A stretch of 64,000 nucleotides of DNA from Candidatus Bathyarchaeota archaeon (lineage in GTDB: Archaea > Thermoproteota > Bathyarchaeia > Bathyarchaeales > Bathycorpusculaceae): assembly GCA_963775685.1 (NCBI GenBank), contig CAVZJV010000014.1, forward strand, positions 1,440,001-1,504,000. The letters are read 5' to 3'. The notes below the pieces were generated by a model, which saw only the letters and a list, made by a program, of their open reading frames with translations, was not told where the DNA came from and did not search any database. The position numbers were made by a program, and so were the translations under genes. How positions within the stretch are numbered: the stretch's first letter is position 1; every line of letters begins with the position of its first letter. This document shows, piece after piece, positions 1 to 64,000 of the stretch.

Positions 1-8307: not shown

Positions 8308-9930
8308 TCACATGGGGCTTCAGCTTTTTTCTGCTCCAAGGCCCAACTGAACTTGCTACGAAGGGTTTTGGGATAGAATTTTTCGATGTCGAATTTTACT
8401 TTCTTTGCCCACTTCACGTATGCAGTCGGGTCAATGTATGATTTGAGTGAGGTGCCAAGGTTGTATTCTCGGGTCAACTTTGTGAGTTCTATGTCGAGTT
8501 TGGCACGTTCGATGCGGGTTTCGAGGGAATTAGTTTTTTTGCCTTCAGCTTTTTTGGCTTTCAGAAGCTGTTGCAAGTCTTTGAGTTTTGTTTCTTTGTC
8601 GGCTACACGCTTATCAAAGGTGGGAGGGATTTTTCGTTTGTGGTTTGCGACTTCTGCAACTTTGAAGTTTGCCATTTTCGCTGCAAAATTTTTCTTGTAG
8701 TCAGGGTCTTCTTTACTTACGCCACTTTTTTCTAGTTCTTCGCGTACGGTTTTGGTGCATCGCCATGTTCTGAAGACTTTGGCGGTTAGTTTGGGCATTT
8801 TTTCTGAAAGAAAACGGCTGACATGTTTGGAGTCTATGCCTTCGAAGAGGTATTCTTTGCTTGTTTTGCTGAAGTACTCGATGTTTTTGATGACTTCAGG
8901 GGGTGCTTTGTACTGTTTTACCCATCTTACACTATCCTTGCCTAAGAAGTCAAAGTAGATAGTGTCGCCGACAATATTGATATGTTCTTTTCTCAAGGTT
9001 ATAGCACCAACTGTGTCGGCTTCGTCTGGGTCTTTTTCATCGCCAACCCTCATGTTAGGAACTAAAATAAGCCAGGAAACCGTTGCAACCTTGCGTCTTG
9101 TCGCATCCTTATCGTTGAGGTTTTTAAGGATGTGGGCTTCAATTTGCCTCATTTGTTTGCCCAACATTTCGGCTTTCTGGAATTTCTCTTTTTCACGGTT
9201 TTGTTTTAGGAATGCTGTGTCAGAAAACCAGACATATTTGATTTTTCCTGTGAGTTTATCTTCCCATTTGGCCACGTACATCTTCTTGTCTTCCCATACA
9301 GCGTCTTTCCACCCATCTTTCTTAGCTTTCTCTCGGTCTTGTTTGTCTGAAAGGTTAAGGATTATGTCATTTTTTGATGGTCCTTCCTTCCATTTACCTC
9401 GTTGAGGGTGGTCACCACGACCCGCAAAAAGACATGAGGGTTCTGATGTCCAGTTTGCTATCTCTAGTTTTTGTCTCATCAACTTCAGCGAAACCATACC
9501 AATCTCTTTTTTCTAGACGTTTGACTTTACGTTCTTCAGCCAATTGCTTTTTGACCTCTTTGCTCATTGTGTCCTTTGCCGCTTTTTCTTGCAAAATGAA
9601 GGTCTTAACTTGGGTGAAATCGATGTCTTTGGCTAACAGAGGATTGCCAACGTCAACTAGATATTTTGAGCAGAACGCATCCAGAAAGGTAGCCTTAGGG
9701 TCCTCTTTCTTAAGTTGCCCCAAAAACTCTTTCATAAAGTTTTTTGTAAAAACTGTGTCTGGCGGAGCCAGAGTTGCGGATAGGATTCTGCGCATCCACG
9801 CAACAGCCATTGGCTCAGTTTTTTTGGAAAGCTTGAGTGTTTGTCCTTGGACTTTGATGCTGAAACCTTTGTAGTCGTAAGGGGGAATAAATATGCCGTT
9901 GTGCTTTAGACTTTTCATAATATGCTTCAT
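8292..9930 (-). CDS. topIB: DNA topoisomerase IB (eukaryote-like), reading frame broken near 9476
   Basis: LKHNG N-terminus, GRGDHP.RGKWK, MRVGDEK, FLGKDS, AKVFRT, NHKR, GTSLKSYIDP (catalytic Tyr). Removing one base near 9476 joins both ORFs into about 545 aa (..EVDGQKLEIANW..). Confidence 0.9.
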
Positions 9931-10054
9931 AGTTAGACACCGTTTTTCGGCAAGTTTCTTTTCTTAGCCAATTAAATAGCTTATTCTAGCTTTTTTTAGG
10001 TTTCGTTACTAAAGCAGCAACTTTTCATAAACCGTTTTGCCCAACTTAGACATA

Positions 10055-10477
10055 TCAGGGAAAAAGCTGTCTTTGCCGCTTCGCTGCCCGGTCGCTCTGC
10101 AGTTTTCGGTAAACTTGGTCGACGTTTTTTCTCTCGACATATCCTTTGTGGGGTCGAAAACCTCCTGAGAAACCGCCGGGGATGTGCATAAGTTCATGAA
10201 TTAGCGTTCTTTCCCTATCTTCAGGGCACATCCTATCAAAAATCTCTGAAATAACCTCGATTGTGTAAGAGGGAGGAAGGTTTAGGACGCCCTGCCAAAT
10301 CTTTCCCAACCCATGAATCCTCGCGATGGTTCGACGTGCCTTGGAACCTTTGCTTCGGACACAGAAAACGAATTGGGGGACCACATGGTAAAACTCGCAT
10401 TCCTGTGCCAACTGATCAACTTGCTTTTTTATTTCTGGAGCCTCAAAATACTTAATCGGCAATCTTTCCCTCTCCAA
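10055..10477 (-). CDS. putative metallopeptidase
   Basis: LIHELMHIP HExxH motif; ARIHGL..IWQ typical of an archaeal metallopeptidase family. Confidence 0.75.
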   Translation of the reverse strand: MERERLPIKYFEAPEIKKQVDQLAQECEFYHVVPQFVFCVRSKGSKARRTIARIHGLGKIWQGVLNLPPSYTIEVISEIFDRMCPEDRERTLIHELMHIPGGFSGGFRPHKGYVERKNVDQVYRKLQSDRAAKRQRQLFP

Positions 10478-10510
10478 TTACCATTCTGATATGTTGTTTG
10501 GGTTAAAAAG

Positions 10511-13114
10511 CTAAGTGCTTTTCCGCAGGATTTTCTGCAGCTCCATCCAAAAGGTTGCCGCGAACGACACAGCAATGACAAGAACCCAGCCCTGCCAGCT
10601 TAAACCCGTGATCTGTAAAGCGGCCTGAACAGGTGGCAGAGAAGTCCCAACAAGCAAAGTCACGAAAACCAGCAAGGCCCACAACAACATCACTTTGTTG
10701 GACAGTAAACCCTCCTTAATCAGCGGTTCCTGCTCAGATCGGAAGTTGAGAGCAAGGAAAATATGCCCAAACATCCAGGTCGCAAAAGCCACCGTTCTCG
10801 CGTAAGTAACGTCATTGGTCGTATAATATGCGAATAGATAAGTAGCTGTGACAGCTCCAAAGAGGCTCAAGGCACCTAGGAATAGACGTTTTAACAGGGG
10901 TTTGTTTAGGAATTTCTCTTTTGGGCTGATGGGTGGGTCGTGCATACTTCCAACTGCCCCGGGTTCAGCTACAAACGTTGCGGACGCCGCCAAGTCCATG
11001 AAGAGTTCCAACACTATGATTTGGATTGGGGCAAAGGGCAGAGGAATCCCAAGAATTATTGGAACAAGAAATATTGAGACAAGGGCTACTTTGCAGGCAA
11101 GATAGTAACGAACGCCTTTTCGCAGGTTGCTAAACAGTTTGCGCCCTTCTTTAACAGCAGTTTCTATAGTCGCAAAGTTGTCATCGGTTAAAATCATGCT
11201 TGCGGACTCTTTTGCTACATCTGTCCCGCGTATACCCATGGCAACACCAATGTGGGCTTCTTTTAGGGCAGGAGCATCGTTAATTCCGTCCCCTGTCACA
11301 GCAACGACTTCACCGTTCTCCTTGAGCAGTCTAACCAGACGAAGTTTATCTTCAGGCGTCGCCCTAGCAAAAACAAACGTGTCCTTCAATGCAGCCTTCA
11401 AATCAGAGTCAGACATTTTTGCGATTTCGTCTCCAATTAACACGTTTGCGCTGCCTATGCCGACTTGGCTTGCGATTGTTCTTGCCGTTTCAGGGTGGTC
11501 ACCTGTAATCATGACGACTTTAATGCCTGCGTCTTTACAGGTTTGGATTGCTCCTTTGACTTCTTTGCGTGGAGGATCAATAAAGCCCACGACTCCGACG
11601 AGAACGATGTCGCGCTCAAGGTTTTTTTCATCTACTTGATAATCTGCTGGCAATCTGTGATAACCGAAAGCAAGCATCCGTTCGCCGGAACGCGCCATTT
11701 GAGATATTGCGCCAAGAACGCCTCTTCTTTGATCATCGGCTAGCGGTGTCTCTTCTCCTTTGAGTAGAATGCTGTTGGAGTTTGCAAGGATTCTTTCTGG
11801 TGCACCACTGGACAGAGCTATGAGGGAGCCCCCGTAAAGGTAAATGTAGGTTGCAAGTTTGCGTTTAACATCAAAATCCAGCTCATCTTTGAGAATCCAC
11901 CCTGCCAACAGAGCCTGAAGGCTGAGACCACCCTGCTTTAAGCGCAATAATATTGCCCGGGACATCGGATTACCCAACACTTCAGGGTCGCTGATAGCGT
12001 CGCTTGTCAAAAAAGCGGTTCGCAGAGCTGATTTCTCGTTTTCCCCAAAATCTCTTGCTGAGGTCACTCTTCCATCAAAATAGAGGTGCTCAACGCGCAT
12101 CTGATTCTCCGTAATCGTTCCTGTTTTGTCCGTGGCGATGACAGTTATGTTTCCAAGAGTTTCTGCTGCACGCAACCGCTTAACAATCGCACCTTTCCTT
12201 GACAATGCATAGCTGCCTACACCCAAAACCATCGTAATTATTATTGGGAGCTCTTCAGGGATCACAACAAACGCCAAAGATAAGCCATATAGAACAGCTT
12301 CAGCAGGGCTTGGCTGCAAACCTCGAAAGTAGCTTAAAACAGGTATAATGATGGCAAAGAAGAGCGCAACCCAAACCAGCGTCTTGGAAAGCTGCTTCAT
12401 TGCTAATTGCAATTGGGTTTTGGGTTCTTTGGCGGCTTTAGTGATGCCTACTACTCTGCCGAGCTCTGTGTTTATGCCCGTTGCAGTTATGAGCGCTTTA
12501 GCTCTGCCCCTAGTAACTACAGTCCCACTGAAAAGCATGTTTGTTTGGTCAGGTATTCTGGCTTCACCAGACAGAACCGCCGCGGCGTCTTTGGAGACTG
12601 GGAATGATTCGCCCGTCAGAGAGGACTCGTCAACTTCTAAACCGTAGGCTTCCAAAAGCCTAGCATCCGCAGGCACACGCTGCCCCACTTTCAAAACCAA
12701 TACATCGCCTGGAACCAAAAACGTGGTCTGAACCTCTTTTGACTGCCCACTCCTAACTACGAACGCGGTTGGCGGCGCCAGTTGTCTTAGGGCTGAGATT
12801 GAACGTTTGGCGCGGTACTCGTTCCAGACCTCCGCCAAGACCAGAATAATTATGATTACAATAATCGTTAAGGCATCTGTTAAGCCACCTAAGATGCTGT
12901 AGAGGACACCCACAGCGATGAGCAGCAAAATCATAGGTTCAGTAATTTCTTCACGCAATATGTCCAAGAAAAGGATTTCTTTTTCTTCCACTATGCTATT
13001 TTTTCCGTGCTGGTTTAGACGCACCGCTGCCTCTTGGTCTTCTAAACCTTTCTCAGGGTCAACGCCCAATGAACGAACCAGTTCTTGCAAAGTTTTTGAA
13101 TGCGGTTGACTCAC
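10511..13114 (-). CDS. cation-transporting P-type ATPase (type II, Ca2+-like)
   Basis: LTGES, PEEL, DKTGTIT, MITGD, GDGINDAPAL. Confidence 0.95.
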   Translation of the reverse strand: MSQPHSKTLQELVRSLGVDPEKGLEDQEAAVRLNQHGKNSIVEEKEILFLDILREEITEPMILLLIAVGVLYSILGGLTDALTIIVIIIILVLAEVWNEYRAKRSISALRQLAPPTAFVVRSGQSKEVQTTFLVPGDVLVLKVGQRVPADARLLEAYGLEVDESSLTGESFPVSKDAAAVLSGEARIPDQTNMLFSGTVVTRGRAKALITATGINTELGRVVGITKAAKEPKTQLQLAMKQLSKTLVWVALFFAIIIPVLSYFRGLQPSPAEAVLYGLSLAFVVIPEELPIIITMVLGVGSYALSRKGAIVKRLRAAETLGNITVIATDKTGTITENQMRVEHLYFDGRVTSARDFGENEKSALRTAFLTSDAISDPEVLGNPMSRAILLRLKQGGLSLQALLAGWILKDELDFDVKRKLATYIYLYGGSLIALSSGAPERILANSNSILLKGEETPLADDQRRGVLGAISQMARSGERMLAFGYHRLPADYQVDEKNLERDIVLVGVVGFIDPPRKEVKGAIQTCKDAGIKVVMITGDHPETARTIASQVGIGSANVLIGDEIAKMSDSDLKAALKDTFVFARATPEDKLRLVRLLKENGEVVAVTGDGINDAPALKEAHIGVAMGIRGTDVAKESASMILTDDNFATIETAVKEGRKLFSNLRKGVRYYLACKVALVSIFLVPIILGIPLPFAPIQIIVLELFMDLAASATFVAEPGAVGSMHDPPISPKEKFLNKPLLKRLFLGALSLFGAVTATYLFAYYTTNDVTYARTVAFATWMFGHIFLALNFRSEQEPLIKEGLLSNKVMLLWALLVFVTLLVGTSLPPVQAALQITGLSWQGWVLVIAVSFAATFWMELQKILRKST

Positions 13115-13382
13115 GGAAGCACCTAAACCTAACTCTAAGTGGAATAATTACTAAAGTTTGCGAATCGACTATGCCCTAAAAAGATTACGCAAGTAATTGC
13201 GACAAATTACCAAAACTTCCCGAACAAACCTGTAAAAAATCATTTTGACATTATAATCACTATAATTAGCCATCTTAAGCAAACGCCAAACACCAATTTA
13301 CTTTTTTTAACTTATGAGGGACTTATTATGCAAAACTTTATAACATTGCCGAACGTTTTGAGTCTAAAAAGGTAGAAGCAAG

Positions 13383-14303
13383 ATGAAATTCGGCACATAC
13401 ATGTTTGAAGCAAAGAAAGTTCCAGGCTTCGACTATGACCTTTTCCGAGTAAAACCAGAAGTAGGCAGACGAATGCCCCCAAAAGCTGACATGCATAGCA
13501 ACATTGCGATTTTCGGAGACAACGTAACTGCCCGCCTCCACCCAGACTGGATTTCACAATCCGACCTAGGTCCAGCATGGAGAACCAATGACAACTTTAA
13601 CGTTCGCTGGGAAGTCCTCTGCGCAACCCAACCAGATCACAGAGCAGAACAACTCGACTACATCGAAGACGTTGCACGCAAAAGCGAAGGCATCTGGCTA
13701 AACAGCATCCACTTCGCAGAACACGGCCACTGCACATGCCCACGCTGCAAAGACCTTTGGAAGAAAAGCGGCCTTAGCTGGTATGAATGGAGACGAAAAG
13801 AAATCACCGACTATATGGCACAAGTAAGCGACCGCGTACGCAACAAAGCAAAGAAAAAATTCGTCATCGGCGTCCTGCCAGACCCAGTCACAAACTATGA
13901 ACGCTTCGGCGTCAACTTCGACGACCTCGCACCACTAACCGACGAATTCCTCGTCGTGATGTTCAGCAAAAACTACGCTACACCATGGTACTGGGAAATG
14001 CTTACCCGCAACTTCAAAAAACTCTTCAAAGACGTCAAACTAAACGTTGCACTCTACGTCATCGGGCCCGGCGACGATCCAAAAGAAACACCAACTCCAA
14101 GCGAACTCTTAACCGTATCAGTCCGCATGGCACGCGCTGGATTAGACGGAATCCTTTACCTCACAGACAAAGCAGCACAAATGCAAGAATTCCAGAAAGC
14201 CGCAATCGCCCAAAAAGATGTACGCGAACGCCTCATTAGCTACGGCGGAAAGCAAGGTCAAGAAGTTCTCGACTTAGTCACAAGCTGGGAAAAGATAGTT
14301 TAA
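13383..14303 (+). CDS. hypothetical protein, glycoside-hydrolase-like TIM barrel
   Basis: long ORF with strong codon bias; HPDW, CTCPRC insert typical of GHL10-like barrels. Confidence 0.5.
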   Translation: MKFGTYMFEAKKVPGFDYDLFRVKPEVGRRMPPKADMHSNIAIFGDNVTARLHPDWISQSDLGPAWRTNDNFNVRWEVLCATQPDHRAEQLDYIEDVARKSEGIWLNSIHFAEHGHCTCPRCKDLWKKSGLSWYEWRRKEITDYMAQVSDRVRNKAKKKFVIGVLPDPVTNYERFGVNFDDLAPLTDEFLVVMFSKNYATPWYWEMLTRNFKKLFKDVKLNVALYVIGPGDDPKETPTPSELLTVSVRMARAGLDGILYLTDKAAQMQEFQKAAIAQKDVRERLISYGGKQGQEVLDLVTSWEKIV

Positions 14304-14373
14304 GAAAAACAAACCATTGCAGGCATGAGTGGAAAAAACCACCAGGCTGCCCTTTTTATTTAATCTAATTTGC

Positions 14374-14805
14374 TTAATGTATATAACCTAAGTTTTTCTT
14401 CTGCGTTTCGTTGATTTCCTTCATAGATTCGTAGTGCGCTTCGATAAGGATTTTGAGTGCCTCGATGTTTTTCTTTATGTCTTCGACTTCGCCTGTTTTC
14501 TGCAAGACTCCAGACTGGATCAACTGCTGGTTTATCTTGTCAACGGAGACTTCAAGCACCTTGACTTTGAAAGCAAAAATCTGAAGCGAATACAGCAAAG
14601 TCAACTGGGAGTTAAGCCTATCTAAACGTTCCAACTCTAAGGTTTTGCGCATAAACGCCTTAATTTTATGTTCCTGCGATGCTTCCGGCGAAGCAAGAAG
14701 TTGGTCATAAATTGCTGAGTGCCTTGCAGTTACTTCTTTTGTTTCATCCACAACTTTCTGCACACGTTTTGCGGTTCTATCCAGCATTTCTAAGACTTCG
14801 TCCAA
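14374..14805 (-). CDS. coiled-coil hypothetical protein
   Basis: 143 aa helical ORF with upstream GGAGA. Confidence 0.65.
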   Translation of the reverse strand: MDEVLEMLDRTAKRVQKVVDETKEVTARHSAIYDQLLASPEASQEHKIKAFMRKTLELERLDRLNSQLTLLYSLQIFAFKVKVLEVSVDKINQQLIQSGVLQKTGEVEDIKKNIEALKILIEAHYESMKEINETQKKNLGYIH

Positions 14806-14958
14806 TCCTGTTCTCTCCTAATCAATAGTTATCTTACTTCCAAGCACTGTATAACCCACTATATATATAATTTAGAGCCGGCTGACTGGTTTTTTAATAG
14901 TTAAGCTTTTAGGCACTTTGCTACATAGTAGATCCATAAATCAGAATAGAGGAATATT

Positions 14959-15027
14959 ATGCCTTCATTAGCAAAAAAGAATGCAGCAAAAAAGAAAAAA
15001 CATGAAGAAAAAACCGGAAAGAAGTAG
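14959..15027 (+). CDS. 22-aa lysine-rich micro-protein (MPSLAKKNAAKKKKHEEKTGKK)
   Basis: GAGG upstream of ATG, T-rich terminator directly after TAG; not in the ORF track. Confidence 0.4.
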   Translation: MPSLAKKNAAKKKKHEEKTGKK

Positions 15028-15658
15028 TTCTTTTCTTTTTTGAACGCTACTTTAACCGAAAAATCCTAAACATCTTTTCTCTTTGTTATAGTTACTATCT
15101 TTAATACTGCCGAATGTTGCGGATTGGGCTTCTACATTAAGGATATGTTGGCGTTTGAGATTGCGGGGTGAGGTAGGAGGCCAAGGAATACGGTATTAAC
15201 CTTACACTGGGGTAGTGATTCTGGTTCGTGTGATTTAGCACCTGGTTCCTGCCGCTTTTCAATTCTCAGTTTTCAAGAGCATCCCATTAACGAATATTTG
15301 GATTTTAATTTTTATCTGCAAGCTCATGCGATAAAAATAAAAATAAACCAAAATAAACCTTGTCAGAAATAATCGTCAAGAGTTTATTCATAGTTGTTGA
15401 GGCAGAAAAGGCCCATACCACAACAAATAGCTGCATCGCCTCCCAAGTTGCATTTTTTTCAAGTTGGCTTAATATTTTCTTCTTGCTCGCTCGCGGCCTC
15501 GAACAACAGTAGGCTATAATCAGATAACAAGAATTCACCATAAAACTACTCACGTTCACTGAGGCAATTTGGTAACCGATTTGTGTAACTACAGTTCAAA
15601 AGGTTAAGCCCTAAAAAAGACCGTGTAGCCAAAAGCGGATTGCGATGATTACGGTTCT

Positions 15659-15775
15659 TTAATGTTTTATTTTTTTCTTGCTTCCATCGTCAAAAGGAAG
15701 AATGTTAAGGTTTGTAGGGTTTACTTTTAAGTTGGTTTTAGATTCAACAATTGCATTTTTGTCTGCTTTTCTCAT
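15659..15775 (-). CDS. 38-aa small protein
   Basis: GGAGGT RBS upstream; MRKADKNAIVESKTNLKVNPTNLNILPFDDGSKKKIKH. Confidence 0.35.
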   Translation of the reverse strand: MRKADKNAIVESKTNLKVNPTNLNILPFDDGSKKKIKH

Positions 15776-15871
15776 GCTTATTACCTCCCATTAGTTATTC
15801 ATGTTACCCCTTAAAAGTTTAAGCTAATAGAAAAATGAAGTCTTAAAACCAACTTTTGAAATCATATGAGA

Positions 15872-15900
15872 GCAGACTTGAGGATTTGAACCCACTTTTG
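15872..15900 (+). repeat. partial tRNA-end scar repeat
   Basis: gcagacttgaggatttgaaccc versus tRNA-Ala gtggactgggggggatttgaaccc. Confidence 0.5.
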
Positions 15901-16183
15901 GGCGCATTGTGCTTCTCGTTGAATTTTATTAATTACTGAGTGAATGCACATATTCAAGGATGCCTTTGATGTTTTCTTTTCTTGTGGAGACGATTAGTTT
16001 TGAATAAGCAGCCAGCATCCCTATCTCGTCGGATGTCTTGTTTTTTTCAAGCTTAACCTAAATCTAAAAAGCATCATTATAACCCTATTAGAAAAATTCA
16101 GTTTGCTAAAATCGAACCCTCCTCGAAGATGATACAATTTAAGGTTCTTTGGTCTTTCACCAGAAAAGTTGCTTTTCCATATT

Positions 16184-16459
16184 TCAGACTCTATGTTTTC
16201 TTTTGGTGGAGAACAGCAAACACTCTAATTTTTTAACGGTTAGAAGCGGAAGGTTCTGCGTGATGAGTTTTACTCCATTAATTCCAACCGCATACAAGCT
16301 GCCCCCAAAAATTATCGTTTCAAATTCGGAGTTTTTCAGCTTTAATATCTCTGGCTTCAAAGAGGGCAGCCTTAAGGTCTTCGGATATCCATTCTGCATA
16401 TTTTTTTGTGAAACCTGAAAGTGACCTATATACGACCACGATTCGCAAGGCTCAATCAT
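16184..16459 (-). pseudogene. flavodoxin-like remnant
   Basis: IIFGGSLYAVGINGVKLITQN flavodoxin_5-like segment; N-terminus out of frame and C-terminus truncated. Confidence 0.55.
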
Positions 16460-16651
16460 TAACCTTTTTGATAAAAACTTATCGAGTTCCGTGTGGTTTG
16501 TTTAAAAAGATTTAGAGTGGACTATCGGTAATCGAACTCAGAGAAAACAAGACAGTCCAACCATTTCTCTAATTTTAAAGACAGTTTATTCTAAACAGTA
16601 AGAAATTAAAGCATAACCATCTTATCTGTCCAACCACAGGAAGAATATCGC

Positions 16652-17491
16652 TTGCCAATTTTCGTAATTAAAGCAGATGGCTCCAACCAGCTATTTGATA
16701 AAGAAAAAATAATGCAGACCTGCCTAAGAATGGGCGCAAATCGCGAGGTTGCGTTTCAAGTCGCGCAAGAAGTGGAAAAAAGACTCTACGAAAACATAAC
16801 AACGCAGAAAATCCTTCAAATAATTTTCGCTCTGATGCGAAAACACAAGCCCGCTGTCAAGCACCTCTTTGACCTCAAAGAGGGAATAAGCTTAATGGAG
16901 GCCAAACCCGAATTCGAGGTTTTTGTCCGAGTGCTATTAGCTTATAGCGGTTTTCAAGTTAAGCCTAACACGATTCTTAGGGGATTGTGTGGGGAACATG
17001 AAGTTGATGCTTTAGCCACCAAAGATGGTTTAACTCATCTGGTGGAAGCAAAACATCACAATAACTACCACGCCCTCACCGGACTGGATGAGAGCCGCAT
17101 AGCCCGAGCAATAATAGAGGATGTGACAGAAGGCTACACAAATGGCGCAACTGAAATCAAAATTGACCGAGCAATGATAGTCTCCAACACCAAATACTCA
17201 GATCATGCCATAAACTATGGTCGTTGCCGCGGCATTTTGCAGGTAGGATGGTCTTCTCCTGAAGGTTTTGGGCTAAGAGACATCATTGAGAAAAACAAGT
17301 TGTATCCTTTGAGTTGCCTTCGAGGGGTCAGCAAAGAGGCAAGATTACGCCTTGTTGACGCGGGGATAGTGCTCATAAAACAGTTGCTGGAGCAGGATAG
17401 TCGATACCTCGAAAGGAGAATGGGGCTACCGCACGAAACTGTTTTGTCTTTGATTGAAAAAGCCAGACATATAACAGAAACGTTATGGTAA
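16652..17491 (+). CDS. ATP-cone domain fused to Mrr-like restriction endonuclease domain
   Basis: VIKADGS..LFDKEKI ATP cone; FE....L...GF, HEVDALA, VEAKHH. Confidence 0.85.
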   Translation: MPIFVIKADGSNQLFDKEKIMQTCLRMGANREVAFQVAQEVEKRLYENITTQKILQIIFALMRKHKPAVKHLFDLKEGISLMEAKPEFEVFVRVLLAYSGFQVKPNTILRGLCGEHEVDALATKDGLTHLVEAKHHNNYHALTGLDESRIARAIIEDVTEGYTNGATEIKIDRAMIVSNTKYSDHAINYGRCRGILQVGWSSPEGFGLRDIIEKNKLYPLSCLRGVSKEARLRLVDAGIVLIKQLLEQDSRYLERRMGLPHETVLSLIEKARHITETLW

Positions 17492-17829
17492 AATAATTAA
17501 CATTTAGCGAAAAGAAAAATGTTAATCTTATTTTTTATGAAAGTTTTAGAGTTTTAACAGCTGACGTTTCTGAATTAAGATATCTGATACTTTTTCCTTT
17601 GGGAAAGTTGGGCTAACCATAAGTACTACACACATAACAGTTTATTGCCTTTTAGGCTGGATGTAAACGGCTGTCAAAGAAAAGGTGACTGAAATAGAGG
17701 TTCAAACAGCAATTCAAAATTCTATTTTATTTTGGGGCAAAGAGGTAAGGTTAATTGAAATTAATCATCTTTCTGCTGAATTTTATCCGTTGTTAACTCG
17801 GTTCTTTTTAGTTCAGGCAGGCTTTTGAA

Positions 17830-18909
17830 ATGAGTTCGGAAACAAATCCTAAGCTTTCGAAGCCTGTTCTTTTGGTCTCAATTATTGGGCTGGTTGTTTT
17901 CGTTTTATATCTCTATTACTTTGTTGGTGTTTCTGATTTCATTTATGCTCTGGAGAAGCTGAATCCCTGGTTTTATTCGTTAGCTTTCGTTTTGGTTGTT
18001 GTCAGCGTTTTTTTTCACTCTATTGTTTGGCGTGGCCTTTTAGGTAACCTGTCTACTCATATCAGGATCAAATCGGCCTTTTTGCTCGGTTGGGTCGGAA
18101 TTTTCGTGGACAATATTCTTCCAGGCGGCGTAACCGGCGATTTATTCAAAGCTTATTGGTTGTGCAAAACTGAGGCCCATGACACAGGTAGCGTTGTTGC
18201 ATCCGTTATTGCCCATAAAATCCTAATAATTACGGTGATTTTGGCAAACACTATCGTCGGATTATTGTTATGGGTTTTGAGCTATGGGAATATGGACTCA
18301 GCAGTCTTTGGAATAATAGTAGGACTTTCTTCAATACTCATTTTTACACTAATGATGATATTCTATCTAAGCAACAATTCCCGAGCAACAGGCAAACTGC
18401 TAGATTGGCTTATTCGGTTAATCAGTTTTTTTAAGAGGAACAAATGGAACTCTTCAGGTTTTAGAGGCAAAATGGAAAAAAATCTAAGTGATTTTCACAC
18501 AGGTTTTGTTACCCTTAGAGCGAATCCACGCGGTTTATTGTTACCGGCAACTTTCACGGTTCTGGCTTGGGCTACAGATATCGTTGTTTTTATTTTGTGT
18601 TTTATGGCTTTGGGCTACAATTTACCGGCCTTCCAAGCTTTAATTGCGTACGCGTTGACTGCAACTTTGCTCGTTGAAGGTGTATCCTTTTTAGGCTTCA
18701 ACGAGATTATAAGAAGTTCTCTTTTCATAGCTTTGGGAATCCCAGCAGCCATAGGCGTGACTTCCATTCTTCTAAACAGGCTAGCAACTTTCTGGTTTAG
18801 AATGGTGGTTTCCTACGGCGTTTTTCATTGGAAAGTAATTGGGCATTATACTTTGAGGCGTTCCGCCCCTCTGGGTGATAATGCATATAATTGTTCCGAG
18901 ATTCCCTGA
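17830..18909 (+). CDS. UPF0104/lysylphosphatidylglycerol-synthase TM-domain (flippase-like) protein
   Basis: multi-TM; DNILPGGVTGD, R..TFW motifs. Confidence 0.8.
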   Translation: MSSETNPKLSKPVLLVSIIGLVVFVLYLYYFVGVSDFIYALEKLNPWFYSLAFVLVVVSVFFHSIVWRGLLGNLSTHIRIKSAFLLGWVGIFVDNILPGGVTGDLFKAYWLCKTEAHDTGSVVASVIAHKILIITVILANTIVGLLLWVLSYGNMDSAVFGIIVGLSSILIFTLMMIFYLSNNSRATGKLLDWLIRLISFFKRNKWNSSGFRGKMEKNLSDFHTGFVTLRANPRGLLLPATFTVLAWATDIVVFILCFMALGYNLPAFQALIAYALTATLLVEGVSFLGFNEIIRSSLFIALGIPAAIGVTSILLNRLATFWFRMVVSYGVFHWKVIGHYTLRRSAPLGDNAYNCSEIP

Positions 18910-19135
18910 AATGGTATTAACTCCTATTTTGCTTCCTACTTAACATTTGTTCAAATACTATCCGAGCTTTGAAAGGTGAACCAATCTAAGTTACCTAACT
19001 AAGGAACCATTGATCCATTGTTGTACTTAAAACGAAAGTAAGACTTCAGCCTATGGTGATGTTTGTTCTGTAACCTAAGTATTTATGCAACTGACCTTAA
19101 CCTAAAGTCTTGCTACGTGGAAGCGCACTGCAGAA

Positions 19136-19465
19136 CTATGCCCAACGAGTCGGCCAGTGTGAACTTTGAAAGAGCTCTGTTCTGAACACCATGAAATTTT
19201 CAAGTTGTGGAGGGCTTTCAAGTGAATCTTGGACTTTTTTGGTAGCTTGAGTAAATATTTCTTTTTCAGACTTGTTTAATGCCTCAACATCTGCCCATAA
19301 AGTCAGAATTGTTGCGGAGTTCAAGTCTTGAGAAAGCAGCGACATTGAGCCCCGAAAACCTTCAGTTTCATGGACTAAGGTGCTCAGCAAATGCTCAAGC
19401 TCTAAAAAAGCTTCTTTACGTTTATCTTTTTTAAAATTCCACTTACTCACTCTGGCTAAAACCAT
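19136..19465 (-). CDS. ABM (dimeric alpha-beta barrel) domain protein
   Basis: likely start MVLARVSKW; EGFRG...LTLW pattern. Confidence 0.65.
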   Translation of the reverse strand: MVLARVSKWNFKKDKRKEAFLELEHLLSTLVHETEGFRGSMSLLSQDLNSATILTLWADVEALNKSEKEIFTQATKKVQDSLESPPQLENFMVFRTELFQSSHWPTRWA

Positions 19466-19712
19466 AGGAAATTCACCTGGATATAATTTAAGCGGTTCTC
19501 CCTTAAATAACCTAGTAATAAATAACGCACATATCAAAATCCTCGATTAATTTAGGTGCTTGGTGGTGCATAGTCTTGATTAAGGAGTGTGTGGGGATGG
19601 ATGGTGTGGGAGTTGGATTTGTGTACGAATCGTAGTTTCCAAGCTATTTTATAAGAATCGATAAATGTTTCGTTTTTTAACTTATGTTTTGAATTATTGT
19701 TGGGGCAACTAA

Positions 19713-21297
19713 GTGAGTAAAGCTTCAGATATAGCCAAGACATCGACGAAAGGTAGTTTTCATTATCTTTGGGGTCTAGTACTCTCCACGGTGATCTCAG
19801 CTGTGGGCACTATATTCATAGCCAGGCTTCTTGGCTCTGACCAATACGGACTATACACAATCGTGTTGGCTGCGCCATCGCTCATCGTTACATTCAGGGA
19901 CTGGGGAATAAACTCCGCCATGATAAAATTCACCGCTCAATATCGTGCCGAAGAGAGAATCGCAGAAATCAGAAGCATATTTCTCACAGGCGTACTCTTC
20001 GAAGTCATCTTAGGCATAGTGCTCTCTTTGCTCTCGTTTGCATTTGCTGGTTTTTTGGCAACCAGTCTCTACAACCGACCCAGCATTGCACCTCTCATCG
20101 AGATCGCCTCATTCTCAATCCTTGCTGGCGCACTGATCACGGCAGCTACTGCAGCGTTTACAGGCTTTGAAAAGATGGAGCTAAACAGTATAATGCTTGT
20201 TTTCCACAGCATCTTTAAAACCGTTCTGATAGTTGTTCTTGGTGCTCTTGGGCTTAGGTGCTTCCGGCGCAACCACCGGCTTCATAATTAGTACTTTTAT
20301 TGGCGGATTAATCGGGATCGCTCTATTCTGGAAACTTTATGCGGGTTTGCCTAAGTCTGGTGGATATTCCCTGCAAATCAAGGCGTATTTGACTACTATG
20401 TTGACTTATGCTTTGCCCCTATCCTTTGCCGCAATCCTATCAAGTCTTTTGCCGCATTTCTACTCCTTCCTGCTGCCAATCCACTACTCCACAGACAACA
20501 CAATGATCGGAAACTATGGCATTGCCAATAACTTTGTGGTTTTAATATCCTTCTTTGCCCTACCGATCACAACAATGGTCTTCCCAGCTTTCTCCAAGCT
20601 ACATCCCATAAAAGATAAAGATGCTTTGCGCAGCGTTTTCCAGTTCTCAGTCAAGTACGCTTCGTTATTTGTTGTGCCCGTGACAGCTTTAATTATGTGT
20701 TTAGCCATACCTGCCGTGTCTACTTTATTTGGGGATACTTACAGTGCAGCCCCGCTTTTTTTGGCGTTGCTTGCAGCTCAGTATCTTTTTACTACTTTCG
20801 GATCCTTGAGCATCGGCGGTCTTCTGAGTGGTCAGGGAAACACAAGTTTCATTTTGAAAATGGCAATTTTGACTATAGGCATTGGTTTCCCCGTTGGCTA
20901 TGTTGGGATTATTTATTTTGGTGTCCTGGGGTTAATCATAACTTCGTTGATAACTGGCTTGCCAAGTTTAATTTGGGGACTGCTATTTGTCAGAAAAACT
21001 TATGGCGTCTCAGTTGATTGGCTGTCTTCTGTAAAGATTCTGGTAGCCTCAGCAATCGCAGCATCGGTGACCTTTACTGCAAATTCAATGTTTAGTTTTT
21101 CTAGTTTAGTTGAACTCGTCTTGGGCACAGCAATATTTATGATCGTTTTAGTCCCCTCCGCCTTGTTGGTCAGAACTGTTAGCCGCGACGATATAACGAA
21201 CCTGCGTGGAATGGTTGGCGGTTTAGGTGCAGTGGGTAGATTGTTTAGCAGAGTTTTGGGTGTTTTGGAAAAAATTATGGACGTCTTCAACCTATAG
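19713..21297 (+). CDS. oligosaccharide flippase (Wzx/RfbX-like), frameshifted near 20238
   Basis: ARLLGSDQYGLY and FPAFSKL motifs; two overlapping ORFs join on removing one base. Confidence 0.85.
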
Positions 21298-21376
21298 AGC
21301 GCAAACCCTTTTAGCGAACATGCTGTGATTCTTTTTAAAACAAAGAAAAACCCAAGTACTTCTCGTATAGCACAAT

Positions 21377-21434
21377 TGGACGGGGATTTGAACCCATTGC
21401 AAAGTGGAGATATCACCCGTAAATCCTCTTTTTT
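21377..21434 (+). repeat. tRNA-end scar repeat
   Basis: tggacggggatttgaacccattgcaaagtggagatatcacccgtaaatcctcttttt. Confidence 0.85.
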
Positions 21435-21591
21435 ATTTTCCAAAAACTTTTATTACTGTTTACCTTCACAATTGGCGTATTCGCACAGCTATATTGAAAA
21501 CAACGCATAACTTTTGAACAAACGCAAAGGTCAGGTTCAAATAATACTTAAATAGATTTTTACAAGCAACTAATGATAACTGGCGTTAACT

Positions 21592-23508
21592 ATGGAGCTT
21601 GAATTAATTCTTGTAGCAGTAGCTTCAGCGTTAATCCTCATAGACATAACCTTGCCATTAACATCTAAACCTCTCTACAAAAGGCTGAGCAAATACACTA
21701 TTATTCTAAGTTCACTTGCATTTGTTCTTATACTTTGGTCGTACATTCAACTACTCTTCGCCTTCGTCAGCAATGATTTTTCGTTCTCGAGCGTCTACTC
21801 TTTTAGTTCTTCAAGTCTACCCCTACTGTCGAAGGTCTATGCAAGCTGGGCCGGCGCAGGAGGCTCAATGCTGCTATTATCCATTATCTTAAGCCTTTTC
21901 TACTTTGGTGCAAAATTATCAACCTGCAAAAAGCCTGAAAGGTTCCAAACCGTTTCCAGCCAGATCTTAGGCTTTGTTGTTCTGATATTCCTAACCGTTA
22001 CACTCCTAAGAAACCCATTTGAACGGTTACCTGCCGCTATGGTTGAAGGATTAGGGCTCAATCCCCAACTTCAAAGCTTCTGGATGGCAATCCACCCTCC
22101 AATAGTCTTTTCAGCTTACGCATTTGTTGTCTTAGCGTTTGCCTTAACTCTTGCCAGCTTACACACTAACCAAGAATTGGAAAAAAACATTCTTTTCAAA
22201 ATCTCCACCTACGCATCATGGATTCTTCTAACCATAGGAATAGCGTTAGGAGGAGTATGGGCGTATGCAGTTTTAGGCTGGGGAGGATACTGGGCATGGG
22301 ATCCAGTGGAAACCGCTTCACTTCTGCCTTGGCTAATACTCACCGCCTACTTCCTAACCCGGAATCTCTCAAAGCACAAAACCAGTCTAACACAAGAATC
22401 AATGATTATGCTGACGTTTGCCAGCCTCGTTTTCCTCAGCGCCTTAACCCGCGGCGGTTTAACACAATCCGTCCACTCATACGCCACTTCAGCCATTGGT
22501 CCAATAATGCTTTCCTTCGCCGTCGCCATGATGGGTTTGTTCTTTTTCTTTTCTAAGGGCAAAAAGAAACCTCTCTTAAAACTTGAAGTCGAGCGCGCAT
22601 CGTTGATTTCCCGGTCATCCTATGTGAGCTTTTGGGCGTTAATCCTCATCTCTATAGTTTGCCTCGCTGGGTTGGCTTTCAAGGATTTCCCTTACAGCTA
22701 CTTCATCTACCCCTTCGTGCTGCTGTTTATTATTTCGCTTGCAGGGTTCAGTTTAGACGACAAAACCCACTACGCCCGCCAATTCCTAATTGTAGTTTTT
22801 TCTTTGGTCGCGGGCGGTGTGCTCTCAGCTGTTGGGGTGTTCTCGGTAAATATTCTGCTCACCCTAACTGCGCCCTTGTTCGCGGTAGTGTTTGCTTTAT
22901 TGCTTTACCGCCTTGCTAAGTCAGCAAGAAGAAAAACGTTGCTTTGGCAACGCCTGTTCGGTTTAGCCGTCGTAATTATGTTGCTGGGTGTGTTTGTTAG
23001 TGCAGGCGCAAAAACCTCCACAACCATAACCGACCTAAAACCCAACGTTCCCATAGAAGCTTTGGATGCAACAGTTGAAGTAACTAACCTTAAAATCATC
23101 AATGCAACCTCGGAAGTTTACAACGCCCAAGCCCAAAACATTATCCCGCAGTACTCTGCTGTCACTGCAGACGTAACCATCCGCCAACCAGACGCAACTT
23201 ATAGCGGCGAAGTTTCAGCGAGTTTCTACCCCAACTACGGTTTAGCCCTGACACCGCTAATAGTCAACACCCCATCAGGTGACATCTACGTGCATATGGA
23301 AATCAATGAGGAACTCTACGACATCTTGTCTGCTCAGCTCACTGGCAAAAGCACCACCCCCGCCGCCGTAACATTAACTGTCCAACATGTCCCTATGGTT
23401 TACCTCGTCTGGGTAGGCGTCACGTTGATGGTTGTTTCAATTGTTGCGGAAGGTGCCGTTGACCTACATCGAACAAGGCAGCAACAAAAATTGGTTATCC
23501 GAAGCTGA
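21592..23508 (+). CDS. ccmF: cytochrome c maturation heme lyase
   Basis: GLNPQLQ...IHPP, WAY.VLGWGGYWAWDPVETASLLPW (WWD domain), SVHS. Confidence 0.9.
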   Translation: MELELILVAVASALILIDITLPLTSKPLYKRLSKYTIILSSLAFVLILWSYIQLLFAFVSNDFSFSSVYSFSSSSLPLLSKVYASWAGAGGSMLLLSIILSLFYFGAKLSTCKKPERFQTVSSQILGFVVLIFLTVTLLRNPFERLPAAMVEGLGLNPQLQSFWMAIHPPIVFSAYAFVVLAFALTLASLHTNQELEKNILFKISTYASWILLTIGIALGGVWAYAVLGWGGYWAWDPVETASLLPWLILTAYFLTRNLSKHKTSLTQESMIMLTFASLVFLSALTRGGLTQSVHSYATSAIGPIMLSFAVAMMGLFFFFSKGKKKPLLKLEVERASLISRSSYVSFWALILISIVCLAGLAFKDFPYSYFIYPFVLLFIISLAGFSLDDKTHYARQFLIVVFSLVAGGVLSAVGVFSVNILLTLTAPLFAVVFALLLYRLAKSARRKTLLWQRLFGLAVVIMLLGVFVSAGAKTSTTITDLKPNVPIEALDATVEVTNLKIINATSEVYNAQAQNIIPQYSAVTADVTIRQPDATYSGEVSASFYPNYGLALTPLIVNTPSGDIYVHMEINEELYDILSAQLTGKSTTPAAVTLTVQHVPMVYLVWVGVTLMVVSIVAEGAVDLHRTRQQQKLVIRS

Positions 23509-23935
23509 TGTGCAGGACATAGTATATGGCGCCTAACCCTAAAGAGAGAATCCAAAGGACAAGGATTTTCCACATAAGCTTCTTTCGTGGTGCACAGAAC
23601 TTGGTGCTGCTGGATTCGTTGATGGCCCAAACCCAAAGTAGCCAGACGCCCAAAACTACCGCAAATGCTCCAATGATGCCGTGGATGACGCCTGATAAAG
23701 CTACAAAGTTAAAGTCAGCTAAAGTTTCAGCGGCCGCGGATACAAACGATGGTCCCATATGTGAAATTAAGAGTAAAACGGTGATTAACATGACTACCAT
23801 CATGGCGTTTCCATGCCAAACCCATTTGCGCTTCTTCACTAGGTAAAGACTTAAACCGATTAAGCCCAGCACCGCCACAAATATGACGATGTTTGCCTGC
23901 GCCATCCATTCATGAACTGCCTCGAAGGTAACCAT
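23495..23935 (-). CDS. DUF420-like four-TM protein
   Basis: four TM helices, KKRKWVWHG..M, HG.IG. Confidence 0.65.
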   Translation of the reverse strand: MVTFEAVHEWMAQANIVIFVAVLGLIGLSLYLVKKRKWVWHGNAMMVVMLITVLLLISHMGPSFVSAAAETLADFNFVALSGVIHGIIGAFAVVLGVWLLWVWAINESSSTKFCAPRKKLMWKILVLWILSLGLGAIYYVLHISFG

Positions 23936-24074
23936 AGACTCTCTTCCAAAGTTTAATTATGGGCTTTATGTTAAAAAATTTTCATAAAATTAAAGTAACC
24001 TTGGACTATATAAAATTGGAAATCTTAATAAAGACTGGCTTTCAAATTCTAAGTGGCAGTAAGGGGTTTATTTT

Positions 24075-25515
24075 ATGGCGGCAGAGCAAGAAGCTATTAA
24101 AGCGGATGCTGAAGATACTACTTCTGTTGATTTAAAATCAGCTGATTCGGTGGCAAAATACTGGTGGTATGGGGCGCTGTTATCGTTCCCGATTTTCACC
24201 ACTTTCGGCATGATCATGGCTATAAAATTTTTCTACCCAACTTTTCTGATTGACTCCGCCTGGGACACATTTGGACGTATAAGACCCGCCCACGTCAACG
24301 GATTACTATTCGGGTTTTTATCTTCCGGCCTAATCGGCTCAATGTATTATATAACGCCTCGACTCAGCCACAAATCACTCTTCCAACCCCTAATCGGCAA
24401 AGCTTCCGCAGTATTGTGGAACGTAGCAGTTTTAGCCGGTGTACTTCTCATCCTAAGCGGCGACACCCAAGCACGTGAATACGCTGAAATGCCCTGGGTC
24501 GTGGACATTGCAATTGTAATAACTTTGATTTTAATTGGAATAACAATTATAGGTACAATAATCAAACGCAGAGAACGAAAACTCTACGTAAGCCTCTGGT
24601 TCTTCGCTGCCATCTTCCTATGGTTTCCCATAGTTTATTCTATAGGAAACGTCATTTGGAACCCGCCTTCGGGAGCACTTTACGGTTTAACCGATGCCAT
24701 CGTTAACTGGTTCTACGGACACAACGTTTTAGGACTTTGGTTCACGCCTTTCGGGTTAGCTCTTTGGTACTACTTTATTCCCAAGATCTCCAAACGCGCC
24801 CTCTACAGCGTCACCCTATCTTTAATCAGCTTCTTCGCCTTAGCATTTTTCTACACCGGCGTCGGCGGACACCACCTTCTCCAATCCTCCATCCCTGAAT
24901 GGCTCAAAACAATCGCCGTTGCCACCAGCGGACTCATGATGATCTCCGTTTTAACTTTCGCCACAAACATCGGCATGACCCTCAGAGGCGCATGGAAAGA
25001 AATCATGAGCAACGTGCCGTTGCGCTTCATAGTTTTCGGCTTCATATGCTATATATTCGTCTCGATACAGGGCACCTTCCAAGCCCTCAGAGACATGAAC
25101 ATATACCTTTCACTACTCACAGTGGACAGTTATGCACTCCCACCTTGCCCTGTACGCTTCCTTCGGAGTGACAATCATGGGCATAATGTTCTGGGCAATT
25201 CCCAGAGTCACCCAAAAACAACTCTGGAGCAAAAAACTAATGGATGTAACTTGGTGGGTTACAATTTTGGGATTCGTGATTTTCATGTTAGGTATGATGC
25301 TGGCGGGGCTAGTTGCCAACGCCAACTGGTTCACTCACCAAACAATAGCTCAAGCACTTCCAACTCTGGAACCATACTTCATGGTCCGAGCTATCGGCGG
25401 AGGCATAGTGGTTGTTTCCGCTTTCCTCTTCGCCATCAACATCATCATGACTGTAATTTCAAGACAGCGGACATCCGCTATCCAAATGGATGAAGACAAA
25501 ATCGAGGTGCCTTAG
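24075..25515 (+). CDS. ccoN: cbb3-type (family C) heme-copper oxidase subunit I, frameshifted near 25109
   Basis: FGRIRPAHVN, REYAEMPW, NWFYGHNVLG, FYTGVGGHHL; removing one T at 25108-25110 restores YLHYSQWTVMHSHL. Confidence 0.9.
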
Positions 25516-25517
25516 CA

Positions 25518-27105
25518 ATGACCGCGACAGAAAAGAAACTTGAAGAGCAACTGGAAAAAGTTGAGAAAACCGTCGACAACCAAATGCGAAAAACGAAGAA
25601 GAAAATTGTTATAAGAAACCTATTTCCAATCGTAGCCGGCGGCGTAGCAGTCTTTCTGCTCATGGTAAGTATGGTTGTAGTTGCTCCATACATGTTCCTC
25701 CTCGATGTTCCCCCCTCCGACACCGCCCACACCTACATCACCCAAGAACAGGAAGGGAGAACGCTATTCATGAATTTAGGCTGCTTCTACTGCCACTCCC
25801 AACAGGTTCGCGCCGCCGACTGGGGCTTGGGCAACGTTTCGCAGGAAGGCGACTACGTGTACGACAGTCCCAACGCCTTAGGCACCGAACGCACGGGTCC
25901 CGATTTAGCTCAGATTGGGGGGATGCGACCCACAATTTGGCATCACCTACATGACCGAGATCCCCGAAGCGTAAGCCCCGGCTCAATCATGCCCAACTTT
26001 GTTTTCCTAAGTGACGCACAAATCGACGCCTTAACCGCTTACATCCAGAATTTGGGTCAAGAAAACCTCCAAGTTGAATCCTCAATCACTAACGGTTCGG
26101 CATATCACCCTGTGGTTCCGGAAAATTATCTTAACGCCTCAAACCAATTTGGACCCATTTACTTTGATGTTTTGGCACAGTACGACGCAGACAACGACGT
26201 CTACAATGGACCAGTTTCGCTTGGAGACCAATGGACGGCAATATATGACGTCGCCAAAGCAGACTACACCGCACGTTGCCTACCCTGCCACGGATGCTCG
26301 GGAAACGCTCAGGGACCATACGCTCGCCATGTCGTCACTCAACCGGCAAACCTCCACGAACGAATAGCCACCTTCCCCGGCGACAACTATCATATCTGGC
26401 GTGTGACTGAAGGCGTGCCTGGAACAGCTATGCCGGCATGGGGGTTAAGTCTTAATGATACGCAAATTCAGATGATTGCCGTTTACGAGATGAGTTTTGT
26501 TTTTGGCTCCGCAAGAACCTTCGACGGAGCAATCTCTGATGCTGAAGGAGACGCTTTTGCGCAGTCAACGCTTAATTCACCTCCGATTGCTGGCACGCAG
26601 CAGGAGTTCCAGAATGGAAATGACCTCTTTAACCTGTATTGTGCCCAATGCCACGGCGTGGACGGACAAGGCGACGGACCCGCCTCAGGTGAAGTACCAG
26701 GCGGATACATAGTGCCGGTTCCAGCGAACTTTGCTGGTCAGGAAGCACTTCCAAATGTATGGCAGATACGTCTGGAAAGTCAAAGAAGGCGTAGAAACAA
26801 CTAACATGCCGCCGTGGAAAAATGCTTTAACAGACAATGAAATCTACCAGCTCGTGTTCTACATCCAAAGCTTCGCAACACCACAAGACTACAACGCCAA
26901 ATGGGGCCCCCAATACAGCGACCCCTACGCAAGAAACCTGAAAATCAACCAAGCCAGCATAGGCGCCAACCCAGCCGCCGCCCTGACCTTGCTAGCCGCC
27001 ATCGTACTTTGGGACAAGAAATTTAACCGACAAAAAATTTACTTCAAAAATGGGCGGCATAAAAAATTGACAGGTTTAATCGGTTTTGGGAGGGTTAAAC
27101 TTTGA
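25518..27105 (+). CDS. ccoO: cbb3-type subunit II fused to two additional c-type cytochrome domains, frameshifted near 26740
   Basis: GCFYCHSQQVR, ERTGPDLA, SIMP; further CLPCH and CAQCH with Met ligands (TAMPAW, TNMPPW, the latter in the second ORF). Confidence 0.85.
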
Positions 27106-27254
27106 ATTTCGACATGCTAATTTACATAATCGGCGCGCTAATTATAACTCTAATCACCTCGGGCTTCGTAGTTTGGGCCTTTAAAACTAAACAATTCGAG
27201 TCAAACGATTTTCTCCGTTACTACCCTCTTGAGGAGGATCAAAACCAACAATGA
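27102..27254 (+). CDS. ccoS: cbb3 oxidase maturation protein
   Basis: 50 aa MNFDMLIYIIGALIITLITSGFVVWAFKTKQFESND...; TM plus WA...QF motif; overlaps both neighbours; not in the ORF track. Confidence 0.7.
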   Translation: MNFDMLIYIIGALIITLITSGFVVWAFKTKQFESNDFLRYYPLEEDQNQQ

Positions 27255-27535
27255 GCTACCTACCAACCGCAAAAATAGTCGAGTTAGCCCCCTACGATAT
27301 CTATTTAGCCCTGTTTCTAATCGCAGCGGTAATAATAGCCATCGTGTTGATTGTCAGAAGCTCCGATGAATACTCTGTTGAGAAAACCGAGAAAAACTCT
27401 GAAGAATTCGCAGGTGAAATACGGGACTCTCAGGGGCCAGTTACAAAATGGTTATGGGCAGTCTACATTGTTCTGATTATTTGGGCTATTGCTTATTTGG
27501 CTCAGCACTGGAGTGAATTCGCAACCTTCCCATAA
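27251..27535 (+). CDS. two-TM protein resembling the CcoP N-terminal anchor
   Basis: EFAGEIRDSQGPVTKWLWAVYIVLIIWAIAY resembles the FixP_N pattern (DGI.E..NP.P.WW...WA..Y). Confidence 0.55.
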   Translation: MSYLPTAKIVELAPYDIYLALFLIAAVIIAIVLIVRSSDEYSVEKTEKNSEEFAGEIRDSQGPVTKWLWAVYIVLIIWAIAYLAQHWSEFATFP

Positions 27536-27713
27536 TTTTTTAAGTTCATAAGCATTTTTGCTTCAAACCCCTTTTTTTGTACCCGCTTAGTTAACGCTCA
27601 GAGATATGTGGCGATAGGACAAGCACCTTTTCAAACGCGTCCAGTTTTCACCCGATTGAGGATGGATAGTTCAATGGAACAAAACAGAGCGCAAGTTAGT
27701 TTTTAAGAAGCAA

Positions 27714-27773
27714 GCGGACGGGGGATTTAAACCCAGACCAAAGTGGAGATATCACCGCATATTCCCTTTTTTT
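27714..27773 (+). repeat. tRNA-end scar repeat
   Basis: gcggacgggggatttaaacccagaccaaagtggagatatcaccgcatattcccttttttt; direct repeat of 21377-21434. Confidence 0.85.
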
Positions 27774-28426
27774 AATTGTAATCTCTTCACGTTAATGAAA
27801 TTAATCGTGGTGTTCTTCGTGGACTACTATAGTGCGTCTACGTCCATACCCCCGCGAGATTCCCTATCACTACGGAATTACGTGCGGCAACCAAAAATAC
27901 TATGCCTGCGTCCACTAAGTCAGCACAATTCCTCTGCTACAAGTCCATGCTGCTAAACTCGTTCAGCATTAAATTACAGTTAAAGGAAGGTAGCCCGGAT
28001 TTGGTGAGGGCAACGACGCTTACACCCTTCAGGTTTTAAGATTCATAGGATTCATAGATGAAACAAAAACTCTTACTAAATTGGATTTGGGATTGGATTT
28101 GGCTGAGGGTTAGGGGTTGGTTTAGGGTTAGGGGGTTCTTCTCCAATTGTGACGCTTATCGATTTTTTCATGATTTCCATCTTGTTATACACTTCTTTTA
28201 TTGTTTACCATGATAGAATATGTTTCAAAAGGAATATGCATTTTGGTCCGCGTGTCTTCTGGGTTCTTGTTTTCTTTGTTCTCGATAAATAGTTGCTACA
28301 GGGGTTTTTATTTTCTTTCCAAAAAATGGTTGCGCCAAAGTCTCTTAATTCCATCCGACCCGCTTTTTAGGGGTTTTTGACGTCTTCTGTATCTCAACTA
28401 AATAAACCTCAAAAGAAAAATACTAC

Positions 28427-28699
28427 TTGGTTAATTCAATTCTAGAGAAAAATAATGTTGTTAGAGGTTCAAACATCACAAAATGGGAGTATGTCCCAAT
28501 AGCTTTGGTGAAAGGAATCCTGGATGCCGGTGTCAAAACACAAGAAGAGTTGTTGAATAAATATGGTTTAGATGGGTGGGAATTGGTTTCTATTGTTGTG
28601 CTTCAAATTAATCAAAGTTTTGAAGTAGTTGCTTATCTAAAACGACAATTAAGAAGCGAAAGCGAACTTGCTAATAATGAACCGAAAGGTAACAGCTAA
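28427..28699 (+). CDS. DUF4177 domain protein
   Basis: KWEY...LNKYGLDGWELVS...YLKR. Confidence 0.75.
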   Translation: MVNSILEKNNVVRGSNITKWEYVPIALVKGILDAGVKTQEELLNKYGLDGWELVSIVVLQINQSFEVVAYLKRQLRSESELANNEPKGNS

Positions 28700-28809
28700 A
28701 AGAAATTATCGTTGTTTGCTTGGAAACTATTTGAAAAAGGGTTTTTGCAGCTAGATTGCCCATAATCCTCATGCGAGGTGTTCCAGGCTAACTGGCTTGC
28801 CCTGGCCTT

Positions 28810-29001
28810 TTACATAGGCTTCTTATAATTTAGTAATTGGGTTTTAGGAGGGGCGGCTTTGTTGATCCATGTTTTTATTGCTTCTTGGGCCGCTTTGGAT
28901 AAGTCGCCTTTTTTGCCTCCGAATTGCTCTACGGTTTTTAATCTGAACTGTTTTTCTAAGTCGTCTGAGATGTCTATGTTGATGCGGCCCATTTTAGTCA
29001 C
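28810..29001 (-). CDS. ribbon-helix-helix DNA-binding protein
   Basis: RINIDISDDLEKQFR...KKGDLSKAAQEAIKTW. Confidence 0.8.
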   Translation of the reverse strand: MTKMGRINIDISDDLEKQFRLKTVEQFGGKKGDLSKAAQEAIKTWINKAAPPKTQLLNYKKPM

Positions 29002-29110
29002 TTGTTTTTGCTGGTTAGATGTTGTTGTGATAAGCGAGTAGCCAATTTTTGTTTTCGATTTTTGTGTTTGTCATGTTTTTCCCTTTAAGATCCGCTTATC
29101 CACATTAGTA

Positions 29111-29153
29111 TATAAGTGTATACACACTTATAAGTGTATGTGTTTAAGTGTAT
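29111..29153. promoter_or_regulatory. putative RHH operator array
   Basis: TATAAGTGT-atac-ACACTTATA inverted repeat, overlapping ACACTTATAAGTGT palindrome, three TAAGTGTA copies, upstream of the RHH gene. Confidence 0.6.
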
Positions 29154-29390
29154 AAAATATCCATGGATCCTGCAACGTACGCTGTTATAAAGCAAAAAGG
29201 CGGTGGTACCAAGGCCCTCCAAAATCTGGACCCATATAAGAAGAGAGGTCTTCCGCCTAGAATCTAATCATCAGAACATATAAAATAGAATAATTATTTT
29301 TGAATCTGACTTATCCCATGGTGCCCAATCTGTGGGAAGGCCTTTGAATACTTTTAAGCTTGTTGTTTCAGTTCTTTTTGTGGGATATTC

Positions 29391-29966
29391 ATGGATTTTA
29401 TGGATGTTATATCGGCAAGGAAAAGCGTTCGCGGCTACACGGATAAGCCAGTTGAAGAAGAGAAGCTCTCGAAAATTCTCGAAGTTGCCAGATTGGCGCC
29501 TTCATGGGCGAACAAACAATGCTGCAGATACATCGTTGTCAAGGATAAAACCAAAATTCAAGAGCTGTCGGAAAGATTCGACTGGCTCAAGAAGGCTCTC
29601 GTTATCATTGTTGCATGCGCTGATCCTAAAGATTCCGGTGACCGAAACGGCATGAACTATTACCTCGTAGATGTGGGCATATCTATGCAGCAGCTGGTTT
29701 TGGCGGCAACCAATTTAGAACTCGGAACATGCTGGATTGGCGCCTTTGACGAGGCAAAAGTCAAAAAGGCTTTGGGTGTTCCGGAAAACATCAAGGTCGT
29801 GGCGATGACTCCTTTGGGTTACCCCGCTGAAAAAGAGGGCATTGGCAGCGGCAAAAGAAAACCTCTTGAAGAAATCGTTCACCACGAAAAATGGTGCAGC
29901 CAAAGGTGCCGAACAATGTTCGTTGTGTCTGGGGGCGACAACAAGCTGTTCAGAAAGAGACAGTAA
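29391..29966 (+). CDS. nitroreductase family protein
   Basis: RKSVRGY, ARLAPSWANKQ, LGTCWIG, LGYP. Confidence 0.92.
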   Translation: MDFMDVISARKSVRGYTDKPVEEEKLSKILEVARLAPSWANKQCCRYIVVKDKTKIQELSERFDWLKKALVIIVACADPKDSGDRNGMNYYLVDVGISMQQLVLAATNLELGTCWIGAFDEAKVKKALGVPENIKVVAMTPLGYPAEKEGIGSGKRKPLEEIVHHEKWCSQRCRTMFVVSGGDNKLFRKRQ

Positions 29967-30002
29967 GCAACAAAACATCACTAAAATGACTGGGAGTTAT
30001 TC

Positions 30003-30079
30003 TGGTGGACTGGGGGGGATTTGAACCCCCGACCTCTTGAGTGCAAGTCAAGCGTTCATGCCAGCTGAACTACCAGCCC
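30003..30079 (-). tRNA. tRNA-Ala(TGC) with encoded CCA
   Basis: GGGCTGGTAGTTCAGCTGGCATGAACGCTTGACTTGCACTCAAGAGGTCGGGGGTTCAAATCCCCCCCAGTCCACCA; cloverleaf, G3:U70 pair, TGC anticodon. Confidence 0.97.
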
Positions 30080-30196
30080 ATAGACTTGCATTCCCGAATC
30101 AGATACGATTCCTTGATATTTAGGTTTTGCCAGCAAAAGGCAATTGCTTAAAATGTTATATCCCTAAAACACTAAACAGTAGTTAGGAGGCTTAAA

Positions 30197-30682
30197 GTGG
30201 AGTTAAGAACAGTAAAAATTGACCCGCCTAAAGACTGTAACACCATAGTTGGCATGTCGCATTTCATAAAAACCGCCGAAGACCTCTACGAAGCTCTGGT
30301 GAATTCTGTTCCAAACATCCAATTCGGTTTGGGCTTCTGTGAAAGCTCAGGACTTTGTCTTGTCCGCCATGAAGGAAACGATCCGGAACTGAGACGACTG
30401 GCAGCGGAGAAAGCCTTTGAAATCGGCTGCGGCCACAGCTTTCTGATCTTCGTAAAGAACGCTTATCCACTTAACGTTTTGGATAAAATAAAGAAAGTAC
30501 CTGAAGTATGCACTGTTTACGCTGCTACTGCTAATCCGCTTGAAGTAGTAATCGCTGAGACCGAGCAGGGCAGAGGCATAATCGGCGTTGTAGATGGGTT
30601 AAAGAGCAAAGGAATAGAAACCGAAGAGGAACTCGTTAAGCGCAGAGGGTTTCTGCGGAAAATAGGTTACAAACTGGGGTAA
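30197..30682 (+). CDS. adenosine-specific kinase/DUF355 family protein
   Basis: G.SHFIKTAEDLYE, FCESSG, ATANP, GRGIIGVVDG, IGYK. Confidence 0.9.
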   Translation: MELRTVKIDPPKDCNTIVGMSHFIKTAEDLYEALVNSVPNIQFGLGFCESSGLCLVRHEGNDPELRRLAAEKAFEIGCGHSFLIFVKNAYPLNVLDKIKKVPEVCTVYAATANPLEVVIAETEQGRGIIGVVDGLKSKGIETEEELVKRRGFLRKIGYKLG

Positions 30683-30743
30683 AGGCGTTATTTTTCCCAA
30701 GACAGAACTGTATGAAACAAGGATTCAGATATGTTTCCACCCG

Positions 30744-31385
30744 TCAACACCAAAGCAACCGTTTGCCGACAAATAATTCCTTATTTTCTAAAAGCAACGC
30801 AACGGACGCGGCTCCTGAACACTCTACAACCTGCTTTTCATTTTCCCAAAGCAAATAAATCGCATGCCGGATCGATACTTCCCTAATTGGGATTACTTCA
30901 TCAACATATTGCTGAACTAACATGAAAGTTATCGAACCTTTCTCTACGCCTCCTGAAAGCCCCTCCGCAACGGTTGTTGGTTCATGCCTGTGTGGCTTAA
31001 TGATTTGACCTGACTTTAAGGATTCAAACATTATGGGTACCGCCGCGGACTAAACTCCAAAAACTTTCACGGTTGGCTTAAGGCTGGAAACAACAATTTT
31101 AACTTTAAAAGCCAGCACTTTTGCCCCAAAAGCCTCCGCTTTCCTTGGTTGCCATCAGAAGCTGTCACGACACTCTGACTTTCTCCTCAGAGGTCAAGTT
31201 AAGTAGCTTGTTTAGGACTCCTCGCACCTTGAATGAGTGGGTTACTTGCAGATTTTCGAGTTTTAAGTACACTTTGGCGCTAAATAGTTCGCTAAGAATT
31301 TTGAGCTAATAAGAGGTGTGGTTTTTGTCCATGTCGCTATGGTTTTTTGTGCTGATTCTATGTCCTGAAGTGTGACTATGGTGTC
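30744..31385 (-). pseudogene. threonine/serine dehydratase (IlvA/TdcB-like) remnant
   Basis: fragments [29 protein letters not shown] and TVAEGL lie in different frames, with an in-frame stop and a large internal deletion. Confidence 0.8.
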
Positions 31386-31481
31386 GCTTGAAAAATCGAT
31401 TGCTTACTTGCCAAGGATATTACCGTAACCTATTTAGTTTACTTAGGAATCAAACCTTAACAGATTAAGCGATGTGTTTTT

Positions 31482-32336
31482 ATGGCTTATGAAAGGAACA
31501 TGGCTCAAATTCAAGCTTATAAGCAGCAAGCTTCCCAGGAACAGCAGAAACTCAAAGACGCGATGGGCAAGATTAAACATAAAATCGCCATCATAAGCGG
31601 CAAAGGCGGAGTAGGAAAAAGCACCGTCACCGTGAATCTTGCTACAGCTTTTGCAATGCAGGGCAATCGCGTCGGAGTTTTAGATGCAGACATTCATGGA
31701 CCAAGCGTTCCTAGACTTCTGGGTTTGGAGGGACAAAAAGCTAAGACCAGCGCGACAGCTGTTTTCCCTGTTGACGGACCTTTAGGCATGAAAGTTATGT
31801 CTATTGATTTTTTCTTGCCGGAACAGGCGCCCACGATTTGGCGTGGACCACTAAAGATGCGTGCAATCCGCCAGTTCCTCGCCGACGTTAATTGGGGCGA
31901 GCTTGATTTTCTTTTCATAGACCTTCCGCCTGGAACCGGCGATGAACCTTTAAGCATAGCACAGCTTCTTCCAGACATCGACGGCGTAGTAATCGTAACC
32001 ATGCCCTCTGAACTATCCAGCAGTATAGTAAAAAAAGCAGTCACTTTCGCTGAAAGACTAAACATGCCTATTATCGGCGTTGTGGAAAACATGAGTGGGT
32101 TTGTCTGTCCACATTGTAACGAGAAAATCGAAATTTTCCAGTCAGGCGGCGGCAAAAAGATGGCTCAAGAAATGGATGTAGTATTTTTGGGTAGCATTCC
32201 TATTGACCCTAAAGTGGGTGTGGATTCGGACAGAGGAACGCCTTTTATTTTGTCGCACAAGGATTCGGTTGCAGCTAAAGCTTTTATGGAATTTGTAAAA
32301 AACGTCGAAGAATTTCTGAAAAAGAAACAAAAGTAA
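31482..32336 (+). CDS. apbC: Mrp/NBP35 Fe-S cluster carrier ATPase
   Basis: SGKGGVGKST, DADIHGPS, WRGP, DLPPGTGD, ENMSGFVCPHC. Confidence 0.95.
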   Translation: MAYERNMAQIQAYKQQASQEQQKLKDAMGKIKHKIAIISGKGGVGKSTVTVNLATAFAMQGNRVGVLDADIHGPSVPRLLGLEGQKAKTSATAVFPVDGPLGMKVMSIDFFLPEQAPTIWRGPLKMRAIRQFLADVNWGELDFLFIDLPPGTGDEPLSIAQLLPDIDGVVIVTMPSELSSSIVKKAVTFAERLNMPIIGVVENMSGFVCPHCNEKIEIFQSGGGKKMAQEMDVVFLGSIPIDPKVGVDSDRGTPFILSHKDSVAAKAFMEFVKNVEEFLKKKQK

Positions 32337-32383
32337 AAAGATTGGAGAGCTTAAAACTCCCAGTTTCAATTTTTTCCGTAGAT

Positions 32384-32680
32384 CTACTCTTTTGTAAGAG
32401 TAATTTCTATGGTTGAAACCATTCTGGACCTATTTTCGCCTTCTCTTGGTGGCATCTCTGCAGTACCGATTGCGATCTTTGTCACTTTGAGGTCTTTTAT
32501 GAAGCGGCTTCTTGTGATTTCTGCAACGTCAACTGCTGTGGTGATTGCTTGTCCTCTGGCTTTTAGCGTAATCTCTTTGTTTACGCCTGAAGAGAACGCG
32601 GTTATGATGGCGAGTACATAGCTCATTGGTGGTTTGTTTCCGACGAAAATTACGTCGTTAGCTTTTTCTGTCATATTCAT
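32384..32680 (-). CDS. albA: DNA/RNA-binding protein Alba
   Basis: VGNKPPMSYVLA, LKARGQAI..AVDVAE, VSTIEI; start moved to ATG 32680 after AGGAG. Confidence 0.95.
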   Translation of the reverse strand: MNMTEKANDVIFVGNKPPMSYVLAIITAFSSGVNKEITLKARGQAITTAVDVAEITRSRFIKDLKVTKIAIGTAEMPPREGENRSRMVSTIEITLTKE

Positions 32681-32921
32681 ATCACTCCTTTTTTTAGTTA
32701 ATTTTGCGATGTAGTTCAATAGTAACAAAAAACTTCCTAATAAACCAAATTCATCAGCAGATAACCTGACGATTGATAACTTAAAAAAGACAATGCATTC
32801 TGCGCTTAATCTTTACCCTTCCGCAAGTAAATTCCCAGATAACTTATTGATCCACATGAAAAAACGCTATAGATTTATACCTCAAACTTGAAGGGAAGAG
32901 TGAAAACAGGAGAATTATTTC

Positions 32922-33692
32922 ATGTCTGTTTCGCCTGGCTTAAGAGAAGTTTTAGCTAGAAGAATCGCTGGAGAAATAATTCTTTCAAACAAACCAGGCT
33001 CAACAATGAGAAAGTGGCGTGAACTCTTCGCTGTTTCCCAAATCAACCTCTCCGAAGCCATGGGGCTCTCATCCTCGGTCATAAGCGACTATGAAAGCGG
33101 CAGAAGAAAAAGTCCAGGCGCCAAATTCATCCGCAGATTCGTGCTCTCACTTCTGCATATTGATGAGGACAAAGGGAGCCGATTCATCCGTGAATTCGCT
33201 AAACTAACCAGTTCACCTAGCATGGCGATTGTAGACCTCCGCGAGTTCCCCATACCCGTCAGGGTTGAGTACTTGTGCAAGGCTATAAGTGGCGAAGTAG
33301 TGGCTTGCAAAGAAAAATATATAAAAGAAGTCAATGGCTACACCGTCATCGACAGCAAAAAAGCAGTTGAAGCATACTCGGGCTCTGAGTATGGCCAGCT
33401 TTTTGGTGCCTCAACCGAGCGGGCCCTAATATTTACGAATGTTGAGGTAGGATGTTTACCCATGATGATTGTGCGTGTCAGCAATCTTAAACCACGCATT
33501 GTTGTTTTCCACAAAACCGTACCCGACGAGGAAACTATCAGGATAGCTGAATATGAGCAGATACCGCTGATTTACTCCACCTCGCCAAGTCTTGAGCAAC
33601 TGGTTAAGTCGCTACGTAAACTCTATCGCATAGCGTTGCGTGTGAAACTTGGCAGACGACGCGTCCGTCCGCCACCAAAAATAAGTGCCTAA
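32922..33692 (+). CDS. archaeal HTH (Cro/XRE) transcriptional regulator
   Basis: IAGEII.S..PG..MRKWRELF, SVISDYESGRRKSPG, RALIFTNV. Confidence 0.85.
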   Translation: MSVSPGLREVLARRIAGEIILSNKPGSTMRKWRELFAVSQINLSEAMGLSSSVISDYESGRRKSPGAKFIRRFVLSLLHIDEDKGSRFIREFAKLTSSPSMAIVDLREFPIPVRVEYLCKAISGEVVACKEKYIKEVNGYTVIDSKKAVEAYSGSEYGQLFGASTERALIFTNVEVGCLPMMIVRVSNLKPRIVVFHKTVPDEETIRIAEYEQIPLIYSTSPSLEQLVKSLRKLYRIALRVKLGRRRVRPPPKISA

Positions 33693-33720
33693 AAAACTAA
33701 ACCCTTGTTTAATTATCTAA

Positions 33721-34989
33721 TTATCCTTGGATTTTGAACCTAAGAATCGCTGCAATACCACCGAAAGCATTTTTTAACATTTGCCCCTCTTCGGTTTCAC
33801 CTGAGATGATTTCGACTTCAGTGTTTGAGAGCTCGGCCAGTTCCGCCAAATCATCAACAACATCTTTCTTGTCAACTATAGTCATCGAGGGTGCTTTGCA
33901 TCCAGCGCAAGGTTTCCCAATTAAGCCCTTTTCAAAATTAGCAATTTCTTTGCCTTTAACGGTGTGTTGTTCCTCGAAGCCGCATGCACTGCACTTAACC
34001 GTTACGCTAATCAAATCAAGGTCCTCCGACATCAAAACTGTCCGCACTGCACCATTCTGTAGCAGTCGCCTCACTTCAGCTTCACCGTAAGTTATCATTC
34101 CTGTGTCGTGGCCGACTTCATAGAGGAATTTTTGCATGACTTCTTTTTCTTCGATGTAGCGAACTTTACGCATGATTTCAGGCGCTTTATCCACCACTTC
34201 CTTAACTCCTTGCTCCTCAACGTAAGCGGTATCTACGGTTTCGATGATCTTGTTTTTTAGTTGGTAGTTGAGGTATTCGCCTTTCTCAAAATCATATTTT
34301 GTTGGTCCAGGACCACCCAATATTATGCCTTTGAGGGTGTCGATTGGCAGGAATATGTCGTTAGCATGTGCTCCCACCCTCGTGAAGTACTCGTTGAGCT
34401 GCATGTCCCTAAGTCGCTCATAACGTCTCGCTGATTGTCCACCAGCACGGGTCTTTCCCGCAACACCTGAATGCATCGACCGAACAATCTGCAAGCGTTT
34501 CCCCTGCAACGTCGCAATCGTAGCATTGGAAGCATCCACAAGCAAAATACCGTAGGTTTCTTTTTCCCGCAGCATTTCTTGCAAGTGCTCAGCGTGGAAG
34601 CGTGAATCACACCGATAAAGAAAAATCTTTATTGGTTCAGGCGGAACGATGACGTAGGCTTCCATCCGTTCAGTTCCCGGAGCTGCACCTTCGGGCAACA
34701 GCGCGCCTGTAAAAATCACTATGCCTTTTTCTCCGGGGTCTTTAAAGAGCTTGAGTTTCTGCTGCGCCTTAACGATAGCATCAAGCACGTTTTTGCGGGT
34801 TACGTTGGATTTGATGTTGCTGGCGGTTCCGTATTCGTTGCGCAGAAGGCTAAGGGCCTCGCTGATTTGTTTGCCAGGCGGAACGTAGACTGTGATGAGT
34901 TCGGTGTGGCTACCCTCTTTGTTCGCTAGGGCATTGAGGGTTTTTCTTAGCCTGAATAGTTCAAGAGACGACTTTTTTGCAGTGCTCAA
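33721..34989 (-). CDS. prf1: peptide chain release factor aRF1
   Basis: ASNIKS, YRCDSRF, GGQSARR, FGGIAAILRF. Confidence 0.97.
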   Translation of the reverse strand: MSTAKKSSLELFRLRKTLNALANKEGSHTELITVYVPPGKQISEALSLLRNEYGTASNIKSNVTRKNVLDAIVKAQQKLKLFKDPGEKGIVIFTGALLPEGAAPGTERMEAYVIVPPEPIKIFLYRCDSRFHAEHLQEMLREKETYGILLVDASNATIATLQGKRLQIVRSMHSGVAGKTRAGGQSARRYERLRDMQLNEYFTRVGAHANDIFLPIDTLKGIILGGPGPTKYDFEKGEYLNYQLKNKIIETVDTAYVEEQGVKEVVDKAPEIMRKVRYIEEKEVMQKFLYEVGHDTGMITYGEAEVRRLLQNGAVRTVLMSEDLDLISVTVKCSACGFEEQHTVKGKEIANFEKGLIGKPCAGCKAPSMTIVDKKDVVDDLAELAELSNTEVEIISGETEEGQMLKNAFGGIAAILRFKIQG

Positions 34990-35071
34990 ATATACTTCAC
35001 TAAACTTGCGTTAATCCGCATAACTTACCTTATAAGCAATCAAATAAAAGTTCCGACTAAAAATCGGAAGG

Positions 35072-36085
35072 TTAAGCTTTTGCCTTAGCTGGCGAAGCCA
35101 AAGTTGCTTCAGGTGCTGGAGCGCCTATGGCGTCTCTAAGGTAAGCCTTGAATGGACCAAGCTTTCCACCGTAGTTACCTGATGAAATTTTTGCTACACC
35201 TGGCACGGCGATAGCCGCGGTTACACCTAGTTTGAGGGCTTTTTTAATGGCATCAAGCGATAGACCGTTTACTACAATTTCATAAACGCAAGTCACGCCT
35301 TCTGGAACAACTGAATCGGGCACTAGCGTGCGCAAGGTTGGACAGTATGGGTGGTTGGTTGACGCTTTTAGTTTGTATTTAAGCGAACCTGCTTTGCTTC
35401 CTGCACGGCAAATTCCTCCTGGGAAAATCATGATTACATCAGAAGCGCCTGTTCGGATTGCTTCGGCCGCTGCTTCGCTTGCTTTCAGTCCAGCTTCTTG
35501 GGTTTCAGCAAATATCATAAAGTTGCCGCCTGCGATTGCTTCCATGGCGCCAAAGCCATCTTCAACAATAAAGTTTCCTTCCATGACGGGGATTTTCCAG
35601 CATTTTCTTCCGCCAACCATAGCTTTTTTCTGGAATCCGTCTCCGAAGTATCGTAAACTACTGCCTACATTAAGGGTACGTTTGCCTGTTAAGCCGTTAA
35701 AAGCTGCGGTTGTTGGACAAGTTAGCGTGCATTGACCTATGCGTTCCATGAGTTGATGTTTGAGTTCGAAACGGTCTCGATTGTAAATTTGAATAAGGAC
35801 TCCGGGGCGTTTGTCTGGTGTTTGGTCTGCTGGAACTGGACCTTCGATGGATGCTTCGGCTGAAGCTGCAATTACACTCGTGGCAAAACCTGTGGTTAAG
35901 CTGGCGGCGATTTGCGCCCATTTCTCGTTTTGAGCGGTAATTAAAACTCTTCCTGCCCATAATGCGAACATTTCTGCAAAGGTGTCTTGTACCTTCACGA
36001 TGTTGCCGGAAGATCCTCTTACGAGGAACATTTTTTCGTTTTCGTCGTAGCCTTCGATTTTAAGCTGGTTAGTGTTTGATGACAT
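35072..36085 (-). CDS. ftr: formylmethanofuran:tetrahydromethanopterin formyltransferase
   Basis: DTFAEMF, TGFATSVI, TPD.RPG, RIGQC.LTCPT, YFGDGFQ, GNYGGKLG. Confidence 0.93.
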   Translation of the reverse strand: MSSNTNQLKIEGYDENEKMFLVRGSSGNIVKVQDTFAEMFALWAGRVLITAQNEKWAQIAASLTTGFATSVIAASAEASIEGPVPADQTPDKRPGVLIQIYNRDRFELKHQLMERIGQCTLTCPTTAAFNGLTGKRTLNVGSSLRYFGDGFQKKAMVGGRKCWKIPVMEGNFIVEDGFGAMEAIAGGNFMIFAETQEAGLKASEAAAEAIRTGASDVIMIFPGGICRAGSKAGSLKYKLKASTNHPYCPTLRTLVPDSVVPEGVTCVYEIVVNGLSLDAIKKALKLGVTAAIAVPGVAKISSGNYGGKLGPFKAYLRDAIGAPAPEATLASPAKAKA

Positions 36086-36240
36086 GAAGGAGACCTTGCA
36101 GTTCAGTTGGGAATTGTATAATTTAAGAGTTTTCATGGTTTTTGCAGTTTCAACTTGCTGATTTTTAGATTATTTCAGCTCGTCTATTTTGGCTAAAACA
36201 GCAAAACGCAGATGTAAAACCACAAATAGCAAATGGGAAA

Positions 36241-36615
36241 TCAGGTAATATTGTCTGAGGAAGGCGGTTTAATCAAAGTTGATTTATCTGTTGTCGCCAA
36301 CTCGAAGGAAGTTGAGTTTTTTATGGCTTTTTTTGGGCAGGTGTCAGCGCATTGATAGCAGAAAACACATTTGGAAAGGTTGATTTGTGGCCGCTTCTTC
36401 TTTCCGTCAACCTCAACCATATCTATAGCTTTAGCAGGACAATCTCTGCTGCATAAACCGCATCCAATGCACAAATCAAAATCAAAAACTGGTTGACCGC
36501 GGAAATTATCCGATAATTGAGGCTTTACAGAGGGATACTTGGTTGTCGCTGGTTTGGTAAAGACTTGCTCTACCGCTTTTTTAGCAATTTGAGGAATACG
36601 CAGTTTTCTTCCCAA
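36241..36615 (-). CDS. 2x[4Fe-4S] NuoI/EchF-like subunit
   Basis: KPATTKYP...FRG; CIGCGLCSRDCP, CVFCYQCADTCP. Confidence 0.85.
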   Translation of the reverse strand: MGRKLRIPQIAKKAVEQVFTKPATTKYPSVKPQLSDNFRGQPVFDFDLCIGCGLCSRDCPAKAIDMVEVDGKKKRPQINLSKCVFCYQCADTCPKKAIKNSTSFELATTDKSTLIKPPSSDNIT

Positions 36616-36805
36616 TTATAAAAACTCCAAATGTTAAAGTTCAATAGCAATTTTTGCAGTGCTATAAAATAGGTTTCGGGATTTTTATTTATTACTGATG
36701 TAATTTCTTTGAAAACCAAAAGTCCAAGAAAAAATACTGTTGTAGTTGCTAAACAATCACGTATGCTTAATTGCTACTCAACTAATCAATGTCTTGTGAG
36801 GTAAT

Positions 36806-37030
36806 ATGCCTATTAATGAGAAGATAGGAATTATCCGATTTTGCGAAACACCAAAAGATAAGAGCAGAATCAAAAGCAGATTAGGTTTAAATGATGTACA
36901 AGCCGAATCCTATTTGACAATTCTCACAAGGCAATGCATGCTTACGCAAAACAACAACAAATATGTCGTCACTGCGAAGGGACAAAGCTACATTTTTACC
37001 TCGGACAGAATTAGAAAAATCAAAGCCTAA
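36806..37030 (+). CDS. small winged-helix protein
   Basis: YL..L....ML......YVVTAKG wHTH pattern. Confidence 0.65.
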   Translation: MPINEKIGIIRFCETPKDKSRIKSRLGLNDVQAESYLTILTRQCMLTQNNNKYVVTAKGQSYIFTSDRIRKIKA

Positions 37031-37185
37031 TTTATAGCGGAATCAAATTTTTATCCTAATCCGCCAGTTAGGGCACAGATGGAGTTCAGGCAACAGTTTT
37101 ATTGTGAAAGAAAAATTGCTTTTGCTTCATTTGGGGTAAACTCTTTATCAACTTGTCGCACCAATATAACTCTGAAGGTTAAGCA

Positions 37186-38010
37186 ATGAAAAACCCAACC
37201 GACTGGCAACAAATACTCCTCGAATGCAAAAACAGCATACAAAAAAGCATCAAACCATGTCTCAAAACCCTAAAGGAGCCACAGCCTAACTTGGGCATGG
37301 GAGCTGGCGGAGATGTCATGAAACCTGTGGATTTAGCGGCTGAAACTGCAATAGTAGAAACCCTTCAGCGGAACAGTGTTTCATTTACGCTCATTAGCGA
37401 GGAATCAGGCATCAAAAAGTTCGGCATTCACCCTGAAGAGTGCTATGTTACGGTTGACCCCATAGATGGAACAACCAATTTAATTCATGGGTTACCATTT
37501 TATGCTTCCTCAATTGCCATTTCAAACAAACCTGAATTAGCCGATGTTTACGCAGGCATGGTTGTCGACCTTGCTCATGAGGTAACGTACACAGCGTTTA
37601 AAGGTGAAGGCGCATATCGAGATGGCGAAAAAATGGAAACAGCAAAAACCACGTCGTTAGATACTGCACTTGTGGGCTTAGATTTAAACACTTACAAAAC
37701 CAAAAAAGTAGTCCCAAAAGTTACTTCATTAATCGTAAGCACTAAGCACAATCGGCATTTTGGAGCTAATGCACTTGAGATCTGTTACGTTGCTAACGGC
37801 TTGACAGATGCCTTCATCGACTTGCGGGAAAAAATCCGAACCACTGACGTCGCCGCTGGATTCCTTATCGTAAAAGAGGCAGGTGGAATAGTAACCACTT
37901 CCGACAATCAAACTTTGAACGTCAAGTTGGATCCCCAGCAAAAGCTAAGTTTTATTGCCTCAGCGAATTCTGAGATTCACCAGAAAATCGTAAACTTGGT
38001 TAATATTTAA
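37186..38010 (+). CDS. suhB: inositol monophosphatase/fructose-1,6-bisphosphatase
   Basis: ISEESG, VDPIDGTTN, DVAAG.LIVKEAGG. Confidence 0.92.
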   Translation: MKNPTDWQQILLECKNSIQKSIKPCLKTLKEPQPNLGMGAGGDVMKPVDLAAETAIVETLQRNSVSFTLISEESGIKKFGIHPEECYVTVDPIDGTTNLIHGLPFYASSIAISNKPELADVYAGMVVDLAHEVTYTAFKGEGAYRDGEKMETAKTTSLDTALVGLDLNTYKTKKVVPKVTSLIVSTKHNRHFGANALEICYVANGLTDAFIDLREKIRTTDVAAGFLIVKEAGGIVTTSDNQTLNVKLDPQQKLSFIASANSEIHQKIVNLVNI

Positions 38011-38852
38011 TGTTAAATTTGCTTTTACCGCATCCTGCAGCGCTCATAAAAACAGGTAAAACAAAAACGCTTCTTATCGCCGACCCTCATATAGGCTGGG
38101 AAATGGAGCTTCAAAAAAAAGGCATCCATGTGCCCAGCCAAACATACAAAATACTAAACAAGCTAAGGGCTATAATTGCCGAATCTAAGCCTGACAAATT
38201 AGTTATTTTGGGCGATGTTAAGTTCACAGTTGTTTCCCACCAATTTGGCGAATGGCAGGACATCCCTGCTTTTTTTAAGAACCTCGAAGGCAAAATTGGC
38301 AGTATATCTATTGTTCGAGGAAATCACGATGCGAGTCTAGAGCCGTTGCTACCAGAAAACGTTGAGCTTTTACCTGCGACGGGAGTAGTTATTGGTGATG
38401 TTGGGGTTTTTCATGGACACAAATGGCCTTCACCAGCACTGTTGGGATGTAAGACATTAGTTATGGGTCATCTGCACCCCATGGTGGTTTTCCGCGATCC
38501 AGCAGGCTTTAAGATGACTAGGCAAGTGTGGATGAAAGCGAAATGCAACACCGAAGCTTTAGCAAAAGTCCTGTTGCTGAAGAGCAGAATAAAAACCGAT
38601 AGTTCGGCAGCTGAAATCTTGCAGAAACACTTTAATGTCAAGCTGAAGGCATCGGAACTTTTCATTATGCCCAGTTTCAATGATTTTCTCGGTGGCAGGC
38701 CTATAAACGAAACTGGACCCCGAAAAGATATGGGGAGCGAAACGTTGATTGGCCCTGTGTTGCGTTCGGAAGCAGTCGATGTAGGTGGAGCTGAGCTTTA
38801 CCTTTTAGATGGCACTTACCTTGGAACACTAAACCAGCTTAGGCGATTGTGA
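38010..38852 (+). CDS. metallophosphoesterase
   Basis: ADPHIG, LGDVK, RGNHD, HGH, GHLHP. Confidence 0.9.
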   Translation: MLNLLLPHPAALIKTGKTKTLLIADPHIGWEMELQKKGIHVPSQTYKILNKLRAIIAESKPDKLVILGDVKFTVVSHQFGEWQDIPAFFKNLEGKIGSISIVRGNHDASLEPLLPENVELLPATGVVIGDVGVFHGHKWPSPALLGCKTLVMGHLHPMVVFRDPAGFKMTRQVWMKAKCNTEALAKVLLLKSRIKTDSSAAEILQKHFNVKLKASELFIMPSFNDFLGGRPINETGPRKDMGSETLIGPVLRSEAVDVGGAELYLLDGTYLGTLNQLRRL

Positions 38853-38928
38853 TTAGTTAGGGTTTGTTACGCTAATTTTATATTTGCCACATGTTATAAG
38901 CATGATATAGTTGAGGAGGATAAACAAA

Positions 38929-39081
38929 TTGAAATTAGTAACCGTCTTATTACCAGAAGCTTACCTGGAAGGTTTAGATGAATTAGTCCGAGCAAACATG
39001 TACCCAAGCCGAAGCAGCGTAATTCGGTCTTCGGTTCGAGATCTGCTCAAAAAAGAGCTTTGGGAAAACAAACGCAGATAA
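38929..39081 (+). CDS. conserved RHH regulator, CdrS/aCcr1-like
   Basis: 50 aa MKLVTVLLPEAYLEGLDELVRANMYPSRSSVIRSSVRDLLKKELW...; GAGGAGG RBS, TTG start; not in the ORF track. Confidence 0.85.
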   Translation: MKLVTVLLPEAYLEGLDELVRANMYPSRSSVIRSSVRDLLKKELWENKRR

Positions 39082-39089
39082 AACTGCGG

Positions 39090-39857
39090 CTAAATTCCTT
39101 TTATCGAATCACAAAGTGCACGTGCAGCTTGGGCTGGGTTGTCCGAGTTAGTTATTTCTCTTCCAACGATAAGGTAACTGGCCCCCGCTTTAACTGCAGT
39201 TTCTGCAGCACCGCCTTGAGCACCCACACCAGGCGAGTAAATAGCCACTTCGTCTTTTAGAATCTGCTTTATTTCAACAATCTTTGCTGGAACCGTCGCT
39301 CCAACCACGACCCCGTCAGCACCCCACTTCAAAGCTTTCTTGGCAAACGAAACATATTGTGGAGTTTGTTCGCCTGTTTCTGGGTCGATTACTATTTGGC
39401 CATATCCTTCATTTGCGCCTTTATGGCTCATATAGGTAAGCAGTATTATACCTCGATGGAGCCGTTTTGATGCATCAAAGAGAGGTTTTAGACCTTCTTT
39501 CCAACCAACAAATGGGTTGGCGATTATAGCGTCAAAACCTGCCGCAAAATAGTACTCACCGATTATCTGGTTAGTGTTACCAATGTCGTTAACTTTAGCA
39601 TCCATGATCGCGAGCATTCCTTGACCACGAATCTGCTCAACAAGCGACTGCACGCCATCAAAGGTGCCGAGAGGAAGAGTCAAATGATGATTAATCTTTA
39701 CTGCGCAAACGTAGGGGTGAACCGCTTTGAGGACTTTTTGTGCTTTAACCAAAATTTTGTCTCGATTATCTGCAGGTTCAAAGGGGAAATCTAACGCTAA
39801 AACAAGACGTGAATTCTTGCTTTTTGCTGATTCCTGCATTTTCTCTTTAAACGACAA
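39090..39857 (-). CDS. pyrF: orotidine-5'-phosphate decarboxylase
   Basis: LALD, DAKVNDIGNT, PGVGAQGG, IVGR. Confidence 0.95.
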   Translation of the reverse strand: MSFKEKMQESAKSKNSRLVLALDFPFEPADNRDKILVKAQKVLKAVHPYVCAVKINHHLTLPLGTFDGVQSLVEQIRGQGMLAIMDAKVNDIGNTNQIIGEYYFAAGFDAIIANPFVGWKEGLKPLFDASKRLHRGIILLTYMSHKGANEGYGQIVIDPETGEQTPQYVSFAKKALKWGADGVVVGATVPAKIVEIKQILKDEVAIYSPGVGAQGGAAETAVKAGASYLIVGREITNSDNPAQAARALCDSIKGI

Positions 39858-40015
39858 TAGCTATGCCTCTTGATGTATTTGTTTAACGCTTAACTATTTC
39901 ATTTTTTCCGTTAAAAAAGCAGTTAAACCTTCAAGTTGTATGCGAAACTTAAAATTTCCCTCTTTTCAATGTGGCTATATCAACATTTAATGAGCATTCA
40001 AAAGGGGATTGAAAA

Positions 40016-41929
40016 TTGAGCAAAACTGTTGCTGAAAAAGTCATTAGCCGACACTTAACCAGTGGACAGCTAACTGCTTGCGAAGAAATCGCATTGAAAA
40101 TAGACCATACGCTAACTCAGGATTCTACAGGCACACTAGCTTACCTTGAGTTCGAAGCCATGGGCATCTCCAAAGTCAAAACAGAACTGAGCCTGAGCTT
40201 TGTTGACCACAACATGCTTCAAAACGATTTCCGCAACGCCGATGACCACCGCTATCTGCAAGGAGTAGCAGCAAAATATGGCATCGTCTTCTCGCGTCCC
40301 GGCAACGGGATTTGCCACCAACTCTACCTTGAACGCTTCGCGAAACCAGGAGCCACACTTTTAGGCAGCGACAGCCACACACCCACGGCAGGAGGCATGG
40401 GTGAAATCGCCATTGGAGCTGGAGGTTTAGATGTGGCCGCAGCGATGGCTGGTGAACCCTTTTATCTAGAAATGCCAAGCATTCTCGGAGTAAAATTAAC
40501 TGGAAAACTCTTGCCGTTTGTCTCCGCAAAAGACGTCGTACTTCAAATCCTTAAACAATTAACCGTCAAAGGCGGCGTAAACAAAATCATAGAATACTTC
40601 GGTTCAGGCGTCAAAACCCTTAGCGTACCTGAGCGGGGCACCATAACCAACATGGGCACCGAAACAGGTGCCACGACATCCATCTTCCCTTCTGACCAAA
40701 CAACAAAGGCTTTTCTGAGAGGCCAAGGACGGGAAGAACAATGGAGCGAGTTAAAAGCAGATGAAGACTCCGAATACGCTGAAACTATCGAAATCGACTT
40801 GGCAAAAGTTGAACCTCAAATAGCGTTGCCTCATAGCCCAGACAACGTAAAAGCTGTCAGCGACCTTGAGGGCACCCCAGTTGACCAAGTCTGCATCGGC
40901 AGCTGTACTAACTCTTCATTGCGAGACCTCAAAATCGTCTCCGCCCTTTTGAGAGGCAAAAAAATCAGTGAAAACACAAGCCTCACTGTCTCCGCGGGAT
41001 CTAGGCAAGCCATGCAAAACTTAGCCGTTTCAGGCGAGCTTGAACCCCTAATTGCGTCGGGCGCCAGAATTCTGGAGAATACCTGTGGTCCCTGCATTGG
41101 CATAGGGCAGGCCCCTACATCGGAGGGTGTGTCACTTCGTACGTTTAACCGAAACTTCAAGGGACGCAGCGGAACCCAAGATGCAAAAGTCTATTTAGTT
41201 AGCCCGGAAACAGCGGTTGCAGCAGCACTCACCGGCAAGATAACAGACCCACGCAAACTCGGCAAGTTCCCGCCGATAGTGATGCCTGAGAAGTTTGTAC
41301 TAAGCGACGCCATGTTCATTTACCCCAGTGAAAAACCAGCAGCTAAAGTTATTATGGGACCAAACATCAAACCCTTGCCAACCTTCAAGCCTACATCCGA
41401 CAACTTAACCGGTGATGTCCTACTCAAGACAGGTGATAACATTACAACTGATGACATCTTGCCCGGCGGCTCCGAAATCATGTCACTGCGCAGCAACATT
41501 CCAGAAATAAGCAAGTACACCTTTGTCCACGTCGACAAAACCTTCGCAAATCGAGCTATGGAGAGGAGTGGTGGATTTATCGTTGGCGGCGAAAACTATG
41601 GACAAGGCTCTTCACGAGAACACGCAGCATTGGCACCGAAATACCTAGGCGTCAAAGCCATCATCGCCAAGTCTTTTGCCAGGATACACATGGCTAACCT
41701 TGTTAACTTTGGCATATTACCCTTAACATTTTCAAACAAACAAGACTACGATGGCATAGCTCAGGGCGATAAACTGGCCGTGAATATTAAAGAGTTAAAA
41801 GAACGCTTGCAGGTTAAAAATTTGACAAAGGGCAACGCCTTCGAGGTTGCTTTGAACCTTAGCGACTTGGAGAAGAGCATGGTTAAAGCAGGCGGAAAAT
41901 TGGCTGCTATAAAAGCAAAACAAAAATAA
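40016..41929 (+). CDS. acn: aconitate hydratase
   Basis: DHN, GICHQ, GSDSHT, IGSCTN, CGPCIG, NRNF.GR, NYGQGSSREHAA. Confidence 0.93.
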   Translation: MSKTVAEKVISRHLTSGQLTACEEIALKIDHTLTQDSTGTLAYLEFEAMGISKVKTELSLSFVDHNMLQNDFRNADDHRYLQGVAAKYGIVFSRPGNGICHQLYLERFAKPGATLLGSDSHTPTAGGMGEIAIGAGGLDVAAAMAGEPFYLEMPSILGVKLTGKLLPFVSAKDVVLQILKQLTVKGGVNKIIEYFGSGVKTLSVPERGTITNMGTETGATTSIFPSDQTTKAFLRGQGREEQWSELKADEDSEYAETIEIDLAKVEPQIALPHSPDNVKAVSDLEGTPVDQVCIGSCTNSSLRDLKIVSALLRGKKISENTSLTVSAGSRQAMQNLAVSGELEPLIASGARILENTCGPCIGIGQAPTSEGVSLRTFNRNFKGRSGTQDAKVYLVSPETAVAAALTGKITDPRKLGKFPPIVMPEKFVLSDAMFIYPSEKPAAKVIMGPNIKPLPTFKPTSDNLTGDVLLKTGDNITTDDILPGGSEIMSLRSNIPEISKYTFVHVDKTFANRAMERSGGFIVGGENYGQGSSREHAALAPKYLGVKAIIAKSFARIHMANLVNFGILPLTFSNKQDYDGIAQGDKLAVNIKELKERLQVKNLTKGNAFEVALNLSDLEKSMVKAGGKLAAIKAKQK

Positions 41930-41970
41930 ATTCTATTTTCTGTCTAAATCCCCAAAATTGAAAGATAATC

Positions 41971-42678
41971 TTAGACAGCCCAAACCGAGCAGCTGACAAG
42001 TCGCCAAGTTATGGCTTCAGTCTTTAACGGATTATTAAAGGCTGTGACGTTGTTTAGCGTATCGAGCATTCCTGTTTGTTTATCGAAATAAACGCCAGTA
42101 TAGTCATCACGAAGCGTACTATGTGTCGGGTCGTTGACATCAAAGAACTGGTTTTCTATGAACCAGAAGTTCATTTGTCTTGTGCTACCAGCATAGGTTT
42201 TTGTGTCAGTTGCATTGACAGTTAACCTGTCATCGGTTGGGCGAATCCTATCACCTACGTTTAGGTTAGCTGAGTAAATAGCCCAAAAGCCATTAGGGAC
42301 GCTTTCTTGTCCAGTTGTCAAATCAATCGTTTGTTGGCCAGCCACTTCTGTCCCATTCAAGAACCGCCACACTGTACTTAGCGAAACATTTGTCCCTGTA
42401 ATCTCTGTTACAGTTACTTTGTAGTAGTCTGTTTGGTTATATTGCTCAAAACCAGGGGTAACTGTAGCATCTGGACTGTCAAACGACACTGATCCAGTTA
42501 TGCTGTAGGTGAAGTTATCTCCAACATGTACACCCACCGTCGCCATTGGACCGCGTGGCCAAGCTGCATATGCTACTGCTGCAACTGAAACAGATAATAC
42601 AATTATTAGGAGTAGGGCAATGTATAGTTTCCTTTTGGAGCGTTTCCTTTGAATAGCCATAGCTCTAACATTGCCCAA
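41971..42678 (-). CDS. membrane-anchored hypothetical protein
   Basis: basic N-terminus plus TM anchor, beta-rich extracellular domain. Confidence 0.7.
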   Translation of the reverse strand: MGNVRAMAIQRKRSKRKLYIALLLIIVLSVSVAAVAYAAWPRGPMATVGVHVGDNFTYSITGSVSFDSPDATVTPGFEQYNQTDYYKVTVTEITGTNVSLSTVWRFLNGTEVAGQQTIDLTTGQESVPNGFWAIYSANLNVGDRIRPTDDRLTVNATDTKTYAGSTRQMNFWFIENQFFDVNDPTHSTLRDDYTGVYFDKQTGMLDTLNNVTAFNNPLKTEAITWRLVSCSVWAV

Positions 42679-42770
42679 ATCGGGTATTTAGTTGTTTTCC
42701 CAAAACCCTATAAAAAATAAGGAGGACCTTTAAAGATGAAACTCCTTGCCAAAGTCAATGTTAGGATTAT

Positions 42771-43148
42771 TTAAGAGAATTTTATGTTACTTTGACCTTC
42801 AAAGCCGGATTCGGGGGTTGGTTTTTTGAGGCTTTCGGGGGCTTGCTTTTTGTTTAGGCGAATCAGAAGTTTATGATTTTTCTTGACCAAAACCAAATTG
42901 GTTTCTTCAATGTTATCGACAATGACCTCTCCATTGTATTTCATGCGGCTCTCGTAACCCAATTCTTTTAATTCATTCATCAAAAGTTCGCGTGATTTTC
43001 TCAAATCTTCGCTCGAGGTTTCTGGACCTCTCCCAAAGCAGAAAATCAAAACCTTCTTCTGCGAGTCATAATGTGCCTTAGTTCCTTTGCCAATGTTTTC
43101 CACATGGCCCCATTCTATTTTTCCGGTGGGATTCACCAAAATTTGCAC
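42771..43148 (-). CDS. hypothetical protein
   Basis: 125 aa ORF starting 3 bp after the eif2a stop. Confidence 0.6.
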   Translation of the reverse strand: MQILVNPTGKIEWGHVENIGKGTKAHYDSQKKVLIFCFGRGPETSSEDLRKSRELLMNELKELGYESRMKYNGEVIVDNIEETNLVLVKKNHKLLIRLNKKQAPESLKKPTPESGFEGQSNIKFS

Positions 43149-43151
43149 CTT

Positions 43152-43940
43152 CTATTTTTCCCGCTTAAACGTACCATGACCGCCTGCTTTGGTAATGTTT
43201 TTGACAACGCTTTCGCTAACCTTATCAAGCACTTCTTCGGCACGTTTCCAGTTGTCAGCTGACACTTCGACGCTGTATTTTGGGGCAGCGATTACGGCGA
43301 ATTCGACTTTGGCATCTTTTGCTTCTTGGGTTTTCTTGGCGTTGGTAAATGCTTGCTGGATACACCTTACACCGTTGGGTTCCATGCAACGAACTTCAAT
43401 GACGCCTTTGACTTTAACGGTCTTGATTTTTATGCGTTCCTCTGCAACCTGGGCGATGACCTTGACGAGGTTTTCAGGAATGGCAAGTTTGGTTAAGATA
43501 TCTGCGCCTTCTTTGACCACTTTTTCAAAGCCGTCGTACAAACCGAATTTTTCTTCAAGAATTACTCCGGCTTGTTGGTAGACTTCATGTATGGATAACC
43601 CTGTTTTTTCTGCAACTGCATGGAGAAGTGCGTCGCCTTTGCGGTCTTTTTTCCATGATTTGATTTTTTCGATTCGTTCACGTTTAGTTACGCGTCTTAA
43701 TGATAGGTCAATGTGTCCTTTTTCAACGTCCACGCGAAGAACTTTAAGGACCATTTTTTGGTTTTCACGAACAAAGTCACGGACGTTTCTTATGCGGGCG
43801 CTGGAGATTTCAGAAATATGGAGAAAGCCCCGTCGGCTATACTCATCCAGGTTAGCGTATGCTCCGTAGTCCATTACGCTTTCTATCGTGGCGATTACGA
43901 GGTCGCCCGATTCTGGCCATTCAGGTTTATGTTCAGACAT
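43152..43940 (-). CDS. eif2a: translation initiation factor 2 alpha subunit
   Basis: PE.GDLVIAT...YGAY..LDEY..GFLHISEIS, KVLRVD..KGHIDLSLRRV, APKY. Confidence 0.97.
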   Translation of the reverse strand: MSEHKPEWPESGDLVIATIESVMDYGAYANLDEYSRRGFLHISEISSARIRNVRDFVRENQKMVLKVLRVDVEKGHIDLSLRRVTKRERIEKIKSWKKDRKGDALLHAVAEKTGLSIHEVYQQAGVILEEKFGLYDGFEKVVKEGADILTKLAIPENLVKVIAQVAEERIKIKTVKVKGVIEVRCMEPNGVRCIQQAFTNAKKTQEAKDAKVEFAVIAAPKYSVEVSADNWKRAEEVLDKVSESVVKNITKAGGHGTFKREK

Positions 43941-44653
43941 TATTTACAGCCTACTAAAGGAAGACCTATCTTTATTTTGACTGGTTTGTATTCTATGTTA
44001 AAGATAAGTTTTTCTACTAAAAGAAACGACATTTGGAACACTTTAACGTTTTGATTACGACGCTTCAAGAAAAACATAGGCACCATAATAAAGCAAGTGA
44101 GTGCATGTTTTCTCTAAGTAAGTGTCTTTTCGTTCACACTTCCACGCGCAGGCGCCTCGTATACTCTTTGAAGGAAAAATACAATTTTATTTTTCAACAC
44201 TTACTCTAAATCAATCGGGTAGACTAAGAACCAACAAACTAAGAAAAGATAGATCTTTCCCATCGGAAAGGAGACGAGCGCAACGCCTATTGGTATAGCT
44301 AAGATAAGTTTGTTTTAGCCATTCTTTGAGTATATTATTTCAAGCCTTCGCTTTCTCAGGTTAATTTTCACCCCAAGTTGAGCAGCCGTTCTTTAGTTAT
44401 TAAGAAGCGTTGTTCCAAGGCGAGACAGCTAATATCTCAGAAGTAGCTAAGTAAGAAAAGCGATTTGCGATTTAGTAGAATCAAGTTTTGCGTATTCTAC
44501 AGAATTTGAGGGTGCTAAAATCTTTAGAAAACGTAATTTTTAGCAAAAGCGTCACCCTAACTGACCCTTATACGTATTGCTTATAATGATGGAGGGATTC
44601 GCACCCTTTACAAGTGAAGACTTTGGTCTAAAGCATACTTTGAGAATTGACTA

Positions 44654-45784
44654 TTACATTTTTTTAAAGTCTTCTAATGCTTTCTTCAAATCCATTGCCG
44701 CATTAAAAGATAGATCATCACGGTCATATTCAATTCTTTTTAAACCCTTAAGATTTGAGGGTAGTTCTACTTTTCTTTCAACCAGCAAAACAACTTGCGT
44801 GTTATATTTTAGATAAGCCGCATTAATTTCTGAGGTCACATTTGAATTAAGGAGGTAGAGTCCGCTATACCTTCTTTCTTGTTCAGCAGCAGCGATGTTT
44901 ATTATTGCACAATCACAGTCCCTCATTAACCCAAACGTATTATCCGAGATTGGTACAGTTGTTTCTTCTTTGTCACCAACAGCATAGTCATAATGAAGAA
45001 ACTCTAGCATTTTTTTCACTTGGTCAGCTACCTTAGTGTTGCTATTTGATATGAAAACTCGGGGTTTTAGGCCTTCTTTTTGGGGTATACTGGGCATTTT
45101 TTCCATTTTTTCAGATGGTCTTGTTTCCGTCAATAGGTCTTCTGCCATACTTCCTCTAAGTGGAGCTTCAAAAGTCACCGGCGAACGAGCTAAACTTTCG
45201 ATCCTGTTCGAGTAGCGTTTATTCAATAGTTCATTTATAGGTAACAATTGAAGCTCAATGCCATTATCCATGGCTGTTATTTTTCCTTCAATGGTATCTT
45301 TATCAAAACTTAATGCTACAATTGTGCCCTTTTGTGCTCTTCCCTTTACTAGTACTTTGACAAAGTCTTGCACCTCAGCCAAGCCGGCATGATCGGATTG
45401 TATAATCAAAAGCGGTTGACCCCCGGCGGTAAACCCATTCACGCCCAAAGATGGGTCACCTGATTTGCCATTGAATCGTTTAATAACCCACTCTTCGAAG
45501 TTACGGGATGAAAATTTTCGCAGGCTTTTTTCATTGACTTTTCTCTTCTTAACGAAAACGAATGCAGACACAACTCCAACAACAGTTATCGCCGCTATGA
45601 TTCCACCAATGAGTAATAAATCAGGGGCGCTTCCTTGGTCTGCTGTTTCTGTTGGCGATGGCTGTAACGTAGACTTTGGTGTTGCTTTCGGTGTTACTGT
45701 TTGACAGTGTGCTATTTGGGAAATGACTATTGCTGAAAAAAGGAAAAAAGCAATAAAAATAACTGAGATTATTTTTTTATTCAT
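44654..45784 (-). CDS. signal peptide/TM-anchored protein with restriction-endonuclease-like and C-terminal TIR-like domains
   Basis: signal peptide, PT linker, TM; FEEWV Mrr-like start; PRVFISNS...CDCAII...NVTSEI...LPSNLKGL.RIEY TIR-like domain. Confidence 0.65.
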   Translation of the reverse strand: MNKKIISVIFIAFFLFSAIVISQIAHCQTVTPKATPKSTLQPSPTETADQGSAPDLLLIGGIIAAITVVGVVSAFVFVKKRKVNEKSLRKFSSRNFEEWVIKRFNGKSGDPSLGVNGFTAGGQPLLIIQSDHAGLAEVQDFVKVLVKGRAQKGTIVALSFDKDTIEGKITAMDNGIELQLLPINELLNKRYSNRIESLARSPVTFEAPLRGSMAEDLLTETRPSEKMEKMPSIPQKEGLKPRVFISNSNTKVADQVKKMLEFLHYDYAVGDKEETTVPISDNTFGLMRDCDCAIINIAAAEQERRYSGLYLLNSNVTSEINAAYLKYNTQVVLLVERKVELPSNLKGLKRIEYDRDDLSFNAAMDLKKALEDFKKM

Positions 45785-46069
45785 GTTTTAACATCCCTTG
45801 GCATGGCTAATGGCTATCTTCCGATCATAGGTAAATGCCTACGGTGAATAGGAAGTTATTGTATCATTGTCTTAAATAATTTGGGTAGGAATTTTTTGCC
45901 TCAATTTTTCATTGACCTTTTTCGTGTATAGGCAATAAATTCTGAAAGGTTAATGCAATATTTACAAAAGAAAGCCCTCTCTTAGGAGCATACCACCATA
46001 TCGAATAATTGAAAAAAGCAGAAAGCAACAAACTTTTAATCCAAGTCAAACCAATAAAAGCCGAAGCAA

Positions 46070-46291
46070 GTGGATAAAATGGACAGAAAATTAAAAACTA
46101 TACCCGAACCTCAAAAGGGAACCAAAACAGTTTTTGCATCAAAAACGTTGCCAGTAATAAAAAGCAAGGGAGGCAATACTGCCTATTTATGTGGCAATTG
46201 TGGAGCAAAAATAGGCCAAACAATAATCGAGGGAAAATTCAAGAATGTTGTGTTAAAGTGTCCAACATGCAATCTCTACAACGAAGTGTAG
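46070..46291 (+). CDS. zinc-ribbon protein
   Basis: CGNC...CPTC. Confidence 0.7.
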   Translation: MDKMDRKLKTIPEPQKGTKTVFASKTLPVIKSKGGNTAYLCGNCGAKIGQTIIEGKFKNVVLKCPTCNLYNEV

Positions 46292-46596
46292 TTTAGGTCA
46301 CTGCAGAGACTAAATAGAGGCACCGAAAGGATTCCGTTATCGTTACGTCTTTATTGTTCCAACTTTTTGCTGGAATAAGGACGTGGGTATCTATTTTTTA
46401 TTCGTTGTTATTGCTAAGGCGTATTTACTCTGATTTGGTTTTATAATTTGTTTTTTTGTGGCTGTATTTTTATTTTGCGTTTTGTTAGTTCCAACTATTG
46501 TGGGACGCAGTTGCAGCAGCAACAACTGTATTTGCTGCTTCTCCAAAAATAGTTTCTGTTTATCGGTTGCTGTCTTGTCTCAAAAAATGTTTAGAT

Positions 46597-46622
46597 TGGC
46601 GCCCTGGGTTGGGATTTGAGTC
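46597..46622 (-). repeat. tRNA 3'-end remnant (att-like)
   Basis: minus strand reads CTCAAATCCCAACCCAGGGCGCCA: T-loop, acceptor strand, G discriminator, CCA. Confidence 0.65.
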
Positions 46623-47011
46623 ACTAGTTCTCAAAAGATAACTTTGTTATAGCTCTGATTTTTGTTTTTGTGGGGTGAGACGCGCCGGAAGTTCCTCATC
46701 CTATGATTGGTTGTGAGGGTGGCTTCTTTTTTGGTTTAGGCCGTTTTTCTGGTTGTGTTGGGATGGGGGGAGCGATTTTTTTGCTGGAAAGCTATGTTGG
46801 ATAGGTGGGATGAGGATGGGGTTGTATGTTTGGTTTCTATTTTGAGGGTTGTATGAGTTGTGTGTTGGGGTGGGGTTGTATTTGGTGCGTTGTTGTGGTT
46901 TTGAATTTGTCACCGAGTTTGTGGACACTAAAATCTTTATAAAACGCAAGCTTTAGAACAAAAACCAAAGGATCCCCGCGGCGGGACTCTACAGTTTTGT
47001 TTTATATAGTA

Positions 47012-47073
47012 GGGCACAAGGTGAGATTTGAACCCTTTATCCTGTAAAGATGTCGCTTGCATTTCCTTTTTTT
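47012..47073 (+). repeat. tRNA-end scar repeat, degenerate
   Basis: gagatttgaaccc-N8-gtaaagatgtcgc-ttgcatttcc-ttttttt; same spacing as the other copies. Confidence 0.65.
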
Positions 47074-47197
47074 AAACGGTTTGGCGCTTCAGTTTTTAAA
47101 TAAGGGCATGAATGCGATTTAGTTAGCAAATTTCAATCTGATTCGTTTAGATATAATATAATTTTTTTTCAATTCAATTAGCATTTTTAATACCAAT

Positions 47198-47440
47198 TTA
47201 AGTGCAGAATCGTAGCCATCCACAGTATTCTTTGCTTGAGTCTTTATCCGCATAAGTTCGCACCACAATTTCTTTTCCAATACCTTCATCAGTAAACTGA
47301 ATTGAACCTTCCTTAAGCCATATCAAAGCATCCACATACCCATGCTCCGAGTCTGAAAGCTCATCTACCATAGATGATTCTGCCTTCTGCCTGATCATTT
47401 CCTCAATCTTTTCTTTTAACACGCTCTCAACCTTGCCCAA
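47198..47440 (-). CDS. hypothetical protein
   Basis: 80 aa, GGTGAG upstream; lies between two scar repeats. Confidence 0.55.
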   Translation of the reverse strand: MGKVESVLKEKIEEMIRQKAESSMVDELSDSEHGYVDALIWLKEGSIQFTDEGIGKEIVVRTYADKDSSKEYCGWLRFCT

Positions 47441-47949
47441 TTCTTCTCACCAATCCGATTACTTATTTGTCATAGAGTTAAATAGCTGTCGGCTAAACAA
47501 CCGCGCTCCATTAAACCCTAAATAAAAAGACGCTTGTTAGCATCTTGCTCTTTTCTGTCAGTTTCAGCAAACTGTGAAAAGCGCTAACTGGCTTGAGAGA
47601 GTTCTATATTTCCTTTGTATTGAATTTAAGCGTTTAAGAAAGCTAACCATGTGATTCGTACAAGAGGTTTTAACAAGGTATTCGTTTAGATTTTGGTTTA
47701 AATTCTTTTTAGAAATCAAAAAAAATCTGGTCAAATTCTAAGCTTGCTTCTTTTTCAGAAACCCGAACAATGAAGCATTTGTTATTTGCATAGTGTAGTT
47801 TGCCTTTTCTAAGTGGGCGTTATGTGCGTTCTTAACATTTACAATATCAAACACACTTGTTCTTTGAATAGAGACAGATTTCAGCAGTCACCACCATCTA
47901 CAATCACCTAACTTGAATCACCAGTTTTTTACTTATAAAAATGCAGGAT

Positions 47950-48004
47950 TGGGATTCAAACCCTTCTGTAAAGGAAGAAATCACCCACGTCAACCCCATT
48001 TTTT
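47950..48004 (+). repeat. tRNA-end scar repeat
   Basis: gggattcaaaccc-N8-aggaagaaatcacccacgtcaaccccatttttt. Confidence 0.7.
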
Positions 48005-48008
48005 AAAA

Positions 48009-49376
48009 CTAGACGAAAAAATAGCAAGGAAATGAAAAAATGTTAGAAGAAAAAATAGCAAAGCGCACCTTATGTGTTGATTCTCTTGATGAAGGAGCTT
48101 TCGATTTCAACCTTTTGAATATTAGGATAATCACCAACAAAACAACGACAATAACAAGTGCCACCACTATAATGATTGGTAGGTAGGCCGAAGAGTTAGA
48201 ATTGACTGGATTTGCGAATGCATAAACATTGCGAGCACCCGAGCCAATATAGACTACGCCGTTAGCAACGACAGGAGATGATTGAACTGCATGGTTGCGG
48301 TCGCTAATTGTGTAATTCCATAGTATGTCACCGCTTATAGCGTTTAAGACGTAAAGGTTGTCATCATTAGAAGCAATATACACAACTCCATTTGCAGCAG
48401 CAGGAGATGTCACTCCATTTACTGCACCAGGGGAGGTCTCGCTCAAGTTACCCAAAGATTGATTCCAAATTTTTTCACCATTATTAGTATTCAAAGCATA
48501 AACGCTGCCATCACCACTTGAGCCAACATATAAAACATCATCCAAAACAGCAGTAGGTTTCAAAAAAGAACCTAGACCAGTTTGTTTAAACAAACTGTTG
48601 CTCCATAACAATGATCCATTAACAGAGCTCAATGCGGAAACATTAGAACCAACACCTATGTACAACGTCTCGTCAACGAGGGTAGGAAACGCTGCAGAAT
48701 TGTTAGTGCTATAATCCCAAAGATTTTTGCCATTAGTTGCATTTAAGGCATAAACATCGCTATTAAATGTAAATATGGGAATAAAAACACTAGAAACTGC
48801 GAATACTACCCCATCTTGAACAATGGGCGACCCCACTCCACCTATAATATGGTGCTTCCAAACCTCTTCACCAGTTGACCCATTCAAAGCAACAAGGTTA
48901 CCGTCACTTAGGCATATATACACAATTCCATCAGCAACCGCTGGAGAAGAACTAACCGCGTCCCCAGCAGGATAGCTCCAAAGTTTAGCCCCGTTTGTAG
49001 CGTTGAAAGCATAAACATTACCATCAAAAGAACCTACATATACTACACCGCTGGCGACAGCTGGTGAAGAGCCTCTAACAGGAATAGAGTAGTTCCACAA
49101 CTTGTCTCCGTTTGCAGCGTTGAGAGCATAGAGGTTACCAGCATAGCTCACCTGGGTTCCCTTATAGATTACGTCTTCACATCCTACGTAGAGCACACCA
49201 TTGTCGATAGTTGGAGATGACCACACCCCATTGCTAGTTGCATATTTCCAAAGCAATGTAGCGCTAGGAGACAAACTATTATTCGCACCATTTGTCGCAG
49301 AAACTGGTTTAGAGATAATTAGGCTAGGCAAAGTCAGGGACATCGTAATAAGTAAGAACGCTAAGATTTTTCTCAT
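48009..49376 (-). CDS. PQQ-like beta-propeller surface protein
   Basis: repeated SSPAVA.GVVYVGS.DG.VYA.NA.NG..LW blades; signal peptide from ATG 49376 (MRKILAFLL); C-terminal TM. Confidence 0.9.
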   Translation of the reverse strand: MRKILAFLLITMSLTLPSLIISKPVSATNGANNSLSPSATLLWKYATSNGVWSSPTIDNGVLYVGCEDVIYKGTQVSYAGNLYALNAANGDKLWNYSIPVRGSSPAVASGVVYVGSFDGNVYAFNATNGAKLWSYPAGDAVSSSPAVADGIVYICLSDGNLVALNGSTGEEVWKHHIIGGVGSPIVQDGVVFAVSSVFIPIFTFNSDVYALNATNGKNLWDYSTNNSAAFPTLVDETLYIGVGSNVSALSSVNGSLLWSNSLFKQTGLGSFLKPTAVLDDVLYVGSSGDGSVYALNTNNGEKIWNQSLGNLSETSPGAVNGVTSPAAANGVVYIASNDDNLYVLNAISGDILWNYTISDRNHAVQSSPVVANGVVYIGSGARNVYAFANPVNSNSSAYLPIIIVVALVIVVVLLVIILIFKRLKSKAPSSRESTHKVRFAIFSSNIFSFPCYFFV

Positions 49377-49411
49377 AGTTACGTTTGGAATGATATAGAA
49401 TAAAAGTCTAT

Positions 49412-49530
49412 TCGTAAAACTTTCTTGACTAAATTCTGGAGAGCGATGCCGTGACTTAGTCAAACTTTCTTGACTGATAAAAGTGTTGGATTCACCACAT
49501 CACTGGAAAATGCCAAAGTTCCTTGACTTG
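49412..49530 (-). promoter_or_regulatory. three copies of the palindromic GTCAAG-N4-CTTGAC-type site upstream of the TATA box
   Basis: copies at 49412-49432, 49456-49477 and 49511-49530; TTTTAT box about 25 bp before the ATG. Confidence 0.7.
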
Positions 49531-49646
49531 GCTTGTTTTGATGTTTTATGCAGGATAAAAAAGCTACACCCCCTGGCGGTTTAGGCAGCCGTGGCATCAA
49601 ACCCTCTTTGAATGGAGAAATCACTTTCGCATAACCCCATTTTTTT
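49514..49646 (+). repeat. ~130 bp direct repeat including a tRNA-end scar (copy 1)
   Basis: cttgact..tttgatgttttatgcaggata..ctacaccccctg..gcagccgtggcatcaaaccc..tggaga..atcac; colinear with 51368-51505. Confidence 0.85.
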
Positions 49647-49670
49647 CTTCATTTTGATTTTGGCTTATAG

Positions 49671-51302
49671 TTACTTACTCTGACTCGCTTTTGCTCTTCT
49701 GCCTTTTATTATTACTTGAAGCGCAATCACAAATACTGTCACAACTGCTGCGGCAGCCACCAATCCATAGAGCACTTCAAGCCAGCTCAATTGATCCTGG
49801 GATCCATTATTTGAAGCCGTTGGACTTGGAGAAACAGTCATAGTGAACATGATTGATATTTGATGTGAACTAAAGGGGGTAATGCACCATACATAATAGT
49901 TGTTGCTGTCCTGTGTGTAGTCTTGATTTGAAGTTGGTTGACCATCAATGAATATTATTGGTTTCGTGCCATATGTTACCGAGTTTTTTGGAATAGTAAC
50001 GTTACCAAAACCTGCTGTTCCGCTTTGACCCGTTACAGTGAACGATAATGTTGTTGTAGATTCAGATTGGTTTGTTGCCAGTACCACATTTGACATTTGT
50101 GAACTGGTTATGTTTCCATGGATAGTTAGTTCAATCGTTGAACCATTATCTGTCATCGCTGGTACAGTTATTGATGAAGGAGATGGCAATGGAGTAGGAC
50201 TTGGCGTTGGAGTTGCAGTTTGAGTAGGTGTTGTTGAAGGAGTTGGAGTTGGGTTTTTTGGTGTTGGAGTCGGAGTTGGAGTGGGTGTTGGGAAAGATGA
50301 AGAGGTGTTAAATGGTGAAATGAGGGGGTAATTGTCGAAGTAGACAGTATTTCCATCCCAGTTAGCTACGAGCGGATATGGCGTGTTTCCAATTCCTGTG
50401 TGATCAATTTCTGTTCCCGAATAATCGCTCCAGTAGTTGCCTTCTTTACCGTTATCCCAGTAATTTGCATATCCAGCCCAATCGCTATTTCTTCCAAAAA
50501 GCAAGGCTTGAAAAGTGTTTTGGATGAAATTGTTATGGTAAAAAGTATTGCTTGAAGGCGGTTCAATCGCAAGACCATATTGATTATATGCGAAAGTGTT
50601 GCCGACAACGGTGTTGTTTGAACAATCGTTGTTGAGTTGTAGTCCATAATTGTATGTACTGTTCCCAAAGTAGTTACCAATAATTGTATTGTTTCCGCTT
50701 GCATCAGACAGTAATGCCCCAAAACCATTGTTTACAATGTTGTTGTCTATAATGCTGCAGCCGCTACCGCCCTCAACATATACGCCTGTCCCTCCGCAAG
50801 TCGTTATATTATTCCCTACGATGGTGTTTTCTGAACCGTATTGTAGGAAAATGCCGTTTCCGTATTGAATGGCACTTATGGTGTTGCTTGTGATGTTAAT
50901 GTAGCTTGAAAAATACTCAGCTCTTATTCCGTCTGGTTCAGTTACAGAATATGGGTATCCTTTGTTGTTGCTTACGGTGAAATTTTCGATGGAAACATAG
51001 CTCGCATTAATATAAATGATGTTTTCGGTTGCGTTGTTTGCATCTATGAATGTTGATTCCTGATTTTCTCCGATAAGGTTTATGGATTTGTTTATAACAA
51101 GAGTTTCAAAGTAGGTGCCACTTTTCACGAGTATTGTATCGCCTTGAGAGGCGTTGTCTATAGCGGCTTGAATGGTTGGGTAATCGTTTGGAACAACAAT
51201 CGTTTTGGATTGAGCTTTCACAGTAGCTGGGGGTAGTACAACTAAAGAGGCTAAAAACAACGCAACAAGAACCAGAGCAAAACTCTTGCTTAATCTATTC
51301 AT
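49671..51302 (-). CDS. NosD-like right-handed beta-helix surface protein
   Basis: signal peptide, IVVPNDYPTIQAAID, Asn-rich beta-helix, WDNGKEGNYWSDY, PT linker, C-terminal TM. Confidence 0.9.
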   Translation of the reverse strand: MNRLSKSFALVLVALFLASLVVLPPATVKAQSKTIVVPNDYPTIQAAIDNASQGDTILVKSGTYFETLVINKSINLIGENQESTFIDANNATENIIYINASYVSIENFTVSNNKGYPYSVTEPDGIRAEYFSSYINITSNTISAIQYGNGIFLQYGSENTIVGNNITTCGGTGVYVEGGSGCSIIDNNIVNNGFGALLSDASGNNTIIGNYFGNSTYNYGLQLNNDCSNNTVVGNTFAYNQYGLAIEPPSSNTFYHNNFIQNTFQALLFGRNSDWAGYANYWDNGKEGNYWSDYSGTEIDHTGIGNTPYPLVANWDGNTVYFDNYPLISPFNTSSSFPTPTPTPTPTPKNPTPTPSTTPTQTATPTPSPTPLPSPSSITVPAMTDNGSTIELTIHGNITSSQMSNVVLATNQSESTTTLSFTVTGQSGTAGFGNVTIPKNSVTYGTKPIIFIDGQPTSNQDYTQDSNNYYVWCITPFSSHQISIMFTMTVSPSPTASNNGSQDQLSWLEVLYGLVAAAAVVTVFVIALQVIIKGRRAKASQSK

Positions 51303-51339
51303 ACTTACCTTTGAAACGGAAGTTGAGATAAAAGGGTTC

Positions 51340-51386
51340 TCGTAAAACTCTCTTGACTGAGAATCGTCAAGTTTTCTTGACTAAGC
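51340..51386 (-). promoter_or_regulatory. two copies of the palindromic GTCAAG-N4-CTTGAC-type site upstream of the TATA box
   Basis: TCGTAAAACTCTCTTGACTGA and TCGTCAAGTTTTCTTGACTAAGC. Confidence 0.7.
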
Positions 51387-51505
51387 TGGCTTTGATGTTT
51401 TATACAGGATATAGAATCTACACCCCCTGACGTTTTGAGCAGCAGTGGTATCGAACCCCACAGGCAGTGGAGACTATTTCAACATCACCCGCAAACCCCC
51501 TTTCT
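51368..51505 (+). repeat. ~130 bp direct repeat including a tRNA-end scar (copy 2)
   Basis: cttgact..tttgatgttttatacaggata..ctacaccccctg..gcagcagtggtatcgaaccc..gtggaga..atcacccg. Confidence 0.85.
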
Positions 51506-51633
51506 ATTGCGCTTGTCATTTCTTTATTACCATTCATCGTGGTGTTTGGACCCCATCTAGTTATTCGCAAAGCTTAAGAATAAACAATCAACAAACTATC
51601 ATTCAGTTCGATTATCAAGGCAGGAAATTTTAA

Positions 51634-52197
51634 TTGTTGATAAAAGGGAAATATCTTTTCTCTCCAAGGGATGAGTTGAGAGACCTCGACATTAATAATT
51701 TTCCATCGATTATTGAAGCATCTGAACGTAGAATTCAAGGATGGTTCTTTAATCCCCTCGAAAAGTTTTTAGCTGACAATAATGACTTTTTTATGGCACC
51801 CGCAGTAGAATGCATTCTGGTCGACGCACTAACTGGTTTCTTCTTTGGCATTTCTGGAGATACTCACAAAGATGACTTTACAGCGTTCTTGAGCCAAAAC
51901 TTGTACGTTCAGAAAGAAGACGCAACAGAATTCTATTTGAGATTTCGATGTGGACTTTTGCATCAGGCTAACATCAAGAAATGTAGCTCCATCACGACGG
52001 AAGTTGAAAGCCTCTATCTTCAAAAGGAAAATGACGTATTATTCATAAATCCAATTGGCTTTCGAAAACAACTCTGAGAATTCTTTACAAGACATGTAAA
52101 GAGGCTTCGTGTGGAAAAAGATATTGAAATTAGGTTTAGAAAGCGTTTCTTTCATCTTTTCGTAGATGAATTCGAGGAAAGCAAATGGACGGGATAG
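51634..52197 (+). pseudogene. HEPN-like protein with in-frame TGA at 52075
   Basis: RCGLLH RxxxxH motif; the frame continues 39 codons past the TGA (EFFTRHVKRLR...FRKRF) to TAG 52195-52197. Confidence 0.6.
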
Positions 52198-52250
52198 TAA
52201 GTCAGAAACAGATTATAAGAAAGACATAGTCAATTCAATTCAATCTTTCC

Positions 52251-52514
52251 TTGGCACATGGAAGGAAGAAAAGAAAAAGTGACCTTAACTTTGGAATAAG
52301 CAGCTTTTGGCTAAATGGACTCAATAACGAAAAAGCATTGAAACTCGTTAGGGAGGATGTTGAGGTGGGTTTAGCTCAATACGAGACAAGAATAAAACTA
52401 ATTGACGTAGCGATTGAATTTAAGAATAGTAGTGAAGGCGATTTCCAAATTGAGTTTAAAATTACGTACTTAACGAAGACTGTGAACAAAATTCATCACA
52501 CCTATTTTTCTTAA
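52251..52514 (+). CDS. hypothetical protein or gene fragment
   Basis: 87 aa ORF with TTG start. Confidence 0.4.
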   Translation: MAHGRKKRKSDLNFGISSFWLNGLNNEKALKLVREDVEVGLAQYETRIKLIDVAIEFKNSSEGDFQIEFKITYLTKTVNKIHHTYFS

Positions 52515-52562
52515 AAGTCCTCCTCTAATGAAGCTGACATCAAACGTTTTTAATAATTAATT

Positions 52563-53584
52563 TAGAGTCGTGCACAATTCGTTTTTTATATTTTTGTCAT
52601 CTAATAATCTAATGAGCAGGTCTGGGCTAGAACCCGTAAATACCATTGGTTTGGTGTCTTGCAGGCGCTATAACCATTGAGTTATTGGGTCAGGCCCAGT
52701 ACTTGCTCACGCACTTCAGGCTTGTTTCCTCAAGCAACAAAGCTTTGATCGCTTCCGCATTATAACTTATGAGTCCAGCCAATACCATAGCCGACTTCTT
52801 AACCAAACCCCTCGGCCTCATCCAACATTGCTTCAAAACGTTAGCTTTTAAATGCCCGTTGAACTGCTCCACAACATAACACTTAGTCTTCAACAGCTTA
52901 ACATGCTTGATTTTCTTGCGTTTGCCTCTTCTAGGGTTACAAGCAATAACAGGCTCAGCATCAATGGCCTTGACGGCTTCTTTGTTCGTCTTTGAGTCGT
53001 AGCCCGCATCCGCTAAAACGTAATCTGCCTCCAAATCCTCAATGAGCCCTGGAAGAAACGGAGAATCATAACGGTTTCCCAGTGTGACGACAGCCTTCAA
53101 AGGCAAGCCCAGCTGGTTTACGGCGGCATGAAGCTTAAAGCCCCTGAACTTTCCTCTACTTGTATGACCCCAGCCTGCTTCCATATCGTAGAGATCTTCT
53201 AGCGGTGTCGAATCAACGATGACAACTTTTGTCGGCTCTATTAGTTGAAGCATGTCTGCAATGTTTACGAAAGTTTCTTCCAGAAGGCTTAGGTAACGTC
53301 TCCACCATCTTCCAACAGTTGTCCTATCAGGTATTCTGCTTAGACCAAGTGTTCTAGCAACATCAGAATGCTTCTTTAGATGCTCAACCACTCGTGTGTC
53401 GTTGTCTAATCCTTTTAGCCTTCATAGACAAGAATTCTAAGTGCTTTGACTCTTCCGTAACCAGGGTTTCCACGTCTTTTAGGTTCAGTTGGAACTATCG
53501 CTTTGTTGACGAAAAGCCTGATAACCTCACAGGCTTCCATACTAGAACATAATTGGGAAGCAGCTTAAATTCTGCACACCCCTA
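52563..53584 (-). mobile_element. insertion sequence (IS5/IS982-like DDE), about 1022 bp
   Basis: imperfect TIRs TAGAGTCGTGCACAATT / TAGGGGTGTGCAGAATT; AATTAATT on both flanks (52555-52562, 53585-53592). Confidence 0.8.
52690..53540 (-). pseudogene. DDE transposase, frameshifted near 53422
   Basis: VDSTP, GFKLH, LADAGYDS, VEQFNG; the N-terminal part (MEACEVIRLF...ILVY) starts at 53540 in another frame. Confidence 0.85.
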
Positions 53585-53625
53585 AATTAATTAATTGAGT
53601 TGTTGGGGGTTATAGATGAGGCTAC

Positions 53626-53669
53626 TGGGATTTGAACACCTTTTAAAGTGGAGATATCGCCACTCTCTT
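53626..53669 (+). repeat. tRNA-end scar repeat at the left edge of the provirus-like block
   Basis: tgggatttgaacaccttttaaagtggagatatcgcc. Confidence 0.8.
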
Positions 53670-53742
53670 AGTTTCTTCGCAGCTTCCTTCTCTTTTTTCT
53701 TTCCAGAAACAGTTATTCTAAACTCTTCAAGGAGGAACAATT

Positions 53743-54228
53743 TTGAAGATTTACAGTGATGACCCTAACTTACCCTACAAAACAACAAAGTTGAAAGCTC
53801 TATACACAAAAAGCGAAATAGACGGACTATTCGCCAAGTGGGGAGTCAAAGACACCTACTGGCGCTGGGATCCAGACAACAACGAAGTCTTTGTCCAATT
53901 CAAAATCGTTGAAAAGATCGATGATGTGCCCAGGCAGTTTTCAGCAAAGGTTGAGGCGCCAGCGATATGGGACCGTAAAACCCGTTCTAAAGAGGAATCT
54001 ATAAACTGGGACATTAGCATGCGCGTTATGTTCTGGTTCATTAAATCTCACTTAGAAGCTGCTTACCTGCTTCAGAGCTCCAAGACGGTTGCTTTTCTTC
54101 CCTACATCTTCACTGGTGATGATTCTCGGACAATTAAGGATCTCATTCCAATGCTTAACCAACTTCAGCATTTGCATGCCCTACCCAAACCGTCTGTTAT
54201 TATTGACCAGGAACCGGAGGTCTCTTGA
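53743..54228 (+). CDS. conserved viral hypothetical protein
   Basis: T....TKSEIDGL..KWG...MRVMFWFIKS.LE.......AFLPY pattern, recalled from phage proteins; AGGAGG RBS. Confidence 0.65.
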   Translation: MKIYSDDPNLPYKTTKLKALYTKSEIDGLFAKWGVKDTYWRWDPDNNEVFVQFKIVEKIDDVPRQFSAKVEAPAIWDRKTRSKEESINWDISMRVMFWFIKSHLEAAYLLQSSKTVAFLPYIFTGDDSRTIKDLIPMLNQLQHLHALPKPSVIIDQEPEVS

Positions 54229-54530
54229 TTTTGGGTTGTTTTCGTTTGGGTCCTCGGAACATCCTTCAGCCTTTGCTTGAGCAGGCAGCTTTAGAGGAGC
54301 AGTCGCTGGGTGCTCCTGCAAAAAAGACGATGCTTGAAATTGCAGATAAGCTGGTTCGGTGGGCGCCTAACTTGTATAGCAGCTACAGTAACCCAAGCTA
54401 TTCTGACGAGGAGAAGAATGCTGCTAAGGCGTTACTGAAAAAGAATGGCTTAGAAAAGCTTGGGAATCTGAGTCCCAGATACAAGAAAGCTACCTTAGAG
54501 CTGATCGAGGCTCAAAAGGACCAAGTTTAG
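54225..54530 (+). CDS. hypothetical protein
   Basis: overlaps the upstream stop, GGAGG RBS. Confidence 0.6.
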   Translation: MILGCFRLGPRNILQPLLEQAALEEQSLGAPAKKTMLEIADKLVRWAPNLYSSYSNPSYSDEEKNAAKALLKKNGLEKLGNLSPRYKKATLELIEAQKDQV

Positions 54531-54543
54531 GAGCTGCGTTTTT

Positions 54544-55497
54544 TTGGTTGAAGCATCTGATAACACCGCCAACACCCCAACCAACAGGTGTTGCAACAGT
54601 TGGCACTCCTCAAAGCCCAGAGGCATAGAAGCACTAACATATCAGATTATCGATGCTTCAGAAGTTGAGCTTAAACCCTGTGAGATAGCCCGAAAAATCC
54701 ATGCTCCACGCAAGCCAACCCCTGGCCAGTACTCGACTGTTCGCTTTTTCTGCTCCAAATTGCTGCAAAAAGGCCTAATCATTCAGCCTTACCCTGGAGC
54801 ATACTGTAACAAAATCACCTACGGGGTGCGGTTCGTGCCGCTCTCAGTGCATAACATTAGCTTGCGCAGTTTTGTCTGCCAAGATGTAAAGCATTGGGAA
54901 ACCGATGAGTTTGTCGGAGGAGTGAAGATTCATGTTTGTTTTGGATCTGAGCGCCGTAAAATCAGCGGTTACATCGCATGTGACGTCGCTGGCATGAGTC
55001 ATGACGCGTGTCTGTTGGCACTTAACCGTTGGTTTGACCTAGTCAGTGACCGTTTAGGTTTCCAACTGTGTGATTTGGAGATTTTAACTTTTGAGTGCAA
55101 CAAAGACTATCATGGTATCAGATTAGATGGCGTTCAATGCATTACTAAAATTGGCCTCTATGGTATGGTTGAGCGGGTGTATCAAAAAGAGGAAGCCCTT
55201 GTGCGCAAGGAACGCAAGATTACAAAGCCTATGAGCGTAAACCGCTTTGAGCAAGCCATATCCAAAGGCTTTGCTGACACCGAAAGATCCCAGCATGCAT
55301 TTGAGCTCCGAGAAGAGGTCAAACGCAACACTGAAGCACTAAAGTACACTAACAGTAGGCTTTTGCAGCTTGAACGTCTAAACGAGGCAATGTTTGGAGC
55401 TCTCACTCGCTTAAATGATGTCTTGGGTAAGCTTGGCGATGTAGGTAGCCCTGTGCCTCTTGGGAAAAGGCAGGATTCTGAGGAGTATGTTCGTTGA
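54544..55497 (+). CDS. putative DNA-binding protein (N-terminal wHTH-like, C-terminal coiled coil)
   Basis: LKPCEIARKI...VR..CSKLLQKGLI..PYPGAY. Confidence 0.55.
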   Translation: MVEASDNTANTPTNRCCNSWHSSKPRGIEALTYQIIDASEVELKPCEIARKIHAPRKPTPGQYSTVRFFCSKLLQKGLIIQPYPGAYCNKITYGVRFVPLSVHNISLRSFVCQDVKHWETDEFVGGVKIHVCFGSERRKISGYIACDVAGMSHDACLLALNRWFDLVSDRLGFQLCDLEILTFECNKDYHGIRLDGVQCITKIGLYGMVERVYQKEEALVRKERKITKPMSVNRFEQAISKGFADTERSQHAFELREEVKRNTEALKYTNSRLLQLERLNEAMFGALTRLNDVLGKLGDVGSPVPLGKRQDSEEYVR

Positions 55498-55596
55498 CAG
55501 TTATGGAGTTGATTGTTTGGGAAGTCATGAGAAAAAAAAAGCTAAGAAAAGGCAGAAACAGCAAAAATTGGAACTGAAGAAATCGGGGGTTTACAC

Positions 55597-56163
55597 ATGA
55601 GCGAGAAGAAAACGATTCTTAAGGTTCCTGATGCATACAAGGGGCTTCTGGAAGATATCCGTACGCTAAAATCAGACGATGCTAACCCTAACAAAATGAG
55701 TAACAAGCAAAAAGAACAGGTTTGGAAAAGCCTGCAAAAGCACGGCTGGATCTACCCAATCGTTACAGATTTGAAGGGGGTCTTCGGGGATGGGGAACAA
55801 CGTGTCCAAGTTTGCAAGGATCATGGAGAGTTTTTTGCGCCAGTGCTTAGGCTTGCCCTCTCAGATCCTCAACGGAGGCTGCTACGTCAGACCCTGAATA
55901 AGCTTAGGGGTAAGCATAACAGAGAGCTTGATGAAGCCGATTACAAGCGCATAATCGAGGCTGGCGAGAAAGAAGACTTACAAGCATTGCTGACGGCGAT
56001 TGGCGAAAGAATTCCCGAAGATCTAGGCGGACCTCGTGAGGGCTCTATGTTGATTCCTGAAAGCTACGAGCTGGTCATTGAGTGCAAAGATGAAACTGAC
56101 CAGAAAGCCAAATTTGACCAATTAACCGCTCAAGGGTATGCTGTGAGGGTGCTGAATCTCTAA
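55597..56163 (+). CDS. ParB/sulfiredoxin-like domain protein
   Basis: LK....NPNKM......SLQKHGWIYPIV......DGEQR, LNKLRG. Confidence 0.8.
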   Translation: MSEKKTILKVPDAYKGLLEDIRTLKSDDANPNKMSNKQKEQVWKSLQKHGWIYPIVTDLKGVFGDGEQRVQVCKDHGEFFAPVLRLALSDPQRRLLRQTLNKLRGKHNRELDEADYKRIIEAGEKEDLQALLTAIGERIPEDLGGPREGSMLIPESYELVIECKDETDQKAKFDQLTAQGYAVRVLNL

Positions 56164-56768
56164 TGGACTTTGACTTTTATAACACCTGGAATGAGCCAGA
56201 CAGTTTCCGAGCCAAAAGCGTCATAGGAAGCTTCACATTAAACGACGTTAAGCTGCAGAAGCACTTCAAAGGCTCCCTACCAATTGAAGATGATGATTGG
56301 CAGTTAGGCATAATAGTTGGCCGCAGCGGATCAGGCAAGAGCAGCATCGCAAAAAAACTGTTTCCAAACCAATACATTACAAGCTTTGATTACCAGGGCA
56401 AATGCATCCTCGACGACTTTCCCCAAGAGCTCAGCACATCAGAGATTACCCGTATGCTCTGCAGCGTCGGGTTTGCCTCTCCTCCGGATTGGCTAAAGGC
56501 TTACAGTTGTCTTAGCCAGGGCGAGAAGATGCGCGTCGACGTCGCTCGTGCACTCTGCCTGCCTCAGAAACGCATAGTCTTTGACGAATTTACAAGCGTA
56601 GTGGATCGAGAAGTTGCAAAAATTGGATCCTACGCCATCAGCAAAGCCGTCCGAGCTCAAAGCGGAAAACAATTCATTGCTGTAACCTGCCATTTTGACG
56701 TCATAGACTGGCTGGAAGTAGATTGGGTCTACAACACCGACACAATGGAGTACATAACTTTAGGCTAA
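56163..56768 (+). CDS. soluble ABC-family ATPase of the phage DNA-modification (Mom-associated) type
   Basis: GRSGSGKS, LSQGEKMR, VFDEFTSVVDR, AVTCH.DVIDWL. Confidence 0.8.
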   Translation: MDFDFYNTWNEPDSFRAKSVIGSFTLNDVKLQKHFKGSLPIEDDDWQLGIIVGRSGSGKSSIAKKLFPNQYITSFDYQGKCILDDFPQELSTSEITRMLCSVGFASPPDWLKAYSCLSQGEKMRVDVARALCLPQKRIVFDEFTSVVDREVAKIGSYAISKAVRAQSGKQFIAVTCHFDVIDWLEVDWVYNTDTMEYITLG

Positions 56769-56775
56769 TGGGAGT

Positions 56776-57654
56776 ATGGGAAGAATGGTTGAAACCTATA
56801 GCGCAGACCAAGAACGCATCTACTACATAGCGGAAGCAACCAAAGGCACAACGCCAACAGTGACGCCCGCAATGCTTGGAGTACCCCATGAATCAATCAA
56901 CCCAGGCTTTAACCCAAGCAATCTACTACTGCGAAGCGGCGGAAACTACGACCTCTTTGCCATCAAAAAAGGCGTCCGCGTGCCCTCCCTAAAAGTCGCC
57001 TACATCGTGCCCTCAGCAGCGCCAATCGACCTGCTGCAATACGCCAAAATAGACCTGGACAAGACCTTGAGCGTTCAAGCATTATACTATAAAGGCTCTT
57101 GGGCATCAGCAACCGACCTCATTTCACTGCTATACAACTACATGCGAATTGGCAAGGCAAGCGTTAGCTGCGAAATTGACGATGTTCTCAAAGCCAGTCT
57201 GGAAATGGTAGGCCAGAACCTCATTACGGGCACGGCAAAACTGACTGATGCAACTTACACGGATTATGCAGGTGCAGTTGCATTCAACGAAACCGACGTT
57301 ACCATTGGGGGAGCTGCAAACGATCGGGTTGTAAGCTGGAAATTCGACGTAAACAACAATCCTAAACAGGTGCCCGTTATCCGCAGCACCAACGGGTATC
57401 TAGCCAAATACATTCCTTTTGGCAATCGACAACTAAGCGGTGAAATCCGTTTTGAGTTTGAGAGCAAAGCAGAGATGGACAATGCCCTCGCCGACACAGA
57501 GTTCAACATCAGATTCGGTCTAGGCGGTACCGCGTATGCTCAGATGGAGGCAGCCAAATGGGGCAACATAACTAGCGAGAAGTGGCTTGATGACTTAATC
57601 GCGGTTAGGGCACAGTTTGACGCAAAAGGACCGCTTAGCATAGCGGCAAGTTAA
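56776..57654 (+). CDS. major tail (tube) protein
   Basis: YYIAE.T.GTTP N-terminus, V.SWKFDVNNN, G.RQLSGEIRFEF; lies before the TAC. Confidence 0.75.
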   Translation: MGRMVETYSADQERIYYIAEATKGTTPTVTPAMLGVPHESINPGFNPSNLLLRSGGNYDLFAIKKGVRVPSLKVAYIVPSAAPIDLLQYAKIDLDKTLSVQALYYKGSWASATDLISLLYNYMRIGKASVSCEIDDVLKASLEMVGQNLITGTAKLTDATYTDYAGAVAFNETDVTIGGAANDRVVSWKFDVNNNPKQVPVIRSTNGYLAKYIPFGNRQLSGEIRFEFESKAEMDNALADTEFNIRFGLGGTAYAQMEAAKWGNITSEKWLDDLIAVRAQFDAKGPLSIAAS

Positions 57655-57667
57655 CGGTGATCTAAAA

Positions 57668-58191
57668 ATGGAGACTACAAAAGTAAAAATTGACAAGCGT
57701 TTTGGCGAGCAATTTGTAGGCGACTATGAATTCCGCCAAATTACCCAGGGAGAATACGAGCGGGTACTCGTTAGCTACATGGATGCAGCAGGCAAAGTTC
57801 CAAAAACGGATATTCTCAAAGTTAACCGGGAATGCCTCTGGATGTCCCTTGTTAGCCAGCCCGCCTCAAAACCTCTTTTCAAAGACCTCATAGTTCAAGG
57901 ACGCCTCCCTTATGGTCTTAGCCTAAAGCTGCAGGAAGTCTACGATAACGTCAATGGCATCGAGATGGATGAGCAGCGTTTTTTATCATCGCCATCCGAG
58001 GAAAACGACCAAACCCCCGACTCACAAAGTTCGTGATGTGTGAGCGATTCGGATGGACAGAGCAAGAATACAATGCCACAAGCAGACAAACCATAGCTGA
58101 GTTTTCACTAATCCTGCGAACGTTAGAGAAGATGGCAGAGGAAGAAGCTAAAAATGCAGAAAAGGAAAAAAGGAAATGTCCGTCGAGGTAA
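57668..58191 (+). CDS. tail assembly chaperone, short form to 58036 and -1 frameshift form to 58191
   Basis: slippery T TTT TTA at 57979-57985 in the correct phase; -1 frame open to TAA 58189-58191 (MCERFGWT..EY). Confidence 0.8.
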
Positions 58192-58544
58192 CATTTGACG
58201 TTCAAGGTGTGGACGAATTTGTTGCGGCAATGCAGCGCCTAGATGTGGCTATGCAGGAGAGGGTCCGCGTTTGGCTCTATGATTGGGCGCAGCGATTAGT
58301 TGCTGAGGCGAAACGTAGTGCTCCTGTACGCACGGGGTATCTTCAAAGTAAAATCTACGCTATGACGCAAGAATGGGTCGTAGAAATTGGGGCAGCGGCA
58401 GTGTATAGCTACTTTGTGGAGTTCGGCACCCGCTATATGTCTGCTCATCCGTTTCTTTATCCTGCAGTGCAAGCGTTTCTCCCAGAGTTAGAGACCAACA
58501 TCATAGGTGCAATCGAACAGGCAAAAGCGGAGGCGGGATTGTGA
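58176..58544 (+). CDS. HK97 gp10-family tail completion/neck protein
   Basis: AKRSAPVRTGYLQSKI...Y..FVEFGTRYMSAHPFLYPA. Confidence 0.9.
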   Translation: MSVEVTFDVQGVDEFVAAMQRLDVAMQERVRVWLYDWAQRLVAEAKRSAPVRTGYLQSKIYAMTQEWVVEIGAAAVYSYFVEFGTRYMSAHPFLYPAVQAFLPELETNIIGAIEQAKAEAGL

Positions 58545-59083
58545 GTTTTAGAGAAATAACCCTGTCTATTCGGGCAATCAACCGAGCAAGCAGCGAGTTT
58601 AATCGTATTCAAACAGACGCCCAACTTATGACAGCCCGCATCAAAAGCTTTGGAGCTGCTCTCGCTGGCATAGGTGCCGCAGGCACAGCCATCGGATACC
58701 TGGCTAACCAATTTGGGATTTTAAACGATGAGCAAACCAAAGTCTTCACCGGCACCATGATGCTTGTCTCAGTTATGGGCATGTTTCTGCGTACAAGCAC
58801 CGGGTTAGCTATAGCTCAAAAAGTCTATGCCGCCGCATGCGCGTTTGCAACGGCAGTCCAAAACGCCCTAAACATCAGTTACGCAACCTTCCTGGCGCTT
58901 ACTGGTGTGGGTATCGCTGTGATTGCCGCTGCCGCAGTAGCTATGTATGCTTTTGCCAGCAGCATGAACACGGCAACGGCAAGCGTGCAGAGCTTCAATG
59001 CATCGGCAGCCGAAACTCCGACCCGCGTTAAAGGCATTACTCGTGCAGGAGACGCAGAACTTGCTAGGCGAGGGATTGAGTAA
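58541..59083 (+). CDS. very short tape measure-like protein
   Basis: I.LSIRAINRAS start; Ala-rich; AQK.YAAA....TAVQ.ALN; lies before the hub gene. Confidence 0.65.
   Translation: MSFREITLSIRAINRASSEFNRIQTDAQLMTARIKSFGAALAGIGAAGTAIGYLANQFGILNDEQTKVFTGTMMLVSVMGMFLRTSTGLAIAQKVYAAACAFATAVQNALNISYATFLALTGVGIAVIAAAAVAMYAFASSMNTATASVQSFNASAAETPTRVKGITRAGDAELARRGIE

Positions 59084-64000: not shown

What the first reader, a model, noticed from the sequence alone, without database searches (positions are those of the whole stretch)
15872..53669. tRNA-anchored cassette arrays: one hybrid scar repeat delimits cargo units in two islands
Seen: at least eight co-oriented copies (15872 partial, 21377, 27714, 47012, 47950, 49584, 51438, 53626) of GGGATTTGAACCC-N7/8-GTGGAGATATCAC-CCG..A..CCC-polyT. 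The first part is the reverse complement of a tRNA T-arm. In island 1 it extends into TGGAC-GGGG, matching the 3' end of the adjacent tRNA-Ala. The second part is non-tRNA, near-palindromic (GGAGATATCACC), at constant spacing, and shared by both islands although their tRNA-side flanks differ. Each interval holds a self-contained cargo: flippase set; ccmF-cbb3; RHH plus nitroreductase; small ORF; PQQ protein; NosD protein; HEPN; viral tail block. Two scars lie within 25 bp of a cargo stop codon, like gene-attC units. Known: integrons, and tRNA-targeting elements such as tycheposons, build islands by serial integration. Inference: one family of elements, possibly the virus at 53.7 kb or its satellites, integrates repeatedly at tRNA T-arms using a conserved arm site and stockpiles genes. 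No integrase lies in the window, so it would act in trans.
Basis: partly seen in the sequence, partly recalled or inferred. Interest (0 to 1): 0.9.

Follow-up and report, generated by a model that had tools for sequence, protein, structure and literature searches.

The report
tRNA-anchored integration scars in Bathyarchaeia
The repeat marks the joints left where a family of archaeal integrating elements, some of them viruses, inserted one after another into tRNA genes, building variable gene islands in a way already known from bacteria.

Summary
The repeat is real. Each copy is the 3' end of a tRNA (acceptor strand plus T-arm, antisense) fused to a conserved non-tRNA module of about 33 nt, GTGGAGATRTCACCCGCA..CCCC-T6. 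The genome is a Bathyarchaeia archaeon with about 22 copies. The family occurs in 29 of 31 related genomes searched.

Island 1 (window about 15.1-30.0 kb) hangs on tRNA-Ala. Island 2 (from about 44.0 kb) hangs on tRNA-Leu(tag), 10.6 kb beyond the window.

Both islands keep their position in relatives but differ in content. Neighbouring copies are almost always co-oriented (53 of 54 pairs). Integrase C-terminal remnants sit beside several copies, one at window 44404-44534. A 0.93-kb integrase-less unit bounded exactly by two copies recurs in other arrays and genomes.

Best reading: composite att junctions from serial site-specific integration (tandem accretion). The module is the element-side arm. 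Many units are decayed or non-autonomous cassettes.

This is an archaeal variant of bacterial tandem tRNA/tmRNA islands (tycheposon islands, Dehalococcoides ssrA islands, CIMEs), not an integron. Excision was not observed, and what binds the module is unknown.

The parts
15091..30002 (.). Island 1: variable region downstream of the 3' end of tRNA-Ala(tgc)
   Evidence: Synteny with G001, G003, G016 and G014 ends at window 14867-15091 and resumes at the tRNA. In G001 window 17.5-30.0 kb is replaced by about 2.4 kb.
15872..15935 (+). Most distal copy of island 1, degenerate (T-arm with 1 mismatch, module barely recognisable)
   Evidence: It is not recovered by nhmmer.
21377..21434 (+). Junction copy: shortened tRNA-Ala 3' end plus full module plus T6
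   Evidence: (E 6e-14).
27714..27773 (+). Junction copy: shortened tRNA-Ala 3' end plus module plus T7
30003..30079 (-). tRNA-Ala(tgc), the intact anchor of island 1
   Evidence: ARAGORN; Rfam tRNA, 68.2 bits.
43990..64000 (.). Island 2 (window part): variable region that runs on to tRNA-Leu(tag) at window-equivalent 74637-74724
   Evidence: Core synteny with G001, G012, G003, G016 and G041 ends at window 43944-43990. tRNA and integrase beyond the window.
44404..44534 (+). Remnant of an integrase C-terminus (residues 384-427 of the 429-aa integrase, 67-75% identity)
   Evidence: tblastn; the sequence was read.
44587..44630 (+). Very degenerate junction copy (tRNA-Leu-like 3' end, T-arm with 2 mismatches, decayed module)
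   Evidence: The assignment rests on its position next to the integrase remnant and is inferred.
47012..47073 (+). Junction copy (degraded tRNA-Leu 3' end plus degenerate module plus T7)
47040..47970 (+). 0.93-kb integrase-less cassette bounded by two copies. It recurs as a discrete unit in other arrays and genomes.
   Evidence: Identity to two G041 loci is 85.7% and 83.3%, and those two loci are 94.3% identical to each other. The flanks are unrelated, at 32-45%.
47950..48004 (+). Junction copy (tRNA-Leu-type 3' end TGCAGGATTGGG..., module, T6)
49584..49646 (+). Junction copy of the GCAGCCGTGGCATC subfamily, with a conserved left arm (CAGGATAAA...CCCCCTGG)
51438..51503 (+). Junction copy of the same subfamily, with about 9 nt inserted in the module
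   Evidence: E 0.03.
52251..52514 (+). Baseplate gp25-like gene, read as a remnant of an older provirus unit
   Evidence: PF04965, E 3.9e-7. 'Remnant' is inferred.
52547..53601 (-). Insertion sequence (DDE_Tnp_1 transposase at 52690-53391). It abuts copy 53626 and probably removed that copy's acceptor part.
   Evidence: Pfam; many copies at 70-83% identity across the genus.
53626..53663 (+). Junction copy at the distal end of the provirus-like element. The second half of the module is missing.
   Evidence: It shares only a 12-nt T-arm match with tRNA-Leu(tag).
53743..64000 (+). Provirus-like element (ParB-like, ATPase, minor tail and tail proteins). It continues to the integrase and tRNA-Leu(tag) beyond the window.
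   Evidence: PHROGs and Pfam; integrase.

Best explanation
The copies are composite attachment-site junctions. They were left by repeated site-specific integration of one Bathyarchaeia-specific family of tyrosine-integrase elements, tailed proviruses among them, into the 3' ends of tRNA genes.

Each incoming element carries an attP with three parts: a left arm next to its integrase gene, a copy of the tRNA 3' end (acceptor strand and T-arm, where crossover must occur), and a conserved right arm of about 33 nt, the 'module'. Integration restores the tRNA. The displaced tRNA end stays behind at the far end of the element, now joined to that element's module.

Repeated rounds stack units downstream of the tRNA, newest nearest the tRNA. 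Every internal joint is therefore old-element arm, tRNA piece, then new-element module.

Older units lose their integrase and most genes by deletion. Because they keep both arms, they remain substrates for an integrase supplied by another element, and at least one such unit has moved between arrays.

Shown: the anatomy, tRNA anchoring, orientation, integrases and their remnants, variable content, and discrete recurrence of one cassette.

Inferred: the position of crossover within the tRNA piece; that the module is bound by the integrase (perhaps its N-terminal zinc ribbon) or an accessory protein, with the T-run as a terminator; and mobilisation in trans.
For: 1. In relatives the copies equal tRNA-Ala from its 3' end through the T-stem plus 1-2 nt, then switch to the module where the gene continues as tRNA.

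2. In G000, copy 800659 matches tRNA-Leu(cag) over 28 nt at 96%, and the match continues into 7 flanking nt. Copy 2388640 resembles tRNA-Cys, which lies 4.3 kb away. Copies 2268699 and 2279199 share TGGCGGGCG with a tRNA-like gene at 2285019.

3. Intact integrases (PF00589) end 66-68 nt from the 3' ends of tRNA-Leu(tag) and tRNA-Leu(cag). They are 73% identical to each other, and a module-bearing copy lies 21.0 and 23.5 kb away respectively.

4. Integrase C-terminal remnants lie directly on the tRNA-piece side of copies at window 44404-44534 and at C14:800402-800595 and C14:1181507-1181692. A fourth, at C14:2295437-2295637, lies beside a tRNA-Leu-like 3' segment rather than a copy. More occur in G041 and in other MAGs.

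5. A tRNA on the predicted strand and side lies within 40 kb for 12 of 15 (G003), 14 of 22 (G000), 8 of 10 (G001) and 5 of 11 (G016) copies. Null means are 4.6, 5.8, 3.1 and 2.9.

6. In 80 loci from named Bathyarchaeia MAGs, 53 of 54 adjacent copy pairs are co-oriented, with a median spacing of 1.3 kb.

7. Both islands keep their place but not their content in relatives.

8. The cassette at 47040-47970 is sharply bounded by copies and recurs in a tRNA-Ala array and a second array of G041 and in the tRNA-Leu array of G012.

9. The 13- and 14-nt module words lie in the copies for 7 of 8 and 10 of 11 matches at up to 1 mismatch. The 12-nt cores are less exclusive, at 9 of 22 and 8 of 19.

10. Three viral contigs carry the full repeat. 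In L077 it lies between an integrase of the same family (40% identity) and tail genes.
Against: - No excised circle, empty site or tandem junction was seen. A junction pattern found nothing in metagenome contigs.
- 8 of 22 G000 copies have no detected tRNA in the predicted place within 40 kb, and G016 (5 of 11) does not differ from its null (fraction 0.13). That null treats clustered copies as independent, and some contig lengths in it were guessed.
- Copy 53626, the supposed distal end of the provirus, shares only a 12-nt T-arm match with tRNA-Leu(tag). An abutting IS explains this only by inference.
- Island 1 holds no integrase or remnant at all. Its cargo (ccmF, cbb3 oxidase) looks like ordinary cellular genes.
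- Only 4 of 134 copies in the MAG loci have an integrase remnant within 250 nt. Decay alone therefore has to be very thorough.
- 4 of the 13 loci holding the cassette's core gene show no copy within about 2 kb.
- Nothing here shows what binds the module.
Confidence: 0.8

Rival explanations
1. A dedicated cassette platform that works like an integron. The T-arm plus module is itself the recombination site of small, primarily integrase-less cassettes, which a resident integrase inserts and shuffles in trans at any tRNA-anchored array. Proviruses merely use the same site.
For: - Spacing between copies is short: median 1.3 kb, with many at 0.5-1.5 kb.
- Only 4 of 134 copies have an integrase remnant beside them.
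- One 0.93-kb unit moved as a discrete unit and sits in arrays anchored at different tRNAs.
- The G041 tRNA-Ala array holds copies with Leu-type and Cys-type tRNA pieces, so insertion need not match the anchor tRNA's acceptor sequence.
Against: - No single-strand fold of the site: 0 consensus pairs among 17 copies, and z-scores of -0.74 to +1.43 in 12 DNA folds.
- Gene orientation within units is mixed.
- No integrase sits at the head of the tRNA-Ala array in the window.
- Integrase and gp25 remnants show that larger autonomous elements decayed in place.
- The 8-kb loci bias spacing towards short values.
Confidence: 0.25
2. The copies are fossils only. They record past integrations but no unit is mobile now. 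Shared cassettes spread between arrays by homologous recombination or gene conversion across the similar copies.
For: - Many copies are degenerate (15872, 44587, 51438, 53626).
- No excision product was found.
- Parts of island 2 are collinear between G000 and G012, as expected for inherited old units.
Against: - The two G041 copies of the cassette are 94.3% identical, while G000 differs from them by 14-17%.
- Their flanks are unrelated on both sides.
- Intact integrases of the family are present next to tRNA genes in the same genome.
- Copies of about 60 nt with about 60% column identity are poor substrates for homologous recombination.
Confidence: 0.12
3. A family of small RNA genes, or a terminator or regulatory repeat, that resembles tRNA T-arms by descent or chance and has nothing to do with recombination.
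For: - The T-run at the 3' end is the most conserved feature.
- TATA-like words lie 20-25 nt upstream of several copies. This was read by eye and not tested.
- The copies lie in intergenic DNA.
Against: - No Rfam family matches at gathering threshold, nor at E<=5.
- No consensus structure.
- The left part matches the specific neighbouring tRNA's acceptor end, not just the T-arm.
- Integrase remnants abut the copies.
- There is no fixed relation to the orientation of flanking genes.
Confidence: 0.03
4. Ends of a transposon or MITE family moved by a transposase such as the DDE enzyme at 52690-53391.
For: DDE transposase genes lie next to two copies: window 53626, and L048 at 17667.
Against: - Copies are direct, not inverted: 53 of 54 adjacent pairs are co-oriented.
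- The IS recurs on its own, as a unit of about 1.05 kb, at many sites.
- The tRNA anchoring is not explained.
Confidence: 0.02

Closest known systems
Tandem ssrA genomic islands of Dehalococcoides (PMC3146451; passages read)
   Same: - Arrays of islands lie downstream of one small-RNA gene, each bounded by a direct repeat of its 3' end.
- A conserved element-side motif lies next to each repeat and does not align with the gene, which places insertion in the T-loop region.
- Some islands lack the integration module and were proposed to be cis-mobilizable.
   Different: - There the recombinase is a serine recombinase, the single target is tmRNA, the motif is 15 bp and the host is a bacterium.
- Here a tyrosine recombinase family uses several tRNAs (Ala, Leu, Cys, Arg, Asn seen), the module is about 33 nt, the host is an archaeal class, and units are often about 1 kb.
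Tycheposon islands of Prochlorococcus (bioRxiv 10.1101/2020.12.28.424599; passages read)
   Same: - Islands are built at a few tRNA genes by serial integration.
- Partial tRNAs separate neighbouring elements.
- Degenerate elements and fragmented integrases occur deeper in the island.
- The cargo consists of niche genes.
   Different: - Tycheposons are defined by a shared hallmark gene set (integration plus replication modules) in cyanobacteria.
- No such set was seen here.
- The passages read describe no conserved arm module shared across tRNA targets.
Accretion and cis-mobilizable elements (CIMEs) of streptococcal ICEs and IMEs (review PMC5704250; passages read)
   Same: - Integration is followed by decay to a unit that keeps its att sites but has lost its integrase.
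- A further element then integrates into the att site, giving tandem arrays with chimeric internal att sites.
   Different: - Those elements transfer by conjugation in bacteria.
- Here no transfer genes were seen, tailed proviruses share the site, and arrays reach five or more units.
Integrons
   Same: Arrays of short gene-bearing units are separated by a repeated recombination site, and the order of units varies between relatives.
   Different: - The site here does not fold as a single strand.
- It contains a tRNA fragment.
- Arrays start at tRNA genes rather than at intI-attI.
- Genes point both ways.
tRNA-integrated tailed proviruses of Bathyarchaeia (PMC11705971 and PMC10848311; passages read)
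   Same: These are head-tail (pro)viruses with integrases; PMC11705971 bounded its proviruses using integrase, tRNA gene and direct repeat.
   Different: The passages read describe single proviruses. They do not mention arrays, a conserved arm module or integrase-less units. Their supplementary tables could not be opened.

Membership tests
tRNA-targeting tyrosine-recombinase integrative elements | A PF00589 integrase gene at the element end next to the target tRNA | tested here: met
   The integrases at C14:1513280-1514569 and C14:823176-824120 end 68 and 66 nt from the 3' ends of tRNA-Leu(tag) and tRNA-Leu(cag). None lies at tRNA-Ala in the window.
tRNA-targeting tyrosine-recombinase integrative elements | A direct repeat of the tRNA 3' end at the distal boundary | tested here: met
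   tRNA-Leu(cag): 28 nt at 96%. Exact tRNA-Ala 3' ends of 23-26 nt occur in the copies of relatives. For the window's provirus there is only a 12-nt T-arm match.
tRNA-targeting tyrosine-recombinase integrative elements | The target tRNA gene stays intact after integration | tested here: met
   tRNA-Ala and both tRNA-Leu genes are called full length by ARAGORN and by the Rfam tRNA model.
tRNA-targeting tyrosine-recombinase integrative elements | Excision to a circle carrying attP | not testable with these tools
   No sequencing run was listed, and a junction pattern found nothing in metagenome contigs.
Tandem accretion arrays with cis-mobilizable elements | Units bounded by att-derived repeats in direct orientation | tested here: met
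   53 of 54 adjacent pairs are co-oriented in 80 MAG loci. All 8 window copies are on the + strand.
Tandem accretion arrays with cis-mobilizable elements | Units that lack an integrase but keep both ends | tested here: met
   None of the window units between copies has PF00589. The left-arm motif and the module are both kept in units 47950-49584 and 49584-51438.
Tandem accretion arrays with cis-mobilizable elements | Evidence of decay from autonomous elements | tested here: met
   Integrase C-terminal remnants lie beside copies, and there is a gp25 remnant.
Tycheposons | The shared hallmark gene set (tyrosine recombinase plus replication module) that links all members | not tested
   No comparison with tycheposon proteins was made. 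No primase, helicase or polymerase was seen among the window units scanned.
Integrons | attC site: imperfect inverted repeats that fold as a single-stranded hairpin | tested here: not met
   RNAalifold gives 0 pairs for 17 copies. Twelve DNA folds give z-scores from -0.74 to +1.43.
Integrons | intI next to attI at the head of the array, with co-oriented promoterless cassettes | tested here: not met
   No integrase lies at tRNA-Ala. The integrase at tRNA-Leu is part of a 21-kb provirus-like unit. Genes in the units lie on both strands.
SSV-type archaeal integrases (int gene split by integration) | attP lies inside the integrase gene, so integration splits it in two | tested here: not met
   An uninterrupted 429-aa ORF lies next to the tRNA, and homologues of 413-452 aa cover 97-100% of it. 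That this feature defines the family is recalled from memory.
Described RNA families (Rfam 15) | A match to a covariance model | tested here: not met
   Only tRNA-Ala matches in the window at gathering threshold. Nothing matches at E<=5 in 46.5-54.0 kb.

The most novel reading that the evidence does not exclude
Bathyarchaeia run a cassette system that works like an integron but is built from different parts. The universal recombination site would be a double-stranded site of about 60 bp made of a tRNA T-arm core plus the conserved 33-nt module. Tyrosine integrases supplied by proviruses or other elements would capture, excise and shuffle single-gene, integrase-less cassettes among arrays anchored at different tRNA genes. 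This would make the site a class-wide marker of the flexible genome.
Probability: 0.3. Interest if true: 0.8.

Novelty: new variant of a known kind. Interest (0 to 1): 0.55.

Why it matters
Bathyarchaeia are abundant, uncultured sediment and soil archaea whose gene flow is poorly understood. A short, class-specific sequence that marks every integration joint gives a simple way to delimit their genomic islands. It also allows integration events to be counted and ordered, and cargo to be told from core genes in MAGs. Examples of such cargo are the cbb3 oxidase set, PQQ and beta-helix surface proteins, a TIR protein and TBP paralogues.

If the integrase-less units move in trans, this would be an archaeal counterpart of bacterial cassette and CIME systems. 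Its recombination site is small enough to test in vitro.

The general principle, serial integration at tRNA genes, is established. The interest therefore lies in the conserved arm shared across tRNA targets, the small unit size and the lineage.

Tried and rejected
- **RNA gene.** Rfam gave nothing beyond tRNA-Ala. There is no consensus fold on the + strand; the minus strand was not run through alifold. ARAGORN with introns at low stringency gave only noise.
- **Mini-tRNA or split-tRNA reading.** Checked by eye. No consistent acceptor or anticodon pairing was seen, so it was dropped.
- **attC-like single-strand folding.** Not supported.
- **Direct repeat between copy 53626 and tRNA-Leu(tag).** Only 12 nt.
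- **Viral contigs.** The strict T-arm-plus-module pattern gave 0 hits. The 16-nt module word hit 36 stretches, but only 3 loci carry a full-length repeat by nhmmer; two more gave a partial module match at E 4e-4.
- **Metagenome contigs.** A pattern for a circle or tandem junction of the 0.93-kb cassette gave 0 hits. This is no evidence against circles.
- **Sequencing runs.** The tool could not be reached four times. When it answered, no run was listed, so read laying was never used.
- **The search of earlier findings.** Closed.
- **The 80-aa ORF of the mobile cassette.** No Pfam family, and the best Atlas hit scored only 0.76.
- **Tracing the module to a tRNA anticodon or D-arm.** No convincing match by eye.
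- **Core-type classification script.** It stopped with an error after five arrays, and only those five are used.
- **Literature.** The searches were Bathyarchaeia + integrase + tRNA + integrated, tycheposon, aloposon, cis-mobilizable + accretion, and the module as a word (16 papers held a term and the 10 listed were all unrelated). None describes this module. Supplementary files, for example the genomic-island tables of PMC11697101, could not be opened and may list such islands.

Full report
**Observation**

Reading the eight listed places shows one co-oriented pattern. It runs: a stretch resembling the antisense of a tRNA 3' end, ending in GGGATTTGAACCC; then 7-8 variable bases; then GTGGAGATATCAC, CCG..A..CCC and a run of 6-7 T.

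The T-arm word occurs 9 times at up to 2 mismatches, all on the + strand, against 1.63 expected (0 of 100 shuffles reach 9). The module word occurs 5 times against 0.73 expected.

An nhmmer profile iterated on the whole genome finds 22 copies at E<=0.05, 19 on one strand label and 3 on the other. Copy 15872 is too degenerate to be recovered.

**Organism**

The assembly is 3.06 Mb in 14 contigs. It has two SSU rRNA genes scoring about 1480 bits on the archaeal model. ARAGORN finds 41 dispersed tRNA genes and no tmRNA.

Homologues of its integrase that carry a name are nearly all from Candidatus Bathyarchaeota/Bathyarchaeia.

**What the two halves of the repeat are**

In relatives, copies downstream of tRNA-Ala read (A/G)TGGAC(T/C)GGGGGGGATTTGAACCCC(C/T)G, identical or nearly so to the antisense 3' end of that gene. 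They then continue with the module, where the gene continues with its variable loop and anticodon arm.

The window's island-1 copies are the same sequence with 3-4 G lost.

In G000, copy 800659 matches tRNA-Leu(cag) over 28 nt at 96%. The match continues into 7 flanking nt. Copy 2388640 resembles tRNA-Cys, 4.3 kb away. Copies 2268699 and 2279199 share their acceptor part with a tRNA-like gene at 2285019, which scores 28.5 bits, below the family cut-off.

Island-2 copies are degraded tRNA-Leu ends, for example TGCAGGATTGGGATTCAAACCC against TGCAGGGGGTGGGATTCGAACCC.

The module is not tRNA-derived as far as I could see. At up to 1 mismatch its 13- and 14-nt words lie in the copies for 7 of 8 and 10 of 11 matches. 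The 12-nt cores are less exclusive, at 9 of 22 and 8 of 19.

Other partial tRNA repeats in this genome (tRNA-Pro, Thr, Val and others) lack the module. It therefore belongs to one family of elements, not to tRNA integration in general.

**Anchors and integrases**

Island 1 ends at tRNA-Ala(tgc), window 30003-30079.

Beyond the window lie a 429-aa ORF with PF00589 and a weak N-terminal zinc-ribbon match, at C14:1513280-1514569, and tRNA-Leu(tag) at C14:1514637-1514724. These are window-equivalent 73280-74569 and 74637-74724. All island-2 copies lie downstream of this tRNA and are co-oriented with it.

A 73%-identical integrase sits in the same way at tRNA-Leu(cag). Four copies lie 23.5-36 kb downstream of that tRNA.

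tblastn with the integrase finds C-terminal remnants directly on the tRNA-piece side of copies at window 44404-44534, C14:800402-800595 and C14:1181507-1181692. The window remnant is followed by a spacer and a very degenerate ninth copy at about 44587-44630. A fourth remnant, at C14:2295437-2295637, lies beside a tRNA-Leu-like 3' segment rather than a copy.

The same is seen in a tRNA-Ala array of G041, which has three remnants, one of them 60 nt from the tRNA. It is also seen in several named MAG loci.

**Distribution and orientation**

A sequence-only covariance model finds the family in 29 of 31 genomes, G000 included. That is 17 of 18 others of the genus and, at E<=0.01, 10 of the 11 other genera drawn from the order. 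I saw the module by eye in representatives of five of those genera.

An exact T-arm-plus-module pattern hits at least 117 stretches of GTDB genomes. Of the 80 listed, 77 are labelled Bathyarchaeota/Bathyarchaeia, one 'uncultured archaeon' and two bacterial.

In those 80 loci (537 kb) there are 134 copies. Adjacent copies are co-oriented in 53 of 54 pairs. The median spacing is 1.3 kb, though 8-kb loci bias this downwards.

tRNAs on the predicted side and strand inside the loci are Leu(tag), Arg(cct), Ala(tgc), Cys(gca) and Asn(gtt). This holds for 17 of the 134 copies; 3 have only another tRNA and 114 have none within the 8 kb.

In four genomes with full tRNA lists, 39 of 58 copies have the predicted tRNA within 40 kb, against about 16 expected. 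G016 alone is not significant. The null ignores clustering and used some guessed contig lengths.

**Variable content at fixed places**

The flanks of island 1 are syntenic in G001, G003, G016 and G014, but the interval differs in each:
- G001: window 17.5-30.0 kb is replaced by about 2.4 kb.
- G003: 15 kb.
- G016: 25 kb.

Units in relatives' arrays carry PQQ/Ig-like surface proteins, a glycosyltransferase, CBS, an Ssb-like protein, TBP, ferredoxin and a transposase, but no integrase.

Island 2 starts where synteny ends, at window 43944-43990, in five relatives. In G012 the same core gene and tRNA-Leu(tag) bracket a 29-kb island. Its distal part is collinear with window 46.0-48.0 kb and its proximal part differs. 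This is as expected if new units enter at the tRNA.

**A unit that moved**

Window 47040-47970 runs from the module of copy 47012 to the T-arm of copy 47950. It is 85.7% and 83.3% identical to two loci in G041, which are 94.3% identical to each other. Similarity falls to 32-45% on both sides.

One G041 copy lies in a tRNA-Ala array 5.3 kb from the tRNA. The other lies in a second array 235 kb away. A shortened copy lies in the tRNA-Leu array of G012.

The unit carries no integrase, only small ORFs without family. Its right end bears a Leu-type tRNA piece even inside the Ala array. That array also holds a Cys-type copy (partial output).

Of the 13 loci fetched for this unit's core gene:
- 2 hold the whole unit between two copies;
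- 7 have at least one copy in the fetched 3.8-5 kb;
- 4 have none.

**Decay**

Between copies 51438 and 53626 lie an unassigned ORF, a gp25 baseplate gene and an IS. I read this as the remnant of an older provirus. The IS ends about 25 nt from the T-arm of copy 53626. That may explain why this copy lacks the tRNA-Leu acceptor part, but the link is inferred.

To the right of copy 53626 lie ParB-like, ATPase and tail genes. They run towards the integrase.

Three IMG/VR contigs carry the full repeat. In L077 it lies between an integrase of the same family (40% identity) and a tail module. I cannot tell whether that is a free attP or an internal joint.

**Mechanism**

The anatomy fits classical integration by a tyrosine recombinase. 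The attP is left arm, tRNA 3' piece, module. The attB is the tRNA gene. The distal joint is chromosomal tRNA end plus module.

After further rounds, each internal joint consists of the older unit's left arm and tRNA piece followed by the newer unit's module. Such joints are attP-like, so any unit between two joints could be excised and re-inserted by an integrase made elsewhere.

Left arms share motifs in subfamilies: CAGGATAAA...CCCCCTG, and a GGGTTGAA..TTCAACCC palindrome.

The site does not fold as a single strand, which argues for double-strand recombination and against an attC-like mode.

What binds the module is not shown. My guess at even odds is the integrase's N-terminal part or an accessory protein, with the T-run acting as a terminator.

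**Comparison with the literature**

The closest descriptions I read are:
- the Dehalococcoides ssrA islands, which have tandem islands, a conserved element-side 15-bp motif next to each repeat, and islands without integration modules proposed as cis-mobilizable (PMC3146451, passages);
- tycheposon islands (bioRxiv 10.1101/2020.12.28.424599, passages);
- accretion and CIMEs (PMC5704250, passages).

Papers on Bathyarchaeia viruses, proviruses and Bathy-6 genomic islands do not mention the module or such arrays in the passages I read (PMC10848311, PMC11705971, PMC11697101). Their supplements were not available to me.

Searches for the module as a word found only unrelated papers among the 10 of 16 listed.

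I therefore rate this a new variant of a known kind. The process is familiar. The lineage, the arm shared across tRNA targets and the prevalence of kilobase-sized integrase-less units are not described in what I could search.

**Limits**

- No excision product was observed.
- No sequencing run was listed.
- Gene calls are my own greedy ORF picks.
- Several assignments of degenerate copies rest on position and partial similarity.

Noticed in passing
window 8000-33720: Relative to G001, the block holding the left flank, island 1, tRNA-Ala and window 30.0-33.7 kb is inverted with respect to its surroundings. In G001, window 33.7-44.0 kb lies inverted next to window 8.0 kb, and window 1.4-7.8 kb lies inverted after 33.7 kb. 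The breakpoints, near 7.8-8.05 kb and 33.70-33.72 kb, were not examined.
   Followed up: partly
window 52547-53601: An IS with a DDE_Tnp_1 transposase, about 1.05 kb, is present in many copies across the genus (at least 6 in G035) at 70-83% identity. A second DDE transposase lies just after a copy in G016 (L048, 17905-19086).
   Followed up: partly
window 44654-45784 (-): A 376-aa protein with a CAP12/Pycsar-type TIR domain (E 1.7e-5) lies in the distal part of island 2. Homologous DNA lies at other positions, and in a different order relative to neighbouring units, in relatives such as G010 and G012.
   Followed up: no
window 21592-27535: A ccmF-like gene plus cbb3-type oxidase genes (COX1, FixO, FixP_N) form one unit between two copies in an archaeon of a class usually described as anaerobic. 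This unit is not present at this place in G001.
   Followed up: no
window 16652-17491 (+): A protein combining an ATP-cone, an Mrr-like restriction endonuclease fold and an AF1548-like C-terminal domain. It is conserved at this place in G001 (82% DNA identity).
   Followed up: no
G000 C14:2966-2988, 101764-101790, 1528488-1528532, 1623883-1623927, 2192859-2192897: Classical partial tRNA repeats (Pro, Thr, Val) without the module. They point to other families of tRNA-integrating elements in the same genome. The tRNA-Pro(ggg) element has its own integrase, 51-60% identical to the tRNA-Leu one.
   Followed up: partly
G000 C14:73060-73130, 658530-658600, 2300180-2300250 and 655590: A further repeat of about 60-70 nt (gcatttgctcttt...cagcaaaccc) lies beside four copies of the junction repeat. 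It was not identified.
   Followed up: no
G000 C14:2285019-2285076 (-) and 2295296-2295331 (+): Two likely tRNA genes missed by ARAGORN, possibly intron-bearing. One is below the Rfam cut-off at 28.5 bits. The other is seen only as a tRNA-Leu-like 3' segment next to an integrase remnant. Each would anchor otherwise orphan copies.
   Followed up: partly
L123 and L138 (genome contigs): Two contigs with the exact T-arm-plus-module pattern sit in MAGs labelled Gemmatimonadales and Sulfotelmatobacter. They are probably mis-binned Bathyarchaeia contigs, but this was not checked.
   Followed up: no
L047:2055-2615 (G003 tRNA-Ala island): A full TATA-binding protein gene (PF00352, E 7e-62) and an Ssb-like OB-fold protein lie as cargo inside a relative's island.
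   Followed up: no
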